Both the position numbers and the translations under genes were made by a program. Source: a virus (taxonomy: Duplodnaviria > Caudoviricetes). Taken from it: DNA of 64,000 bases. How positions within the stretch are numbered: the first letter of the stretch is position 1; each line of letters opens with the position of its first letter. Under the pieces are notes generated by a model. It had not been told where the DNA came from, did not search any database, and saw only the letters and a program-made list of their open reading frames with translations. The stretch covers positions 29 to 64,028 of IMG/VR virus record IMGVR_UViG_2880987659_000002, one strand, 5' to 3'. Of the stretch, positions 1 through 64,000 are shown one piece after another.

Positions 1-506
1 ATCGCCCGTAGAAGCGCCCGAGCATCCCCTTCGGCGCGGTGGCTAGAAAGCGTGCGCTCGATCCATTCCATCGCATGGTATCGGACGGGATCGGGCAACT
101 CGCGGAGGAGAGCCTGCCAACTGCGCAGTTCGAAGGCGGGTTTGATATTTCCGGCCTCGAACAGCATCCCCATCCAATGGCGGTCGAATTCCAGGGCATC
201 GCACCACACGGTGCCGGCCCCAAGCCGAACATTCAGGGCCTTGGCAACCGCCGTTGGCGTTTCGGCATCGACAAGTTCCAACGTGTCGATGCCGTGGATC
301 AGGCTTGCGTGCTCATCCCAGTGTCCGTCCTCTTCCCATTCCTTCAGGGGACGAATGAGGGCGGACCAACTGGATATCGGCTCCCCATGTGAAGGCCATA
401 CGGCGATGCCGACTTCGATCGGATACCCGCCGTCCTCGAGCGAGCTGGCCTCGAAATCCAGTGTGCGGAGCGGCCATAGGCGGGCGATGGATTCGATCAA
501 AGGCAT
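1..506 (-). CDS. DEDDh 3'-5' exonuclease family protein (runs off the left edge; absent from the ORF track)
   Basis: Manual translation from ATG at 506: MPLIESIARLWPLRTLDFEASSLEDGGYPIEVG (ExoI DxE) ... WCDALEFD (ExoII) ... SHRAEGDARALL (ExoIII HxAxxD); no stop before position 1. Confidence 0.75.
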   Translation of the reverse strand, partial: MPLIESIARLWPLRTLDFEASSLEDGGYPIEVGIAVWPSHGEPISSWSALIRPLKEWEEDGHWDEHASLIHGIDTLELVDAETPTAVAKALNVRLGAGTVWCDALEFDRHWMGMLFEAGNIKPAFELRSWQALLRELPDPVRYHAMEWIERTLSSHRAEGDARALLRA

Positions 507-555
507 TCCTCCGAGCACTGATTGAATCGTTGTGATCATATAGCGCCGATAGCAT

Positions 556-1104
556 CTATGGCGCAGCGACCCGGGAAATGGTCGCCTTGCTTACCCCCAT
601 AATGCGGGCAATGTGCCGGACGCTTTCACCCTCTGCCTTCAAGCGGGACACGTAGGCCTGCTGATCGGGCGACAGCTTGGGTTTGCGGCCGAACTTGATG
701 CCGCGTGCCTTTGCCCGCGTACGGCCTTCCCCGGTGCGCGTACGGATGAGTTCACGCTCGAACTCTGCCAGCCCTCCGAGAATGGTGAGCATCAGGCGCC
801 CGTGCGGGGTCGTCGTATCGGCCCATGCGTCCGATATCGAACGGAATGTCGCGCCCTTTTCGGCGACCTCTGCCAGGACATTCAGAAGGTCGCGTGTCGA
901 GCGGGCGAGGCGGTCCAGGCGCGTAACGATCAGAACATCACCGGGCTTGAGCTTCGCGAGACATTTGCGCAATTCACGGCGCTCGGTCTTCGCGCCGCTG
1001 GCTGTCTCGGAGTAAATAACCTGGCACTCTGCAGATTTAAGGTGCGCAATCTGACTATCTAAAGACTGACCATCGGTTGATATGCGCGCGTATCCGTAAA
1101 TCAT
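556..1104 (-). CDS. Serine recombinase (resolvase/invertase family) with C-terminal HTH
   Basis: MIYGYARISTDGQ catalytic Ser motif, VTRLDRLARS, FERELIRTRT, GRKPKL; likely start ATG at 1104. Confidence 0.95.
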   Translation of the reverse strand: MIYGYARISTDGQSLDSQIAHLKSAECQVIYSETASGAKTERRELRKCLAKLKPGDVLIVTRLDRLARSTRDLLNVLAEVAEKGATFRSISDAWADTTTPHGRLMLTILGGLAEFERELIRTRTGEGRTRAKARGIKFGRKPKLSPDQQAYVSRLKAEGESVRHIARIMGVSKATISRVAAP

Positions 1105-1140
1105 GAATTCAATATAATAAACTTCAGTTCTTATGCAATA

Positions 1141-1173
1141 AAAAAGGCAAGTCATCAAATGATGACTTGCCTT
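1141..1173 (-). terminator. Intrinsic terminator after the 68-aa ORF
   Basis: Perfect 13-bp stem AAGGCAAGTCATC/GATGACTTGCCTT with a 4-nt loop, followed by a U-run on the minus strand. Confidence 0.75.
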
Positions 1174-1177
1174 AGCT

Positions 1178-1384
1178 TCACTCGCTCTCCATCCACTCGA
1201 TAAACTGCTCCCAAGTCACGGCGACGCCGCTCTCTCGTCTGCTCTTACCTTTTGCCCAGATCAGACCCGTGCGAGTTAGATACACATCGCCCAGCAGCTG
1301 ACCATCATTGTCGTTCACTTGGAATTCGATACCTTTGTTCTTCACTTCGAGTTCGACGTGAAAATCCTTGATGACAACTTTCAT
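1178..1384 (-). CDS. Small hypothetical protein (68 aa, beta-rich)
   Basis: Protein-like composition, GGAG upstream of the start, followed by a terminator. Confidence 0.7.
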   Translation of the reverse strand: MKVVIKDFHVELEVKNKGIEFQVNDNDGQLLGDVYLTRTGLIWAKGKSRRESGVAVTWEQFIEWMESE

Positions 1385-1573
1385 ATCAACAACCGCTCCC
1401 TCAACGCCTGATTGTGAGAGGGAGTTTTAAGGCGCTCGGGAAAAAACGTCATTGTCTAGGTTCAGTTTGCGCGCGTCCTATCCACAGGCGCGTAAAGACC
1501 CTTTTGCTCGCATTTTCTTCTATTTCGTGCGTTATATCGCGCTTAAGAGGAAGCATGACCTCCGGGAGCAACA

Positions 1574-2086
1574 ATGACCGACGCTGAGTATGATGAAGAG
1601 GCCGAGTTCGAGCAGCTAGCCAAGCGCGCTCAAGAGCTCAAAGCGACCGATCACTCGGCGCGCGTCTTCTTCGAGGTTATGGCCCAACGCGAGCGGGATC
1701 CGTCAGCCACGAGCATCGAGAACCTAGCGAAGATCATCCGGTCTGACCGTGCTGCGGCTGTTGAATTAGCTCGCGCGTTTCAAGATGCCCAGTTCGGGAA
1801 GTTTATTGTCGGCCGGCGGGGAAGTGTTTCCCGCTTCGAATGGTGGTGGAGCGCAACAAGCCTGGCGCAGGTGGCGCTTGGGACGGACACCGATATCCCA
1901 CGCGTTGATCCCACCCAGGCCGGAGATGACGAGGCGAGTGAGGAGGCCCGGGAAAAGGACGGCGACGAAAAGCCAGTGCGCACGCCTTCACCGCCTCTCA
2001 TGTTGACCATTCCCCAAGCCAAGGAAGCGCTGTCGCGCACGTTGGGTGTACCGGTCGAGAGCATCGAGATTATCATTCGCGGCTAA
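1574..2086 (+). CDS. Hypothetical protein, possible winged-helix N-domain
   Basis: GGGAG RBS; FGKFIVGRRGSVSRFEW wing-like segment, acidic linker, C-terminal LTIPQAKEALSRTLGVPVESIEIIIRG. Confidence 0.7.
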   Translation: MTDAEYDEEAEFEQLAKRAQELKATDHSARVFFEVMAQRERDPSATSIENLAKIIRSDRAAAVELARAFQDAQFGKFIVGRRGSVSRFEWWWSATSLAQVALGTDTDIPRVDPTQAGDDEASEEAREKDGDEKPVRTPSPPLMLTIPQAKEALSRTLGVPVESIEIIIRG

Positions 2087-2093
2087 TGCGCTA

Positions 2094-2741
2094 TCAGGCG
2101 CCTATTCGCTTCTTGGAACGTCTGGGCAGCCTCCTGCACGCCTCGTCATAGCCTTTGTCCGTTGGATTAACGGTGGTCTTGCGCTCTTCGGGCAGGACAA
2201 GAATGGTGTCCATGGAGAGCTTGTTTCCCACGGTTTTGAAAGCGTATTCAGTCATGTAGTCGGGCGTATGGACCACACGCCCGACCCACAGACGGGCAAT
2301 GTGCGTCTCATCGATAAGCTGATCATGATTGGCTTTGGCCCACAGGTGGAATTTGCGCTTGAACCGCGACACAGGCGGCTGAAGAAACATTGCGTGAAAA
2401 TGCAGCCCATCATTGATCGAGACATCTTGAATGCTCGATTTTTCCGTCTTGGGTACGGGTAGATCAGGGGCCGCGAGCATGATTGGGAGCTTATTGCGCT
2501 CCCGAATATCGTTGGGACGATGGGCGAAGCGGGTGACGATGCGGCTGTAGAAGCGCCGAATATCCCCTTGGGCGAGCGGTATAAAATTCTCCTTAGGAGA
2601 AAAACTGACAGGCTGAAACATGAAGCTCAGAAAGAAGGGCTTGTATCCTTGATCCACGAGAGCCTTTACCCATTCTCCGTATGAGCGGCGAAGTCTATTC
2701 GAGTTAAAGAAGTCGCTCTGATTAAAAACGCTTTTGTACAT
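2094..2741 (-). CDS. Putative HUH-superfamily endonuclease (rolling-circle Rep-like)
   Basis: Motif I-like FFLSFMF, HUH motif GLHFHAMF, motif III-like YMTEYAFK (YxxK), in the canonical order. Confidence 0.6.
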   Translation of the reverse strand: MYKSVFNQSDFFNSNRLRRSYGEWVKALVDQGYKPFFLSFMFQPVSFSPKENFIPLAQGDIRRFYSRIVTRFAHRPNDIRERNKLPIMLAAPDLPVPKTEKSSIQDVSINDGLHFHAMFLQPPVSRFKRKFHLWAKANHDQLIDETHIARLWVGRVVHTPDYMTEYAFKTVGNKLSMDTILVLPEERKTTVNPTDKGYDEACRRLPRRSKKRIGA

Positions 2742-2867
2742 ACGGATAATACCCCAGTCTGTATCAAATATTTCATCTGATCAATGTAATAAAGGCACTG
2801 TCGTGCAATGATTATAGAGATCACATTCAACAATTGATCTATTTACGAATGGCTCCTCATGGCTCCT

Positions 2868-2937
2868 ATGCAAATCACATCTATTATTCACATATTAAAT
2901 ACAGTAAATTTATGTGAATAATAGATGTGATTTGCAT
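2868..2937. repeat. Perfect 27-bp inverted repeat with a 16-nt AT-rich spacer
   Basis: ATGCAAATCACATCTATTATTCACATA (2868-2894) and its exact reverse complement (2911-2937). Confidence 0.95.
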
Positions 2938-3080
2938 GTCGGGGCATGTGCTTCCGCGTCTCCTGCGAAGACGGGGTCGGGCGCGGAATCCGGATTGCCT
3001 TGAAACTGCGTTTTAGGCCGACAACATACTTAACAAGATCGCTCAAAAGACCCTAAGGGCCACAAAAGGCGGGCCTAAAC

Positions 3081-3112
3081 AAAAAAAAGGCCCCTCCCGA
3101 GAGGGAGGAGCC
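3081..3112 (-). terminator. Intrinsic terminator after the 198-aa ORF
   Basis: 10-bp GC stem (one mismatch on +, G-U pair on -) with a 4-nt loop, followed by U8 on the minus strand. Confidence 0.85.
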
Positions 3113-3138
3113 GAGCATCAGTTCCGGAATTTTCCTTT

Positions 3139-3735
3139 CTAGACGCTCTCTGATTTTATCAGTTTCGTCACCTCGAACAGAGAGCGGGATTTATCGATCA
3201 ATGTGGCGTAGATCTGAACCTGCTGTCCGATCTCGTATTTTTCGATGCGCTTTAGGCGCTTCTCGTCAAAGGTGAATTTCACCGCCGCCGGCTTCGAAGG
3301 CGAGGCCTTTTGACGAACTTGGCGAGGATCCATCTTGGCAGCCTCCTCGGCTATTTTCTTGTAGCCGCCGCGGAGCGCGATTTCGCGAGGCATATCGGCA
3401 AAAGACACCTCCTGATGCTGATGCAAATATTCAGCGCAGCGAGCGCGTGAGGCGGCAAGTTGATACGCTTGCTGAGATCTTGCGTTCGCCATATACATCA
3501 TAGCCGCATGAATTGTATTCTTCGGTGGATGGACTCCATTCCAGAATTTCTTGCGCTTGAACGCGTCCAGATGCTTCTCTTCGCTCTGCAGGGCGTAGCC
3601 AATCTCTGCTGCCTCCGCGATGAGTTCTCGCACCTGATTGCGGTAACCCAAATTTGCTGAATTGTAACGCTTGCGAAGTGCCTCCAGAAGCTTGAGAGGC
3701 CCGCTCGAGTATTTGGTTGTGGACTGCTTCTTCAT
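3139..3735 (-). CDS. Hypothetical protein (198 aa, basic)
   Basis: Starts 4 nt after the alpA stop and ends at a terminator; no recognised family. Confidence 0.7.
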   Translation of the reverse strand: MKKQSTTKYSSGPLKLLEALRKRYNSANLGYRNQVRELIAEAAEIGYALQSEEKHLDAFKRKKFWNGVHPPKNTIHAAMMYMANARSQQAYQLAASRARCAEYLHQHQEVSFADMPREIALRGGYKKIAEEAAKMDPRQVRQKASPSKPAAVKFTFDEKRLKRIEKYEIGQQVQIYATLIDKSRSLFEVTKLIKSESV

Positions 3736-3739
3736 CTTT

Positions 3740-3946
3740 TCACTCCTTCACGTCAGGATTAATGAGGGCAAGGATTTCGCTTTCACGCCAAACGCGGAGG
3801 CGCTGTCCGATGTGGACGGGGCGCGGAAATCTGCCGTCCTTGATGCCACGCCACCACGTGGCACGAGACACCGGAATTGGGCCTTCGGGGCCAATCACCT
3901 GCTGAAGGCGAAGAAGGCGCACGGAAGTGTTGGAGGCAGTTTTCAT
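3740..3946 (-). CDS. alpA: AlpA family regulator / recombination directionality factor
   Basis: LLRLQQVIG...VSRATWWRGIKDGRFPRPVHIGQRLRVWRESEI is a typical AlpA signature. Confidence 0.9.
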   Translation of the reverse strand: MKTASNTSVRLLRLQQVIGPEGPIPVSRATWWRGIKDGRFPRPVHIGQRLRVWRESEILALINPDVKE

Positions 3947-4215
3947 CGCGAGCTCCGGATTTGGGGTGCACGAGGCCGTTCGCCGCAAAGGCGTTTTTCA
4001 AGCCGCATGTGTCGGGGATTGGCCACGTGGGCCGGGAGAGGGCGGGTTTTCCTGATCAGGGAAGATGGCCCGCTAAGGTCCTTGTTGTGCGCTTAGGGGG
4101 CGTTTAGGATGCAGTCATATCAGGCCTTTCCAATGGGATAAAATCATCCCATATGAATTCTTATAAGCCCATATAACCGCTTTTCAAGCTTAAAATTTAA
4201 AATGCCCAAAAAATC

Positions 4216-5424
4216 TCATTCCGTCGGCGATCTTATTTTCAGTGCCCGAAAATCATCCAGCATGTCCGCCCAAGCCTGCATCATCGCGACGCGCTCCGGC
4301 CAGTAGGTGGCGCGGTTATAAGCGCGCCGCACGGCATTGGGCTCCACATGCGCCAAGGCCGCTTCGATCACGTCCGGAGGGAAGCCGCGCTCGTTCAAGA
4401 TCGAGCTCGCCGTGGCCCGGAAGCCGTGCGCCGTCATCTCATCTTGCGTGAAGCCCATGCGCCGAAGGGCGCTATTGAAGGCGTTCTCGCTCAACGCTTT
4501 CTTATGCGAGCGGATCGAGGGGAACACGAGTTCGCTGGTTCCCGTGATGGGGTAAAGGTCGTCGAGCACCTGTATCGCTTGGCGAGACAGCGGCACCAGA
4601 TGCGGCCGGCGCATCTTCATCCGATGCTCCGGGATCGTCCATACCCCCTTCTCGAGGTCGATTTCCTTCCATCTTGCGCCGCGCACCTCTCCTGGCCGGC
4701 AGAAGGTCAGTGCGTTGAACAACAGCGCAGCGCGGACGGAGGGCCAGCCGGTATAGGTATCGATGGAGCACAGAAGGGCTCCAACGTCTTTTGGCTCGAT
4801 GAGCGCGGCCCGATGCACCACCTTTGGAGGGCGAAGAGCGCCGCGTAGAGACGCTGTCGGGTCTGATTCCGCGCGCAAGGTCGAGATGGCAAGGCGGAAC
4901 ACGCTGCCGATGGTCGAGCGAAGGCTCCGGGCTGTCTCCAGCCTACCGCTGCGCTCGACGCTCTGGAGAACACTCAGCACTTCCACAGGTGTGATGTGCG
5001 AGATTGGGCGATTGCCCAATGCCGGGCCGGCCAGTTTCTCGAGGAACCATCGGTTCTTTGTCAATGTCGCCGGTGCGCAGCCCTTGGCGCTAAGTCTCTC
5101 GAGATACTCCGCCGCAATGAGACCGAAGGTGTTCTCGGCCGTCGCAGCCGCTTCGATCTTGGCCTTCTGCCGAACAACCGAGGGATCTTCGCCGTCCGCG
5201 AGGGCGCGTTTGGCTTCGTCGCGTTTTTGTCGGGCGTCGGCGAGGGAGATAGTGGGGTAAGGGCCGAAGGAGAGCTGTTTTGCCTTCCCCGCGAAGCGGT
5301 AGGCGAGGCGCCAGAGGCGGCTGCCGGAGGGGGTAACGAAGAGGAAAAGACCCCCGCCATCGAAAAGCTTATAGGCCTGTTCCTTCGGCTTGGCGTTTCG
5401 AATGGCGATGTCGGTGAGGGGCAT
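4216..5424 (-). CDS. int: Tyrosine integrase, P4 family with N-terminal arm-binding domain
   Basis: MPLTD..KLFDGGGLFL..GSRLW arm domain; catalytic R (CRPGE), K (MKMRR), HGFR, LAH, Y (RAYNR). Confidence 0.95.
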   Translation of the reverse strand: MPLTDIAIRNAKPKEQAYKLFDGGGLFLFVTPSGSRLWRLAYRFAGKAKQLSFGPYPTISLADARQKRDEAKRALADGEDPSVVRQKAKIEAAATAENTFGLIAAEYLERLSAKGCAPATLTKNRWFLEKLAGPALGNRPISHITPVEVLSVLQSVERSGRLETARSLRSTIGSVFRLAISTLRAESDPTASLRGALRPPKVVHRAALIEPKDVGALLCSIDTYTGWPSVRAALLFNALTFCRPGEVRGARWKEIDLEKGVWTIPEHRMKMRRPHLVPLSRQAIQVLDDLYPITGTSELVFPSIRSHKKALSENAFNSALRRMGFTQDEMTAHGFRATASSILNERGFPPDVIEAALAHVEPNAVRRAYNRATYWPERVAMMQAWADMLDDFRALKIRSPTE

Positions 5425-5425
5425 G

Positions 5426-5574
5426 TGTAGGCATCTCAAATCGGCCCGAAGCCGCGATGCCTACAAAAATGCCTACAAATTTCTGAGATGCAACGGCAGG
5501 CCATGCGCGCGTGTGAGGCTCTGGGAGACGCTCAATTCATTGATTTTCCAGAGAAATGAGATTTTCTGAGATGC
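5426..5574. repeat. Putative integrase arm-type sites
   Basis: ATGCCTACA at 5457-5465 and 5469-5477, inverted copy at 5426-5434; TTCTGAGATGC at 5481-5491 and 5564-5574; all lie between int and the att core. Confidence 0.65.
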
Positions 5575-5589
5575 CCTGAGGCAAGAAAT

Positions 5590-5634
5590 TGGAGCGGGCG
5601 ATGGGAATCGAACCCACGACATACAGCTTGGGAA
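5590..5634 (-). other. att core: 3' half of tRNA-Gly(CCC), not an intact tRNA
   Basis: Minus strand TTCCCAAGCTGTATGTCGTGGGTTCGATTCCCATCGCCCGCTCCA contains the CCC anticodon loop, T-arm and CCA end; the upstream sequence has no D-arm or 5' acceptor strand. Confidence 0.9.
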
Positions 5635-5697
5635 AAGGGCGACAAACGTTGATCTAGCTTCTTCACGTTCCCCATGGCGTCTCCGGCAAGGAGACAC

Positions 5698-5931
5698 ATG
5701 GGATTGCGCGGGATTAAGCGGGATAAGGCGGGACGCGGCAAACAGCGAGCGAAGGCAAGGCGTGATACGTCAGGACTCTCCTACGCAGTTTATGATGGTC
5801 ACGTCCATCTGGGGACCGTTCTAGGACGACGTGCTGGCGGCTTCGACGCGCGCTCCGCAAGTGGTGGTCGCCTTGGCCATTTCGATTCGATCAAGGCGGC
5901 GGCCGATTGCGTTGGCCGAGGTGGCCAATGA
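5698..5931 (+). CDS. Small phage-type hypothetical protein
   Basis: AGGAG RBS before ATG 5698; ATGA-coupled to the next gene. Confidence 0.55.
   Translation: MGLRGIKRDKAGRGKQRAKARRDTSGLSYAVYDGHVHLGTVLGRRAGGFDARSASGGRLGHFDSIKAAADCVGRGGQ
5700..5734. repeat. Four GGGA(T) units at an exact 10-bp period
   Basis: G|GGATTGCGCG|GGATTAAGCG|GGATAAGGCG|GGAC. Confidence 0.6.
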
Positions 5932-6674
5932 GCGTCGTCTCGGCCGTGCACGTCATGCGAAACCGCGTTGATGCGGCCAGCGTGAAGGATCTGGATCTCG
6001 TCGCCCGTGATATGTGGCGGGCGCTGACACGAGGAGAAATCTCCGACGAGGAGGCCGCGGAGATCGATGCCCAGATCAGCGGTCGGCGCGAGAAGCACGC
6101 CTACTCACCCGTTCCAAATCGTCTTGTCCTGAGCAGATTCAAGCCTCGGCAGCGGCAGCGGTCGCCTGACCGGCAGGCGTCGCGCGACCGGCGGCGACGC
6201 CTGGGCGGTTCCAGTGTTCTGCCCGATAGCCTGCGCCATCATTACACCGAGGGGCAGCGCGCCGTTCTCTGCATCGTGGCAGGGGAGATCAAGCACCACG
6301 GCATCTGTGATCTCCCGATCGACAAGATAGCGGCGCTCGCAGGTGTGTGCCGGACTACGGTGCAGACGACGCTCCATGAGGCGCGGCGGCTCGGCCACAT
6401 CAGGATCACTCACAGGCCGCGGCGCGGCCAGAAGAGCCTCCCGAACCTCGTTTCGATTGTCTCGACGGCTTGGCTCGCCTGGTTGAAGCGTGGCCCCTCA
6501 GCTCACCGGCCGACAGGGTCCAGTTTGCTTTCGCCGGTCAAAAAAGTGAGCCCCACGAAGAGCATAGAGGGCCTTCAAGAAAGGGCATTGAGATCGACGA
6601 ATGCGCTCCAGGCACGGCAAGGAACGCTGGGGTTGGGGACAGATCCGCGTCGTGGAGGGCTGCAGCCTGAATGA
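5928..6674 (+). CDS. HTH protein, putative replication initiator
   Basis: CDLPIDKIAALAGVCRTTVQTTLHEARRLGHIRITHR HTH followed by a basic, low-complexity C-terminus. Confidence 0.6.
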   Translation: MSVVSAVHVMRNRVDAASVKDLDLVARDMWRALTRGEISDEEAAEIDAQISGRREKHAYSPVPNRLVLSRFKPRQRQRSPDRQASRDRRRRLGGSSVLPDSLRHHYTEGQRAVLCIVAGEIKHHGICDLPIDKIAALAGVCRTTVQTTLHEARRLGHIRITHRPRRGQKSLPNLVSIVSTAWLAWLKRGPSAHRPTGSSLLSPVKKVSPTKSIEGLQERALRSTNALQARQGTLGLGTDPRRGGLQPE

Positions 6675-6727
6675 GATCGCTTTCGAGGGGTTCGCTGCCC
6701 TCAAATACCGCCCAAACGCCTGGGATA

Positions 6728-6812
6728 GGGGGGGTGGTGCACGACCTCGGGCCTCGCATCAGGACCGGTGAGGTCCCGCCCGTGCGTGATATGCACCATA
6801 TGGTGTTTTTTC
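6728..6812. other. Candidate cos/packaging site
   Basis: G7-TGGT run, GACCGGT, perfect palindrome CACCATATGGTG (6794-6805) and a T-run; resembles cos regions of HK97-type phages by pattern only. Confidence 0.3.
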
Positions 6813-6926
6813 TGATGAAGGTCAAAAGGTTATTGGCTATTCGATGTTTAGTCAAGTTCTTTTTGGCATAAATTGGCACAAGCATCCGTCTAGATGCGGA
6901 GATTTACAAGGCGCATACAATTATGG

Positions 6927-8120
6927 ATGCGCAACCCATTCAAAGTGCTACGCGGCTTCTTCGACACAAAGTCTCTGGCGCTGCCGGAGGCCGATCTTCT
7001 TGCGCTGTTTGGCTCAGGCTCCCAGACTGCCGCCGGTGTAGCCGTTGGCCCCGGCAATGCGCTCACCGTGCCGGCGGTTGCATGCGCCATACGTGTCATT
7101 TCCGAAGCGGTCGCGACCCTTGATGTGCGTGTCGTCCAACGCGGAGACGACGGCACGGAACACGACGTTCCCGATCATCCTGCCTGGGCCTTGCTGCGCG
7201 ACGCTGCCAATGATTGGACGGACGCCTTCAGTTTCCTCCGTGACCTGACCGCTCAGGCGCTCATCTATGATGCTGGTGGGCTCGCATGGGTTAATCGCGT
7301 GGACGGGCGGCCTGTCGAGGTCATCCACTATCAGCCGAGCTACCTGACGGCGCAGGACGATGGCACGGGCACGGGTGCCTTCCGGTACACCCTGAACGGC
7401 CGGGATGTTCCGGCCGAAGATATCATTCACCTGAGGAGCCCCTTCGGCCGCTCTCCGCTCAGCCTCGCACGTGAGAGCATCGGGCTGGCCTTGACGTTGG
7501 ATGCCCACGCGGCCCGGCTGTTCGGCAACGGTGCCCGGCCCTCCGGCGTTCTGTCGCTGAAGGAGCGGGTTACGCCCGATGCGATCAAGCGCATTCGCGA
7601 TTCCTGGCAGCTCGCTCATGGCGGTGGAAAGTCCGGCGGCACGGCGATCGTGGAGGGAGGCGCCGAATACGCGCCCCTCACGATGTCATCCACCGACGCT
7701 CAATTCCTCGAGCTGACGCGGTTTCAGATTCTCCAGATCGCGCGTCATTTCCGTGTGCCCGTGACGATGCTCCAGGATCTGGAGCGAGCCACCTGGAGCA
7801 ACATGGAACAGGCTGGTCAGGAGTTCCTCGTCTATTGCCTTGAGCCGTGGCTGCGCGCCCTTGAGGGATGCCTCCGGCGTGCATTGTTCACAGCGGATGA
7901 ATTCCCTTCTCACCGAGTGGTTTTTGATCGCGATGACCTCACGCGCGCCGACATTGGAGCGCGTGCGACGGCTTACAGTTCGCTCATCGCGAGCGGCGTG
8001 CTGAACGCCAATGAGGCCCGGGCCTGGGAGGGACTGCCAGCCCGAGAGGGCGGCGATGCCTTTGGCAACCCCTTCACATCTACGCCTACCGGGGCCGCCA
8101 CGGTGCAGGGAGGCGCCTGA
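6927..8120 (+). CDS. Phage portal protein, HK97 family
   Basis: VPAVACAIRVISEAVATL, FGNGARPSG, DAQFLELTRFQILQIARHFRVP, NANEARAWEGL. Confidence 0.95.
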   Translation: MRNPFKVLRGFFDTKSLALPEADLLALFGSGSQTAAGVAVGPGNALTVPAVACAIRVISEAVATLDVRVVQRGDDGTEHDVPDHPAWALLRDAANDWTDAFSFLRDLTAQALIYDAGGLAWVNRVDGRPVEVIHYQPSYLTAQDDGTGTGAFRYTLNGRDVPAEDIIHLRSPFGRSPLSLARESIGLALTLDAHAARLFGNGARPSGVLSLKERVTPDAIKRIRDSWQLAHGGGKSGGTAIVEGGAEYAPLTMSSTDAQFLELTRFQILQIARHFRVPVTMLQDLERATWSNMEQAGQEFLVYCLEPWLRALEGCLRRALFTADEFPSHRVVFDRDDLTRADIGARATAYSSLIASGVLNANEARAWEGLPAREGGDAFGNPFTSTPTGAATVQGGA

Positions 8121-8623
8121 TGGATCGCGTGTTCATCGAGACCAAGATCATGGTGGACGATGCGGGCGCCATCGAGGGGCTTGCGTGGCCGTTCGGCACT
8201 CCTGACCGTATCGGCGACGTGATCGAGAAGGGTGCGTTTGCCGGCGCCCGCCTGCCCCTGCCCATGCTCTTTGGACACGATCCGAATGACCCCGTGGGCG
8301 CCTGGAGCGAGGCCTTGGAAGAGGCGGACGGCCTGCGTCTCAAAGGGCGCCTGCTGGTTGCGGAGGTCGCCAGGGCGCGCGAGGTCCGGGCGCTCGTCCA
8401 GGCAGGCGCCGTGCGCGGGCTCTCTATTGGTTTCCTCACGAAGAAAGCCACGCCCCGGAAGGGCGGCGGCCGGACCATCTCCGCGCTCGACCTGGTCGAA
8501 TGCTCGCTGGTCAGCGTCCCCATGCATCCCGGCGCCCGCATCACGGCCGCCAAATCCGCCACGGCGGCGCTTGCCATCGCCGGGGCTCTTCACCGCGCCG
8601 CTATGGCGATCAGCACGAGGTAA
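8120..8623 (+). CDS. HK97-family prohead protease
   Basis: GDVIEKGAF, MLFGHD..PVG (His), GLSIGF (Ser), LVECSLVSVPM. Confidence 0.93.
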   Translation: MDRVFIETKIMVDDAGAIEGLAWPFGTPDRIGDVIEKGAFAGARLPLPMLFGHDPNDPVGAWSEALEEADGLRLKGRLLVAEVARAREVRALVQAGAVRGLSIGFLTKKATPRKGGGRTISALDLVECSLVSVPMHPGARITAAKSATAALAIAGALHRAAMAISTR

Positions 8624-8626
8624 GCC

Positions 8627-9784
8627 ATGTTCCACGATGCGAAGGCGGTGCTCGGCGCCGTCGAGTTCAAGGGCGAGGAAGACGATCCCGCCGCCGTCGT
8701 CACGAAGGCGCTGGACGCCTTCAAGGGCGAGGTGATCGGCCGCCTCGACAAGGTGGAGGAAAAGGCTGGCGCCGCGGACAAGATCGCCCTGCGCCTGGAC
8801 AAGCTGGAGGCGAAGCTCAACCGGCCGGCCGGCACGAAGGACGATCCGGCGGAGCCGAGCGAAGAGCGCAAGGCGTTCGGCACCTACCTGCGCCGTGGGC
8901 GCGAGACGCCCGAGGCCGATCTGAAGGCGCTCACCGTCTCCAACGACTCCCAGGGCGGCTATCTCGCCCCTGCGGAGATGAGCACGGAGTTCGTCCGCGA
9001 CCTGGTGGAGTTCTCTCCCATCCGCTCCGTGGCCAGCGTGCGCGCCACCGGCTCGCCCTCGGTGAAGTATCCCAAGCGCACGGGCATCACCAACGCCCGC
9101 TGGGTCGGCGAGACCGAGGAGCGCTCCGAGAGCGAGCCCAGCTTTGGGCAGATCGAGATTCCGGTGCGCGAGGTGGCCACCTATGTGGACATCTCCAACC
9201 AACTCCTCGCGGACAGCGGCGGCATCGCCGAAGCTGAGGTGCGGCTCGCCCTGGCCGAAGACTTCGGCCAGAAGGAAGGGGCGGCCTTCGTGGACGGGGA
9301 CGGCGTGAAGGAGCCCATGGGGCTCCTGACAGATCCCGGTGTCGAATTCACGCTGAACGGCCACGCCACCAACCTCTCCGCCGACGCGCTCATCAGCCTG
9401 ATGTACGCGCTGCCGTCCGCCTACCGGAACCGTGGCTCCTGGCTGCTCAACGGCACCACGCTCGCCACCATCCGCAAGCTCAAGGACGGGCAGAACAACT
9501 ACCTCTGGCAGCCGTCCTTCCAGGCCGGGCAGCCGGAGACCATCCTCGGCCGCCCGGTGGTGGAGGCCGTGGACATGCCTGACGTGTCCTCGGGCGCCTT
9601 CCCGATCATGTTCGGTGACTTCGCCACCGGCTACCGGATCGTGGACCGCCTGGCGCTGTCCATCCTGGTGAACCCCTATTCCCTCGCCACCACGGGGCAG
9701 ACCCGCATCCATGCGACCCGCCGCGTCGGCGCGGGCGTGGTGCAGGCGCGCGCGCTGCGCAAGCTCAAGATGGTGACGAGCTGA
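8627..9784 (+). CDS. Major capsid protein, HK97 fold with N-terminal delta domain
   Basis: Coiled-coil N-terminus, GGYLAPAEM, YLWQPS..GQPETILGRPV, FGDF..GYRIVDR. Confidence 0.95.
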   Translation: MFHDAKAVLGAVEFKGEEDDPAAVVTKALDAFKGEVIGRLDKVEEKAGAADKIALRLDKLEAKLNRPAGTKDDPAEPSEERKAFGTYLRRGRETPEADLKALTVSNDSQGGYLAPAEMSTEFVRDLVEFSPIRSVASVRATGSPSVKYPKRTGITNARWVGETEERSESEPSFGQIEIPVREVATYVDISNQLLADSGGIAEAEVRLALAEDFGQKEGAAFVDGDGVKEPMGLLTDPGVEFTLNGHATNLSADALISLMYALPSAYRNRGSWLLNGTTLATIRKLKDGQNNYLWQPSFQAGQPETILGRPVVEAVDMPDVSSGAFPIMFGDFATGYRIVDRLALSILVNPYSLATTGQTRIHATRRVGAGVVQARALRKLKMVTS

Positions 9785-9797
9785 GGAGATACGACCC

Positions 9798-10229
9798 ATG
9801 CGTGACCTTCACAGCAACATCGGCGTCATCGAGGCCATTCCGCCCGCGGTCTACGATGCGGACAACAGCCCGGCGGCCATCGACCTCCTCGGCTTCGACG
9901 CCGCCGAAATCGTCATCCATGTGGGGATCGGCGGCATCACGTTCACCGGGACGAACAAGATCGAGTTCGTGCTCTCCCACAGCGACGATGAGAGCGCTTA
10001 CGCTCCCGTCACCGTGTCCGATCTTCTTGGTGTCGCGTCGGTGACGAACGGCATCGTCCTGGCCTTCAAGACGGCGCATGCCGCCGCCACGCTTCATCGC
10101 CTCGGCTACATCGGCGGCCGGCGCTACCTGAAGCTCCTGGCGGACTTCGGCGGCACCCACGGCACCGGCACGCCGCTTTCGGCGACGGTCATCAAGGGCC
10201 ACGCCGCCAGCCGGCCCGTCGCAGCTTAG
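9798..10229 (+). CDS. Putative capsid decoration/cement protein
   Basis: Beta-rich 143-aa ORF directly after the capsid gene (AIDLLGFDAA, GYIGGRRYLKL); AGGAG RBS; function inferred from position. Confidence 0.55.
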   Translation: MRDLHSNIGVIEAIPPAVYDADNSPAAIDLLGFDAAEIVIHVGIGGITFTGTNKIEFVLSHSDDESAYAPVTVSDLLGVASVTNGIVLAFKTAHAAATLHRLGYIGGRRYLKLLADFGGTHGTGTPLSATVIKGHAASRPVAA

Positions 10230-10423
10230 GGCGCCTGTCCTTTGAGGGGGCGTCGCGGTCCCCCCAACACCGGAAAGTTCGCCTGCCTGGCGCCCGCGGT
10301 GCAAGCCGTTTGTGGGGTTCAAGGCGAACGAGATCGCGGGCACCGGCGGATGTTTCCTAGTCCGCGAAGGGCTTAACGGGGAGGCGGGCCGTGCTCGCCT
10401 CCCCACACTCCAGGTGAAAGAGC

Positions 10424-11251
10424 ATGCCTGTTCGTGCCCCAAGGATTTGCCCCTGCGGCTACCGCATCGCCAGCGGCGAGCGATGCCCATGCGAGCGCAA
10501 GCGCGCGGCGGCTCGGAATGCTCGGGCGGATGCCGCCCGCCCCAGCGCGCGGCAGCGAGGCTATGACACCCGCTGGGACAAGGCGCGTGCTGGGTATCTG
10601 CGGTCACATCCCATGTGCGTCCGGTGCCATGCGCCGGCCACGGTGGTTGACCACATCGCGCCTCACCGCGGCGACCAAGCGCTTTTCTGGGACAAGGGAA
10701 ACTGGCAACCGCTTTGCAAGCCTTGCCACGACCGAGCGAAGCAGGGCGAGGAAAAGCGGAGCGCGAGGGGTGGCGTACTGGCTCATCCCTTCCTTCGGCC
10801 GTCACGCGTCCCTGTCACCCTTGTCTGTGGTCCGCCGGGTTCCGGAAAGAGTACCTATGTCGAGAAGCATCGGCGTCCAGGCGATATCGTCATCGACTTG
10901 GACCTGATCAAGGCAAAGCTCTTCCACACCACCAGCCACCAGGCCCCTCGTAGCGCCGAGGCGACACGGCAAGCTCTGTTGGAGCGCAACCAGATCCTGA
11001 CGGGGCTCGCTGACGATCACCTGCATGAGCATGTGTGGTTTATCGTTTCAGCTCCCGAGCAGGCAGAGCGCGACCTGTGGCAGCGAAAGCTGCGCAATGC
11101 CCGTTTGGTCGTGATGGATACACCGCTGGAGGAGTGCCTACGCCGAATCCGGGCCGATGTAAGCCGCGAGGGACAGCGGGACTGGATGGAGGATCTGGTG
11201 CACCAATGGTTCGCGCGGGCGCGGCGCGAGAAGGATCTCCGCAATGTCTGA
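10424..11251 (+). CDS. HNH endonuclease (terminase-associated, HK97 gp74-like) fused to a C-terminal P-loop kinase/AAA domain
   Basis: RGYDTRW, CVRC..ATVVDHI.PHRG..LFWD..NWQPLCKPCH; then VCGPPGSGKSTYV (Walker A), IDLD, TPLEECLRR. Confidence 0.85.
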   Translation: MPVRAPRICPCGYRIASGERCPCERKRAAARNARADAARPSARQRGYDTRWDKARAGYLRSHPMCVRCHAPATVVDHIAPHRGDQALFWDKGNWQPLCKPCHDRAKQGEEKRSARGGVLAHPFLRPSRVPVTLVCGPPGSGKSTYVEKHRRPGDIVIDLDLIKAKLFHTTSHQAPRSAEATRQALLERNQILTGLADDHLHEHVWFIVSAPEQAERDLWQRKLRNARLVVMDTPLEECLRRIRADVSREGQRDWMEDLVHQWFARARREKDLRNV

Positions 11252-11555
11252 CAGCCTCAATGCCACGGACGTGGTGAGCCTTGATGATCTGAAGCGCCAT
11301 CTTCGGGTGGATGGGTCGTATGAGGATTCGACCCTTGAGCAGATGCTTGAGGCCGCCCTGCGGCATGTGGAGGCCTGGGTCGGGCCGCTCGCCACCTTCG
11401 AAGGTGAGGTTCCTGATGACATCGGGATGGCGATGAAGGTGCTCGTCGGCCACTGGTTCACAGAAGGGCGGGAAGCTGCACTCCCGGAACCTCTCCTCGA
11501 GATCCCGTTCGGATTTCGTGAGCTCATCACTCCCTATCGCAAGTGGGAGTTCTGA
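11244..11555 (+). CDS. Head-tail connector, HK97 gp6-like
   Basis: VSLDDLKRHLRVD, AMKVLVGHWF..RE, IPFGFRELITPYR. Confidence 0.88.
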   Translation: MSDSLNATDVVSLDDLKRHLRVDGSYEDSTLEQMLEAALRHVEAWVGPLATFEGEVPDDIGMAMKVLVGHWFTEGREAALPEPLLEIPFGFRELITPYRKWEF

Positions 11556-11557
11556 TC

Positions 11558-11980
11558 ATGCGTGGCCATAAAGCCGAAATATCTCCGACCTGGGAGGCGG
11601 TGGGTGAGGACGTTCCCGCTGCGCCGGATTGGCTGACCGACGATGCCCTGGCCGAATGGGAGCGCACGCTGCCGATCCTGATGAAGGAGCGGCGTACACT
11701 GACCCTTGCGGATCTCGCGAGCTTCGCGAATTACTGCACAGCCGTGGGGCAGGTTGCCGAGGCGGCCCGTATTCTCAAGGACGGCGGGCTGATCTTCATG
11801 GGGCCGAGCGGTCCCAAGCGGCATCCGGCTGTGGTCATTCGGAGCGACGGGCTCACGCAGGCGCGGCAGCTTGCTGCCGAACTCGGCCTCACGCCGGCAA
11901 GCCGCGGGCGACCTGGTATTCGGGAGGGGGCTGATAGCGATCTGGGGCCCCTTTTCTCTGGGGGACTTGGCCTTGATTGA
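11558..11980 (+). CDS. terS: Terminase small subunit, P27 family
   Basis: APDWLTDDALAEW, LANYC-like FANYC, KRHPAV, AAELGLTPASR. Confidence 0.88.
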   Translation: MRGHKAEISPTWEAVGEDVPAAPDWLTDDALAEWERTLPILMKERRTLTLADLASFANYCTAVGQVAEAARILKDGGLIFMGPSGPKRHPAVVIRSDGLTQARQLAAELGLTPASRGRPGIREGADSDLGPLFSGGLGLD

Positions 11981-13544
11981 GCAGAGTACCCCTGACCCTC
12001 TTGGATATGGTCAGCGGGCCGTCGATTTCCTCCGAGCGCTCCGTCACCCGAAAAGCGGATTGCCGGGACGGGCATTCCAACTGGACCCTTGGCAGGAGCG
12101 GATCGTGCGCCGGATTTACGGCCCACGCCACGAGAATGGCTTGCGGATCGTGAAGTCCGTGGTGCTACTGCTGCCCCGAGGCAATCGAAAGACGAGCCTC
12201 GCCGCTGCTCTCGCACTACTTCATACCTTTGGTCCCGAGCGTCTGCCGGGCGGCGAGGTCATTTCCGCCGCTTCAGACCGCAAGCAGGCCCGCATTGCGT
12301 TTGATGAAGCGGTCGGCATCACTCAAACGACACCGGGGCTGAAGCAGCGTGTTTCGGTCCTGGAGTATCGGAATCGCGTCGTCAATTCGAAGTATCGCGT
12401 CTTTTACGAGTCCATCTCCAGTGACGCGGGCACACAGCATGGCCGCACGCCGGCATTCGTCCTGGCGGACGAGCTCCACGCCTGGAAGCGACGAGACCTC
12501 TGGGACGTGCTGCGCTCCGGCCTCGTGAAGACCGCCGGCTCCTTGCTGGTCGTTGCCACCACTGCCGGTCGCGGGCAGGAGAACATCGCTTTCGACATTG
12601 TGGACTATGCGCGGAAGGTGGCGCGCGGAGAGATCTCAGATCCCTCGATGTTGCCCATTCTCTATGAAGCGGATCGCGATTGTGACTGGACGGACGAGGC
12701 CGTATGGCACGCGGTCAATCCGGGCCTCGCCCATGGGTATCCCGACATCGAAGGTCTGCGTCAGCTCGCCCGTGAGGCGCGCCATCGCCCGGGAGATCGG
12801 GAGGCATTTCGTCAGTTGAACCTCAATGTCTGGCTCGACCACAGCGCCGATCCGTTCGTGGATATGGCCATCTATGACGAGGGTGCTGCGCCAGTCAGCC
12901 TGGATGATCTAGCTGGCGAGCCGTGTTGGCTCGGCGTCGATCTCTCCAGCAACGGCGATCTGACCTGTGTCGCGGCGGCCTGGCGTGACGGCGACGATGG
13001 CTATTTCGTCCATCCTTGGTTCTTCTGCCCGAAGGACAATCTGCGCCTCAGGTCGGAGCGCGATGGCGTTCCGTATGTCACATGGGCCGAACAGGGCTAC
13101 ATCGAGCCCACCCCTGGAAATGTCGTGGACTTCCGGCATGTGGAGACCACCATCCGCGACTTATGCGACCGCTTCGATGTGCGTGAGATAGCCTTCGATC
13201 CGCACCTCGCGCGCAACATGATGAACACTCTCGCCGAAGACGGCCTGCCGGCAGTGGAGATGCGCCAGGGCGTGGCCACCATGGCGCCAGCCGTGAAGGA
13301 ACTGGAGCGGGCGATTGTCGGCCGGCGGCTGATGCACGGCGGCCATCCTGTGCTGCGCTGGAACTTCGACAATATCGCTGTCCACACTGATAGCGCTGGC
13401 AATGCCGTGTTCCACAAAGGGCGAAGCCGGGACCGTATCGATGGCGCCGTGGCTTGCGCTATGGCAGTCGCTCGTGCGGCGGCCGGCTCCCTCCCGTCGA
13501 TCTATGACAGCGATCAGTGGAAGCCAGAGATGATGGTGATGTAA
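11973..13544 (+). CDS. terL: Terminase large subunit
   Basis: LDPWQ, PRGNRKT Walker A variant, LADELHAW Walker B, GVDLSS..D nuclease motif, RIDGAVA; TTG start overlaps the terS stop. Confidence 0.95.
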   Translation: MIEQSTPDPLGYGQRAVDFLRALRHPKSGLPGRAFQLDPWQERIVRRIYGPRHENGLRIVKSVVLLLPRGNRKTSLAAALALLHTFGPERLPGGEVISAASDRKQARIAFDEAVGITQTTPGLKQRVSVLEYRNRVVNSKYRVFYESISSDAGTQHGRTPAFVLADELHAWKRRDLWDVLRSGLVKTAGSLLVVATTAGRGQENIAFDIVDYARKVARGEISDPSMLPILYEADRDCDWTDEAVWHAVNPGLAHGYPDIEGLRQLAREARHRPGDREAFRQLNLNVWLDHSADPFVDMAIYDEGAAPVSLDDLAGEPCWLGVDLSSNGDLTCVAAAWRDGDDGYFVHPWFFCPKDNLRLRSERDGVPYVTWAEQGYIEPTPGNVVDFRHVETTIRDLCDRFDVREIAFDPHLARNMMNTLAEDGLPAVEMRQGVATMAPAVKELERAIVGRRLMHGGHPVLRWNFDNIAVHTDSAGNAVFHKGRSRDRIDGAVACAMAVARAAAGSLPSIYDSDQWKPEMMVM

Positions 13545-13567
13545 GTGTCGAAATTACAATCCATAAT

Positions 13568-15211
13568 TTATTCATCATTTCTCTTATGCTGAAAATAAGC
13601 AGATGTATCTTCGACTTTTTTCTTTAATTGATTCAATAAAGCTCGCTCTGCTATTGAGTATGATGGGTAGTAAACCTCAACCATTGGCTTTGGTGCGCCG
13701 CCGGTCCACTTTTGCGCTTCGCCCGTAGAGTATTTTCGTTTTCCTTTTTCAAATAAATCACGATATCGATACGGGGATACGCCAATAAATCCGTCAAATC
13801 CAACGCGATTAATCTGTGGCTTGGAATCTGTATAAATTGCATCACCATGCAAATCTTTCGCATAGCTCTTTGGGTATGGCTCTAAATATACAACACGAGA
13901 TATGCCGGCGGCGACAATGTGTTTTGCACACATATGGCATGGAAAAGTGGTGCAATATAGCGTGCTGTCTTTTATGGGGATCCCCAGCCTAGCAGCGTCG
14001 CTAATGGCGGACATTTCTGCATGTATAATTCTACCAAACTCAAGTATATCCATCATTTTAGATTTTCTAACACTGCGATCAGACGTGTCCTGAAGTAAAT
14101 TTTGACAAATTTCGTATGTATTATTTATTTCAGATAGATTTTCAGATAAATGACCAGATTCTTTTAATCTATCTATCACGTCAACAAGTAATTCGATCTT
14201 CCGACGCTCATTTGGGTCGTATCCGTCCACGAAATCGCGCCTGTCTATAGTATCTTTCGTCCAGTACGTGCCGCCACCGGCCTTCGGAACCTCATTGCAT
14301 CCCAATGACGCAACCTCACCCGAGGGGCGAAATATTGCCGCTCCGACTTGCCTTGAAAGGTCAGATGACCTTAGCGAGGCTGACTTTGCCATGTACATCC
14401 CATATTCGTCCCGAGTGGGTGTAATTTCATTATTTCCAAAAAGTAATTTTATGAATCTTCGGATTGTATCGGAGCATTCCGAAGTTGAACTTGCGTCGAT
14501 AAATACATCTCCGAGCGGAAAAGCATCACGTACGTTCTGCCCATGTGTGTCCAGTGTCTCTTTAGAATCCTGGGCGACCAATCGATTGGCGCGGTCAACT
14601 AGTTCTATTTCTGCGACTAGGCCCCCGCAAGATCTGCTTTCTTCTTCCCGAATGCGTCTAAGTCGAGACTCTTCCGACGCAGTTGCGGAAATAAGAATAA
14701 ACTGCCGTCCATATATGCTTCGCAAAACCGTTATTTCTTCAGGCCTCTTAAATTGCCTTATGATGTAAGCCTGATTTGGAAGGGGCTCTGCTTTATTTCG
14801 CTCGTCGTCATTGGAGGCATCGTGCCGTTCTCCATCTGATCCAGCAGGGGGCTGCGCCATGCCTTGTTTCTGCTGAGCATCTTGAATTTTCGCTTTCCAT
14901 CTCTTGGCTCGGAATTCCCGGATCGCGCTGATAGCCAATGCCGCAAGGGCGTGGTCGCCCGCCTGAGCTCTAACGTCATTTGCGAATGCAATTCGATCTT
15001 TAATTGATTGGATATATGGGCTTTTAGCCACGGTCCTTTCGGGGAAAGCATCCTGCATCAAGGCGGTGAGACGAAATAGCTGCGTCTCGTACTGCATCTC
15101 TGTTAGCGCCTCCGCCAGGAGATCACTGACCAAATTCAGGTCGACTCCGATGGGTGCGACAATTCCAAAAATCAACTCAGGCGCGGGTGTGGATTGCAAC
15201 GGTTGGTTCAT
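13568..15211 (-). CDS. Anti-phage-type dCTP/dCMP deaminase with N-terminal P-loop-like domain (AvcD/Dcd-like)
   Basis: ELIFGIVAPIGVDL N-terminus; RSSDLSRQVGAAI, GCNEVP, HAE and TTFPCHMC zinc deaminase motifs, YLEPYPKS; more AT-rich than the neighbours. Confidence 0.88.
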   Translation of the reverse strand: MNQPLQSTPAPELIFGIVAPIGVDLNLVSDLLAEALTEMQYETQLFRLTALMQDAFPERTVAKSPYIQSIKDRIAFANDVRAQAGDHALAALAISAIREFRAKRWKAKIQDAQQKQGMAQPPAGSDGERHDASNDDERNKAEPLPNQAYIIRQFKRPEEITVLRSIYGRQFILISATASEESRLRRIREEESRSCGGLVAEIELVDRANRLVAQDSKETLDTHGQNVRDAFPLGDVFIDASSTSECSDTIRRFIKLLFGNNEITPTRDEYGMYMAKSASLRSSDLSRQVGAAIFRPSGEVASLGCNEVPKAGGGTYWTKDTIDRRDFVDGYDPNERRKIELLVDVIDRLKESGHLSENLSEINNTYEICQNLLQDTSDRSVRKSKMMDILEFGRIIHAEMSAISDAARLGIPIKDSTLYCTTFPCHMCAKHIVAAGISRVVYLEPYPKSYAKDLHGDAIYTDSKPQINRVGFDGFIGVSPYRYRDLFEKGKRKYSTGEAQKWTGGAPKPMVEVYYPSYSIAERALLNQLKKKVEDTSAYFQHKRNDE

Positions 15212-15323
15212 GGCTACGGCTGCATCCTTGAGCTATGACACTCGGGAACGGAAAACGTGATTTGCGTGTTACCGAACTAGCGAGTCCACTCGGTAAAAGG
15301 GCGAGTCATACGAGGGGAATCAG

Positions 15324-15518
15324 ATGGCAAACGAAGTCCGGTTACCTCAAGGCTGGTTTGTGGAAGACGTCCGGGGGGCGGCTGCCCGGCACAGCGAGTG
15401 GTCTAACTCCAGCCCCAGCACGATAATTCGCTCTGTTCAGCTTCAGCAAGCGTCATCGCAACCTAGTAGGTCAACACCTCAGCTTACTAGTACGCGGAAC
15501 CCAAATACAACTCGGTAA
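15324..15518 (+). CDS. Small protein divergent from the deaminase
   Basis: GAGGGG RBS; ordered N-terminus MANEVRLPQGWFVEDVRGAAARHSEW followed by a Ser/Thr/Gln/Pro-rich tail. Confidence 0.5.
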   Translation: MANEVRLPQGWFVEDVRGAAARHSEWSNSSPSTIIRSVQLQQASSQPSRSTPQLTSTRNPNTTR

Positions 15519-15967
15519 GCTAAGGCTTAAGCCGGGCGAGGCCGTCTGCGCAGGCCATTTCGGTGTTAGTCGGGATGGTGGTAGGCAGATGCATGATATG
15601 CATCTGCCTTTTAGCGGCTTGGCTATGTCTTAGAAGGGTGCCCCTTCTATCGCCAATCGCACTGAACACCCATAGCAGGCACGCAGTCCTCACCACCCTG
15701 GACAGTTCCCCAAATCTTCTTAGACGAAGACCGATGATGTGCGCGCATCGATGGGCCGTGCCAGACCATATAAGTGCATCGCCTGTTTCACGGGAAATCA
15801 GTGAAACACATTGATTTTGAAAGAGATTTCGCATGCCAGGAAAGATGAGGGCGCCCCCATCTTATTATTGCTCCCTGCGCGCCCTGCCATCCGGGTATGA
15901 AGATCGTTCCAGCCATTAGGATGAACCCGAAGATGATTTGCGTGTGTCCTGACTCGAATTACGTAAT

Positions 15968-16243
15968 TTAGTTATTTGTATATCGACTCATATGCGCGTA
16001 TTCGCCTAATTTTTCTCTCTCTAAGATTAGAGTAATATATGAATTGTCTGGAGAAAAATTGATATCAAACGCCCGATCTACAACTTTATATCGCTCAGAC
16101 ATTCCACTTTTGTTGAAATACATAATCGAATCACCAATTGATGGAATATGTCCATTAAAATAAGAAGAATGAAAATCTTCGCCATCGTCGATCAGTTTAT
16201 CGCCGGAACGAAGGAATATCCTCACATTTACGTCTGAATTCAT
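15968..16243 (-). CDS. AT-rich orphan protein (91 aa)
   Basis: GGAGGGGG RBS; much lower GC than the element. Confidence 0.7.
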   Translation of the reverse strand: MNSDVNVRIFLRSGDKLIDDGEDFHSSYFNGHIPSIGDSIMYFNKSGMSERYKVVDRAFDINFSPDNSYITLILEREKLGEYAHMSRYTNN

Positions 16244-16545
16244 TTCCCCCTCCGAGGTAGATTTTCCAATATAGCGACCTTGTCATTCTAATTTTCGGTC
16301 CGCCACCATTTTTTTAGACGAAATCCACACCATCTTCTTCTAGAGTGCGCTAGGTGACTTCGGGTGTCTGCGGCTTAGACCCTCGCCAAATTCAAACGCG
16401 ACGTAGTCGCCGCTTAAGCCCGAAGTTCGGATGCTGGATCGCGAATGTGCACGCGCGCTCCGACTCGCTTTGCGCAACCATCCTAGCGTAGGCTGCGCCG
16501 TTACACGCGATTTGAAGTCAGGCAGTTCCTCCTGGAGCCTGGTCC

Positions 16546-17079
16546 ATGAGCCAAGACGATGACCGGCCGCCTCGGCCCCCTTTAACCGTCGTCGCTCAGA
16601 ACGACGATCGCGCGATCCGACTGGAGGGCGTCAAGCAGGCGCTGGAGGCGGATTTGAGGGCGCTCGCCGCTAACGTGATGCGTGTCGCGCGAGGGGCTGG
16701 GAAGGCTTACGAGATCGGGCGGCAGTGCAAGGCCGTCGCCGGCCGATTTGAGGAGTACAGATCGGTAGCAGGTCATTACCCGCCCACTCACGAAATAGAT
16801 GCGGCAATTGCGATCCGGAGGGAGATCCCGAGCGCGGCCTCGGATCGAGAGTATGAACGGAGTCGGGGAATTGACACCGTCATGAGGGGTGCACTGCAAG
16901 CCGCCGCTTCTCATCTTGTGGGGCAGCGGACGCAGGAGGCGGCAGGGGAGACGCAGCTACTCGAAGGTGTCCGAATTCTGGAGAAGCTCCGAGAGGAAAA
17001 CCGGAGGGAGGCTGTGTCTCGAAAAGAGAGAGAAGATGCCTTTGAAAAATGGAAGTCTGAGCGTGATCGCAAGAAGTAG
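16546..17079 (+). CDS. Hypothetical helical protein
   Basis: GGAG RBS; plausible helical composition. Confidence 0.65.
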   Translation: MSQDDDRPPRPPLTVVAQNDDRAIRLEGVKQALEADLRALAANVMRVARGAGKAYEIGRQCKAVAGRFEEYRSVAGHYPPTHEIDAAIAIRREIPSAASDREYERSRGIDTVMRGALQAAASHLVGQRTQEAAGETQLLEGVRILEKLREENRREAVSRKEREDAFEKWKSERDRKK

Positions 17080-17106
17080 ATGACCTATTGCGATTTGGTT
17101 GATGAT

Positions 17107-17577
17107 TTATATATCGGCGCCGCATCCAGGGTCTGTGACAAGCTCGATGCCCGCGCTCGCAAAGATGGTCCTTATAGTACGCTCGTCCAGGTCCGGATCT
17201 CGCTTTAGGCGGCCGGCGGAAGTGCGGCTGAGCTTTTGGTAATCAACGAAAACGAGGGTGATACCGTTCGCAGGAAGATGGAGACGCCGCCGCTCGTCAT
17301 AACGCCTCCGCTGCTCTCCCCGATGGACTCCGCTGACCGTCATACGGTGGGGTTTGTCGAAGTGAGTCACAGCGCGGGTGTGTTGAGCCTCGTGATACTC
17401 GACCGCCAGGTTGAGCGTGGGATAGAAGGCATCGACCGGCAAGCGAGCGCACCTGCCACCTTTCCCAGGGTCTCCCAACAGGAAGTCGAACCGCTTCTGC
17501 CGCTCCGACGTTAGACCAAGCACGCGATCGCAAAGGTGCAGAACGTAGGCTTCATCGCTATCAGCACGGCGGGCCAT
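17107..17577 (-). CDS. PD-(D/E)XK / Vsr-like nuclease family protein
   Basis: RLPVDAFYPTLNLAVEYHEAQH (D...ExxxxxH) and YDERRR..L..NGITLV fit a restriction-endonuclease-like fold. Confidence 0.6.
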   Translation of the reverse strand: MARRADSDEAYVLHLCDRVLGLTSERQKRFDFLLGDPGKGGRCARLPVDAFYPTLNLAVEYHEAQHTRAVTHFDKPHRMTVSGVHRGEQRRRYDERRRLHLPANGITLVFVDYQKLSRTSAGRLKRDPDLDERTIRTIFASAGIELVTDPGCGADI

Positions 17578-17583
17578 GATAGC

Positions 17584-17811
17584 TCAAGACGCCTTCTTAA
17601 GGCGGACGCCAGCGCCGCCGCCGTTCTCTGCGATGAACTCCACGCCAGCCTCTTCCAGCGCGCGCTGGATGGCTTCCACGGTCCGCGGCTTCAATTCCTC
17701 GCCAGCCTCCAGGCGGGAAATTGTGTTGGTGGAGACCCGGGCTTTCTCCGCCAGCTGTCTCACACTCAGCCCCAAGCCCGCTCGGGCCATCTTGCACTGT
17801 TCTGGTGTCAT
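17584..17811 (-). CDS. XRE-family HTH regulator (putative satellite repressor)
   Basis: MTPEQCKMARAGLGLSVRQLAEKARVSTNTISRLEAG ... ALEEAGVEFIAENGGGAGVRL. Confidence 0.9.
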   Translation of the reverse strand: MTPEQCKMARAGLGLSVRQLAEKARVSTNTISRLEAGEELKPRTVEAIQRALEEAGVEFIAENGGGAGVRLKKAS

Positions 17812-17826
17812 TTGTTCGAAATCGCG

Positions 17827-17862
17827 TTGACGTTGCGATTTTGTTAACCTAAGAATCGCAAC
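17827..17862 (+). promoter_or_regulatory. Divergent promoter with operator-like inverted repeat
   Basis: TTGACG-N17-TAAGAA overlapped by the inverted repeat GTTGCGATT (17832-17840) / AATCGCAAC (17854-17862). Confidence 0.6.
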
Positions 17863-17900
17863 ATAATCTCGTTTTCGCAATCTAACATTGGAGCGCACCG

Positions 17901-18398
17901 ATGCCCATGCATTCCGGTGAACAGGAGTCCTTTGTCCGCCCGCCGTCCCGTCGCGTTGTTATGGCTGGAGCTGCGGCACTCGCTCTTGCCCCGGCTGTGG
18001 CCGGCGCCACATTCGCGATGTCTGCGGAAATGCGAGATCCGGTCTTCGCTGCAATAGAGCGCCACCATCTTGCATACGCCGCCCTCCAGGAAGCGGATGT
18101 CGCCGAGGATGCGTGTGACGCCCCGTTTGGCTCAGTGGAGATGAGGGAGCTCGAGGAGGCCGGCTACAACGCCTTTTGTGCTGAGCAGGATGCATTCGAG
18201 GCTCTTGCGCGCACCGCCCCAAGCACCGCGCTCGGCCTTTCTGCCTGGGTCACTCATCTCGTGTCCAACAGGAATCGCTTCAGCCCGGCAGACGTGGTCG
18301 AGGATGAGGGGGAGGTGCCTTTGGTGATTGTGCGGGACATGCTGAAGGCTGTTCAGGACTTTGCTGAGCGCGCGCGAGGGGTGGGACCATCAGCGTGA
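17901..18398 (+). CDS. Hypothetical protein with N-terminal hydrophobic (Tat-like) stretch
   Basis: GGAG RBS; SRRVVMAGAAALALAPAVA followed by DPVFAAIERH. Confidence 0.65.
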   Translation: MPMHSGEQESFVRPPSRRVVMAGAAALALAPAVAGATFAMSAEMRDPVFAAIERHHLAYAALQEADVAEDACDAPFGSVEMRELEEAGYNAFCAEQDAFEALARTAPSTALGLSAWVTHLVSNRNRFSPADVVEDEGEVPLVIVRDMLKAVQDFAERARGVGPSA

Positions 18399-18450
18399 AG
18401 GGTGCCATATCCGAGATTGACCCCGGCGCTGGCCTAAGGGTGGTTTCTCC

Positions 18451-18505
18451 CGTGTGCGGAAGGTTTGCGCGCTTAGGGCAGCGGTCTTGAAAACCGCCCC
18501 ATACG
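18451..18505 (+). ncRNA. Candidate C4/CI-like antisense RNA
   Basis: Closing stem CGTGTG/CATACG, hairpin TGC..GCA presenting CTTAGG, hairpin GCGGT-CTTGAAA-ACCGC; complementary repeats upstream (18427-18447) and downstream (18531-18549); TTGACC at 18417. Confidence 0.5.
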
Positions 18506-18729
18506 CGCGAGGCGGCAGACGGGGGTGCATCTGGCCTAACGGCGTTTTCTTTTGGCCTCGGCGCTGTGCGCTGATTGGAGTGGAGGCCACTCTCCACTTC
18601 CTTCTCGATAAGGGGATTTGGGACGCAACAACGAAGCGATCGTAAGGGCTGCGCTGGCGTTCGTTGATCAAGGCGCGATGCCCGGGAGTTGAGGCTGCCC
18701 ATCTAGCCTCCCTCGCCTGCGAAAAACCA

Positions 18730-18758
18730 TTGCCCCTCCGTTTTTGTTTTGGTAAATT
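18730..18758 (+). promoter_or_regulatory. Putative sigma70-type promoter
   Basis: TTGCCC-N17-TAAATT, followed by an AGGAGGT RBS for the gene at 18781. Confidence 0.5.
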
Positions 18759-18780
18759 CAAAACATAAAAGGAGGTCAAG

Positions 18781-19485
18781 GTGGCGTCAGTTTCCCAGGC
18801 AGTCGAGGCCATATCCGTGGTGACGATGACGGAGGAGAAAACCGTCAACGTCTACGCTCGCGCGCTGATCGATGCTGGCGTCTTACCCAAGAGCCGGGGG
18901 CGAGCTATTGCACATGTCCGCGGCGAACACGTTGCCAAATTGTTGCTCGCCATCGCCCTTAAGCCGACAATCAAAGAAGCTGCAAAAGTAGTTGAGGCCT
19001 ACTCCGAACTAGAGGCAGAGACTAATTATGGAATTGTTACTGCAATAGAAATTCTCTCTGATCTCTTCGGAGCAGCCTCCGCTGGAGGGGTCTCTAGCAA
19101 TTTTTGGCACGAAGTGACCTTCAGCGTCTACGAAAATAGGTTGGGTATTGACGTTCGACTTCCCGCCGGTCGCCGATCGAATCGATCTGATCGGGAGCTT
19201 ATTTTCCGACTTGGCGGGATGGGCGACCTCGGCCCCTTCGAGGACGTTGCAAAATTCTTCATCAGCCCCAACAGATTTTTCTCGCGGAGTGCTACCGTCA
19301 GCTTCGATGCACTATTATTCATCTGCCAATTGATGAAAGCAAATGCACCAAATGCGACGGCGCAGGGTGAAGAAGCGGTGCAGCGCCTTCTAAGCACCTT
19401 CCAAACTAAACTCTCGGAAGACGGGCACCGCAACTTGAGCACCTTTAAGAGCTGGCAGTCCGAGGGGGGTGACAGTCATGACTAG
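18781..19485 (+). CDS. Hypothetical protein with HTH-like N-terminus
   Basis: Strong RBS; VNVYARALIDAGVLPKSRGRA..HVAKLLLAIAL. Confidence 0.7.
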   Translation: MASVSQAVEAISVVTMTEEKTVNVYARALIDAGVLPKSRGRAIAHVRGEHVAKLLLAIALKPTIKEAAKVVEAYSELEAETNYGIVTAIEILSDLFGAASAGGVSSNFWHEVTFSVYENRLGIDVRLPAGRRSNRSDRELIFRLGGMGDLGPFEDVAKFFISPNRFFSRSATVSFDALLFICQLMKANAPNATAQGEEAVQRLLSTFQTKLSEDGHRNLSTFKSWQSEGGDSHD

Positions 19486-19678
19486 CATGAGCAGATCGCC
19501 TTCTGTTCTCCGCGGGGCCAAGCAGATCGCGCACGAGCTCGGCGTCTCTGTGCGCACGCTCCACCGCCAGATTAAGGCGGGCAAGGTGCCGGTCGAGAAG
19601 GGTGGGTGTGGCGGCAAGACCTCCTTCCTTCTCCTCGATCGCACTGCTTTGTCCTCCAATTCCCAGAAGAAGGACTGA
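19478..19678 (+). CDS. Small HTH DNA-binding protein (excisionase/AlpA-like)
   Basis: LRGAKQIAHELGVSVRTLHRQIKAGKVPV. Confidence 0.7.
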   Translation: MTSMSRSPSVLRGAKQIAHELGVSVRTLHRQIKAGKVPVEKGGCGGKTSFLLLDRTALSSNSQKKD

Positions 19679-19682
19679 GACC

Positions 19683-19946
19683 ATGGCTCGGCGCCCTTCA
19701 GATCCCATGCGCAATCAGGGCGACTTCCCCTGCGAGGCGGAGATCGCCCGGCGTCTGAGCCAGGGCCCGAAGGAGTGGGCTGCGGCTGCGATCATTCTGG
19801 AGCGTGAGGGCCTTCCCCGCGTGGACGCGCTCATGGGCGGGCGCTATTGGCCGGCCGTTCAAGAGTTCTTCCGCCGTCGATACGGCCTCTCTAACCTTCA
19901 GGTCTCGCAACCTGATGGGATGGAGAATCTCAATGCCCTCCGATGA
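19683..19946 (+). CDS. Small winged-helix protein upstream of the integrase (possible directionality factor)
   Basis: EAEIARRL..W...ILEREGLPRVDALMGGRYWPAVQEFF; overlaps the int start. Confidence 0.65.
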   Translation: MARRPSDPMRNQGDFPCEAEIARRLSQGPKEWAAAAIILEREGLPRVDALMGGRYWPAVQEFFRRRYGLSNLQVSQPDGMENLNALR

Positions 19947-21537
19947 GTTCGATGCGCCGGGATTGAAGGTCCGGCGCAATAAAGACGGGACGGCCCGGCT
20001 CTATTGGGTCGCCCGCGCCGATATCCGCAAGGCGGGCTATGAGCCCGAAACGGTACGCCTGCATTACGACCTTCACGATCCCCGGGATCGCCTGCTGATC
20101 GAGATGAAATGCAAGTGCCTCCAGGCGGAGATGTTTGCCTGGCGCGCCGGAAAGCGGGATCTGCAGCGGCCGTTCGATGGCACCCTCGCGAGCCTCGTTC
20201 GCCTGTATCAGACCGACGCTGCGTCGCCCTACCGGTTGGTGAAGCACAACACGCGCGAGACGTATGACCAGGTGCTTCGCCTGATTGAATTGGCCTTTGG
20301 GAAGCGGGTTCTGGTGAACCTTGCTCTGGGCGATTTCCGCCGCTGGTATGACGAGGCGAAGAAGCCCAAGGCCGCCGGCTGTCCGGAACGGGTTCGCAAA
20401 GCACACGGCATCATCAGCATGCTCCGGCGTCTGTTCGCTTATGGGACTGCCGCGGAATATGCGGGATGCGATCGCCTCGCGGGCATTCTGGAGGCCACGC
20501 GCTTCAAGCAGCCGAAGCGGCGGCGCATCCGGATGGAGCTTCACCACCTGCAAGCCTTCATTCCCAGGGCGATCGAGGCCGGACGCCTGTCGCTGGCCCT
20601 CGGCACTGCCATCCAGTTCGAGACGGGCATGCGCCAGAAGGATGTCATCGGCGAGTGGGAGCCTCACGAGGCCATCTCCGAAGTCGGGGACATGATCCTT
20701 CTCAGGGGCAAGCGTGGCCGGCGTGTCCTGCGCTGGGTGAACGGTCTCACCTGGGCTGACCTCGCCGGGGGTACCGTGCTCGTTAAGGAGACGACGAAGA
20801 CAGGGGCGATGGTCGCCAATGATCTCGCGAACTCTCCCTTGCTGCTCGACCTGATCGAGCGAGTGCCGCTGCCGGCGCGTGTAGGTCCGCTCATCGTCGA
20901 TGAGTCGGCGGGCCGCCCCTACGCGAAGCATGCCTACGCTCGCGAATGGCGGGTGATCGCCCGCGCGGCGGGCATCCCTGACCAAGTATGGAATATGGAC
21001 GCCCGAGCGGGCGCCATTACCGAAGCCGAAGACGCAGGGGCTGATCTCGATCAGATCCGCGGTGCCGTCGGTCATACGCAGGCTTCGAGCACGGCCCGCT
21101 ATTCGCGCGGGGCGCTCGGGAAGAGCCGCAAGGTCGCCGAACTCCCAAAGCGCGCAAAATCGCGTGTCACCGTGCGCAGGATCAAATGTCACCCGCGCGA
21201 CGGTTCTCTTGAAGGTGGTTTTCAGGGGGCTGTGACCGACCTGAACGGGGGATCAATTGGTGCCCTCTCGCCGCCGCCGCCGAAGCTCTGCCATATTCAG
21301 CCGCACCTGCTCTCGCCGTTCGGGCGTCGCGCCGTAAGCGGCCTGATAGGCCCGATGCTCCGGGCTTGTAGAGCGCGGCGATCGCGCTGCATCCACCTTT
21401 CGCCAGCGCTCGCGCTCGCGCTCCACATAGTCGGGATCGAGCGCCTTGCGCACCGTGTAGAGGCTGCACCCGACAGCTTCGGCGATCCTGCGCAGGCTCA
21501 AGCTGCCCTCAGCGTGCAAGCGACGGATGCGGGCTAG
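19933..21537 (+). CDS. int: Tyrosine integrase of element 2; native C-terminus apparently replaced at ~21143 by read-through into the Mu-like end
   Basis: ETGMRQKD (R), NMDARAG (HxxR variant), VGHTQ (H), ARYSR (Y); low-quality sequence after KSRKVAEL. Confidence 0.8.
   Translation: MPSDEFDAPGLKVRRNKDGTARLYWVARADIRKAGYEPETVRLHYDLHDPRDRLLIEMKCKCLQAEMFAWRAGKRDLQRPFDGTLASLVRLYQTDAASPYRLVKHNTRETYDQVLRLIELAFGKRVLVNLALGDFRRWYDEAKKPKAAGCPERVRKAHGIISMLRRLFAYGTAAEYAGCDRLAGILEATRFKQPKRRRIRMELHHLQAFIPRAIEAGRLSLALGTAIQFETGMRQKDVIGEWEPHEAISEVGDMILLRGKRGRRVLRWVNGLTWADLAGGTVLVKETTKTGAMVANDLANSPLLLDLIERVPLPARVGPLIVDESAGRPYAKHAYAREWRVIARAAGIPDQVWNMDARAGAITEAEDAGADLDQIRGAVGHTQASSTARYSRGALGKSRKVAELPKRAKSRVTVRRIKCHPRDGSLEGGFQGAVTDLNGGSIGALSPPPPKLCHIQPHLLSPFGRRAVSGLIGPMLRACRARRSRCIHLSPALALALHIVGIERLAHRVEAAPDSFGDPAQAQAALSVQATDAG
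21143..21208. repeat. Three degenerate repeats at a 22-bp period (candidate transposase end-binding sites)
   Basis: TCCCAAAGCGCGCAAAAT (21143), TGTCACCGTGCGCAGGAT (21165), TGTCACCCGCGCGACGGT (21187). Confidence 0.55.
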
Positions 21538-21573
21538 CGTCTTCTCGGGGATTTGGGGCTTGCCCGCCATCAT
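21253..21573 (-). CDS. HTH protein
   Basis: RIRRLHAEGSLSLRRIAEAVGCSLYTVRKAL; ATGA-coupled to the upstream gene. Confidence 0.7.
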   Translation of the reverse strand: MMAGKPQIPEKTLARIRRLHAEGSLSLRRIAEAVGCSLYTVRKALDPDYVERERERWRKVDAARSPRSTSPEHRAYQAAYGATPERREQVRLNMAELRRRRREGTN

Positions 21574-22442
21574 GCACCTGCCGGATAGGTGGGCAGGTCA
21601 TCGAGCCGTGCGGGAGGTTGGCCAAGATCCTGCGCCTCAATGGCTGACCCGTAGAGGTTGATAAGGGCCGCTGCTGCCTCGGCCCCATTGGCCCATGCAT
21701 TGGCAGCGGCGCCATCCCACCGCTCATATGCAGCGACGGCTTCGGCGGGAACGACCACCGCCTGCAGGGCGCTATCCGCCTTCAGACGGCGGGTCACTGC
21801 TGCGCCCTCTACCTCGGCCGTCTCTGTCACCAAGATCGCCCAATCCTCATCGCTCACCGCGTACAGGATGTTGGCGCAGCCCGCGAAAAAGCCCCAACCC
21901 GGCGACCGGTCCTGGATGACCCGCAGCGACGGGCAGTGGCCGCTGATCTTGATTGACGTCCCGGACAGGCCAATGCGCAATTCGCCCCTGTCGGCGGCAG
22001 CCTCGGTCAACTGGTAGTCCGCCCAGCCCGTAGCCCAATAAAGGACACGGCGCACCTCGCGGGTCGCGCGCAGCTCGGCGTCACGCTTGGCGGCAGCAGC
22101 CTTCATCACCTCGGTCGCTTGCTGCTGGCCATCGCGCCAAGCTGCGTCGAGGCGCGCTGCGTCGGCTCCAGCAAACGTCAAGGTCAGGTCCGCGAACCTC
22201 GCGTAATGCGTGGCGCCCATGTCGAGCATAGGGCCATAGTAACTGCTCGCCTTGGCATCGGCCGGGATCGGATAGAGGGGCAGCAATTCGCCCGCCAGGG
22301 CCTTGCCATCTCGAACTACGGGCGCCCCATCTCGATGCAGCGTTGCACGCACCAGCAAGCGGCCGTCTCCAGGTGTCTCGTAAGTGGCGACAACATCGAC
22401 ACCTGACACCGTGCGAAACTGGTTCTCTATCAGCGTTTGCAT
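21570..22442 (-). CDS. Hypothetical protein (290 aa)
   Basis: AGGAGGG RBS and perfect TTGACA upstream (22487-22492). Confidence 0.7.
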   Translation of the reverse strand: MQTLIENQFRTVSGVDVVATYETPGDGRLLVRATLHRDGAPVVRDGKALAGELLPLYPIPADAKASSYYGPMLDMGATHYARFADLTLTFAGADAARLDAAWRDGQQQATEVMKAAAAKRDAELRATREVRRVLYWATGWADYQLTEAAADRGELRIGLSGTSIKISGHCPSLRVIQDRSPGWGFFAGCANILYAVSDEDWAILVTETAEVEGAAVTRRLKADSALQAVVVPAEAVAAYERWDGAAANAWANGAEAAAALINLYGSAIEAQDLGQPPARLDDLPTYPAGA

Positions 22443-22469
22443 CGCGCCCTCCTGTTGGATCGTACTGTG

Positions 22470-23222
22470 TTACAATCCACGCACACTGTCAATCATGAGT
22501 TGCGCACTGGCTTCCTGCATCCTCTGACAAGCGATCTCGAAATATGCCTCGGTCATCTCGATCCCCACATAGTCCTGGCCCCGAGCAACGCACGCGACGC
22601 CGACCGTCCCCGATCCCATGAAGGGGTCCAGGATCGGCCCGCCCCCCATGGGACCAAGCAGCCCCTCCATGAGGTCCACCGGCTTGCCGGCGATATGGTG
22701 CTTTTGCTGGGGTATGGGCATGCGGAACACGCCTGGCGCAGTCGGGCCGGAGAGCGGCCGGGCGCCATTGGTGCCCCACACGACATATTCCGCCTGAGCG
22801 CGATATCGGCCGAGCTGCGGCCGTCCGCGCTCGGTCTTGTCCCAGGGCACGACCCCCCGCCAGACCCACCCTGCCGCCTGAACGGCGTCCGTGGTGGTGG
22901 GCAACTGCCGCCAGTCCGAGAAGGTGCAGACGATTCCGCCTGGCGCCGTCAGGGCACGCGCCCGGCTCAGCCAGAGCGTGGACCACGCGAAATAGGAGCG
23001 CTGGTCGCGTGTGTCACCGGCGAACTCAGGATAGATGCCGCGATGCTGGGACGACTGGTACTTGGCGCTCGTGGGAGCGCTCCGGTCACCCCGGAAGGCG
23101 CCTCCCGAGGAATAGGGTGGATCGGTCAGGATCCCCGCAAAAGAGCCCGCCTCAAGGGTCGGGAGGACGTCGAGGGCGTCCGCGAGATAGAGGGTGGCCG
23201 ATCCGATTTTTTCGATGCGCAT
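22470..23222 (-). CDS. DNA methyltransferase, N6-adenine/N4-cytosine beta class, in the mom position
   Basis: LTDPPY catalytic motif followed by ILDPFMGSGTVG SAM-binding motif. Confidence 0.93.
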   Translation of the reverse strand: MRIEKIGSATLYLADALDVLPTLEAGSFAGILTDPPYSSGGAFRGDRSAPTSAKYQSSQHRGIYPEFAGDTRDQRSYFAWSTLWLSRARALTAPGGIVCTFSDWRQLPTTTDAVQAAGWVWRGVVPWDKTERGRPQLGRYRAQAEYVVWGTNGARPLSGPTAPGVFRMPIPQQKHHIAGKPVDLMEGLLGPMGGGPILDPFMGSGTVGVACVARGQDYVGIEMTEAYFEIACQRMQEASAQLMIDSVRGL

Positions 23223-23392
23223 GATGCGTCTCCAGCAGGATGACGCTCGGGGCGCTCGGGTGCGGGCTCTGTGGGCCTCAATATGGTGATGGTGCCGCAG
23301 CGGCGACACTTGATCTCCACGGCGCCCGCGAGAGCGCCATGTGCGGCCCGGAAATGCAATGCTCCGCACCGCGTGCATCTTACGTTTTCCAC
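23126..23392 (-). CDS. com: Com family zinc-finger translational regulator
   Basis: VRCTRCGAL...EIKCRRCG; 3' end overlaps the methyltransferase start, as com overlaps mom in Mu. Confidence 0.85.
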   Translation of the reverse strand: MENVRCTRCGALHFRAAHGALAGAVEIKCRRCGTITILRPTEPAPERPERHPAGDASCASKKSDRPPSISRTPSTSSRPLRRALLRGS

Positions 23393-23503
23393 TCCTTAAC
23401 ATCCCGGCTTTAAGGCCCCTTTCTGAGGGACCGAAAGCCTGTTCCGGTCGCGCGGGGGTTGCTTGCCGGCTGCACCCGCGTCGGGGCGCGAGCCCCGCCT
23501 CAC

Positions 23504-23992
23504 TCAGGCCATAGGCGGCCAAACCATTGCTGGCAGCTCCGCGATGAGTTCAGCATCCGAGGGGATCGGGCGGACGCCTGCCTCGACCTCTGCCAGGATC
23601 GCGAGCGCAGCGGTCCAGACTGCCGAGCGCCATGCAAACAGCGCCTCGCCCTCTGCGGCGAATTGCGGATTCGGGTCATCCCGATAAGAGACGGCAGTCT
23701 GAGCGCTATCGTATCGGCGCTCTTGCGCAGTGGCATCGAGGTGGGCCTGCACGATAGCAGCGCCATGAGCGGTGAGCGCGGCCGGGGACGGGGGCACGGG
23801 CGCCTGGCTGGCCGCCCATTCGGCCACCACATCGGGTGTCCAGATCGCCTCAATCTCGGCGCGCACGGCCTCGGGGAGATCGGACAGATCGGCTCCAGGC
23901 TGGCGCGGCTCACGGTGAGTAAGGCCATCATCATCCGTCGCGCAGACGTAGACGAGCCCGCCAGGAAATGGGTCAATGTATAAATCGCTCAT
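23504..23992 (-). CDS. Tail fibre assembly/chaperone-like protein
   Basis: Follows the fibre gene; VQAHLDATAQERRYDS..SY, FAAEG..FAWRSAVW. Confidence 0.65.
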   Translation of the reverse strand: MSDLYIDPFPGGLVYVCATDDDGLTHREPRQPGADLSDLPEAVRAEIEAIWTPDVVAEWAASQAPVPPSPAALTAHGAAIVQAHLDATAQERRYDSAQTAVSYRDDPNPQFAAEGEALFAWRSAVWTAALAILAEVEAGVRPIPSDAELIAELPAMVWPPMA

Positions 23993-25098
23993 GACGTGTA
24001 AACTCCTCCGATTATCAATCCGAACGCTGACGATATTGCCGAAATATTCATGTCGACGGCGCCGCCACTGGCAGCGCTGCTGTATTGCAGCCACGCAACC
24101 CCAATAGAGGATGGCAAGCCGAACGGAGTTCCTGGCACGTTGATGCCGGAACCTCGCACCAGCAAGGGCTGGTTGTTGCCTGGAAAAGGCATGCCCCCGA
24201 TCCGGGCGTTCCCGGTCCCTCCCGATCTCGTGCCAGTGATTTCGCCGCCGACATAGACCATCCGCCCGATCCGGAGATACCAGCCGGACCTGTTTGAATA
24301 AGAGATGTTGGGGTCAGCGCCATCTGATCCGAGCGATGGCGACCATGTGCCCGCCACGAAATCGACGCCCGTCGACCCGCTCAGCATCTGAGCCACGGTG
24401 CGGGCTGTCAGCACACCGCCGATATTTTGGAGGACTTGGCCGGCAGTGGTCGCCGGGATGCCGAGGTTCGTCAGCGCCTGCGTCTGCTGGCCACCGCTGA
24501 GCACTTGGGCTCCGTCATAGCGGAGCGCGCCCGCATTCAGAGTGCGCTGCACCCAGGCCGCACCGGTCCAGAAGAAGAAGTCACCGGTGGACTGATCTGC
24601 GACGCCGTCGCCGCGCTTTGGCGCCTCAAATCGCCATCCTGTCGTGGCCGAGATGGCGAATTGGTTGGCGTAACCCGCCCACGCGCCGGTGGGGACTGTC
24701 CCAACGACAAAGAAGGCTCCGAGCGCGGGAGAACCAGGCGGCGCGTTGCTTCCCACCGACACGACCAGAGGCAGGCGGATATTGGCCGCCAACATCTCAT
24801 AGCGCAGGGCCATTGCGTTGAGCGATGCAACAGCGGAGACACCGGAAAAGCGATCGGGCGCATCGAGGCGGATCTCGAAGGCCGCTCCCGCAATAGCGGC
24901 ACCGGCGCGCTGACTTTCCACGATCAGCGACGTGTCGCTCGGCACAGCCCCGATCGTGGATAGAAAGGCCGAACCGGGCGCCATGAACGTGTCGCCGGGG
25001 CGCGCCGGCTGTGGTCCACTTGCCCAAGTCGTGCCGGAGCCGACGACCTCGTTGGAACCACTGGCAATCGAGACAGTGCCGCTCTTGATGACGGTCAT
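23989..25098 (-). CDS. Tail fibre protein with DUF2793-like domain
   Basis: SGTVSI..GSNEVVGSGTTW N-terminus; PPGSPALG..FVVG..PTGAWAG..GWRF..P; variable C-terminus. Confidence 0.75.
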   Translation of the reverse strand: MTVIKSGTVSIASGSNEVVGSGTTWASGPQPARPGDTFMAPGSAFLSTIGAVPSDTSLIVESQRAGAAIAGAAFEIRLDAPDRFSGVSAVASLNAMALRYEMLAANIRLPLVVSVGSNAPPGSPALGAFFVVGTVPTGAWAGYANQFAISATTGWRFEAPKRGDGVADQSTGDFFFWTGAAWVQRTLNAGALRYDGAQVLSGGQQTQALTNLGIPATTAGQVLQNIGGVLTARTVAQMLSGSTGVDFVAGTWSPSLGSDGADPNISYSNRSGWYLRIGRMVYVGGEITGTRSGGTGNARIGGMPFPGNNQPLLVRGSGINVPGTPFGLPSSIGVAWLQYSSAASGGAVDMNISAISSAFGLIIGGVYTS

Positions 25099-25107
25099 TC
25101 CGCCCTC

Positions 25108-25317
25108 CTACTGAGCGCGCGTGACGAGCACGCTCGGCTGATCGTCGTCCGCCGCGTGCGCCACATAATGAGTTTCAGGGGAGATCCCCGTCCGGGAGGG
25201 AACAATGAGGACGGACTGACCGATCCGCGCCTGCGCGTTGACCGCATCCAGCGTGCCGGCGGCGCCTGTCGCGACGATCTCGCCAGTAGACACGGTATAA
25301 AGAATGAAGTTGATCAT
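25108..25317 (-). CDS. Small tail-associated protein
   Basis: ATGA-coupled to the J-like gene; GGAG RBS for the next gene. Confidence 0.6.
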   Translation of the reverse strand: MINFILYTVSTGEIVATGAAGTLDAVNAQARIGQSVLIVPSRTGISPETHYVAHAADDDQPSVLVTRAQ

Positions 25318-28300
25318 CGTCTGTACTCCGTAACCATAGAGTAAACGTCCCGGAATCCGGCCGTGAACGTGCTTTCTTCGACTGTAAACGTAGATATTGT
25401 TGGGTCGCGGCGCAGCACGTTCAGCGCATCAATGCGATATTCATAGGTCCCAGCCGGAAGATTGTCCGTGTCGTGATGGATAATTTTAATATCCTGCTCA
25501 CCGACAAAATATTGCCATCCTGGGTTAGGGGTGGCGGAGTCTAAATATTGAATTGGCAGAAGGTACGTTGTCGCCCCGCTGTAGCTCGTGCCATTCGGGC
25601 CTGAACGAACAACGCGCACCTCGAGATAATAATAAATGCGCTTTGAAGTATTGATGTAATCTTTGAATTTCGGGAAGAATCGAGCTTCAAAGACTGCATA
25701 TGAGCCCGCTATGCGCGTTATCGAGACTGCACCGAACTGCCCTCCCGTGGCCGTGGGATAATAGGTAACCGCTGCGTTGGTGACAGCCTGCGGATAAATC
25801 CGATCCGTGGTCACGCCGCCGATAGTAAGAATGTTTGTGGTAACGCTCTGAGCGGCAAATTTGTTGGACGTAAACGATCCGTCCAAATACATATCTGCGC
25901 GAATGTAAACGTTCCCCGTGCTGCTTGTGTCGAATACAGCAAATGGGTTTCCGCTGGGGGACTCTATAAATAATTTATCGGCACTTATGGCAATGTAGCC
26001 AGTTCCATCTGATCGCGCGATAGCGCGTAATCCAGCGTTTACATTCTGAGCCTTGACATTCAACTGCCAACCCGCAGCGGCCCCACTCGGGTACGCGCCC
26101 GTTACCCAAGTTACATTGACCGACGCGTTAACGCCGTCGAGCGCACTCTCGACCGATTGAACTCGGGTAGCGAGGGCGTTGTCCCCACTCGCCCGAGCGT
26201 TTTGTTCGTCGTTGATGCGACTGTGCGCCTTGCTGAGGCCCGTGGCCGGATCATTCTGGGTGGCGGACACCGTGGAGATGCTCGCCGCGAGCACCTCGTC
26301 TGCGCCCACGCGCGCGAGCACCTCCTGTTGTACCAGCGCACGGGAGGCTGCCCCTTCAGCTTCGGCGAGAATGGTTACTCGGCTTTCGCCGGCCAGCCGC
26401 GACGCCTCAACAGCCGCCCCCAAAGTGGCCACATAGCCAGCAAGGAGATCGATGTCGCGAGACTGCTGCTCGCTCGTGCCGCGCAGTTGGTTGTTGATCA
26501 GATCCCGGTTGCCCTGGACCATGTCCATGCCGGGAACCAGCATTGCGTCGATCGTCGGTGCGTCCAGATCCACCACGCTATAGGCCCCCGGCAGGCCCGA
26601 GGCGCCCACGGCGGCGACGCGCAGGCTCAAGGCGCGGGGCTCCACCACCTGCGACAGTTTCGGCGCGAAGGGCTGAGCCAGGTGCGCCCAGGAGGTGCGT
26701 CCGTCATAGGAGATCTGCGCGATGTAATGGCGCGCGCCCGCCGCCGGCCACCAGTCGGCCGCGAGCACCGGCTCCAGGACGTTTTGCGAGAGAGTGGCCG
26801 TCAGGCCCGCGACCAGGGGCGTCTGCGGGTCGGAAAAGCTCGCCGCCGGCGGCACGTCGCCAGGGTCGCCGCTGTCGTCGTGCACGTCCTCGCGGTCCAC
26901 CACGAGGGCGAGCTTGGTGCGGCCCGTCCCGGCCGGGGCGCCACCCAGCACGATGCAGCGCTTTTGCCAGGCGGTGCCCAGCCCAAGCGCCCAGCTCGCG
27001 GGATCGGCGCCGGCCCGGCGCGCCAGCGCCTGATCCAGCGTCACGCCCTGCTGGCTCTGGACAAGGGCGAGGTCCGCGCCATCAAGCACGGCCTCCGCGT
27101 CCGAGCTGCCGCGCGTGACTTTGATCGGCCCGAAAGGCTTCGCGTTGGCCCGCCGGATCTGGATGTAGTGTTGCCCGCTCCCCCAGCTCGCCGCCGGCTC
27201 CAGCGTCAGCGTGGTGCCCGCGCGCGCCACCACCTCGCCCGAGGCGCCCCAGCTCTGCGGCACATGGCTCTGCAGCGTCACCACAGATCCTAGCGCCAAG
27301 AGCCGGCCCTCGCTCGCGATGGTCGCCGTTGGTTTGGCCCGGCGGATCGTGTGCTGGCGCCACAAAAAGGCGCACTCGCGCATGGCATGGGCGCGCTGTC
27401 CCACCCCTCGGATCTGCACGCGCACGGGGTTGCTGGCCACCACGTCCGGCGGACACTGCACCTCCTGGACCGACCACGTGGTCTCGTCCAGATACTCGAC
27501 AATGATCGCGTCCGCCGCGTCCTCGGCCTGGAGCAGATAATCGACGCTGAAGGAGTCGCGGATGATCTCGCCATCCGTGATCATCATGCTGGGAAGGGCC
27601 ACCCACTGGTCGCGCACCAGGCTCAGTTGATCGCCGATCCAGCGATGCTTGGCCCGGCAGGCGGCCAGCGCCGTGTCCAGCGCCTCGGTGGCCTGGACAC
27701 GCGTCCGAAACTCATAGTCGAAACAGTCGCCCCGGCTGGCTGCCGTAGCCGCCAGCGTCACCACCGCTTGGGCGTCCACCTTGTTGAGGGGCCGGCCGCA
27801 GCCATAGTCCGTGTTGGTGGCGATGTCGTAGGCCGCATAAGCGGGCGACCGCGTGGGCTGGTCGTCCCACCCGCTCCCGGTCCACACCGGCAGGATTCGC
27901 GTATCCTCCAGCCCCCAGCGCAGGGCCGCATTGGCCGTGAGCTGGGCCGTCGCCCGCATTCGGATGGCCGTGACCGTGAGGCCCGGAAATGTCTGCGTCC
28001 CCGGCGTATAGCCCCGCGCTGCCGCCCACTGGATGGTGTCCACGGCGCCGGGATAGGCGGCCGAGGCCACCACCCGCCGCGCTTGCACCTCATAGCGCCC
28101 CGCCGCCACGTCCACGCTGTAGGACATGCGGTAGGGCTCTTTGGTGGCGAGCCACTTGGCCTCGTCCACCACGGTCGTCCACACACCCGTGGGCGCGCCC
28201 GTCACGTCCACGGCGCGGATCTGCACCTGGTTGTGGGTCGCGAAATTCCCCGCCACGCCCTGGGCATTCGGGATGTAGCAGCCCTGCGGGAGCACGAAGT

Positions 28301-29192
28301 CGAACACCAGCCGGTTGACGCTCGTCCCGGCCGGGTTGGTGATGCCGCCATAGACCCACACGCCGGGATCATCCAGCGCCTGGCCGGAGACGCCCGGCGC
28401 CGTGGTCACGGACGCCGGGAAAAGCGTCAGCGTGTCGCCGGGCTCCAGGAGCTGAACTTGCACGTCGCTGAAGGTCGGCGAGACGTGGCCCCACTCGGCC
28501 CACTGGCTGGCGTCCCACAGCACCGCGTCGGCGATGGTGATCCGGTGGCGCTGGTAACGGCCGAGGCCGTGCACCAAGAGCACGTTTAGATATTCATCCT
28601 GCCCGACATATTCGGTCCAGGGTTGGGCCGCGAAGTCCGGCACCACCTTGGTGCGGCCATAGCGGACGGGAATCGTCTGCATCAGCCGCGCGGAATTGGT
28701 CTGCTGGCCGAACGCATAGAGCGGGGTCTGCGCCTGCTGGCCGGCATTCGCCGGGCGCGGCTGCACGAGCGTGTTGACCGCGAAGGCGCCGCCCGCCACC
28801 ACGGCGGCAGAAATCGCAGTCGAAACGCCCGCGACCGTTGACATCCCTATTGCCGCCGCCGCCCACGTCCCGATGCCCGGCGCCAGGGCAGACAGGGCAA
28901 TGAGCCCCACCAGGCCCACCACGCTCTTGGTGGTGGACGAGCTGCTGCTGCCGCTCCCGCCGCCGCCCAGCGGGCGGGATTGGAATTCCACCCTTTCCCC
29001 CTTGCGGATCCGCCGCCGCGCCCAGCCGCGCCGGGCGCGCAGCAGAGGCGCCCCGTCGATCACGCAGATGGTGGGCAGGCGGAAGCGCCAGCCCAGGCGC
29101 TTGAGGGCGCGGGCCACCGTCTCGCGGCGGCGCGGGGCGACGGTGGCCACCTCGTACCCGGGGAGGATGATGTGGGTGATGCTGGCCATCAT
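25314..29192 (-). CDS. Central tail tip / host-specificity protein (lambda I/J-like)
   Basis: IPVRYGR, TNTDYGCG..VD, FnIII-like segment, coiled coil, more AT-rich C-terminus. Confidence 0.88.
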   Translation of the reverse strand: MMASITHIILPGYEVATVAPRRRETVARALKRLGWRFRLPTICVIDGAPLLRARRGWARRRIRKGERVEFQSRPLGGGGSGSSSSSTTKSVVGLVGLIALSALAPGIGTWAAAAIGMSTVAGVSTAISAAVVAGGAFAVNTLVQPRPANAGQQAQTPLYAFGQQTNSARLMQTIPVRYGRTKVVPDFAAQPWTEYVGQDEYLNVLLVHGLGRYQRHRITIADAVLWDASQWAEWGHVSPTFSDVQVQLLEPGDTLTLFPASVTTAPGVSGQALDDPGVWVYGGITNPAGTSVNRLVFDFVLPQGCYIPNAQGVAGNFATHNQVQIRAVDVTGAPTGVWTTVVDEAKWLATKEPYRMSYSVDVAAGRYEVQARRVVASAAYPGAVDTIQWAAARGYTPGTQTFPGLTVTAIRMRATAQLTANAALRWGLEDTRILPVWTGSGWDDQPTRSPAYAAYDIATNTDYGCGRPLNKVDAQAVVTLAATAASRGDCFDYEFRTRVQATEALDTALAACRAKHRWIGDQLSLVRDQWVALPSMMITDGEIIRDSFSVDYLLQAEDAADAIIVEYLDETTWSVQEVQCPPDVVASNPVRVQIRGVGQRAHAMRECAFLWRQHTIRRAKPTATIASEGRLLALGSVVTLQSHVPQSWGASGEVVARAGTTLTLEPAASWGSGQHYIQIRRANAKPFGPIKVTRGSSDAEAVLDGADLALVQSQQGVTLDQALARRAGADPASWALGLGTAWQKRCIVLGGAPAGTGRTKLALVVDREDVHDDSGDPGDVPPAASFSDPQTPLVAGLTATLSQNVLEPVLAADWWPAAGARHYIAQISYDGRTSWAHLAQPFAPKLSQVVEPRALSLRVAAVGASGLPGAYSVVDLDAPTIDAMLVPGMDMVQGNRDLINNQLRGTSEQQSRDIDLLAGYVATLGAAVEASRLAGESRVTILAEAEGAASRALVQQEVLARVGADEVLAASISTVSATQNDPATGLSKAHSRINDEQNARASGDNALATRVQSVESALDGVNASVNVTWVTGAYPSGAAAGWQLNVKAQNVNAGLRAIARSDGTGYIAISADKLFIESPSGNPFAVFDTSSTGNVYIRADMYLDGSFTSNKFAAQSVTTNILTIGGVTTDRIYPQAVTNAAVTYYPTATGGQFGAVSITRIAGSYAVFEARFFPKFKDYINTSKRIYYYLEVRVVRSGPNGTSYSGATTYLLPIQYLDSATPNPGWQYFVGEQDIKIIHHDTDNLPAGTYEYRIDALNVLRRDPTISTFTVEESTFTAGFRDVYSMVTEYRR

Positions 29193-29614
29193 CGGGCCTC
29201 ATAAAATCGCTGGCGCGGCAGGCCGCTCGCCCGCAGCTCGGCCGGCGTCTGGAAGATCACGCCGACGCGATCATCCGAGTGGATCACGCCATGCTCGGCC
29301 GCCAGCCAGACGCCGATATGGTGCGGCCGGTCCACCCCGGCCATGAGCACCGCCGCCCCGTCCCGCGCCTGGATGATCCCGCCCTGAGCGAGCGGGCAAA
29401 AGCGCCAGGCGCTGCGCAGCGCCTGGCCGTCGAACTGGCTCTGGATCCAGCGCAGGTCCACCTCGGCCGGGATGGCGATGAACGGCACAGAGCGGCGCCA
29501 CAAGGCTCCTTGAAGGTGCCTGAAAAGGCCGTAACAGGACCACGCCTCCGGCCCCTCGCCCGTGAGGCTCCAGGGGCGGCCGATCAGGTCGGAGAGGATC
29601 TGTGTGCGCGTCAT
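29189..29614 (-). CDS. NlpC/P60 tail-associated protein (lambda K-like)
   Basis: IGRPW...WSCYGL (Cys) ... HHIGVW (His). Confidence 0.85.
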   Translation of the reverse strand: MTRTQILSDLIGRPWSLTGEGPEAWSCYGLFRHLQGALWRRSVPFIAIPAEVDLRWIQSQFDGQALRSAWRFCPLAQGGIIQARDGAAVLMAGVDRPHHIGVWLAAEHGVIHSDDRVGVIFQTPAELRASGLPRQRFYEAR

Positions 29615-30147
29615 GCCACCCGCAGCCCCGGAAACTGCGCCGGGCGATAGATCCGGCGCGGGAAGGAGAGATTGGCGAGGTCGGCCAGGCGCGCCTTGCC
29701 GGTCACGGTGCTGCCGCTGATCGTCACCTGGCGCACCACGAATTCGATCGGCCCATAGGACGGCTCGGCCGTCACGTCGCTGCGATACTCGCGATAGACC
29801 AGGAGCAGATCCGCCCGCACCTCAATGGCCGCGTTGAGGTAGGGCGTGAGCTGGTCGGCGACATTGTCGATGGTGACGGTGCACTCAGGCGTACGGCCCA
29901 CGGCCACCTCCGGCGCGGAGGCCGAGAAAGCGCACCGCCGGAAGGTCTGCATGGTCCCCGGATTAAAAAGCGCGCCGGGCTCGATCCCCAGCACCCGGTC
30001 CACCTCATCGAGCACCAGGCGCACCGCGATCTGCAAGCCCGCCTCGATAATAGCCGGGTGCTGCAGCTCCAGGGTGACATGCAGATCCACGTCCGCAGGC
30101 GCACTCGCCACCGCCTCGGCCCATGCGTCGGTGTACGGGTCGCTCAT
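29611..30147 (-). CDS. Tail tip protein, DUF1833 (lambda L-like)
   Basis: AWAEAVASAP..TLELQHP, CTVTIDNV, FPRRIY..FPGL. Confidence 0.8.
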   Translation of the reverse strand: MSDPYTDAWAEAVASAPADVDLHVTLELQHPAIIEAGLQIAVRLVLDEVDRVLGIEPGALFNPGTMQTFRRCAFSASAPEVAVGRTPECTVTIDNVADQLTPYLNAAIEVRADLLLVYREYRSDVTAEPSYGPIEFVVRQVTISGSTVTGKARLADLANLSFPRRIYRPAQFPGLRVA

Positions 30148-31892
30148 GCCACCGCTCCCACAGATTGGAGATAGGTCCGGAGCGCTGCATGGAAGGTGGC
30201 CACCTCCGCAGCCGTCAGCCCCCCGCCCATGCTGAACGCGGCAATCCGGTCGGTGCACCAGTAGCCCCGTGCGGCGCCGCCGTTATAGGTGAAGCACAGC
30301 AGGTCCACGGGCATCGAGGGGATCGCCACGCTGGTGGCGGCCGTATCCACCAGCAGGGCGCCGTTTCGGTAGGCGCTGCGCGTCGCCGAGGAGCGGCGGC
30401 TCCCGACGAAGAATCCCTCGGAGTTCGCGTTCGCGAATGTGGAGGACTGGTCGTTGACGGAGATGGCGGCGCGATCCGTCGAATAACGGTGCAACATGCC
30501 AACCTGAATGCCGGTCCCCGTAGAGGTCCCCGCCGGAACGATGTTGCCGGCCGCGCGGTCGGTCAGGTCCCAGACGCCCATATGGGCGTCGTTCCGGGTG
30601 TAGCGGACGCCGTGGACGGCCGGGTTGTAGCCGGTGGCGAGATAGGTATTCGTCGCGCCCGCATAGCCCCGATCCACGACAAAGGACGGGACGTTGACCG
30701 TGGTGAGGTTGTAGAGGTCCGCCATCCAGTTCAGCCGCGCCGCCTGGGCGTCATGGGCGGCAAGGATGTAGAGGACATCCAGCTTCGCCCAGATCCCCGC
30801 ACTGATCAGAGACTGAACCAGCGTGCCGATGGCGCTCACCCGCGCCGCGCTCGGCTGTATGGTCATACGCGCCAGCAGGGCTGAGATCGCGGCCGGCAGG
30901 GCGACCGTAATCCGCTGGGTGACTGACCACGGCCGCGGCGAGCCGGCAACGATGGCGCGAACCCTCACGTCATAATCACCGGTACTCACCGGCAGCTCTG
31001 CGGCCCACGATCCGGTGCCGTTGGTAACCACCGACACCGTTGTCGTGCCGACGACGACCTCCACTGTGGCGCCCGCCGGCGCCGTCCCCGTGAGTGTTGC
31101 CCCGGATATGCCTCCGATGACAGCCATGGGCGGCACCAAGCCCGCCGGATAGACGCGGATCTCCATGTTGACGGTGGTGTAGCCGTCGCCCGCCTGCGCA
31201 TACTTGATGGACCCGGCGACGATCTGGACGCGGCGGATCTCCACCCGGCCGCCGCCGAGCGCAACCGGCATCCAATAGCGCGCCGCGCCCTGGCCGATCT
31301 GGTCGAGGAAATCGACAAACGTCTCCATTTCGGCGGGCGAGAAATCCCCCGCCCAGCCCCAGGAGCCCACCCGGCTCATGGGCCGATGCGCCGAGCGCAC
31401 CGCGCCGTCCTCGATCTCGGTCTCGCGCCAGGTGGCCACCGGCGCGCCGCCCCAGGCCGGGCGCGACGGCAGGTAAGGCAGGCTCGCGGGCCACTCGGCC
31501 GAGGCGAGCACCGCGCCGGCGGCGCCGGCCGGATAGACGCGCAAGCGCATGCTCACTGTGGTGCGCCCGCCCGGCAATGCCGCATAGGCGAGCGAGCCGG
31601 CGACGATCTCCACCTCCCGCGTGTCGTAGGCGGATCCACGGATGGCGACGAGCATCGTAAAGCGCGCCGTCCCGTCCTCGATGTCGGCGAGAAAATCCTC
31701 CCACACGACGAGCTGGGCGGCCGAGAAGGTGTGCGCCCATGCATATTCGCCGCGCCGGGCGCCGGGCCGGCGCTCCTGGCGGACATTGCCGCGCTCCATC
31801 TCGGTCTCACGCGGCCCGCGCGTCGGGACGGCAGACCAGGCGCGCAGCTCGGAGCGATAAGGCAGGCCGGCGGGCCAGGCGGGCAGGCTCAT
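30144..31892 (-). CDS. Distal tail protein with tandemly duplicated core, Ig-like segment and lectin-like C-domain
   Basis: Follows the tape measure gene; WPAxLPY...RETExExGxVR...IVAGS...RVYPAG occurs twice; LTGTAPAGATVEV Ig-like segment. Confidence 0.7.
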   Translation of the reverse strand: MSLPAWPAGLPYRSELRAWSAVPTRGPRETEMERGNVRQERRPGARRGEYAWAHTFSAAQLVVWEDFLADIEDGTARFTMLVAIRGSAYDTREVEIVAGSLAYAALPGGRTTVSMRLRVYPAGAAGAVLASAEWPASLPYLPSRPAWGGAPVATWRETEIEDGAVRSAHRPMSRVGSWGWAGDFSPAEMETFVDFLDQIGQGAARYWMPVALGGGRVEIRRVQIVAGSIKYAQAGDGYTTVNMEIRVYPAGLVPPMAVIGGISGATLTGTAPAGATVEVVVGTTTVSVVTNGTGSWAAELPVSTGDYDVRVRAIVAGSPRPWSVTQRITVALPAAISALLARMTIQPSAARVSAIGTLVQSLISAGIWAKLDVLYILAAHDAQAARLNWMADLYNLTTVNVPSFVVDRGYAGATNTYLATGYNPAVHGVRYTRNDAHMGVWDLTDRAAGNIVPAGTSTGTGIQVGMLHRYSTDRAAISVNDQSSTFANANSEGFFVGSRRSSATRSAYRNGALLVDTAATSVAIPSMPVDLLCFTYNGGAARGYWCTDRIAAFSMGGGLTAAEVATFHAALRTYLQSVGAVA

Positions 31893-34819
31893 CAGTAGAG
31901 CCCTCCGGCGCTGGACACCCCGAAGCGTCCGCCCAGGCTCCGGGTGGCCGGTCCATCGGCAGCCGCGTCATCCATGATCGCGGCGATCGCCAGCTCTCTG
32001 ATCATCACGGGGAGCGTCAACGAGCCGTCCGGCCCAATGGTCGCGGGGCCGGTGGAGACTGCCGCGCCCGAGTGGCTGTTCTGAATGTTGACGTTCACCT
32101 GGGGGGCACCGCCCCTCTGCGCGCCACCGGCCCGCAGCTCGACAGGGATGCGTCGGCCATCGGGCAGCGGCACGATCGCCTCCGGCCCCGCCTCGCCGGC
32201 GATGCTTTTGCGCGTGGTGATGCCGCCCGCTGCAAAGGTCGGAACCGCCATCGGTCCCGCGCCGCCCGTCACCATGGTGAACGCCGAGCTGGAGCTGGAG
32301 CTGGAGCCGCCGCCGCCGAAGATCTTGCCGATGATCCCGCCGACGCCGCCAAGGTCGGCCGACGTCCCGTAATTGGTGCCGAACAGGCTATTTTTAAGGG
32401 GGTTGAGGACGGCCAGGCGCAGCATGGTGCTGGCCACGTCGCCCAGGATGCTCTGGACGGCCGAGCCCCAATCCTTCCAGGCGCTGCCATTGGTCACCAG
32501 GGAGTCGGACAGCGCGTCGAAGCTCTGTTCGCCCATGGAGCGAAACGTCTGGATCGCGTCCTGCTGGCGGGATAGCTGCGTTTGCTGGTCGGCCGTCTCG
32601 ACCGCCTGGGCGCGGATCCGCTCGGCCGCCGGGCTGCCCTTGCCGATCTGCTGGTCCCGGATCTGCTGCTCGGCCTGCAACAGCGCGATGGCGCGGGCGC
32701 GGGCGTCCTCGCTCTGGCCCAGGAGGGAGATCTCCAGCCGTAGCATCTCGGTCGTGTTGCGCTGGCTGGCCAGCAGGCTCCGGGCCGCCTCTCCGGACGC
32801 GGCCGAGGTCTCAAGCAGAGACTTGGTCCGCGCCTGGTTGGCGCGGATCTCGATCTCGGCCGAGGTGATTTCCTCGCCTGCCAGCGCCAGGCGCTCACGG
32901 CGGGCGATCAGGTCCGCCTTGGCGACGGGATCCCGCTCGCGGGAGATCTGATTGTCCAGGCGGTCGAGCTGGCTCTGTCGCTCCTGAGCCGTGGACAGGC
33001 CCTTGAGTGCGTTTTCCTTGGCCTCGATCGCCCGCGTGATGCTCTCGTTTTCCGCGACCGACAGGCCCGTGGCGCCCTGTCCCGCGCGCAGGGCCGCGAT
33101 CTGCGTCTCCAACTCGCGGCGGCGATTGTTGAGATCGTTGGCGGGCGAGCCCTGCGCGACATCGAGGGCGGCCGACCCGCGCTTGTCATCCAAGGCGGCG
33201 GTGGTCGCATTGGCCTGGACGCGGTTGCGCAGGCGGATCTGCTCCTGCAGGTCCGTGATCTCGGCGGTCAGCGCCTGGCGCTGGTTGGAGTTCTGGAGGC
33301 GCCCGGCGAGCATGGGCATGTTGCGCAGCTTCTCCTGAAGCTGCGCCAAGCGGCCTTCAAGGCTATCCGGCCCGCCACCGAACAGGCGGTCCACGGCCGA
33401 GCCCACCGAGCCCCACATATTGTCCCACATGCGCCCCGCCCATTCGGCCGCGCGGCCAATGGCGGTGGTGGCGGTGGCGGCGCCCTGCAGGCGCGGGGTG
33501 ACGGCGGACAGCAGGACGTTGCCCGCCTCGGTGACGCGGTTTTGCTCACTCAGACGCTTGACCAGGCGCTCCGTGGCCCCATCCAGCAGGCCCATCTGCC
33601 GGAGCTGCGCCGCCCCCTTGGCGGGATCCCCGAAAAAGTCGCCCATTTTGCCGCTGGCGCTCGCAACGTCCGTCTTGAGCACCGCCGCGAAATCCTTGGC
33701 GATGGCAGTCAGGCCAAGCAGTTGATCCGATCCGATCTTGCCGGAGCGCACGAGGCCCGTGGCGATCTCGCGCGCGGCATTGGTGGAGAGGTTCCCGGCC
33801 GCCGCAGCCTGCGCGGCCACGCGCTCGATGTCGGCCGCCGTGGTCCCGGTCGCGGTCCCGAACGCCTGGGCGGCGATCGACGCCTCCCGCGTCCGCCCGG
33901 TATAGTCGAGCCAGGCCAAAGCGCCGACGCCCAACGCGACCGTCATGCCCCCCAAGAGGGCACGCATGGGCGTGATCGCCTCGCGAACGATCTTTGCCGC
34001 ATTGCCAAAGCCGCCCACGGCCTCGACCAGTTGCGGCCCCTGCTGCACCGCGACCATGCCCGGCGACATGCCCATGGCAAGCGTCCCGAAGATATCGGGT
34101 GCCTGCCGGGCCACCCCGAACTTTTGATCGGGCCGGAGCTGCGACCAGGTGGACGATCCGCTTGTCTGCCGCGCCCGCAGCATGGTCGCTTGCGCGGCGA
34201 AGACCGTCTTGGTGCGCTCGATCTGGACGGCCGCCTCCTGGGCGGACAGAGCGCCCAGGCGCTGGGCGTCGCGGATCTCTGCGAGCTGCGTCTTGTACGC
34301 CTGCCCAGCGGCATAGAGCGGGCTGTATTTGGCCCGCAGATCGTCCAGCGCCTGGCCATAGGCGGCGATGTCCTCGGCCCGGCCGGCCGAGGCGAAGGTG
34401 TCACGGACGCCGAGGCGCGCATTGATGGCCGACGCGCTGTTGAGGCTGTTGGTGTTGGCGCCGCGCATGGTCTGTGCGGCGTCCCGCTCGGCGGCGGTGA
34501 GCTGGCGCAGGGCGGCGGTTGCCGCCTTGACGTTGCGCTCCTGGATCTGGTGGGCCTCGGCCGCGTCCTGCGTCGCCGAGACCGCGCGACCAGCCTCCGC
34601 GCGCGAGTCCTGGAGCGCGTCCACCAGATCGTCAACCGCCGCACCCGTTCGGCGTGCCGCCGCCGCGCCGTCATCAAGGACATCAACCAGGTGATCGACA
34701 GCCTGCGCGGCGCCCTGCGCGTCGTGCTCAAGCCCCTCAAACTCGGCACGCACCTCGCCGACGCCTTTCCGGGCGCCGGTCGTGTTGGCCGTGATCTCAA
34801 TGGCAAGCTTGAGGCTCAT
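31892..34819 (-). CDS. Tail tape measure protein
   Basis: 975 aa, Ala/Gln-rich helical; VAVQQGPQL; FAAGG..AGEAGPEAIVPL near the C-terminus. Confidence 0.93.
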   Translation of the reverse strand: MSLKLAIEITANTTGARKGVGEVRAEFEGLEHDAQGAAQAVDHLVDVLDDGAAAARRTGAAVDDLVDALQDSRAEAGRAVSATQDAAEAHQIQERNVKAATAALRQLTAAERDAAQTMRGANTNSLNSASAINARLGVRDTFASAGRAEDIAAYGQALDDLRAKYSPLYAAGQAYKTQLAEIRDAQRLGALSAQEAAVQIERTKTVFAAQATMLRARQTSGSSTWSQLRPDQKFGVARQAPDIFGTLAMGMSPGMVAVQQGPQLVEAVGGFGNAAKIVREAITPMRALLGGMTVALGVGALAWLDYTGRTREASIAAQAFGTATGTTAADIERVAAQAAAAGNLSTNAAREIATGLVRSGKIGSDQLLGLTAIAKDFAAVLKTDVASASGKMGDFFGDPAKGAAQLRQMGLLDGATERLVKRLSEQNRVTEAGNVLLSAVTPRLQGAATATTAIGRAAEWAGRMWDNMWGSVGSAVDRLFGGGPDSLEGRLAQLQEKLRNMPMLAGRLQNSNQRQALTAEITDLQEQIRLRNRVQANATTAALDDKRGSAALDVAQGSPANDLNNRRRELETQIAALRAGQGATGLSVAENESITRAIEAKENALKGLSTAQERQSQLDRLDNQISRERDPVAKADLIARRERLALAGEEITSAEIEIRANQARTKSLLETSAASGEAARSLLASQRNTTEMLRLEISLLGQSEDARARAIALLQAEQQIRDQQIGKGSPAAERIRAQAVETADQQTQLSRQQDAIQTFRSMGEQSFDALSDSLVTNGSAWKDWGSAVQSILGDVASTMLRLAVLNPLKNSLFGTNYGTSADLGGVGGIIGKIFGGGGSSSSSSSAFTMVTGGAGPMAVPTFAAGGITTRKSIAGEAGPEAIVPLPDGRRIPVELRAGGAQRGGAPQVNVNIQNSHSGAAVSTGPATIGPDGSLTLPVMIRELAIAAIMDDAAADGPATRSLGGRFGVSSAGGLY

Positions 34820-35121
34820 GTGTCACCAGCATTGAGGACGGCGAGCGCGGCGCCCTCCATCACCTGCAAATCGGCCCAGGAGACCGGGCCGATGCCGAGG
34901 CGGCGCTCCACCAGCTCGACGGCCTGGTAGTCCAGGCCGATCCACCCGATGCCGCCCATAGACCCGGCGGTGCGCCATTGGGTGCCGGCCGCGCAGAACA
35001 GCCGCAGGGCCGACCAGTTGGAGCGCCACACCTCCACCACAGGCCGGGCGGTCGGAGCGGCAGGGAGCTGATCTGTCGCCACCCCGAGGGCAGCGAATTG
35101 GCGGCGCAGGTCGTCATCCAA
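34816..35121 (-). CDS. Tail assembly chaperone T segment (DUF1799-like), probably made by -1 frameshift
   Basis: TQWR..GLDYQAV..LQVMEGAALAVLN; the frame is open back to the slippery site. Confidence 0.8.
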   Translation of the reverse strand: MDDDLRRQFAALGVATDQLPAAPTARPVVEVWRSNWSALRLFCAAGTQWRTAGSMGGIGWIGLDYQAVELVERRLGIGPVSWADLQVMEGAALAVLNAGDT

Positions 35122-35186
35122 CTCGACGGGGCGGCTCGTGTCTGCCCGGCCGGTGGTGGCGTAGGCCCAGGCCCGCGCCGCCTCTC

Positions 35187-35543
35187 TCAGTTTCCCAGGC
35201 GGGCGGCCTCGCCGTTCATGGCGTCGCGGTATGCGCGAAAGGCTCCGACCCGGAAGCCAGCGAAGCGCATCGCAGCGAGGAGGTTGGTCTCGGAAAATGT
35301 CAGCGGAGAATCGTCCTGGCCGACCACGTCCTTCCAGCCACGCACTGCCGCCTTCAGCACTGCGGGCTCAACTCGCTGGCCCTTCTTGATCGCTTCGGCC
35401 TCGATCTCTTCGAGCTGGGTCTCATCCAACTCCTGGAAGTAGAGCTGGAACGCATGGGACCTGAACTGGCCGGGCTTTTCCTTGTCCGGCATCATCGCCG
35501 TGGCGGGCCACCAGAACAGGTGCTGATCGGAAACCTGGTACAT
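35187..35543 (-). CDS. Tail assembly chaperone (lambda G-like)
   Basis: Between the tail tube and tape measure genes; VRGWKDVVG..LTFS; ends at the slippery site. Confidence 0.85.
   Translation of the reverse strand: MYQVSDQHLFWWPATAMMPDKEKPGQFRSHAFQLYFQELDETQLEEIEAEAIKKGQRVEPAVLKAAVRGWKDVVGQDDSPLTFSETNLLAAMRFAGFRVGAFRAYRDAMNGEAARLGN
35190..35196 (-). other. -1 programmed ribosomal frameshift site G GGA AAC
   Basis: XXXYYYZ heptamer just before the G-gene stop; the -1 frame runs 25 codons without a stop into 34816..35121. Confidence 0.85.
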
Positions 35544-35580
35544 CGTAAAACCTCGTTTTAAGGCCGCGTGAAAGGGCGGA

Positions 35581-36513
35581 TCAGCGGACGACGAGGGTCA
35601 GCTCGTCGTCTCCGGCGTTCGGCACGCAGGTGAGCGGCAGGGACAGATTGGTGATGCCCTGGGTGTTGCCGTAGCTGGGGCGGCCGAGCTGCACCTGCGG
35701 CGCGGCGATCGCGACGATGTTGCCGGCCGTGATGCCGTGCACGATGGACAGCGGGCCACGCGTGTGGGCCTTCGCGATGCCGAACCAGTCCTTAGCGGCG
35801 ATATTGTCCGCCTGGTTGACCATGGTCCCGGTGACGCTGCGATCGGTGATCTCGATGCTGTCAGCGCCGACCAGGTTACGCACCTCGACCGTGTTACCGA
35901 AGTCCAAGGCAAAGCTCTCGCCGAGGCCGGCAGTCCCGTGCAGGGACCAGGTGGTCGTGTTGCCCTCGCCCACCGTCAGGGGGTCCTTCCAAGCCAACAT
36001 CGGCACCGCCGGCGTAACCAGGTCCGCCGGCGCCGCCCAGAGGCCGCGCAGCGTGAACTGAATGCGCGGGATCTGCTTGGGGGCCATGGACAGCGACCAG
36101 GTGCCCTTCGCGCCCAGGAGCTTGTGGTTCACGCCGTCGAAATTGACGTAGGCCGATACAGACTCCTGCGAGGCGGTGACCGGCGCATAGGTGACGCTGG
36201 TGGCCGCAACGATGGTCTCCGACATGCCGCAGGCTCGCAGGAGCGGGCCGTAGGCAGGTGCAGTGCCGGCGGCGCCGGCGCCGGCCAGCTCTACCGAGCC
36301 CACCAGCTCGACATAGTTGCCGACGAGACGCACCGCCTGCGCCCCGAAATAGGCGAGCATCAGCTCGCGGCTGACTTCCTCGCCCTGGAGTGGGTTGAGG
36401 GTAACGTTGGTCATCACCATGCCGTTCGCCGCGCCCGTGGGCGCCGCGTCCGTGCCATAGGTGGTCTCCATCTTGGCCGTGACGGCCAGTCTGCGCCAAA
36501 AACGGCGGCCCAT
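35581..36513 (-). CDS. Major tail tube protein
   Basis: KMETTYGTDAAP, YGPLLRACG, PNAGDDELTL. Confidence 0.85.
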   Translation of the reverse strand: MGRRFWRRLAVTAKMETTYGTDAAPTGAANGMVMTNVTLNPLQGEEVSRELMLAYFGAQAVRLVGNYVELVGSVELAGAGAAGTAPAYGPLLRACGMSETIVAATSVTYAPVTASQESVSAYVNFDGVNHKLLGAKGTWSLSMAPKQIPRIQFTLRGLWAAPADLVTPAVPMLAWKDPLTVGEGNTTTWSLHGTAGLGESFALDFGNTVEVRNLVGADSIEITDRSVTGTMVNQADNIAAKDWFGIAKAHTRGPLSIVHGITAGNIVAIAAPQVQLGRPSYGNTQGITNLSLPLTCVPNAGDDELTLVVR

Positions 36514-36515
36514 GC

Positions 36516-36722
36516 TCAGTCCTTTCCGGCCGCCGGGCGGCGCTTGCGGGAGGTGTCGCCGTCGCCGGCGGCGGTGTCGCCGGTCTCGGCCGGCGCGGTG
36601 TCCGGGGCCGCCTCGGCCGGCGGCTGAATGGGCGTCTCGCCCGGCTCGACGGTGCGCGCCACAAGGGTGCGCTCGCCCGTCTTAGGGTCGAGGATGTAGG
36701 AGCCGCCGTGCTGCGCGGTCAT
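36516..36722 (-). CDS. Small hypothetical protein
   Basis: GGSYILDPKTGE followed by a low-complexity tail; within the tail operon. Confidence 0.55.
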   Translation of the reverse strand: MTAQHGGSYILDPKTGERTLVARTVEPGETPIQPPAEAAPDTAPAETGDTAAGDGDTSRKRRPAAGKD

Positions 36723-36724
36723 TG

Positions 36725-37648
36725 TCAGGTCTCCACAAAGACAGAGGGGACGTAGGTGTCGCGCCAGGCCACGAGGCCCGGCGCGGTCGGGACCGGCTCG
36801 CCGCCCGCATAGAGCAGCGGGATGTCCAGGCCGTCCGGCTGCCAGCCGATCAGAGCCATCCGAACCGTCTCCCGCAGCACCTCAAGGCCGCCGGCGACGA
36901 GCGCGCCGTCGCCCGTGGTGGCATGAGCTGGCGCGATGACGATCACGCCGATCGCGCGGTCCACGCGCTGGCGATAGGTGTTGGTCTCGGGGTCCGGGGT
37001 GGCGTCGTCCCGGATCGGCACGACGATGGCGCCGGGCAGGTCGGCGGGCGCATCGTCCGCGTCCCAGGCGATGCGGCCTTCTACGGCCTTGAGCACGGCG
37101 GCGGGATCCTCATCCCGCAGGCGCTGCACGACAGCACCAACCAGACGCCCGGCGGCTCCGGCGAGCTGGTCGAGCCCGCCGGCGCCGGTGGGGCCGGCGG
37201 CGTAATACTGGACGTCGAGCGTCAGCGTCACACGGTGGCAGAGCACACCGGCGAACATGACCGGCTCGATGGTGACGAGTTGCATCCCCGTCGCGCCATC
37301 CACGGACACACCACGCACCACGCCGCCCAGGGTCGGGTCCGACCGTTCGGCCGCGATGACGGCGTCCGCCAGGTCGCAGGCGACGATCTCGCTTTCGTCC
37401 TCGTCCTTCAGCCCCAGCATCCCGACCACGACCCATCGGTCCGTGACCAAGGTGCGACCGGAGAGCAGCGCACGGCGGCCCGAGGCCGGCCGGCTGACGC
37501 GCCAGCCGCGCACCATGCCGTCCGTGGCATAGAGCGCCAGGAAGTCCTTTTCGGTCTTCCCGAACCGCTCGTAGCCGTGGACACGGCCGATGTTCGGGAT
37601 TTGCTCCAGGAGCGCCACCAGGGCCTCACGGACTGCAACGGTGCTCAT
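36725..37648 (-). CDS. Tail completion/terminator-like protein, apparently two-domain
   Basis: Two ~150-aa halves joined by GPTGAGG; position upstream of the tube gene. Confidence 0.6.
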   Translation of the reverse strand: MSTVAVREALVALLEQIPNIGRVHGYERFGKTEKDFLALYATDGMVRGWRVSRPASGRRALLSGRTLVTDRWVVVGMLGLKDEDESEIVACDLADAVIAAERSDPTLGGVVRGVSVDGATGMQLVTIEPVMFAGVLCHRVTLTLDVQYYAAGPTGAGGLDQLAGAAGRLVGAVVQRLRDEDPAAVLKAVEGRIAWDADDAPADLPGAIVVPIRDDATPDPETNTYRQRVDRAIGVIVIAPAHATTGDGALVAGGLEVLRETVRMALIGWQPDGLDIPLLYAGGEPVPTAPGLVAWRDTYVPSVFVET

Positions 37649-38139
37649 TGCCCGATCCTCCGCACCGCCCGGGCAGCGGCGGCCTGCAGCAGCTCGCCGA
37701 TCTGGCCCTGTGTGGCGGCGAGCCCGTCCCTAAACATGAAGCGGCCGGGCGTACCCTTCTTTGCCATCTTCCGGGCGATGGCCCAGGCGACGCCGCGTCC
37801 TTCCTTGCCGCCTTTGCCGAGCTTGCGGCGGACCCAGTCCACCAGCGGTTCGACCGGCGGCATGTGGGGCCGCGCGCCCAGCTCGACGGGCAACGCATAG
37901 GCCAGAGCGGTGCCTACAGAGCCGGAAATGACGGTGCCGCTCATTTCCAACGGCTGCGCGCCGATGGAGTCCCGAAGCAGCCCCTGATACGCGGGCGTCA
38001 GCTCACGCACCTCGCGCTCCAGGAGCAACTGGCCCTCGACTATGGCCGGCGCCAGCTCCTCCAGGAGGATGTCCGGGGCGGCGGCCAGCGCCGCGTCCAC
38101 GACCTGGATGTTGATGGAGAGGGTGTGGGGCTCGCTCAC
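37645..38139 (-). CDS. Neck/tail completion protein (HK97 gp10-like)
   Basis: TPAYQGLLRDSI, YALPVELGARPH, KGTPGRFMF. Confidence 0.75.
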   Translation of the reverse strand: MSEPHTLSINIQVVDAALAAAPDILLEELAPAIVEGQLLLEREVRELTPAYQGLLRDSIGAQPLEMSGTVISGSVGTALAYALPVELGARPHMPPVEPLVDWVRRKLGKGGKEGRGVAWAIARKMAKKGTPGRFMFRDGLAATQGQIGELLQAAAARAVRRIGQ

Positions 38140-38819
38140 GACCTGCGCCCCCGCCGGAACAGCAGCCGGCTGCCGCCCGTGGTGGACGGCAGGGGCGGAT
38201 GGACGGTCACGGAGGCCGCCTGGACGCGCTTGGGGTCAATGCCCAAAAGGTCGTGATATCGACGCCGAGCGGTGCCCGCGCGGGCCGCGTAATTGGGGCC
38301 GGATTCTTTGTGATCGACCGCGTCCGCCTGGATCAGGCTCGACTGGTCGCCGGACGTCATTGCGGCCACCTGGTCGAGCAGGACGGCCGCCGCATATTGC
38401 GCCACCGCCTCGCGATCCACGAGGCGGATCGTGTCCACCGTCTCGGTCAGCTCGTGGGGCAGCGACCAGGTCAGCCGGCACACGACGCCGGCACCGATCT
38501 CGTCGGGCAGGCCGATCACGCGCCCGTCCGGCGCGTCCAGGAGCGCCCAGAGATGGCGCGGCACCGTGCGCGGCGGCACGGAGCCGAGGGGATATTCGAT
38601 GGTGAGAGCTGCGGACGCCTCGTCCCACCCGTCAGGCAGGGCGAGATGGCGGGGCGCGGGCGTGTCCTGGACGGTGAGGTCGGACACGCGGGTGCGCGGC
38701 CGATCCTTGCCATACTGTACGACCGCGAGACCAATGGCGCGGTCGCGGGCCTCCTCGCCGAGGCGGCCCACCACATCGCGCACCAGGTCATCCACCAGCG
38801 TCCGCAGATCCTGGAGCAT
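38136..38819 (-). CDS. Head-tail adaptor-like protein
   Basis: Directly after the capsid gene; coupled to the neck gene. Confidence 0.6.
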   Translation of the reverse strand: MLQDLRTLVDDLVRDVVGRLGEEARDRAIGLAVVQYGKDRPRTRVSDLTVQDTPAPRHLALPDGWDEASAALTIEYPLGSVPPRTVPRHLWALLDAPDGRVIGLPDEIGAGVVCRLTWSLPHELTETVDTIRLVDREAVAQYAAAVLLDQVAAMTSGDQSSLIQADAVDHKESGPNYAARAGTARRRYHDLLGIDPKRVQAASVTVHPPLPSTTGGSRLLFRRGRRS

Positions 38820-38821
38820 CG

Positions 38822-40855
38822 TCAGGCCGCCACGACGGACTTGGAAAGGCCCCGGAAGTCGGCGACGGCGGCGCCATAGATGTGGCGGATCTTCCACGTC
38901 AGCTTGTCATTGCTGAACATGCTGCCGTTGGTCGGGCTGTCCTGGACGAAGATCTGGGGCTCTTCCTCGCCGTCCAGGAAGCCGATCTCGACGGTGGGAA
39001 TGTCGAGCGGATCGGCCGACACACACCAGTCGTTGGCGTCCGTCCAGTACCAGACCGGGATGATGTTGGGCTTGAGCGACTGAACGAACGTCTCGTCGTT
39101 GTTGGTATTGCGGCGAAACAGGTCCGCCGCCTTCTCCTCAAGGTCCGAAGGCACCCAGAGATTGCGGGGGCCGATGCCGAGCCGATCATTGGAGCCGGCC
39201 TCGGCCTGCTTCAGCATGGCGAGCCGGGCGGCTGCATAGCTCGTCGCATCCAGGGCAGCCGTGAACAGGTTGCCGTGGTCCAGGTGGAACAGCGCCTTGG
39301 TGTCGTAGATGACGGGGTTCGTCCGCATGAAATCGAGCACGAACTTGGAAAGCGTGCGCTTGGACGCTCGCGCCAGGCGCTGCGGGATCCGCTGGACGGC
39401 GCTCACATCGTCGTTCTTGATCATTTCGAGCGTGATCGACTCCGTGCCGCCGCGCTTCGACACCGCATACTCGGCCACCTCGTCGGTGGGCGACGTGACG
39501 GGCACGTAGGCCGCGCCCTCGGCGACGGCGGGCAGATCGCCGTAGCCACCGAACCGGGTCCGCTGCTGCTTCCGGAAATCCGCGATGGCGACGGGCGCGC
39601 CGGTGAGCTGGCGCCAGACGTCATAGACCGAGGTCGTGCGATAGTCCGCCACCATGCGGCGGGTGAGGCTGTCGCCCAGCACCGCGTCCAGGCTGGTGCT
39701 GTCCAGGGCCTCGCGCATCAGGCCCTCGTCGCAGTTGCGCATCTGACCGGTCACGCGCTCGTCGCCGGTGATCGCCACATAGCAGGACTTGATGGACCGG
39801 GCGTGCCGGTGATCCCGGTGGTTCGGGTCGAAGAACGCTTCCAGCATGGCGCGCGTCTTCTCTGCGCGCGTCTCGCCGGTCTGGATCCGGCCCACGCCGC
39901 CCAGGCCCTGGACGCGCCCGGCGGTGGAGAACCGATCCACATACGCCTGCTCGGCGGTGATGGCGGCGGTGACATCCGCCGGCACATAGGTGCCGCGCGC
40001 TTCCAGGACTTCCAGGACGCGGGTGCGCGCCTCGTCGGGGAGCGTGGACCGGGTCACCTGGTCGCGGGCGGTCTGGCGCGCTTCCAGGAGCTGGATGGCG
40101 GCCGTGAGATCATCACGGGAGACGCCCGCCACGATGGGGGGGCCGCTCTCCGCAAAGGCGCCGGACAGCGCCTCCTGCAGCTCGGCGTCGGTGATCTGGT
40201 CGTCGGCGCGCCCCTCAAGGAAGGCCGGACGGTGCTTCTTCAGCAGCTTGAGCAGCAATTCGCGGAGCATGGGCTCGTCCTGTTGGGTGGTGGTGTTGGG
40301 GTCGGCCTCAAGCACGTCGAGCACGCGCCCGCCGGCGCCGGGCTCAACGATGAGGTCCACGGAATTCACGCGGGTGAAGCGCCCGACATGGCGGACGCCC
40401 TTGCGCGCCTGGTAGGTGGCACGGGCGTCAATGGAGAGGCCGAACAGGTCGCCCATGCCTCGGGAAACCGCCTCACGCAGCCGCGTCACCATGGGGTCGG
40501 CCGGATCGAGCACGTCCCAGGTGGCTTCCAGCGTCCCGGTGTCCGCACCGGTGCCCGGCACGAACGACACGCCGGACAAGCGGCCGAGAACGGCACGCGG
40601 ATCCTTGCCGCGCGACGCCAGGTGTTCTGCATCGCCCTTGACGATGACACGCGCGCCCTCGAACAGCGGGGCGCCCTCGCGCAAGGCAGCGTCGGGATAG
40701 AAATTGCCGTTTCCGGAGAGACCGGCCCGCATGATGCGGACGCGGAAACGGTTGGTCTCCTGTGCTTCCAGCACCGCGCCGGAGCCGGAGCCGACCACAT
40801 CGCCGCCGGCATCTCCGGCGGCCTCCAGGAAGTGACCGTGGAGGAGGCCCGTCAC
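38822..40855 (-). CDS. Fused prohead protease-scaffold-major capsid protein (Mu I/T-like)
   Basis: N-part NGNFYP, GLSIDA, SVDLIVEPGAGG; C-part DFRKQQR, YAVSKRG..ITLEMIKNDD, WKIRHIYGA; GTG start overlaps the upstream stop. Confidence 0.85.
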   Translation of the reverse strand: MTGLLHGHFLEAAGDAGGDVVGSGSGAVLEAQETNRFRVRIMRAGLSGNGNFYPDAALREGAPLFEGARVIVKGDAEHLASRGKDPRAVLGRLSGVSFVPGTGADTGTLEATWDVLDPADPMVTRLREAVSRGMGDLFGLSIDARATYQARKGVRHVGRFTRVNSVDLIVEPGAGGRVLDVLEADPNTTTQQDEPMLRELLLKLLKKHRPAFLEGRADDQITDAELQEALSGAFAESGPPIVAGVSRDDLTAAIQLLEARQTARDQVTRSTLPDEARTRVLEVLEARGTYVPADVTAAITAEQAYVDRFSTAGRVQGLGGVGRIQTGETRAEKTRAMLEAFFDPNHRDHRHARSIKSCYVAITGDERVTGQMRNCDEGLMREALDSTSLDAVLGDSLTRRMVADYRTTSVYDVWRQLTGAPVAIADFRKQQRTRFGGYGDLPAVAEGAAYVPVTSPTDEVAEYAVSKRGGTESITLEMIKNDDVSAVQRIPQRLARASKRTLSKFVLDFMRTNPVIYDTKALFHLDHGNLFTAALDATSYAAARLAMLKQAEAGSNDRLGIGPRNLWVPSDLEEKAADLFRRNTNNDETFVQSLKPNIIPVWYWTDANDWCVSADPLDIPTVEIGFLDGEEEPQIFVQDSPTNGSMFSNDKLTWKIRHIYGAAVADFRGLSKSVVAA

Positions 40856-41457
40856 AGCACCACCTCGCCGGTGGCCGTGTCGATCGCCTCGCCGGTCTCG
40901 CGATCGACGGTGTACTTCCGTCCGTCCGTGGAGACGACGACGAGCGTGCTCGGTCCGAGGTCCCACGCCAGAACGTCAATCTGCACGTCCAGGAACCGCA
41001 GACGCGGAGGCAACTCGTCGCCGGGCTCGAAAGATGCCAGATCCTTGACCGCGCCGGCCCGCGCCAGCTCGCGCAGCTTCTCGCGGGGATGTACGGCCGC
41101 CGTAAGCGTCTCCCCGGCCTCTCCGATGGCCAGCGCCGGATCCGCCGCCTCAGGGACGGAAGGCGGCAGCTCCTGCGTCGCCCCGGCATCAGCATCCGAA
41201 GGCGGCGGGGTCACGTCCTGGATCAGGGACGCGGGCGGCTGGTCCTCGGAATTGGGCGGGGGCGCGGACTGTGTCCCGGCGGGCACCTGCAGGGTGTCCG
41301 CACCGCTATCGGCGCTGGGGGCCTCGCGAGCCGTACCAGACGCCCCCTGGGGTATATCGTTGGTCTCCCCCACCGACTTCGGCGCGGGCGACTTCGGCGC
41401 CGTCTCCGGCGCGGTGTTGGCCTTGGCGGCCGAAGGGGATTTGGGTGTGCGAGCCAT
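40852..41457 (-). CDS. Hypothetical protein, long Pro/Ala/Ser-rich disordered N-terminus plus small C-domain
   Basis: Coupled to the capsid gene; C-terminal LVVVSTDGRKYTVD. Confidence 0.65.
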   Translation of the reverse strand: MARTPKSPSAAKANTAPETAPKSPAPKSVGETNDIPQGASGTAREAPSADSGADTLQVPAGTQSAPPPNSEDQPPASLIQDVTPPPSDADAGATQELPPSVPEAADPALAIGEAGETLTAAVHPREKLRELARAGAVKDLASFEPGDELPPRLRFLDVQIDVLAWDLGPSTLVVVSTDGRKYTVDRETGEAIDTATGEVVL

Positions 41458-41647
41458 GGGGGCCATACTCGCCACCCCAGGCCCTGCCAGATATTCTCAA
41501 GGTCTTGCGACCGAGCCGCCCGGATGATGGAGGCGGCAGAACGATCACACTCTCACCTTGCTCGCCCGAACAGCAGGCCCGTTAAAGGCCCATTGAAAGC
41601 CGTGGGCGGCTGCTTTGGCTTTGCTGCGCCATCGGCAGCGGTGCAGC

Positions 41648-41869
41648 TCACCTCGGCCGCTGGTGGCCATCTGTGGCCGGATCGTCGGTCCCGTCAACCT
41701 CATCAGCCCAGACGGCCCCCAGCCGCCCACGCTCCGCGATCAGCCGGGCGCCGCGGTCCAGGGTCTCGGCGATCCATCGCAGCTCATCCAGCGTCTCGGT
41801 GGTGACGGGCGTATCCAGATGGCGGCGGATGCGTTCGATCAGCGCCTCACGCTCCTCCTGCTCGGTCAT
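41648..41869 (-). CDS. Small protein coupled to MuF-ART (candidate immunity protein)
   Basis: ATGA overlap with the MuF-ART stop; short helical acidic protein. Confidence 0.55.
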   Translation of the reverse strand: MTEQEEREALIERIRRHLDTPVTTETLDELRWIAETLDRGARLIAERGRLGAVWADEVDGTDDPATDGHQRPR

Positions 41870-43350
41870 GGCAGCATCTCCACAAGCAACCGCCGCCCGC
41901 GACGCTCCAGGACGCGGAAGCGCCGGCCGCGCGGGAGCAGCATCTCGAATTCGGAATCGGGCAACGCCGCATCTCCGACGGGGAAAGGGACACCGTTGAT
42001 GTAGGCGGCAGGATAACCGGCCGGCAGCACGAATTCGAGTAGCACCCCCTCTGGCGCGCTTCCCTCAGCCATTTCTCGCGAGATCGTAGCCGACCAAAAG
42101 GCGGGATCCGGCTCGCTCACGTCACCCGGCCGCATGTCGAGATAGCGGGACGCCTGGTCAACGCCGCGCCAGGCTCGCGTGGGCGCCGGCACGCTGGCGC
42201 GGGCGATAGCCTCGTCCAGGCGCGGGATCTGTGCCGCCACAAGCGGCGCCTCGACGCCACGGCGCATCGCCTCGTTGACCAGGTAGCCGCCCGGACCCTT
42301 ATAAAAATTCAGTGCATACCGTTCGGCCTGCGTCAGCGACGAGACCCAGCCCGCATATTCGCGGGTCAGGGTGTGGTGCTGCTCAATGGGGCTGGGAAAG
42401 GCGCGGGCCTGCGGCGGTGGGGGTGGCGCTGGCGCCGGCGCGGGCTCCGGAGGCGCAGGGGCACGGATCCGCTCGGCCTGGCGGGCTTCCGGTGATGCCG
42501 CCAGCTCCTGCGCTGTGAACGGCTTCGCGCCCGGTGTCGAAACCCGCCAGTGCTTCATGTGGGGAAGCGACGAGCACCCGCAATATACCCGTTCGCCGAC
42601 CGGGATAGACGGGTCGCGCGGCTTCGGGATCGGGATCCCGCCGACCATGAACGGCTTGTCCACGTCCACGATCTGGCCGTCTGCGACTGCATGGGAAACG
42701 CGCGGATGCAGCTTGCCGGAGCGCCGCCATTGCTTCTGAAGACCGGCGACGCCAAGCGTCTTGGCCTGCTCCATGCGCTGCTGGCCAGCCTCCGAATAGG
42801 CCGTGCCCAGCTCTGTCACCACGATCATGCGGGCGCGCGCCGCCGGCGTATCCATGATGGCGCTCACCTTCTTCGCCGCCTCGAACGGCGCCTGCACGCC
42901 CAGCGCCGCTTGACCGATCTCCTGGTTGACGCGGTTAATGGTGGTGGTGGAGATGTCCCGGATCCGGTCGGTCTGGAACGACTTGAGCGCAGTCAGGAGG
43001 CGCACGTCCAGGGCGGGGATCTGGCCCGCCAGGTCTATGCCGCCGGCCGCGAGGGGTTTCATGACCAGGTCGCCGCCCGCCTCCCATGATCTGTCCAGGC
43101 CGGTGGTGAGGGCGTCCAGCGTGCCCCGCTCGAATGTCTCCAGGACGCGGCGCACCTCGCCCTGGAGCTGCTGCAGGCGCCAGGTTTCAAACTCGGTGGG
43201 CGTACCGGCCAGGCGGCCAAGGATCTCGTCACGGGCGAGGCGCAGATAATGCAGGATCTCCTGCATGGTCTGCGTCTGGATGAGCACCATCCGGCCGAGC
43301 TGTGCCCGGCGCTCTCGGCGGAACCGCTTCTCGCGTTCCTTGTCATCCAT
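41866..43350 (-). CDS. MuF (minor head protein) fused to an ADP-ribosyltransferase domain
   Basis: MuF: ARMIVVTE, KQW, RVSH..ADGQ, CGC; Pro linker; ART: FYK..Y..VNE.MR, AWRG, FWSAT, SEFEMLLPRG. Confidence 0.85.
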   Translation of the reverse strand: MDDKEREKRFRRERRAQLGRMVLIQTQTMQEILHYLRLARDEILGRLAGTPTEFETWRLQQLQGEVRRVLETFERGTLDALTTGLDRSWEAGGDLVMKPLAAGGIDLAGQIPALDVRLLTALKSFQTDRIRDISTTTINRVNQEIGQAALGVQAPFEAAKKVSAIMDTPAARARMIVVTELGTAYSEAGQQRMEQAKTLGVAGLQKQWRRSGKLHPRVSHAVADGQIVDVDKPFMVGGIPIPKPRDPSIPVGERVYCGCSSLPHMKHWRVSTPGAKPFTAQELAASPEARQAERIRAPAPPEPAPAPAPPPPPQARAFPSPIEQHHTLTREYAGWVSSLTQAERYALNFYKGPGGYLVNEAMRRGVEAPLVAAQIPRLDEAIARASVPAPTRAWRGVDQASRYLDMRPGDVSEPDPAFWSATISREMAEGSAPEGVLLEFVLPAGYPAAYINGVPFPVGDAALPDSEFEMLLPRGRRFRVLERRGRRLLVEMLP

Positions 43351-44779
43351 CCTGGCGAGCCACCACCAGCGCGGGATCCTCGTCATCGGACGTGACGGCC
43401 GCCGGAGGCTGGCGGAACACGTCCGACTGGTCGCGATCATCCTTCGCCTTGCGCGCGGCCTTCAGCTCGTCCGTGGCGTCGATCTCCACGCCGAGCTTGG
43501 CGGCGATGCCTGCGATCAGCGCGAGCGCGGTCTCCTCGGTCATGAGGCCGCGCTCCACGGCCGAGGCGACGGCGGCCACCACCTGGGCCAGCGCCTGCGC
43601 ATAGCGGGACACGTCCACCGACTGCATGGGCGGGAATTCCGCCTTGGGCCGCATGTCCTCGGGCAGCTTGGCCGCCCCTCGGCCGGTTGCCGTCAGGCGG
43701 GAGCGGATCACATGGCGCGCCTCGGCCTCAATGATCGCCTGCCAGAGCAGTTGGCGGCGGCGGAAGATCTTGTATGTGGGCTCGTCCATCTCGGCGGCCG
43801 TGGCGCGGTTGACGTCCCCGCCGCCGCCATACCAGTGTTCCGGGATGGTGGAGCCGCCCAGCACCTCATTGCGGATCACGCGCAACGTCTCCGATGCGTC
43901 GGCGGCTTCGAGCTTGGGCGATATCGACTCCCATTTCTCGCCCTCATTGTGGACGCGCACCGACATGGGGGCCGGCGGCGCGATCGAGTTGGCCCGCGCC
44001 TCCACTTCGGCGGGCGTGGCGCCGGTCAGCGTCACGTCCCAAATGGCTGTGCGCAGGGCCGCCGCCCGTTCCACCTCCCCGAAAATGAGCTGCGAATAGG
44101 CGTCGGCGATATCGATGGCGGACAGGATGTCGGACCGGCCGCGGCGCCCCGTGAGCAGGTCGTTCACCCGCCAAAAGTGGCAGTCGCCGGCCGTCATCTT
44201 ATCGCGCAGGGCGAGCGCGGCGGGCATCAGGAGATCCTTGTCGTCGCCGTCCAGCAGGATCCGATAGATGCGCTCGGAGCCTTCGCCGTCCGTGATCTTG
44301 ATGCCGATGGGTAGCGCGCAATTGTCCGGATCAACGATCACCTCATTGATCTTGGACGGATCCACCGCGCCATGCCGCACATGGCCCGATGTCCCCGCGA
44401 ACACGATGATCACCTGCTCGCCGTAGAGGGACAGCTCGCGGACGCGCTTTTCCAAATTGAGGTCGAGGCGGTTGATGGGGTCGTTCCACCATTCGTCGAG
44501 CCACGTCTGTGCGTCCTCGTTATCGACGGTCACCTTCGCGCCGTCGCCGAGGATGAACGCGATGGGCAGCTCAACCAGGCGGTTGGCCAGCAAATGCTGT
44601 TCCCATGCGTGATAGGCCAGCTCCTGCATGCGCCGCTGGTCGGTGGGCGTCAGGTCGCGGTCGGTGGTGGTGAGTGGGCGCCAACCTGGATCCGCGCTCG
44701 CCTCCACGAAGCGCCCCGAGGGTGCCACCGGCGCGGCAGGAGAAGCCTCCTTAAAGAGCCCTTTAAGCCAGCCGATCAT
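43343..44779 (-). CDS. Portal protein
   Basis: Between terminase and MuF; LANRLVELP..FILG, GRRGRSD, IPEHWYG..NRATA. Confidence 0.85.
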   Translation of the reverse strand: MIGWLKGLFKEASPAAPVAPSGRFVEASADPGWRPLTTTDRDLTPTDQRRMQELAYHAWEQHLLANRLVELPIAFILGDGAKVTVDNEDAQTWLDEWWNDPINRLDLNLEKRVRELSLYGEQVIIVFAGTSGHVRHGAVDPSKINEVIVDPDNCALPIGIKITDGEGSERIYRILLDGDDKDLLMPAALALRDKMTAGDCHFWRVNDLLTGRRGRSDILSAIDIADAYSQLIFGEVERAAALRTAIWDVTLTGATPAEVEARANSIAPPAPMSVRVHNEGEKWESISPKLEAADASETLRVIRNEVLGGSTIPEHWYGGGGDVNRATAAEMDEPTYKIFRRRQLLWQAIIEAEARHVIRSRLTATGRGAAKLPEDMRPKAEFPPMQSVDVSRYAQALAQVVAAVASAVERGLMTEETALALIAGIAAKLGVEIDATDELKAARKAKDDRDQSDVFRQPPAAVTSDDEDPALVVARQDG

Positions 44780-44782
44780 GGG

Positions 44783-46138
44783 TCATCGTCCCCGGAATAG
44801 ATTGAGGCGCCTATGCGCGATGAGCGGCCCGTAGCCGAACGCCTGGGACGGCCGGATGATGGGCGACGGCGCCACCGTGGCGCCGGCCGGCTCGACCGCG
44901 TCGCCGGCGGCGTTGATGGCCAGGAACATGGCCCAGGTGCGGTCGGCATGGTCTTCGTCGCGCTCGGCCACGAAGCGCGGGGTGCCGGTCGGCCCGGACA
45001 CCTTGCGGAGCTTGTGCAGGTCGGAGCGCAACGGGACGTCACCCTCGCGGATCCGCACGGTGCGATCCTCGAACCGCTGCTTTCCGGCCGTGGCCATGAC
45101 CAGCTTGGTGGATCCGGAGAACAGCACCCCCTCGACCCGGCTCGCGCCGTAGCGACGCTGTGCGTCCTCGACAGGCTTTTCACCCATTCCGGTCTGGTCC
45201 ATGCAGATCCGGCCGACGCGATAGCGGCGCACAACCTCGTCCAGGGCCATGTCCTGCGACGCGAAGGTGGCCCGCTTCAGCTCGATGCGCTCACGGTCCC
45301 ACAGGACGTCGCCGATCTCCTCCAGAACCTGGATCACGAACAGGTCGTTCCGCCGGCCGATATCGACGCCGAGGTAGCAGACGCCGCCCTGATAGCCGTC
45401 CGGATGTCCGGCGTGCTCGTCCTCGCAGGAGGAGATCAGGTCGTAGGACAGCCAGGCCGACGCCTCGTCCAGGTACTTCAGCTCGTATTCCTGCGCCCAC
45501 GCATCTTCGTCAGCGATGCCGGCCCGCAGCTCGGCGATGTTGCGCGGCAGTCCGTCTGCCACGGCCTGGTAGATATCGACCACATGGCGCGACCAGATAT
45601 GGTCACTCGCTGTGTCCAACTCGTAGAACTTTCCCGCTTTCCCGTTCGTCGTGGACGTGGCACGCAAATCCAAACCGGCCGAGATGACGGGAAACAGGGC
45701 CTTCCAGATCGCAATGGAGTCCCTGTGAAAGGCGAACTCATCCAGGAAGACATTGGCTGAGAAGCCGCGCGCCGTATCGGGATTAGCGGGCAGCGCAGTA
45801 ATCTTCGACCCATGCGGGAGCGTCACCTCCAGGGCGCGGTATGAGCCCAAGTCGCCTCTCCAGTCGAATTCCTGGGCCTCGAACCCGAGCTTATAGGCGG
45901 CGGCGTGGCGCTTGATGCCCTCGTTCATAGCCTCAGCCGCTTGGCGTTCGCCGCGCGACAGGATCACCCACCGCCGCCGTTTTTCGAGAACGGCCGCCTC
46001 GAAACAATCGTCAACGATCTCCAGCGTGGTGGTGAACGTCTTGCCTGTCTGGCGTGCGAACTTGCCGAGTTTGAACCGCGAGCGATCCCTGAACCACCGC
46101 CGCTGATAATCGTACAGCGGGACCGCCGGCGCCTTCAT
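44783..46138 (-). CDS. terL: Terminase large subunit (Mu gp28-like)
   Basis: LYDYQ, ARQTGKTF, NPDTARG, LDEFAFH, GVDIGR..D, HADRTWA. Confidence 0.93.
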   Translation of the reverse strand: MKAPAVPLYDYQRRWFRDRSRFKLGKFARQTGKTFTTTLEIVDDCFEAAVLEKRRRWVILSRGERQAAEAMNEGIKRHAAAYKLGFEAQEFDWRGDLGSYRALEVTLPHGSKITALPANPDTARGFSANVFLDEFAFHRDSIAIWKALFPVISAGLDLRATSTTNGKAGKFYELDTASDHIWSRHVVDIYQAVADGLPRNIAELRAGIADEDAWAQEYELKYLDEASAWLSYDLISSCEDEHAGHPDGYQGGVCYLGVDIGRRNDLFVIQVLEEIGDVLWDRERIELKRATFASQDMALDEVVRRYRVGRICMDQTGMGEKPVEDAQRRYGASRVEGVLFSGSTKLVMATAGKQRFEDRTVRIREGDVPLRSDLHKLRKVSGPTGTPRFVAERDEDHADRTWAMFLAINAAGDAVEPAGATVAPSPIIRPSQAFGYGPLIAHRRLNLFRGR

Positions 46139-46686
46139 CGCTCATAGATCCCGTAAATGTCCTCGCGCACCCGGCGCAGGACTTCCATGGGGTCCATGGG
46201 GGTGGCGGCGCCGGCCACCTCGTCGGCGATCGCCTCGACCTTCTTGCGCGTTTCCTCGGCCAGGTGGCGCTTGAGGTTGATGATGCGGTCTTGGTCGGCC
46301 TTGGAGGCGGACGCCAGATTGCGCATGGTCTCCGACAGCAGCTTGGCGGACTTGGGATCGAGCGTGACCGCCTCGCCGTCCTCGCCCGCCATCAGCTCCA
46401 TGACGCTGGCGTGCAACGTCGCGATGTTGAGGCGGGCGACGCGATCGTCCCCACCATCCTCCATGCGGGCCATGATGGATTCGGCGGCGGCGCGGCTGTT
46501 GTGCAGACGCTCGCGCATGGCGTCGAACCGCTTGATGTAGTCCCCGAGGCCGGAGCGGCCGACATCCGCGTCCAGCTCGCGCAGCTTGGAGAGGATCTGG
46601 TCGATGGTGCAGCCGCCCTCACGCAGCCTGCCGATCATGTCGCGCAGCTCGGCGGGGAGCTTGTCCACCTTGGACGGGCGCGCCAT
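46135..46686 (-). CDS. DUF3486 / Mu gp27-like protein (putative terminase small subunit)
   Basis: MARPSKVDKLP, VGRSGLGDY. Confidence 0.85.
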   Translation of the reverse strand: MARPSKVDKLPAELRDMIGRLREGGCTIDQILSKLRELDADVGRSGLGDYIKRFDAMRERLHNSRAAAESIMARMEDGGDDRVARLNIATLHASVMELMAGEDGEAVTLDPKSAKLLSETMRNLASASKADQDRIINLKRHLAEETRKKVEAIADEVAGAATPMDPMEVLRRVREDIYGIYER

Positions 46687-46994
46687 CAGGCGACGTCCGG
46701 ATATTCGACGCCGTCCACCGGATCGACGCGCCGCTCCAGATAGGACACTCCGCGAAGCGTGATCGTGAGGGTGCGGACCTTGCCTTGATAATATTCCACG
46801 GTGGCAAGGCCCGCCGCCTGGAGCGCCAGAGCGTCGCTATGCAAGCCTTCATCGCTCGCATTGCGCCCGCGAAACCCGAGCTGGTGGAGGCAAACGCGCA
46901 GCACGCTTTCGTTGGCGCTGCCCTCGTTTTCCCGGACCACCCGCAGCGTGGCGAGGCGGCGGGACTTCGTCACATGGTCCACATAGTCGCCCAT
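46686..46994 (-). CDS. Mu gp26-like winged-helix protein
   Basis: RRLATLRVVRE..ANESVL, ITLRG..VDGV; conserved position. Confidence 0.7.
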   Translation of the reverse strand: MGDYVDHVTKSRRLATLRVVRENEGSANESVLRVCLHQLGFRGRNASDEGLHSDALALQAAGLATVEYYQGKVRTLTITLRGVSYLERRVDPVDGVEYPDVA

Positions 46995-46997
46995 CGC

Positions 46998-47369
46998 TCA
47001 CGACGCCTTCTTGTTCATGAGATGGTCTTCGACACGCGTGATCGCTCGGCCGACGCTCACCATCTCGCGCTGAGATGCCTCGACTGTGGTGACGACCCGT
47101 GTCAGCTCGTTCCGGATGTCCGCGAAATCGTCGGCGGTGGGCAGGTGGCGGACTTCCTGCTCGATGGAGCGCAGGCGCGCGTCGACTGCGGAGATCTCCG
47201 CCATCATGTCGGCGTGCACCTTGCCGATGGCCTCGCCGCGTGCTCGTACCTCTGCGTCCAGCGCGTCCTTGCTGGCGAGGCCCTTGCGCACGGCCCAGCC
47301 CACAAAGCCAATGGCCATCGGCAACGCCAAGGCGATGACCACCCACCATTCCTTCAGCCAGATAGGCAT
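46998..47369 (-). CDS. DUF2730 / Mu gp25-like membrane protein
   Basis: One N-terminal TM segment, coiled coil, HLPT motif. Confidence 0.75.
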   Translation of the reverse strand: MPIWLKEWWVVIALALPMAIGFVGWAVRKGLASKDALDAEVRARGEAIGKVHADMMAEISAVDARLRSIEQEVRHLPTADDFADIRNELTRVVTTVEASQREMVSVGRAITRVEDHLMNKKAS

Positions 47370-47648
47370 TTACCGCCACCCCTTCCGAAGATCCTCGTAC
47401 CAGGCCGCCAATCGCTGCCCGCACCCCCGCACCGCCGCCTGGATGCGCCGGTCCTCTTTCCAACCCCGCTCCACATCGCCCACCGACAAGGCCCGCTCCG
47501 GCACCTCCGCAGGCGCGCGGGCGAGGCACGCGCGCAGGTCCGCCGGCGGCGGCGGGAGCCCGGCCGAGGGCGCGGCCCTATCGGACGGTCCGCACGCGGC
47601 CAGCAGCAGCACGGTCAAGGCAAGCGGCATCATTCGGAGGCGTTTCAT
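47370..47648 (-). CDS. o-spanin (Rz1-like lipoprotein)
   Basis: MKRLRMMPLALTVLLLAAC lipobox, Pro-rich; overlaps the i-spanin 3' end. Confidence 0.8.
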   Translation of the reverse strand: MKRLRMMPLALTVLLLAACGPSDRAAPSAGLPPPPADLRACLARAPAEVPERALSVGDVERGWKEDRRIQAAVRGCGQRLAAWYEDLRKGWR

Positions 47649-47901
47649 TGACGGCTTTCTGGTTCCGGAGATCCGGGGTTTGAAGCTCGACGGCCCGGAC
47701 GGCATCCGCCGCCAGGGCCGTATCAATGGTGGCGAGGCGCTGGCCGAGCACCTGCACCTCGACGCGCAGCGCATCGGCGTCGCAGCGCAGGCGGGCGGCG
47801 CTGGAGCCGGCCACATGGCCGCCCAGCCAGCCGGCGCCCAGGGAGAGCGCCGCCACCAGCCACACGGCGGGCTGAAACAGGACGGACCAGGGAAAAGTCA
47901 T
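47578..47901 (-). CDS. i-spanin (Rz-like)
   Basis: N-terminal TM, coiled coil, C-terminal Cys; follows the endolysin. Confidence 0.75.
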   Translation of the reverse strand: MTFPWSVLFQPAVWLVAALSLGAGWLGGHVAGSSAARLRCDADALRVEVQVLGQRLATIDTALAADAVRAVELQTPDLRNQKAVNETPPNDAACLDRAAAGRVRTVR

Positions 47902-49004
47902 GCGATCCGCCCGGAGACCTCGTCCGCCAGCCGGCGACGGATCACCTGGCCGTAGAGCAGCCAGAGCGCCACGGCGGCGGCAATGAGGGCGATGGGCCAG
48001 GCCGAAATCAGCCAGCCGCCAAGATCCGCGATCCCGTCCACCAGCGGCCGAACGCTCGCCACCTTGTCGAGGGCGCCTTTCATGCCATCCAGCGCTCCGA
48101 GCTTGTCCAAGGCGCCGCCGCCTCCGAACAGGCCGACGCCCCACGCCACGATGCGCCCCTTGTCGGCCGCCGCCACCGTCTGCGAGCCCTGCTTGCGCAG
48201 ATCCTGGACGGTGGTGTCGGCCCGCGCCGGGGCGACGGGCATGGGCTTGAGGCTCGCATCGGCCAAACGGTCGCGGGTCGCGTCGTCATAGTCGCCACTG
48301 ACGGGCAAGCCCTGCCACGACTGGAAGGTGGAGACGGCACCCGTGGTCTTGTTGCCCCAGATCCCGTCTACCTTGCCGGGCCAGATATTGAGGGCGATCA
48401 ACCGCCGCTGGACGGCCTCAACCTCATAAGGCGCAAGCTTGGTGTGGTTGGGAGCCAGCTCGTCCACGACGATGGTGCCTTGCTTCCCCCGCAAGGGCGC
48501 GCCTGCCAGTGCCAGGCGCTTGGGCTCGGCGCGCGTTCGGGCCGCCTGGAAATGCATGCCGTCCGGGCGGCTCCAGTGGCCGCCCCATTCCCAGCCCTCG
48601 ACCTCGAACGCGGCGATGACACGCTTGTCCATGGCCGGCGTCTTGTCGCCGAGCCCGTTGCGGTCGGGGTCGAAATCCAGGGCGCATCCGTAGGAATGCA
48701 TGGAGGTGGACTTGCCGCCGCGCATGTCGCGGATCTCGAACGATCCGCCATAGGTGGACATGCCGATCCGGTCGATCTCGGCCTGAGACCGGCCGACCGC
48801 GTCCCAAATGGCGTCCAGCACCCGCTTCAAGCTGAAGGCGCATTTGTGGTGGATACGGATGCCTTTGACGGGCTTGCCCTCGTAGCGCAGCACCCAGGGG
48901 CACTTGATCACCACAAGGTTGCTCGCCTCCCAGCCCCTGCTGGTGGGCGAACCGTAGAAAGCAAGGCAATCCTTTTGCAGCGGCCACTGCGCGAACGGGG
49001 ACAT
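47898..49004 (-). CDS. Endolysin: M15 peptidase, peptidoglycan-binding domain and C-terminal hydrophobic segments
   Basis: SMHSYGCALDFD, WGGHW..DGMHFQ, VQRRL..GKVDGIWG..T. Confidence 0.9.
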   Translation of the reverse strand: MSPFAQWPLQKDCLAFYGSPTSRGWEASNLVVIKCPWVLRYEGKPVKGIRIHHKCAFSLKRVLDAIWDAVGRSQAEIDRIGMSTYGGSFEIRDMRGGKSTSMHSYGCALDFDPDRNGLGDKTPAMDKRVIAAFEVEGWEWGGHWSRPDGMHFQAARTRAEPKRLALAGAPLRGKQGTIVVDELAPNHTKLAPYEVEAVQRRLIALNIWPGKVDGIWGNKTTGAVSTFQSWQGLPVSGDYDDATRDRLADASLKPMPVAPARADTTVQDLRKQGSQTVAAADKGRIVAWGVGLFGGGGALDKLGALDGMKGALDKVASVRPLVDGIADLGGWLISAWPIALIAAAVALWLLYGQVIRRRLADEVSGRIA

Positions 49005-49090
49005 GGGCACGACGCTCCGGGGAGAATGGTGCCGTCAGCTTCGCAGCGTCAAAGCCTCAATGATGTTCGCAAGGACCTGTGCCCGACCGA

Positions 49091-49471
49091 TCAGCCGATG
49101 GGCAATTGGAGCTGGGCGCGGTCCGCCCGCTCCTGGGCGAGCCAGTCCCGGACAGAGACGTCCGCCACATGCAGCTCGCGGGCGATCTCCTGGATCGTCC
49201 GCCGCTGTGCAAACCGCACTTTGGCGATCCATGGTTTCGCGGTCGGCACCCGCGCAATGCGGCCCTGGATCTCCTGTGACAGGGCGCGGATCCCGTCCTC
49301 TCCGATCACGTCGCGCATAGTGCTGACGCGCTCGGGGTTGCCGGCCACATAGGCGGCCGCTCCCCCAAAGGCGAGCAGAAACCGCACCGCCCCGTCAACC
49401 CCCAGCGCGCGGACATAGGGCGCCACCTGGGCGGGGATCTCGACGTCCAGGAGGGGCGTGGCGTCAGTCAC
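49091..49471 (-). CDS. mor: Mor/C-family transcription activator
   Basis: LGVDGAVRFLLAFGG, IGEDGIRAL, C-terminal HTH TIQEIARELHVADVSVRDW. Confidence 0.75.
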   Translation of the reverse strand: MTDATPLLDVEIPAQVAPYVRALGVDGAVRFLLAFGGAAAYVAGNPERVSTMRDVIGEDGIRALSQEIQGRIARVPTAKPWIAKVRFAQRRTIQEIARELHVADVSVRDWLAQERADRAQLQLPIG

Positions 49472-49718
49472 GATCCGCCTCCATCTGACGCGCCTCGGCA
49501 TCGCTGGAACGCTCGCCGGGGAGCACCGTCACCACCTTGCCGCCCCGAAAGATGTAGCGGTGCCCCTCGCTGATCAGCCCGGCCGCACCGGCGGCCACCG
49601 CATGGCGCACCCGGTGAGCGATGTGCAGGCGGACCGCCTCGACATCGATGCCGTGCACGCGCTCAACCTCGCGCAGCACCGCATGGTCCGTGACAATGGG
49701 GAGCGGGGGGCGGCTCAT
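49464..49718 (-). CDS. Hypothetical phage protein
   Basis: VTDHAVLR.VERVHGIDVE..VVTVL; coupled gene. Confidence 0.7.
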   Translation of the reverse strand: MSRPPLPIVTDHAVLREVERVHGIDVEAVRLHIAHRVRHAVAAGAAGLISEGHRYIFRGGKVVTVLPGERSSDAEARQMEADRD

Positions 49719-50032
49719 TTGCCATCCCGCTCATAGGTCAGCAGCAGCGGGTGCGGGGCAGCTGGCAGGCTTTGGCGGCTCTTCCGTGCAGTTCCGCGCA
49801 CCTGGCGCTCAGCCGCACGCTGCGCCCGTTCCTCGGCCTCGGCTGCCTTCGTAGCCTTTTCCACCTGGTCCTGCTCGGCACGGATCTCTTCGATCTGGCG
49901 CATAAGCCAGCCAAGCGCACGCGCGTCTTCAACCTCGATCTCAAGGGAGATGACGGCACCGCCCTTGGCGCGGGTCTTCACCGCATAGGTCTTCAGCCGC
50001 GCATCGCTAGTGTCCCAATGGATGATGCTCAT
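49715..50032 (-). CDS. Hypothetical phage protein
   Basis: ATGA-coupled at both ends. Confidence 0.6.
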   Translation of the reverse strand: MSIIHWDTSDARLKTYAVKTRAKGGAVISLEIEVEDARALGWLMRQIEEIRAEQDQVEKATKAAEAEERAQRAAERQVRGTARKSRQSLPAAPHPLLLTYERDGK

Positions 50033-50322
50033 TTCGCCCGCCTCCGCTTCGTTGCCACCGGCGCCGGCTCGCCCAACGCTTCCCGCAGGTCCACGAGCCA
50101 CGTCTCCGCGAGCGCGCGACCCTCGTCGGCCGAGGCGACGCGGCGCGACAGGCGCGTCCCGCTGCAACTGTCCACCGTGAGCACCCACTTGCGGGAGATG
50201 CCGGACAGCAGGATCCGCGCCTCGGCACCGCACGGCGCGGTGCTGCGCCAGATGCCATCCTTCTCCTGCCGCCAGCCGCGAAAGGCAGGCGGCGCCTCCT
50301 TAAAGGGGGTTTCAACGGTCAT
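50029..50322 (-). CDS. Hypothetical phage protein
   Basis: ATGA-coupled at both ends. Confidence 0.55.
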   Translation of the reverse strand: MTVETPFKEAPPAFRGWRQEKDGIWRSTAPCGAEARILLSGISRKWVLTVDSCSGTRLSRRVASADEGRALAETWLVDLREALGEPAPVATKRRRAK

Positions 50323-50936
50323 TTCCGCCCCCTTAAAGCGCGCCTCAACGCGGCCCCACGGGCGGCGATATCGGCGTCCAGCTCGGCCGCGGTGAGGCGG
50401 GCGTCGGGCGCCTCGTCCACCAGCGGGAAGCCTGCCGCGATCAGGCGCCGGGTCTGCGCCCGGTGCACCGCGCGCTTGGACAAGAGCACGTCTTGCGAGG
50501 CCGGCCATTCGACGCCGGCGGTGCGCTCCAGCCAGGATTTCAGCGCCTCGATCACCTTGCGCGCGTCGGCGGCCGAGACGAGCCAGCGCTCGCTATCCAG
50601 CCCCGTCTGGCGCTTGACGAATGCGATCAGCGCCCGGTCGGTGCGATCGTCAACAACAGCCAGGTTATAGGCCGAAAGCCAGAGCGCCCGGAGCAACGGC
50701 GCCCATTTGCCGGTCAGCTCCTTCGCACCTTTGGACGGCCGGGGCGCGTCAGCGGCGCCGCCCTGGATCTCCCTGAGACGGTTGATCACCCGGATGGCCT
50801 CGCCGGCCGACAGCTCCCGCGCGCTGCGCTTGCCGGCCGTGGTGGCCATCAGGTCGCGGCGCTCGGCCTCCGACATGCCGATGGCCTTGCTGATCGTGTG
50901 GATGGCGCCGATCTGCGCCGCGCTGGCGCCGGTCAC
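50319..50936 (-). CDS. gemA: GemA (Mu gp16, DUF1018) family protein
   Basis: IHTISKAIGMSE..RRDL..GKRSARELS, LRALWLS, ALIAFVKRQTG, VIEALKSW. Confidence 0.85.
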   Translation of the reverse strand: MTGASAAQIGAIHTISKAIGMSEAERRDLMATTAGKRSARELSAGEAIRVINRLREIQGGAADAPRPSKGAKELTGKWAPLLRALWLSAYNLAVVDDRTDRALIAFVKRQTGLDSERWLVSAADARKVIEALKSWLERTAGVEWPASQDVLLSKRAVHRAQTRRLIAAGFPLVDEAPDARLTAAELDADIAARGAALRRALRGRK

Positions 50937-51718
50937 GCGGCCACCGGGAGCGTCGTCGGCAAGTTGTCGATGTTCTCGGGGTACGGCACAAAGCTGTAAG
51001 CGAACACCCAGGGGTTCGCGTCCCAGGCGTCGGCGCCGTTGATGCTGTCCCAAAGGTCGGCGTACCAATCGCGGGCGCAATCCCACCCGCGTTGACCAAT
51101 GCCGCTCGGGTCGGGTTCCTCGGCCGGGAAGAACCCACCGACGTCATCACGCAATCCGCGCATGCAGCCCTCGGCCCATGCATCGGCCTCGCTGATGTCC
51201 TGGAGGCGCTCCACCCGCACCTCGGTGACGTACAGCGTGAGGCGTGAGGCCCAGCGCGGCATGTGGATCGAGACGCGGTCCTTGATCCCCCGCCGCTCGT
51301 CGGTCGCCCCGTAACGGATACCGCACCAATCGGGCTTGCCGTCCGGGTTGATGTCCCGTGGCTTCACGTTGTCGTAGATCGTGCTGACGGCCCAGGTCTC
51401 GCGGATAAAGAGGCGGTCACCGGGAGCAATGGCCGGGCGGCCTCGACCCTGCACTGCGACGGCCATCGAGTTGATGCCACCGGGCTCCGCGAGCCAAGAG
51501 AAGGCGCCTTCTATCCAGCGGAAGTCTCGCGCCCCGTTCAGCGCCGAGGCGAGCGTGTCGGTATCCGGGCGGTGAAACCGGAAGTCGTGGCCGAGCAGCT
51601 TGAAGTTATGGGGCGTGATCAGCCGGCGTGTCTGCGTCTTGCCGGTGCCGGGCTGCTCGATCTCCCGGAGGATGGCGCGCACCATTGGGGCGCTCATGAG
51701 GATGGGGTGGTCGGCCAT
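50933..51718 (-). CDS. Conserved phage protein (ASCH-like)
   Basis: ILMSAPMVRAIL..KTQTRR, GDRLFIRETW, SIHMPRWASRLTL.VTEVRVERLQDIS, NPWV. Confidence 0.8.
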   Translation of the reverse strand: MADHPILMSAPMVRAILREIEQPGTGKTQTRRLITPHNFKLLGHDFRFHRPDTDTLASALNGARDFRWIEGAFSWLAEPGGINSMAVAVQGRGRPAIAPGDRLFIRETWAVSTIYDNVKPRDINPDGKPDWCGIRYGATDERRGIKDRVSIHMPRWASRLTLYVTEVRVERLQDISEADAWAEGCMRGLRDDVGGFFPAEEPDPSGIGQRGWDCARDWYADLWDSINGADAWDANPWVFAYSFVPYPENIDNLPTTLPVAA

Positions 51719-52071
51719 CAGTGCACCGCCCCCTCGGCCGCCGCTGCTGGGGCTGCCGGTATCGCCGGAATACCGAGCTGCTGAAGGATCAGCGAGTTGT
51801 GACCATGCTTCCGTGCACGCTCCATCACCGCGAACATCAGGCCATCTACACTTCCGCCAGATCGGGCAGCAGTCATCACCAGATCGAATGATGAACTCCG
51901 ATTGGGCGCACCCACAGCGGTGAGACCGCCCTTGGTCGGCTCGTATTCGACGAGCGCAACGATGCTCATGCCCTTGGCTTCGCAGTCTTTAGCGATCTGA
52001 GCCAAGGCAGGGGCGATGTGCTCCAGAAAGTACCGCTGGGCGTCGGAACCCTTGCTTTCCTCGTTGCTCAT
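51718..52071 (-). CDS. Hypothetical phage protein
   Basis: Coupled gene with a GAGGG RBS. Confidence 0.65.
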   Translation of the reverse strand: MSNEESKGSDAQRYFLEHIAPALAQIAKDCEAKGMSIVALVEYEPTKGGLTAVGAPNRSSSFDLVMTAARSGGSVDGLMFAVMERARKHGHNSLILQQLGIPAIPAAPAAAAEGAVH

Positions 52072-52072
52072 G

Positions 52073-52339
52073 TCAGTCCCTCATCAATATCCGGTCGCGA
52101 CGGGCGACCTCCGGGTCCGTGGTGGGCTCTGTCTCGGCCTCGGCCTGCAGCAGCAGCTCGGTGACGATGCGCAGCCGGACCAGCAGCGCCTGGTGGCGGT
52201 GCGACCGCCACCGATGGGAGTGTTCCAGGCGGGCCAGCAGGTCCGCCCGCTCGGCCCGCAGCGCCGCCGCCGACCGCCCTGCGCCCCAGCCCAGGAGCGG
52301 TGCGGCGGAAATGGCGGGGGCGCGGCGGGCCATGGTCAT
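52073..52339 (-). CDS. Hypothetical phage protein
   Basis: ATGA-coupled to MT-A70. Confidence 0.55.
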   Translation of the reverse strand: MTMARRAPAISAAPLLGWGAGRSAAALRAERADLLARLEHSHRWRSHRHQALLVRLRIVTELLLQAEAETEPTTDPEVARRDRILMRD

Positions 52340-52977
52340 GGCGCCAGGAAAAGGGACGGCTGGGCCTCGGATGCCGGCGGCACCGGCGGCGCGATGCGCG
52401 GCACCGCATGGGCGCCCCGATGGGGCCGTCCCCAGGTGTCGTGACCAGGCCACGGATCGACCGCGAAAAGCTCCGCCGCGAAGCAATCCGGCCGGAGCCG
52501 CAGGAGCTTTTCCCGTGCTTCAACGGGCTTTTCAGAGTGCTCGCCGCGCACCGCCTCGATCAGGTTCCGCTCACTGCGCGAGCCGATTTTGGGATTGCCG
52601 ATCGTGCCGATCAGCCACGGCTCGGTGGTCGAGCGCAGGATGTAGCCGGTCCCGAACGCACGCTTCCCGTGGCGGGTGAGCTTCGTCCAGGAGCCGCCCG
52701 TTTTATAGGTAAAGCCCCAGGCGGCCATGACGCGCAGCGCGCTCGGCAGCTTCGGCCAGATCGCCCACATGAACAGGAGGCAGTCACCACTGGCGAGGAG
52801 ATGCACGGGCAGCGCCGCGATCTCGTCGTCCGACATGGTGTCGTAATGGGCCTCGGGCGATTTCTCGTAACCCCCCTCGCCATACATCTCATATTGCCAC
52901 GGCGGATCCGCGAGCATGGCGCCATAGGCCATCATCCGCAGCGCGCCGAACGGCCAGGGGGCAGCGGGGAGGTTCAT
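52336..52977 (-). CDS. MT-A70 family adenine methyltransferase
   Basis: LADPPW, HYDTM, LFMW, WGFTYK, HSEKP, ELFA..GNE-equivalent WG. Confidence 0.9.
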   Translation of the reverse strand: MNLPAAPWPFGALRMMAYGAMLADPPWQYEMYGEGGYEKSPEAHYDTMSDDEIAALPVHLLASGDCLLFMWAIWPKLPSALRVMAAWGFTYKTGGSWTKLTRHGKRAFGTGYILRSTTEPWLIGTIGNPKIGSRSERNLIEAVRGEHSEKPVEAREKLLRLRPDCFAAELFAVDPWPGHDTWGRPHRGAHAVPRIAPPVPPASEAQPSLFLAP

Positions 52978-53876
52978 AGTCCGCACCCCGCATCACAGAC
53001 CATGAGCATGCCCTGGCCGGCTTCCTCGTCGGTGCGAAGATCCACCTGGTCGAGGGGAACCCCAGACCGATGGACGAACAGCTCGCCGCGTATCTTGCCG
53101 TGGCGGTGCATGCCCCGAACCATCGCATCAATGGCGACCGCGTCTGCCCATGCTGCAGGATCGTGGTCGCGCATCTCCCGCCATTCGCGATCGGTGCGAT
53201 AGGGGCAGAAGGTGCATGCGCTCTTGGCCGGCACGGGGTAGCCGTGCGCCCGGAGCCACTGCTCGCAGCCTGTCCGTGAAAACCCCTTCTCCAACAGGGG
53301 ATAGCGATTGACCGACCAGTTGTCCCACGAGGCACCGGCGCGAACCGTCTCGTCGGTGCTGATACCAATCCAGACTTCGACAGATGCATCCGGGATGCGC
53401 TGCCGAGGGCGGAAGCCGAGCAACTCGCGTTGCTTCTTCCGGATCGGGTCGATCTTGTAATCCTGAGTGCACTGCCTGTTGATCTGGCCGAGCCGCCCCT
53501 TCCCTGATTTCACGAAGAATGGCGGTCGCCCCGATGCGCCGTTGAGCCCCACCGAAGCGTCGACGATTTCTTGCCTCAGGCTCCCCGCAGATACGATATG
53601 GATCGGGAAGGGCAGGTTCAGGTTGTTCGACCGCAGCCAAGCGAGTTGGTCGTAGACGACGGCCGGCTCCGCGCCTGTGTCGGCGAAAATGGCGCAATCA
53701 GGTATCGGACCGATTTCGCCATGAGCAGCCATGAGCGCAAGCGTAGTGCTTTGAACGCCCGCGCCGAGCGAGAGCACCCGCAGTTTTGCTCCTTCGACGG
53801 GCCCCCAGGACCAGCCGCCACGGCGGATGCGAGGCGTCTTAGGCGCGGGCGAGGAGGTGAGGACTAGCGCATTCAT
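52974..53876 (-). CDS. PAPS-reductase-like (adenine nucleotide alpha-hydrolase) protein
   Basis: VLSLGAGVQST PP-loop, IFADTGAE, RQCT..YK, IGISTDE, YPL, SACTFCP. Confidence 0.8.
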   Translation of the reverse strand: MNALVLTSSPAPKTPRIRRGGWSWGPVEGAKLRVLSLGAGVQSTTLALMAAHGEIGPIPDCAIFADTGAEPAVVYDQLAWLRSNNLNLPFPIHIVSAGSLRQEIVDASVGLNGASGRPPFFVKSGKGRLGQINRQCTQDYKIDPIRKKQRELLGFRPRQRIPDASVEVWIGISTDETVRAGASWDNWSVNRYPLLEKGFSRTGCEQWLRAHGYPVPAKSACTFCPYRTDREWREMRDHDPAAWADAVAIDAMVRGMHRHGKIRGELFVHRSGVPLDQVDLRTDEEAGQGMLMVCDAGCGL

Positions 53877-54178
53877 CGTGCGCCTCCACGGCGGCCAGGT
53901 GATGGGGTGGTTTCCGTCTCCTCGGCCGCATCGCAGACGGCGCAATGGCGGCGGGACACGAGTTTTCCGGCGGTGACGCCGCTGGACTTGATCCAGGTGT
54001 GACCGGCCGAGCAGTCGGCCGGCAGGACAGGCGCCGGCGGCGCCAGGCGCGCTTCCAGCTCGGCGCGGGTGGCGGCGCTGGCCGTCTCCAGCTCGGCGAG
54101 CGCGGCGACGAGGGCGCGATCGTCATCGAGGGCGACCAGGACGCGGCCGATGGAGGAGACGAGCGCCGCCGGGTTCAT
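53873..54178 (-). CDS. Hypothetical protein with Cys/His cluster
   Basis: ATGA-coupled at both ends; C..GHTW...HCAVC. Confidence 0.6.
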   Translation of the reverse strand: MNPAALVSSIGRVLVALDDDRALVAALAELETASAATRAELEARLAPPAPVLPADCSAGHTWIKSSGVTAGKLVSRRHCAVCDAAEETETTPSPGRRGGAR

Positions 54179-54771
54179 CGGTTCTGCTCCTGGTGTCGCG
54201 CGAGGATCCGCGCTTCCAGGTGGGCCAGCTCGGCGGCAGCCGTCTTGCGCTCCAGGATGAGCGCGGACACCCGGTTGTGGGCGCTGGTGATGGTGCTGTG
54301 GTCGCAATCGAACGTGCGGGAGATCTCGTGGCGACTGCGGCGGGTCAGCCTCACGGCGGCGGCCATGGCCATCCGCCGCGCGTTGGAGGTGGCGCGGGCG
54401 CGCTTACCCGTCAGGCGCAGTTCCTGGACAGGACAGCGATAAATCTCCGCAGCCACCTCCAACACCAGGAGCACGGGGATCCGTGTCTCCGCGCCGCTCT
54501 CCAGGCCCGGCGCGAAGTGGCCGAGGGCGCGCAGCACGTCATGCGGCTGGATGCGCCCGTCATCGGCCACCGAGAGGATCAGGGAGACGAGCAGACGGCC
54601 GATGGCCGCATACGGATCCGCTGCCGTCGCCACCGGAGTGGCCTCGGGCGCCGCCTCCGGCGCAACCAGGCGGCGGGCCACAGCCGGCGCCGGCGCCGCG
54701 CCGCGCAGCCGCGCAGACACATCCGCATAGTGCCGCTGTGCCTCTGCTTTAGTGGCGAAGGGAGCGTCCAT
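54175..54771 (-). CDS. Protein with DnaA C-terminal-like HTH
   Basis: ARRMAM...SRHEISRTFDCDHSTI matches the DnaA domain IV signature. Confidence 0.75.
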   Translation of the reverse strand: MDAPFATKAEAQRHYADVSARLRGAAPAPAVARRLVAPEAAPEATPVATAADPYAAIGRLLVSLILSVADDGRIQPHDVLRALGHFAPGLESGAETRIPVLLVLEVAAEIYRCPVQELRLTGKRARATSNARRMAMAAAVRLTRRSRHEISRTFDCDHSTITSAHNRVSALILERKTAAAELAHLEARILARHQEQNR

Positions 54772-54780
54772 GCCCGCCCC

Positions 54781-55437
54781 CTATGCTTTCGCAAGGGCGA
54801 TTGGGATCGCCTGCATGGCGCCTTCCGCATCCGCCTCGTAGAAGCGGAAATATGTCTTGGAGCCGATGATGCGGATGCTTTCCCGGATCGCCCGCATGGC
54901 CTCCTGCCAGCGCTCGTCTTCGATCGACACCCGGAGCAGCATGAACAGGGCGGACCGGTTCACCGTTCCTGTTTTCTCAACGTCGAAGGCCATGTTCACG
55001 ATGGCGCGGATCTCGTCGCCCGAATTTGCCGCCCATTCGGCAAGGCAGGCATCCACCAGCGCCTTGGCTGCCTGCAGCTCGGGGCCGAATTCCAGCCGAT
55101 CCGCCACCTCCACCCGCACCTTGAGGCTGCCGTCATAGGAGGTGAGCGACAGGTTGCCCTTCGGCCCGCCGAGCGGCGCCCCATACTCCTGCGCCAACAG
55201 CGCCTGGAGGCTCCCCACGTCGTCGAAGCAATGCCCCCGAAAACGGGCGATCTGCGCGGAAAGATCGCGCGCGTGGCCCATCATCTTGCGGACCAGCTCA
55301 TCAATGAGCTTGTCTCGGGCGTCCACCCGAGAGAGAGGCATGAGCGCGCCCTTGGCGTCGCGCATGTACTCCTTGCCGTCGATGACCTCGACGCCAGTAG
55401 CGGCAATCGGCGCCGGCAGTTCAGTTTTCGCTTCCAT
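54781..55437 (-). CDS. DUF3164 family protein (Gam-like position)
   Basis: YMRDAKGALMP, GPKGNLSLTSYDG, FGPELQAAKALVD.C, SKTYFRFY. Confidence 0.85.
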   Translation of the reverse strand: MEAKTELPAPIAATGVEVIDGKEYMRDAKGALMPLSRVDARDKLIDELVRKMMGHARDLSAQIARFRGHCFDDVGSLQALLAQEYGAPLGGPKGNLSLTSYDGSLKVRVEVADRLEFGPELQAAKALVDACLAEWAANSGDEIRAIVNMAFDVEKTGTVNRSALFMLLRVSIEDERWQEAMRAIRESIRIIGSKTYFRFYEADAEGAMQAIPIALAKA

Positions 55438-55738
55438 TGTTTTCCTCCGGCTGGATGAAATTCACGTAGCCGGCCTGCTCCAGCAGGCCCGCGAGGGCGT
55501 GCCGGGCGAGGCTCGCCCGGTCGGTCAAGTCGAGCTGTTCGATGGTCTTCAGCAGCTCAGCGGCAGTCGCGCAGATCGTGTCCAGCATGGCCAAGCCGCA
55601 GGCCATGTTGAGGATCTGGTCGATGGACACGCTGCTGGCCTCACGCCTTGGCAGATCACTCATGGAGATCGTGGCGGCGGCGTCCACGCCGGCCTGCAGA
55701 TTGGTCCGGATCTGCGCCGGGTCGAGGGTGGCGCTCAT
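55421..55738 (-). CDS. Hypothetical early protein
   Basis: Coupled gene in the early operon. Confidence 0.6.
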   Translation of the reverse strand: MSATLDPAQIRTNLQAGVDAAATISMSDLPRREASSVSIDQILNMACGLAMLDTICATAAELLKTIEQLDLTDRASLARHALAGLLEQAGYVNFIQPEENNGSEN

Positions 55739-56037
55739 GCTGCGCCCCCCGGAAACGGCACCACGTCCGCGCTGCTCCGGCGGCCGATGAACGCCGACAG
55801 GTCCACCACCTGGCCGGACGGGCCGAGCCGGTGCACGTCCTCGGCCATCTGCTTATTGACCTCGTGCTCGGCCGCGATCCGCTCCAGCGCCTTTGCCATT
55901 TCCCGGCAGTGGAGGAGGAGCACGACCGCCATCAGGACCGCCGCCGGCTCCAGGGTGGCTGTGCTGGTCACATACGGCGCCAGCTTGTCCGCCAGCTCGC
56001 TGAGAGTGGTGGAGAGGGGGCGATCGGGCGCGGTCAT
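55735..56037 (-). CDS. Hypothetical early protein
   Basis: ATGA-coupled at both ends. Confidence 0.6.
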   Translation of the reverse strand: MTAPDRPLSTTLSELADKLAPYVTSTATLEPAAVLMAVVLLLHCREMAKALERIAAEHEVNKQMAEDVHRLGPSGQVVDLSAFIGRRSSADVVPFPGGAA

Positions 56038-56411
56038 TGGCCGTCCTTTCGCTGGCGGTTGGGGCAGTCCTTGCAGGCCCGGTTCAGGCGCACCGCGACA
56101 GACGAGGCGGTCGAGAAGGGCTTGGCCTGCTCGTCAATGCAGCGGTCCCGGCCGATCTCGCCGAGCACGGGACACGCCACGGTGGCGCCCATCAGCGCGC
56201 CCCGGACCCGCGCCTCCAGCTTGGCCATGTCCCCCGGATAGCGCCTGCCCAGGGCGCCGGAGAGCATGGAGCCGGAGACGCTGAGGCGCTTGGCAACAGC
56301 GGCCTGGCTGTCCACCTGGCAGGCGCTGACGAGCGCAAGGATCCAGTCCGGCGGGGTGCCCCAGGCCGCTTGCGCACGGGCCATAAAGTCGGTGGCCTGG
56401 CGGGCGGTCAC
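56034..56411 (-). CDS. HTH early protein with Cys cluster
   Basis: SQAAVAKRLSVSGSMLS..YPGD, VACPVLGEI..C. Confidence 0.75.
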   Translation of the reverse strand: MTARQATDFMARAQAAWGTPPDWILALVSACQVDSQAAVAKRLSVSGSMLSGALGRRYPGDMAKLEARVRGALMGATVACPVLGEIGRDRCIDEQAKPFSTASSVAVRLNRACKDCPNRQRKDGQ

Positions 56412-57046
56412 GACCGCACCTCCTCGGCCGGAGAGCTGGCCCCGGCGACCTTCTTGATGTTGGGATCCCAGACAAACTTGGTCCGCATGATCTGCGGTGC
56501 GCTCGGCCCTGTGTTCCGCGACGGCAAAAGGCGGACCTGCGCGGGCGTGCCCCCGCGCGCGGGTCGGATCACCTTGAGATATCCGGCGGTGATCAACCGC
56601 CGCACATAGTCCTTGGCGGCTGCGGGCGACACGGCCACCTCGTCAGTGGAGGCGGACATGGCCAGCTCCAGAGCGGTGAAGCTCGCGAGCGCTCGCATGG
56701 CGTTCCACATCTGTTGCTGGCCGGTCGTCTTCAGCAGGCGGCCGTCACGGCCGAAACGCGGTGCGGCTGGAGGGCGGCGCAGCAGGCGATGGAGCGTGAC
56801 GACACCGGGGACAACCGGGCTGCGCGACGGGCGCTCACCCACCACCTCGGCATAGCCGTTGCTGACCAGCGCGGCGGTGTAGCGGAGCAGCGACGAATGA
56901 TCCGCCTCGGAGGCAGATGCCACATCGGTGACCGCCCATGGCCCGGCCGCATCGAGCTTCAGGGCGGCGGCCCAGGCGGCCTCAAGCGTGCGGGGCAGCT
57001 CGACTTGCAGATTGGCGAGCACGGAGGGAGAGCGGCGCCCCATCAC
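56408..57046 (-). CDS. Double winged-helix early protein
   Basis: GQQQMWNAMRAL..FT..ELA, Y...L..AGYL, GPSAPQI; typical position after MuB. Confidence 0.75.
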   Translation of the reverse strand: MMGRRSPSVLANLQVELPRTLEAAWAAALKLDAAGPWAVTDVASASEADHSSLLRYTAALVSNGYAEVVGERPSRSPVVPGVVTLHRLLRRPPAAPRFGRDGRLLKTTGQQQMWNAMRALASFTALELAMSASTDEVAVSPAAAKDYVRRLITAGYLKVIRPARGGTPAQVRLLPSRNTGPSAPQIMRTKFVWDPNIKKVAGASSPAEEVRS

Positions 57047-57822
57047 GCGCCCCGACCAAACTTGCGGGCCGAAGGGGCGCGGCTCTCAAAAAACTCGGTG
57101 TCGCCCCAGCTCGCCAGCGTCAGGTTCGATACCCCCCGGCGCCGGGCCACCTCGGCGGCGCGCACGAGGTTGACCACGATGCGACGGGCACGCCCCTCCG
57201 AGCGGCGCACGATCTCAGACAGCAGATCGTCGGCGATCTCCGCGTCCGGGCAGAGCTGCGTCGCGAACGAGCGGGCGTCATCGAGATCCGAAGGCTGCGC
57301 CGGCACCCAATCGAGCACGCGGTTGTGCACGCGTTCAAACGGCTGGATTTTGGAGGGGAGCAATTCCTCCCCGATCAGGATGACCGGGGCCGTGGACGTG
57401 CTCTGGATCGAGCGCACCGTCTCGATCAGCCCCCGCTCCACGAGATTGTCGGCCTCGTCCACGATCAGCGGGCGGCTGGGGTCGTCACCGAGGATCCGAA
57501 TGACCTCCTCGGCCATGTCGGAGATCGTGCCCTTCGCCACCTGGCCGGCCTCGGCCAAGATGTTCTTGAGCAGGGTTTTTTTCGTCCAGTAGTCCCGAAC
57601 TTCGACACGCAACGCCTTCGTCTTGTTCTGGGCGAAGATGCTTGCGTACGTCTTCCCGAAGCCCGATGGCCCGTGGAAAACCCCGATGCCCGGCGCATCG
57701 GGATCGCGCTCGATCAACTTGCGCGTCAGAGCCATGAACTGCGCGACATTGGCCGTCGCGATCGGCCCGCGAACGGGCGCCCCACCTGCATTCAGCATTC
57801 TTTTCGTCCCTTCCCACATCAT
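57043..57822 (-). CDS. Transposition ATPase (MuB-like AAA+)
   Basis: GPSGFGKT Walker A, LIVDEAD Walker B, VILIGEE. Confidence 0.92.
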   Translation of the reverse strand: MMWEGTKRMLNAGGAPVRGPIATANVAQFMALTRKLIERDPDAPGIGVFHGPSGFGKTYASIFAQNKTKALRVEVRDYWTKKTLLKNILAEAGQVAKGTISDMAEEVIRILGDDPSRPLIVDEADNLVERGLIETVRSIQSTSTAPVILIGEELLPSKIQPFERVHNRVLDWVPAQPSDLDDARSFATQLCPDAEIADDLLSEIVRRSEGRARRIVVNLVRAAEVARRRGVSNLTLASWGDTEFFESRAPSARKFGRGA

Positions 57823-59978
57823 CCCGCCGTAGCGGTTCCCACGGTCCCCACCGGATCCCCGAAGGTCTCCCGGAAAGCTCGGTATTCTGGGTCGCGCACG
57901 TACCCGACGAGGAAGCGCGTCTCGTCGGCTGTCAGGGTCTCGCCACGGGCGAGCCGCTGCTCCAGGGCGCAGGCCCGGTTGTAGCGTTGACGCGGTGTTT
58001 CCTCGGTGCGCAGCGGCACCACGGCGGCCATGTCGGCGGCGAGCTGGGCGCGCAGGGCGCGCGCCTCGTCGGACACGCTGGGCGCCTGCACGGGGGCGAC
58101 AGCCTGGGCCGCCGCGTCGAGCTGCGGCGTGGTGTGAGCGACGGTGCGCTTCGGCAGATCGACCAGCGTCCCGGCTCGGCGGGCAGCGTCTCTCAGGACT
58201 AGGTCCACCACCGCCGTCCCCCGCCCGATACGACGTGCTTCTTTGCGGATGGGCGCCGTCTGCACGGCGATATGCTCCGCCTGCGCGCGCTTCTTAGCGG
58301 CGACGGCCGCCTTCGGGTCGGTCCCATCCAGCGCGGGGCAATTCGCATCGCCTAGATACTCGGCGCCGGTCGGGTCGAAGACGAGCACGCGCCCCAGATT
58401 CATGGGGTCCATGCGCACCAGAACTTGGTCACCAGGCTGCACATGGGCGGGCACATGGTAATAAGCGTGGTTGATGAGCAGGCCATATTTAGAGACCACG
58501 CGCAGGCCGTTGCGCCCGGCCAGCGGCGCCAGCAGCACATCCAGTGCATTCGCATCAACCATGCGGATGGCATCGCTTGAGGCGCTGGCCACCTGGAAGA
58601 CCGTGCGTCGCGCAAGGCCCTCGTGTGGCCGGTGCTCGTACACCAGCCGGATCCACTCGTCCGCCTTCGTCTGCACGTCAGCGGCTGTGAGCTTTACCTC
58701 CAGCAATTGCCGGTCATCCGTGCCCAGGCGCGCCGAAAATGCCCGCCGGCCCTCGATCTTCTTCCGATCCGCCACGCTATGGCCGATGTAACCGTCCAGC
58801 AGCGGCACGAAACCGTGTTGGAACGTCTTGATAGCGCTTTCGACGTGGGGCTTTTCGTTCGGCTCGAACGGTCGGCAGGTCACATGATCGAGGCGGATCG
58901 AGGCGAACAGGCCCTTCGTCGCCTTGGCCACGAAGTCGCTGCCATTGTCCGTTTTCACCTCGTGGGGGACGCCCCAGGCGAGCAGCGCCCGCCGCATTAG
59001 CAACCCTACGGCCGAGGCGCGCGGCGTGCGCGATAGATAGACCATCATCCGGCGCGAGAAGACGTCCACTGCCACGTAGACGCTGTACCGCCCATCCACA
59101 CAGAGCATGTCCAGCGGGCTCGCATCAAGCATCCAGAGCTGGTTCACTCGCGTGATGTGGGAGAGCGAGTTGCGCCCGCTCACCTTGTATTTGCTGCGGT
59201 ACCCATCGGGGTCCGTCATCTGCGTGAGAGGGACTTTGTATTCGTCTTTCCAGCTATTTAAGGCGTCCTGGAAGGTGCGCAGCGAAGGCACCGGTAACAA
59301 CTCGCCGCCGGGGGCGGAAAGCTCGCCCCCAAACTCTCCGCCCACCATGCGCCGTATCTGGTCGGCGCTGAAAAACGGGTTCTTCACCAACAGCGCGAGG
59401 CAGAAGGTCTTAACCGCACCGTTATTCGCGGTTTCCAGCAGGCCCTTGCCCCTGCGCGCGGCCCCCTTGTCCACCGCAAGCCGATGCGTGGCCCCAGCCT
59501 CCCGCGCGGCGCGCCAGCGGGCGAGCGTGCGCGGCGTGAGCGAGGGCACCGCCTCCCTGATCCAGGGCTCGACCGCGACTTGATCGAGATTGTAGCCCGT
59601 TGCGAAAACATGATCCGCCCGCTTCCGGCCGAGCCGCGCCTCCTCTGCCGCGCGATCCGCCGCCGCCAGCAGGATGAGGCGCGCGTTCCGGTGCTCCGCC
59701 GCCCGTGCAACTGGCTGGGGTGCCGGCTGCACGTCCACCGGAGCGGGCAGCCCCACCGTTTCCGGCACCCCAAGCACGCGGATGTTCCGGCCCACATAGG
59801 CCGCACGCGCCGCGACGGGCAGCGCGGAGAGCGGATATTCACGCCCGCCGCCAGAGGCGGCCCGTTCCCTAGACGGCCAGTTGGCGTTGGCGGCGCGACG
59901 AATGACACCACTCTTCGTCGCCGGCAGTTCCGGCAATTGGAGGGAGGCGATTTCGGCTGCTGTGAACCACTGTTTCAC
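57819..59978 (-). CDS. DDE transposase (MuA-like)
   Basis: Mu-type N-terminal HTH (WFTAAEIA..LP..GGGREY); WMLDAS, KTDNGSDF, KPHVES form the D-D-E triad. Confidence 0.95.
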   Translation of the reverse strand: MKQWFTAAEIASLQLPELPATKSGVIRRAANANWPSRERAASGGGREYPLSALPVAARAAYVGRNIRVLGVPETVGLPAPVDVQPAPQPVARAAEHRNARLILLAAADRAAEEARLGRKRADHVFATGYNLDQVAVEPWIREAVPSLTPRTLARWRAAREAGATHRLAVDKGAARRGKGLLETANNGAVKTFCLALLVKNPFFSADQIRRMVGGEFGGELSAPGGELLPVPSLRTFQDALNSWKDEYKVPLTQMTDPDGYRSKYKVSGRNSLSHITRVNQLWMLDASPLDMLCVDGRYSVYVAVDVFSRRMMVYLSRTPRASAVGLLMRRALLAWGVPHEVKTDNGSDFVAKATKGLFASIRLDHVTCRPFEPNEKPHVESAIKTFQHGFVPLLDGYIGHSVADRKKIEGRRAFSARLGTDDRQLLEVKLTAADVQTKADEWIRLVYEHRPHEGLARRTVFQVASASSDAIRMVDANALDVLLAPLAGRNGLRVVSKYGLLINHAYYHVPAHVQPGDQVLVRMDPMNLGRVLVFDPTGAEYLGDANCPALDGTDPKAAVAAKKRAQAEHIAVQTAPIRKEARRIGRGTAVVDLVLRDAARRAGTLVDLPKRTVAHTTPQLDAAAQAVAPVQAPSVSDEARALRAQLAADMAAVVPLRTEETPRQRYNRACALEQRLARGETLTADETRFLVGYVRDPEYRAFRETFGDPVGTVGTATAG

Positions 59979-60430
59979 CGCTTGGCCCTCCACTCGGCGT
60001 CGGCGGCACGCTCTTCCTGCTCCAGCCGTTCACGCAGTTCGCGCGCTCGTTCGCGGCGCAGAAGGGCTTCGTATTTCCGGTCAATCGCGATGAGGCCGGC
60101 TTCGCCCAGAATGAGGTTCAGCGCACGCGCATCGCCCGTGATGGTGACGAGCCCGATCAGCCGGAGGGCGCTGATCGCATGCGGCTTCTCCGGGCTGGCA
60201 TAGTTATCCAGCATGCCTTTCGACACCCGTTCCCCGATCCGCTCGGACAGCAGATCCGCAAGAGCTTCACGTCCCCGCCCATCCTCATCGAGCGTCAGGG
60301 CGATTGCTCGCGACAGCCGGCGCGCCTCGGTCCACGCCCGCACGTCCGCTTCTACGAACCTCGGCACGACAGGCTGAGGTTCGTAGTCCCGGAAGAGATC
60401 GAGCGTGGATCTGTCGGGCCGCCGTACCAT
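59975..60430 (-). CDS. Phage regulatory protein (CII-like HTH)
   Basis: REALADLLSERIGERVSKGMLDNYAS..HAISA; coupled to the transposase. Confidence 0.7.
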   Translation of the reverse strand: MVRRPDRSTLDLFRDYEPQPVVPRFVEADVRAWTEARRLSRAIALTLDEDGRGREALADLLSERIGERVSKGMLDNYASPEKPHAISALRLIGLVTITGDARALNLILGEAGLIAIDRKYEALLRRERARELRERLEQEERAADAEWRAKR

Positions 60431-60432
60431 GG

Positions 60433-60795
60433 TCAGTCGCCCCCGCCGGATTGAGCGGTCAGGAGATAGCCGCGCCCATGGACTGCACGCACATCAAGCC
60501 CGAGAGCGGACATGACGGGCCGCACTTCGCGATAGATGACATCACGCACCGACCTGTCAGACGGACCGCCATCCTCGCGTTCGCCATAAGCCCACTCATG
60601 CAGCGAGGAGTGGCTTACGAGGCGCCCCTGGGCAGACAGCAGTAGCGTTGCAAGCCGGTGGATGCCTGGGCGAACATACCCCCCCTTAGAGCCGCGACGG
60701 ATGGTGTGATCCGCGAAGTTCACCACGACAGCGTCCGCCGAAAAGGTCGGTGAGCCGTTGGGCCAGATCCCGAGGATTACGGGGGCGCGGCTCAT
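60433..60795 (-). CDS. OmpR/PhoB-type winged-helix protein
   Basis: LATLLLSAQGRLVSH..LHEWAYG..DGGP, VRAVHGRGYLL. Confidence 0.8.
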   Translation of the reverse strand: MSRAPVILGIWPNGSPTFSADAVVVNFADHTIRRGSKGGYVRPGIHRLATLLLSAQGRLVSHSSLHEWAYGEREDGGPSDRSVRDVIYREVRPVMSALGLDVRAVHGRGYLLTAQSGGGD

Positions 60796-61199
60796 GCAGC
60801 GCCCCCAAAATATGCGGGAAAATATGTGTGACGGGCGGGGCGCTTGTCAGGGCTGAGAGACCCGCCCGTCACGTCCCCTATGCTCAGCGTTGCCACAACT
60901 GAGTCGAGGGAACTGGAAATGGATGAGGAAGACGCGCGGATCGCGCATGCCAATGCGAATGCGTTGGAGGAGCCAGCTTTCTGGCATGCCCTCGCAGTGC
61001 TCACCCCAATGTCGGTGATGGCCGAACTGATCGCCGAGCTGATCGAAGAAGGCGTGCTCAAGCCAGAGCGCGCCAAAAGGCTCATGGAACGCTTCGATTT
61101 CGCCTTGGCGAGCTGGGACGGGCTCGCCCCAGTCATGACCATGAAGGAGGTCGGGCCGCCAAGGGCACGCATTCGCCGGGCTCTGGGCGAATAGGTCAT
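60792..61199 (-). CDS. Possible coupled ORF antisense to 60919..61194
   Basis: ATGA overlaps at both ends, but Ser-rich, shadow-like composition. Confidence 0.35.
   Translation of the reverse strand: MTYSPRARRMRALGGPTSFMVMTGASPSQLAKAKSKRSMSLLARSGLSTPSSISSAISSAITDIGVSTARACQKAGSSNAFALACAIRASSSSISSSLDSVVATLSIGDVTGGSLSPDKRPARHTYFPAYFGGAA
60919..61194 (+). CDS. Small helical protein encoded against the early operon
   Basis: GAGGG RBS, globular composition (ELIAELIEEGVLKPERAKRLMERF). Confidence 0.6.
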   Translation: MDEEDARIAHANANALEEPAFWHALAVLTPMSVMAELIAELIEEGVLKPERAKRLMERFDFALASWDGLAPVMTMKEVGPPRARIRRALGE

Positions 61200-61657
61200 C
61201 GGGGCAACTCCAGGCCCCAGCGGTGCGCACGCTCCTCAATCAGCTTCCGTTCGGGCGCATTGCTGGGAAGATGGGCAGTCCGATCCACCTCGCGCTCAAG
61301 CCACTCGCGACGGGCTTCGCGCTCCAGGTAGGCGTACGCATCATCCTGGCCGTACCAATTCAAGTTCCCGCTGAGCGAAACGAGGGAGGCGGCGGCATAT
61401 TCGACGCTGTCGTAGATCTGCCCCTTCTCGTCGTGGGACTCGCCGGCATCATTGAGGGTGTCCAGCAGCCACTGCATTGCCCGAAGCAAGCGGGCATGAT
61501 CTTCAGCAGCGTTGACCGCCTTCACGGCCGTACGCGCATCTGCCGGATTGAGGAACTTCGCAACCGGCCGGGTTTGATCGATCATGCCGACGCTGTCGGC
61601 AAAGACGAGGTCCGGACGGCTGTCGGACTGCGCCCAAGGCGGGTTCACTGTCTTCAT
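61196..61657 (-). CDS. Hypothetical early protein
   Basis: Coupled gene; ADARTAVKAVNA..LL. Confidence 0.65.
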   Translation of the reverse strand: MKTVNPPWAQSDSRPDLVFADSVGMIDQTRPVAKFLNPADARTAVKAVNAAEDHARLLRAMQWLLDTLNDAGESHDEKGQIYDSVEYAAASLVSLSGNLNWYGQDDAYAYLEREARREWLEREVDRTAHLPSNAPERKLIEERAHRWGLELPR

Positions 61658-61791
61658 CACAGCACCCACGCGAGCAGCCAGCCCGCGCCCATGCCCGCCA
61701 GGAGCGCCACAATGGCCGCGCCGATCATCGCGCTGCGGATTTCGTCGGCCACCTTTTCAGGGGTCGGGTGTTCGCCGGGATAGAGATCCAT
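61657..61791 (-). CDS. 44-aa single-TM peptide (absent from the ORF track)
   Basis: MDLYPGEHPTPEKVADEIRSAMIGAAIVALLAGMGAGWLLAWVL; TGATG overlaps at both ends. Confidence 0.65.
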   Translation of the reverse strand: MDLYPGEHPTPEKVADEIRSAMIGAAIVALLAGMGAGWLLAWVL

Positions 61792-61973
61792 CACAGGAGC
61801 CCTCCCAGCGCGACGGCCAGGCCCAGGAGCGCCCCCACCATCATCACGGCGGCAGCACCGATCATCACCAGCGCTGCCCCGTGGCGCGCATGGGCGAGCT
61901 GGACGGCACCGGCCTGGATGGGGTGCAGAGAGGTGTCAGCGGCCCGGCGCCGCGCGGACAGGAGCGCGCTCAT
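61791..61973 (-). CDS. 60-aa single-TM peptide
   Basis: C-terminal hydrophobic helix; ATGA-coupled to ner. Confidence 0.65.
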   Translation of the reverse strand: MSALLSARRRAADTSLHPIQAGAVQLAHARHGAALVMIGAAAVMMVGALLGLAVALGGLL

Positions 61974-62275
61974 GCAGCCGCTCCCATGTCCGAGCGCTGG
62001 CGCACGTTTTGGCTAGCCGACTCCCGCTTCGCAAGGATACGCTTCGCCCAGGGTGATAGCTTCGCATACCGCTCCGGCCAGATGACTTCGGGTGCCAGCC
62101 CGAGGAAGTCTGCAAGGGCCTTCTCGCCTGCGAGATGGCGCCGGATAAGCGCGGAGCTGCACGCGGTGAAATGGAGGCCAGCCGCTAGAGCAATCGCTCT
62201 AAGGGTGGTCTCGCGCCGGTGAACCTCGGCCCTGATGGCGTGCCTGTCCCACACGACAGGCGCCCGTTTGGTCAT
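61970..62275 (-). CDS. ner: Ner family regulator
   Basis: WDRHAIRAEVHRRETTL...GEKALADFLG...IWPERY. Confidence 0.92.
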   Translation of the reverse strand: MTKRAPVVWDRHAIRAEVHRRETTLRAIALAAGLHFTACSSALIRRHLAGEKALADFLGLAPEVIWPERYAKLSPWAKRILAKRESASQNVRQRSDMGAAA

Positions 62276-62497
62276 CCGTAATCCCTCCGGATCAGCCGGC
62301 CTGGCAGGGCCGGTTTTTTCGGGGAAAAGGGCGCATGAAGATGCGCGCCTTTATGAGCATCTGGAAGCGAATATGGAGCCGATATCGACTCTAGGCAAGG
62401 CTGATTTTCAGGCCACACCTGAGCAGCAGAGCGAATGTTCGCTCCACTCATATAAGCCATTGGTTTTATATGTAGTTTTTCTAGCAGTGACGCGCGC

Positions 62498-62530
62498 CAC
62501 ACCTGCGGCCCTGATGCGTCACACCTGCGG
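62498..62530. promoter_or_regulatory. Operator-like direct repeat between ner and the repressor
   Basis: CACACCTGCGG at 62498-62508 and 62520-62530 (22-bp period). Confidence 0.55.
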
Positions 62531-62539
62531 TGTCCTGCC

Positions 62540-63232
62540 GTGACGGGAGGCGATATATGCTCTCGCTTTCAGCGAATCAGAGCTGATACCGGCATGGGGT
62601 CGCCGAAGGCGATGTCAAAACTCCTGGGTATCGGCGACGGCGCTTGGCGCACCTATGAGGAGGGCCTCGGCACTCCCAGCTGGAGCACGCTCCAGAAACT
62701 TGTCGATCTGGGTTACAGCCCAACGTGGTTGATGACCGGCGAAGGTGAAATGAAGCTCTCGTCGGCCGCACGGCCTGCCGCCGACCTTTCGCCGGGGACT
62801 TCAGTCGCCTTGACCCGAGAAAAGGAGCGGCAATTAATTCACGCGATATCAGAGACCATAGATGGCCTTATTGCTCCTACTGGAGCACGCGTAGCGTTGT
62901 CAGACGCATTCACTGCAGCAGGGAAGATTCTCGATACAGTGGCGGGGGTGATGTTTCGTCACCCATCAGCGCCAGCGGACCCTGACAGATATAGGGACAG
63001 TGAACTTCACGCCCGTGTATTCAATGCCGTGAAGGGGTTATACAAAAGAGAAAGGGTTGCGATAAGCGATGCCAACTTGAGCGCCCGTGCCGCTCTCGTC
63101 TACGATCGGATCGTAAAGGCTGCGGACGACCGGTACTCACGCATGGCCCTGGTCGATCCGGAGGTCGAGAAGCTGAAGCAGGACATTGAGCATGATCGTG
63201 CCAATCCTGGCTCCGGCAAAGCCTCGGCCTAA
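62540..63232 (+). CDS. Prophage repressor (XRE HTH, no recognisable S24 autoprotease domain)
   Basis: Divergent from ner; WRTYEEG..PSW..L.KL...YSPTWLMTGEGEM. Confidence 0.85.
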   Translation: MTGGDICSRFQRIRADTGMGSPKAMSKLLGIGDGAWRTYEEGLGTPSWSTLQKLVDLGYSPTWLMTGEGEMKLSSAARPAADLSPGTSVALTREKERQLIHAISETIDGLIAPTGARVALSDAFTAAGKILDTVAGVMFRHPSAPADPDRYRDSELHARVFNAVKGLYKRERVAISDANLSARAALVYDRIVKAADDRYSRMALVDPEVEKLKQDIEHDRANPGSGKASA

Positions 63233-63349
63233 TGATCGTGCGCCTGCTCGCGGTGCCGCTTTTCCAGGCCATCAATGAGGCGAGCGCCATCATGGACGGG
63301 GCCGGTGGCGCCATCGCGTGCATAGATTTGTGCTTGGAATTGCTGACTT

Positions 63350-64000
63350 TTAGCCGGACGTGAACGCCAGGACGTGCGTGTCCCCGCCGACCTTGATCGT
63401 CAGCAGATACGCTTTCGGGTCGTACATGATCGGCTGCATCAGCAGCAGGCCGGACAGCGTCGCCTTCGGGGGGATTGTGGTCTCTGCTGGCAACATGACA
63501 TCGGTCACGCGGCTCGCCGTCGTCCAACGATCCGCTGTCACAAGGCCCGTGCCGAGCCCACCGCCGGCGGCTACGGCGGTTGCGCCCACCGTCGAGACAG
63601 GCGCCACGCCTACGCCTGCCACGGCGGTGGCTCCGCCAAGCGTGATGGCCGATACCACCGCCGAAATCTGCAGGTCGGCCTTTGCTTCGTCTGGCGGCAT
63701 CGTTCTCAACGGGGCGCCCGTGACCGCGTTTGATGCGGATATGTCCGTATAGGCAAACAATATGGGCCGGTCGCTCGTGTTCTGGATCTCCACCACGAAT
63801 TGCTCGCGACCGCCCGGATCGTTGATCAACGGGGCGGCCCGAACGCTCACCACCGAGTGCGCCCCGCGAGAGACTGCAGCCTGCCGCCCATTCTGGAGGC
63901 CCGTGGCCTGTCCCGGCGCCGGCACCACCTGGCTGGTGGTACACCCGCCCACACACAATGCGGCGCAAATGGCCGCCAACGTTACATTACGCACACGCAC
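63350..64000 (-). CDS. Putative lipoprotein (start at or near the window edge)
   Basis: TLAAICAALCVGGC lipobox; internal Gly/Ala-rich hydrophobic segment. Confidence 0.7.
   Translation of the reverse strand: MRVRNVTLAAICAALCVGGCTTSQVVPAPGQATGLQNGRQAAVSRGAHSVVSVRAAPLINDPGGREQFVVEIQNTSDRPILFAYTDISASNAVTGAPLRTMPPDEAKADLQISAVVSAITLGGATAVAGVGVAPVSTVGATAVAAGGGLGTGLVTADRWTTASRVTDVMLPAETTIPPKATLSGLLLMQPIMYDPKAYLLTIKVGGDTHVLAFTSG

Follow-up and report, generated by a model that had tools for sequence, protein, structure and literature searches.

The DNA analysed here, hereafter the window, is a stretch of 64,000 nucleotides, and the element under study occupies its positions 5635-21145 together with ~115 bp lying past a nested prophage, in total 15.6 kb (Table 1). 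Each end of the element is marked by a 49-nt repeat that copies the 3' part of tRNA-Gly(CCC). The partner of attL lies just beyond the window, at an intact tRNA-Gly(CCC) gene (window-equivalent 64438-64512), where the identical 49 nt are found at C2 341787-341835, that is window-equivalent 64434-64482; no whole tRNA was detected inside the window by ARAGORN. A Mu-like prophage of 43,168 bp (43.2 kb), which is not part of the element, is inserted in the last 11 codons of the element's integrase gene and is flanked by a 5-bp duplication, ACTCC (21141-21145 and 64314-64318). The right end at ~21142 is real, since a remnant elsewhere on the contig joins window positions 20973-21145 directly to 64314-64458; what it represents is the remainder of another copy of the element, 95-98% identical, within the same tandem array.

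Table 1. Features of the locus in window coordinates, with strand and principal evidence.
Feature	Position	Strand	Evidence
attL	5586..5634	-	49-nt exact copy of the tRNA-Gly(CCC) 3' part, anticodon loop to CCA
Small conserved ORF, 85 aa; possible excision/regulatory protein	5674..5931	+	Homologs at same position in relatives
HTH protein, 255 aa, replication-module slot	5907..6674	+	phrog_15967 7e-57; weak HTH_36 under cut-off
Portal	6894..8120	+	PF04860 2.5e-90
S78 prohead serine protease	8120..8623	+	PF04586 1.5e-21
HK97-fold major capsid protein	8627..9784	+	PF05065 2.5e-84
Capsid cement/decoration protein, Bbp16-like	9798..10229	+	phrog_5707 4e-16; Pfam Bbp16 0.002, under cut-off
Conserved non-coding stretch upstream of HNH	10235..10400	.	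Alignment with relatives
HNH endonuclease fused to P-loop kinase-like domain (AAA_33)	10424..11251	+	PF01844 and PF13671
gp6-type head-tail adaptor	11244..11555	+	PF05135 1.4e-7; phrog_40 'head-tail adaptor Ad1' 4e-22
TerS, Terminase_4/P27 family	11543..11980	+	PF05119 3e-20
TerL	11871..13544	+	TerL_ATPase and TerL_nuclease
dCTP-deaminase anti-phage defence gene, cargo	13568..15211	-	PADLOC dCTPase 4e-158
Variable region, small ORFs of 69-234 aa on both strands	15520..19678	.	No family assigned
Tyrosine integrase, not P4-type	19804..21145	+	phrog_1 1.7e-17
Nested Mu-like prophage, not part of element	21146..64000, on to window-equivalent 64313	-	MuA, MuB, TerL, portal, capsid, tube, tape measure, J-like proteins

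Genes were called by Pfam, PHROGs and PADLOC profile searches, with NCBIfam also used on the small ORFs. These searches bore out the coordinates of the original prediction and its gene content of portal, protease, capsid, decoration-like protein, HNH, gp6, TerS and TerL, and also the claimed lack of tail, lysis and primase/helicase genes, no such family being matched in the element by Pfam, PHROGs or PADLOC. The head set is complete and of HK97 type (portal, S78 protease, capsid and cement protein), the set for HNH-dependent packaging (HNH, TerS and TerL) is likewise complete, and the gp6 adaptor is the sole neck gene. The portal is 70% identical to its ortholog in locus L083 of Xanthobacter autotrophicus, described below, the capsid 57-81% identical to those of 80 genome loci, and TerL up to 84% identical to relatives, its start codon being uncertain as the similarity begins near codon 39. 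Purifying selection acts on the head and packaging genes, with dN/dS values of 0.22 for the portal, 0.19 for the protease and 0.12 for TerL, and a range of 0.12-0.38 over portal, protease, capsid, TerL and integrase.

Several of the remaining genes deserve comment. The 85-aa ORF at the left end matches no family in Pfam, PHROGs or NCBIfam, and its homologs at the same position are found in L002 (59%), L006 and L083 (44%) and L102 (53%). An HTH initiator had been predicted; an HTH protein does occupy the replication slot and its protein-atlas neighbors are HTH_36 proteins, and it is kept as a candidate initiator. In relatives, primase/helicase genes are found upstream of the portal. The predicted decoration gene was confirmed, as a profile of 13 orthologs matches 8cjz_B, a capsid decoration protein (7e-5), and 3j4u_H, the cementing protein of BPP-1 (1e-3), and 13 of the 14 bounded elements have the gene directly behind that of the capsid. 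The non-coding stretch downstream can be aligned to the sequence preceding HNH in L001, L006, L008 and L016, with a GGGGTCAAGGCGG block and a GC hairpin in common, and may represent a cos or late regulatory site. The fusion of HNH to a kinase-like domain is also upheld: both halves are covered by the phage family phrog_4581 (5e-53), and all 80 genome relatives lack the kinase half. The dCTP-deaminase cargo (local G+C 46-53%) occupies the slot of a tape-measure-like gene in many relatives, and no tape-measure remnant or pseudogene was found in the window. In the variable region, the ORFs gave no Pfam, PHROG, PADLOC or NCBIfam match save a weak one to WS_DGAT_cat, under the cut-off, for the ORF at 16546-17079, and their homologs in relatives are only scattered and partial. 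A C4-like RNA proposed at 18417-18600 was not supported, with no Rfam match at E<=1 and a fold z-score of -1.53, 15 of 200 shuffles folding as well.

The element's own integrase is of the tyrosine type and, as predicted, not P4-like; a P4-type integrase is part of the neighboring island. The catalytic Tyr is kept despite the loss of the last 11 codons, the protein is 61-63% identical to the intact ortholog of X. autotrophicus (461 aa, abutting tRNA-Gly), and the end of the frame read without the insert resembles that of this ortholog. By parting the integrase from attR and the tRNA, the Mu-like prophage has shifted attR by 43 kb and left the att sites 58.8 kb apart, the prophage included. Excision and packaging as one unit fitting its own head would presumably no longer be possible for this copy, which is probably a recently immobilised satellite with its other genes intact. 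With the end of its integrase changed and attR so far removed, the copy may even be dead.

The element belongs to a large family of capsid-forming, satellite-like elements integrated at tRNA genes in Alphaproteobacteria, and of this family we found no published report. The 160 nearest relatives by capsid were examined (80 genome loci and 80 IMG/VR loci), and the order portal-protease-capsid-...-HNH-...-terS-terL was found in all of them (80/80 in each set). Thirteen relatives are bounded by a tRNA and 28-57-nt repeats and span 10.5-18.6 kb, a size below that of a classical tailed phage with these head genes, and two ~17-kb contigs overlap at their termini by 127 and 95 nt, as in circular assemblies. 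Some genomes hold two copies of a family element, and the distribution is patchy, with the element present in 15 of the 120 other species examined from its taxonomic family and in none of three congeners. Cargo and integration sites differ among members, as does the content of the slot separating terL from the integrase. Among the bounded relatives there are also an MmeI-type restriction-modification gene and a Panacea-domain antitoxin.

An intact ortholog of 16.2 kb with the same order is present at tRNA-Gly(CCC) of X. autotrophicus DSM 431 (L083). It is flanked by the same 49 nt as attL and shares the att site, integrase type, HTH protein, upstream small ORF and order of head and packaging genes, at protein identities of 44-81%, and the DNA flanking the locus is 75% identical between the two species, about the divergence of the element core. 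It differs in having an integrase without Mu insertion, a plain HNH without kinase domain, other cargo and a 783-aa tape-measure-like gene directly after terL. Tape-measure-like ORFs were found in 47 of the 80 genome loci, often together with major tail (tube), neck and chaperone genes, and the nearest capsid relative, L001, carries tube, Neck1, tail-completion and head-closure genes. The original prediction had taken tail genes in close relatives as evidence against a tailless satellite; such genes are partly present, yet the elements that bear them are still only 15-19 kb (L121 and L142, both whole contigs, are 16.8 kb) and show no recognisable tail-tip or fibre gene, nor was a full tail module seen in any relative. 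The term tailless fits this variant, not the whole family.

Given the many relatives in which tube, neck and tape-measure-like genes occur, the head-only state could reflect loss rather than design. We consider it unlikely that the element is a decaying, non-functional deletion derivative of the long members, deprived of tube, neck and tape-measure genes and with low-GC cargo over the tape-measure slot. The tape-measure-like gene of the same-site ortholog, the gene set of L001, the frequency of tape-measure-like ORFs and the low G+C of the cargo would all agree with such a history; however, tube, extra neck and tape-measure-like genes are absent from at least 11 genome loci and ~10 IMG/VR loci, these head-only variants recur across several branches of the capsid tree with head and packaging genes all full length, no tape-measure pseudogene remains, and the genes still present show purifying selection.

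A remnant of an ordinary tailed HK97-like prophage, stripped of its tail and lysis modules, would suit the ordinary HK97 character of the head and packaging genes and the fact that the closest isolated phage, Rhizobium phage RHph_X2_25, is a normal siphovirus of 68.7 kb. Nevertheless, this origin is very improbable, given the precise att repeats that bound the element here and in 13 relatives, the lack of a full tail module in every relative seen, and a gene order in 160/160 relatives (portal..capsid..HNH..terS-terL) that departs from HNH-terS-terL-portal of phages. The best matches among 50,697 phage records reach 38.5% for TerL and 34-44% for the capsid. We give similarly little credence to an autonomous, very small virus or helper-free spreader whose tail or exit functions go unrecognised among the small ORFs: ~4 kb of ORFs are without assignment and long relatives have genes for tube, chaperone and tape-measure-like proteins, but the unassigned ORFs are all <235 aa, none matches a tail or lysis family, and even the long relatives are too short to accommodate distal-tail, tip, fibre and lysis genes (16.8 kb in L121 and L142). 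Domestication into a vertically inherited particle producer resembling a gene transfer agent is hardly credible, even with the same tRNA-Gly locus occupied in two species whose flanks diverge about as much as the element core, as the element has its own integrase, att repeats and replication-slot gene, encodes its own TerS, TerL and HNH, varies in cargo and integration site, is absent from three of three congeners and 105 of 120 other species of the taxonomic family, and shares its genome with a separate RcGTA-type cluster.

Judging from sequence, we regard the element as probably a head-only member of the alphaproteobacterial tRNA-integrated capsid-forming satellite-like family, most likely cf-PICI-like in its working. 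The predicted tailless cf-PICI-like satellite of distinct lineage is thereby supported by the architecture common to 160/160 relatives, the 13 att-bounded relatives, purifying selection, patchy distribution and the trees described below. In such a system, development of a helper phage would lead to excision and replication of the element, which would build its own small heads, a length of ~15-19 kb suiting a small capsid, and would package its own DNA from a cos-type site by means of TerS, TerL and HNH; gp6 would cap the portal, and stopper, tail and lysis would be supplied by the helper. Two tail sources only were found in this genome, the nested Mu-like prophage and the RcGTA-type cluster.

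RcGTA-type GTAs have the same HK97-type portal, protease, capsid, gp6 adaptor and head-closure families, and the capsid and protease of the genome's own GTA are 36% and 46% identical to those of the element; in contrast to this mobile and patchily distributed element, GTAs lack an integrase, att sites and a replication gene, follow the order terL-portal-...-tail and possess a full tail. The EPIPs of Mycolicibacterium (PMC12822802), satellites reported to encode a tape measure, combine a capsid with a tape-measure-like gene as many family members do, the window's copy excepted, but they come from Actinobacteria and integrate by a serine integrase, and portal, protease and large terminase do not appear in the gene set listed for them. 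The likeness to gammaproteobacterial cf-PICIs, whose prototype is EcCIEDL933 of E. coli O157:H7 (Alqurainy et al., 10.1101/2022.09.08.507074), comprises a length of ~15 kb, an integrase, a replication slot, a full head set, a gp6-type connector, a TerS annotated in EcCIEDL933 as belonging to that same family, the absence of tail and lysis genes and the lack of a close relative among isolated phages. Morphogenesis genes come first, with HNH, P27-family TerS and TerL at the far end, as in proteobacterial cf-PICIs, where they are followed by hnh-terS-terL (10.1101/2022.09.08.507074); the order was rightly predicted to be unlike that of phages, and with respect to cf-PICIs it is a likeness, not a difference, as the EcCIEDL933 map also indicates. 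On the other hand, identities to EcCIEDL933 are low (capsid 28-32%, portal 34%, TerL 28%, HNH 44%), the internal order is portal-protease-capsid versus capsid-protease-portal, and an HTH protein takes the place of a DUF927 primase-type gene. The element has no recognisable AlpA, lacks the additional head-closure gene of EcCIEDL933, has an extra cement/decoration gene, and bears an integrase of another type, which is placed at the far end beside the tRNA gene that is its target. In the capsid and TerL trees, a small sample with only four phage references, the family falls beside the ordinary Rhizobium phage and away from EcCIEDL933, which suggests a lineage separate from the latter. In its build the element resembles the capsid-forming satellites of E. 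coli, with a separate origin suggested.

The element at the tRNA-Gly(CCC) site (the window corresponds to G000:C2:277354-341353, G000 being the host genome and C2 one of its contigs) is supported, on sequence grounds, as a head-only member of an alphaproteobacterial lineage of capsid-forming satellites that has been disrupted by a Mu-like prophage. Genes were called with our own ORF caller and HMM scans (Pfam, PHROGs, PADLOC), and the neighbourhoods of relatives were annotated likewise by batch scans. These HMM scans recovered all of the portal, protease, capsid, HNH, gp6, TerS and TerL genes named in the original prediction and, in line with it, matched no tail, lysis or primase/helicase family in 5635-21145. 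The element has its own capsid, protease and portal as well as its own HNH, TerS and TerL, which are among the components of the model for cf-PICIs, satellites that form their own capsids and borrow the tails of a helper.

Predicted genes of the element (window coordinates)
Feature	Position	Strand	Family or match
Conserved ORF, 85 aa	5674-5931	+	
HTH protein	5907-6674	+	phrog_15967; HTH_36 weak
Portal	6894-8120	+	PF04860
S78 prohead protease	8120-8623	+	PF04586
HK97-type major capsid protein	8627-9784	+	PF05065
Bbp16-like protein, directly post-capsid	9798-10229	+	
HNH endonuclease fused to AAA_33 kinase-like domain	10424-11251	+	HNH, PF01844
gp6-type adaptor	11244-11555	+	
Small terminase, Terminase_4	11543-11980	+	PF05119
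TerL	11871-13544	+	PF03354 with PF20441
dCTP-deaminase defence protein	13568-15211	-	PADLOC, 4e-158
Several unassigned ORFs, every one <235 aa			
Tyrosine recombinase	from 19804	+	

Several finer details of the prediction could also be evaluated. The gene proposed to encode a decoration protein is borne out by its profile from 13 relatives, which matches the solved structures of the capsid decoration protein 8cjz_B (7e-5) and of the BPP-1 cementing protein 3j4u_H (1e-3). Likewise, the HNH-kinase fusion is real; it is shared by none of the 80 genome relatives and resembles the phage family phrog_4581. The proposed C4-like RNA found no support: Rfam returned no match and the fold is not unusual. 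The replication slot is occupied by the HTH protein and not by a primase, and relatives have genes for primases/helicases (AAA_25, VapE, Prim-Pol and DUF3987 types) in that slot. A role of the HTH protein as replication initiator is plausible. Around its gene just short, weak repeats were found when iterons were sought, and no AlpA-like regulator was matched in the element. NCBIfam and PDB sequence searches with the HTH protein and the small ORFs gave no match, and their neighbours in the protein atlas are only HTH_36 proteins or unnamed clusters. No head-closure gene of the Phage_HCP type was found in the element, the sole match in the genome lying in the cluster for a gene transfer agent (GTA); many relatives have such a gene. 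The gp6 adaptor is present in the window's element. A non-coding, conserved 170-bp stretch upstream of the HNH gene (10235-10400), common to four relatives, is a candidate cos or regulatory site.

ARAGORN detected no whole tRNA inside the window, and the 49 nt of attL (5586-5634) duplicate the 3' part of tRNA-Gly(CCC) without a mismatch; the intact tRNA gene lies 438 bp past the window end at C2 341791-341865 (window-equivalent 64438-64512). Since this tRNA is on the minus strand and its displaced 3' fragment lies at the left, the insertion extends rightwards from that fragment to the intact tRNA. The fragment and the intact tRNA are 58.8 kb apart, of which 43,168 bp (21146-64313) belong to a Mu-like prophage on the minus strand with genes for MuA, MuB, DUF3164, an endolysin, TerL, portal, a MuF-ART fusion, capsid, terminator, tube, tape measure and a J-like protein. 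This prophage is of the siphovirus type and looks complete at 43.2 kb; its MuF-ADP-ribosyltransferase fusion had already been noticed in the first reading, and on the plus strand its ends read 5'-CA...TG-3', versus the TG...CA of Mu. Comparison of three junctions revealed a 5-bp target duplication, ACTCC. One sequence that lacks the insert is a 313-bp remnant located 31 kb to the left of the window (C2:246157-246469), which joins window 20973-21145 straight to 64314-64458 and shares 95-98% identity with the window's element. This remnant, of a third and earlier copy of the same satellite type, contains the 3' end of the integrase gene, the arm on the attR side and 22 tRNA nucleotides, and keeps the junction without the Mu-like insert. 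Without that insert the element measures ~15.6 kb. The insertion point lies after the catalytic tyrosine and 11 codons short of the integrase stop; upon removal of the insert the frame ends in KVAELRQAHRAGQNKA followed by the stop codon, in agreement with an intact ortholog of 461 aa. As the att sites are now 58.8 kb apart and the tail of the integrase has been replaced, we infer that this copy is stuck by the Mu-like insertion.

A P4-type integrase at 4216-5439 (minus strand) was considered as the element's own and rejected, for it lies outside attL, to its left. Its position left of the tRNA fragment, which it abuts canonically, assigns it to the neighbouring island, and a 91% paralog adjoins tRNA-Arg(CCT) on contig C16; the non-P4 integrase originally attributed to the element is correct. 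The island is a separate one of ~36.5 kb (window 1-5585 and leftwards to C2:246469), placed in a tandem array at tRNA-Gly. Periodic motifs accompany both att sites, with GGGAT(T/A)A recurring about every 10 bp near attL (window 5700-5740) and GGGGAACG present three times near attR (window-equivalent 64360-64395), and these may be arm-type sites of the integrase.

A capsid-based scan with one genome per species retrieved 150 relatives, of which the best 80 were examined. Among these best 80 of 150 genome loci, found in Xanthobacter, Azorhizobium, Ancylobacter, other Hyphomicrobiales, many Rhodobacterales and Azospirillum, the capsid is 57-81% identical and the order portal-protease-capsid-(cement)-HNH-(neck)-terS-terL is kept in 80/80; it is identical in the best 80 of 236 IMG/VR relatives. 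The family thus numbers at least 150 loci in genomes and 236 in IMG/VR. Thirteen genome loci, 10.5-18.6 kb long, are flanked by a tRNA gene and a direct repeat of 28-57 nt; among them, no fewer than nine different tRNA genes serve as sites. Xanthobacter autotrophicus DSM 431 has an ortholog (L083) of 16.2 kb inserted at this tRNA-Gly(CCC) and flanked by an identical 49-nt repeat; gene order is unchanged, an intact integrase abuts the tRNA, and the chromosomal flank is syntenic (75% nucleotide identity). When the two copies are compared, the genes for portal, protease, capsid, TerL and integrase show dN/dS values of 0.12-0.38. A TerL match is present in 15/120 other species of the host's taxonomic family and in 0/3 congeners, and some genomes hold two copies of family members. 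Shared order, bounded sizes, a same-site ortholog, low dN/dS and patchy distribution together form the pattern of an active mobile family, and not that of a prophage in decay or of a domesticated cluster that has become fixed. Two metagenomic contigs, IMGVR_UViG_3300037601_000017 (L107; 17,056 bp) and IMGVR_UViG_3300001605_000437 (L115; 17,292 bp), overlap at their ends by 127 and 95 nt, respectively, as circular assemblies of ~17-kb molecules do; both look like circularly assembled members of the family and may point to free or replicating forms in the environment. The 18-kb record MW091529.1 ('Bacteriophage sp. 103231'; L088) has the look of an RcGTA-type cluster followed by chromosomal efflux genes, not of a phage genome.

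The non-core ORFs of the bounded elements were analysed by batch scans and then by per-protein scans. In many relatives the stretch from HNH to terS contains genes for a major tail protein (phrog_158, 1e-22), Neck1/tail-completion (phrog_5), Tail_completion_gp17 and Phage_HCP, and terL is followed by genes for a tail chaperone and a tape-measure-like protein of 600-900 aa (phrog_10574, down to 1e-140). Iterative searching recovered the tape-measure-like ORF from 47/80 genome loci and from the ortholog at the same site (783 aa, 1e-93); neither the ORF nor a remnant of it was detected in the window. The description as tailless consequently stands for the window's element and fails for the family, in which many relatives have tube, neck and tape-measure-like genes. 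Tail genes in close relatives had been named as evidence against a satellite, and this is partly what was found, as the ortholog has the tape-measure-like gene and others add tube or neck genes, the relatives still being of 15-19 kb. The 16-19-kb relatives L017, L034, L046, L083, L121, L142 and many other loci were recorded with genes for the major tail protein, Neck1, tail completion and head closure, and for the chaperone and the tape-measure-like protein. In shaft-bearing relatives no distal-tail, tip or fibre genes and no lysis module were recognised, a few single matches aside. Whole contigs or bounded elements of 16-19 kb make up even the fullest members, which, once integrase, regulators and replication genes are subtracted, leaves no space for such genes.

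Head-only and shaft-bearing variants intermingle in the capsid tree, even within the Xanthobacteraceae clade, and in the window's element the dCTP deaminase occupies the position of the relatives' tape-measure-like gene. The same condition is seen in at least 11 genome loci and ~10 IMG/VR loci, so the head-only state recurs; a possible explanation is loss from a fuller ancestor. The most interesting lead of this analysis is that the tube, neck and tape-measure genes act like an optional cassette. We may tentatively hypothesize, while considering it rather doubtful, a graded dependence on helpers, from head-only members through those with a neck to those with major tail protein, chaperone and tape measure, all without recognisable distal tail, tip, fibre or lysis genes, in which a shaft-and-neck cassette has been repeatedly gained and lost and the fullest members take only tip/baseplate and lysis from the helper, making chimeric virions. 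The shaft-bearing relatives of 16-19 kb are candidates for satellites that borrow the tail tip only.

By analogy with cf-PICIs, the integrase would excise the element and the HTH protein would start its replication, the portal-to-terL block would produce small heads of the HK97 fold, with the cement protein stabilising them, unit-length DNA would be cut and packaged by TerS, TerL and HNH, gp6 would cap the portal, and stopper, tail and lysis would come from a helper. The host genome is 99.9% complete, and its only other HK97-type head/neck set is an RcGTA-type cluster (G000:C1:1416879-1431570) with TerL, portal, protease, capsid, gp6, head closure and a 1314-aa GTA_TIM protein, the nested Mu-like prophage being a further source of tails. 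Since that cluster is the only HK97-type neck/tail source found here, a bolder corollary of the graded dependence hypothesized above is that a gene transfer agent could be the donor in hosts like this one. As a general helper the GTA was rejected, the GTA_TIM match being missing in 2/5 other element-bearing genomes, and so was a long relative in the same genome, as no tube or tape-measure homolog was found elsewhere in it.

Capsid-forming satellites have been described mainly from Enterobacteriaceae, Pasteurellaceae and Firmicutes. Our literature search, with the host lists of SatelliteFinder outside its reach, returned no report for Xanthobacteraceae, other Hyphomicrobiales, Rhodobacterales or Alphaproteobacteria generally. 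The observation behind the original prediction is confirmed and its interpretation supported, with corrections concerning gene order, tail genes in relatives, the Mu-like disruption and the C4-like RNA. The range from heads only to heads with neck, tube and tape measure offers a natural series of what a satellite must own and what it can borrow, and the idea is open to experiment because cultured strains such as X. autotrophicus DSM 431 carry intact relatives. The defence cargo of the element sits between terL and the integrase.

An ordinary HK97-like prophage has tail, lysis and lysogeny modules and the order terS-terL-portal over more than ~30 kb; that the element is a temperate one of this kind was rejected, given its 15.6 kb between att repeats, its different order and its lack of tail and lysis genes. 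Among 50,697 phage records the best matches reach at most 38.5% for TerL and 44% for the capsid, the best capsid match being Rhizobium phage RHph_X2_25, a normal siphovirus of 68.7 kb with the canonical order HNH-terS-terL-portal-protease-capsid-...-tail, as in the other reference phages. The element indeed departs from the phage order, as had been claimed, but this is no novelty, since proteobacterial cf-PICIs place the morphogenetic genes first and then hnh-terS-terL (10.1101/2022.09.08.507074), a hallmark shared by EcCIEDL933, the E. coli O157:H7 prototype, annotated as int, HTH, DUF927 replication gene, capsid, protease, portal, head closure, connector, HNH, P27-family TerS and TerL. The SatelliteFinder model for cf-PICIs comprises 11 core components and forbids tail and holin genes (PMC10085698); the element lacks such genes, whereas many relatives break that rule, and its integrase is of another type and cut by the Mu-like prophage. 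Identity to EcCIEDL933 is 28-32% for capsid, 34% for portal, 28% for TerL and 44% for HNH. In FastTree trees of capsid and TerL, which include four phage references, the alphaproteobacterial elements form one clade except for the divergent TerL of one locus (L065), RHph_X2_25 is their sister, and a Streptococcus phage is also closer than EcCIEDL933, which falls outside. No common clade with this gammaproteobacterial cf-PICI was recovered with these four references, and the same trees, together with the 28-34% identity of capsid, portal and TerL, point to the distinct satellite lineage first suggested. Three separate recruitments of phage head modules have already been published, and we take the present comparison as an indication of another, the family appearing to have arisen apart from the E. 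coli elements; if true, this separate origin would be a further case of phage head and packaging modules turned satellite.
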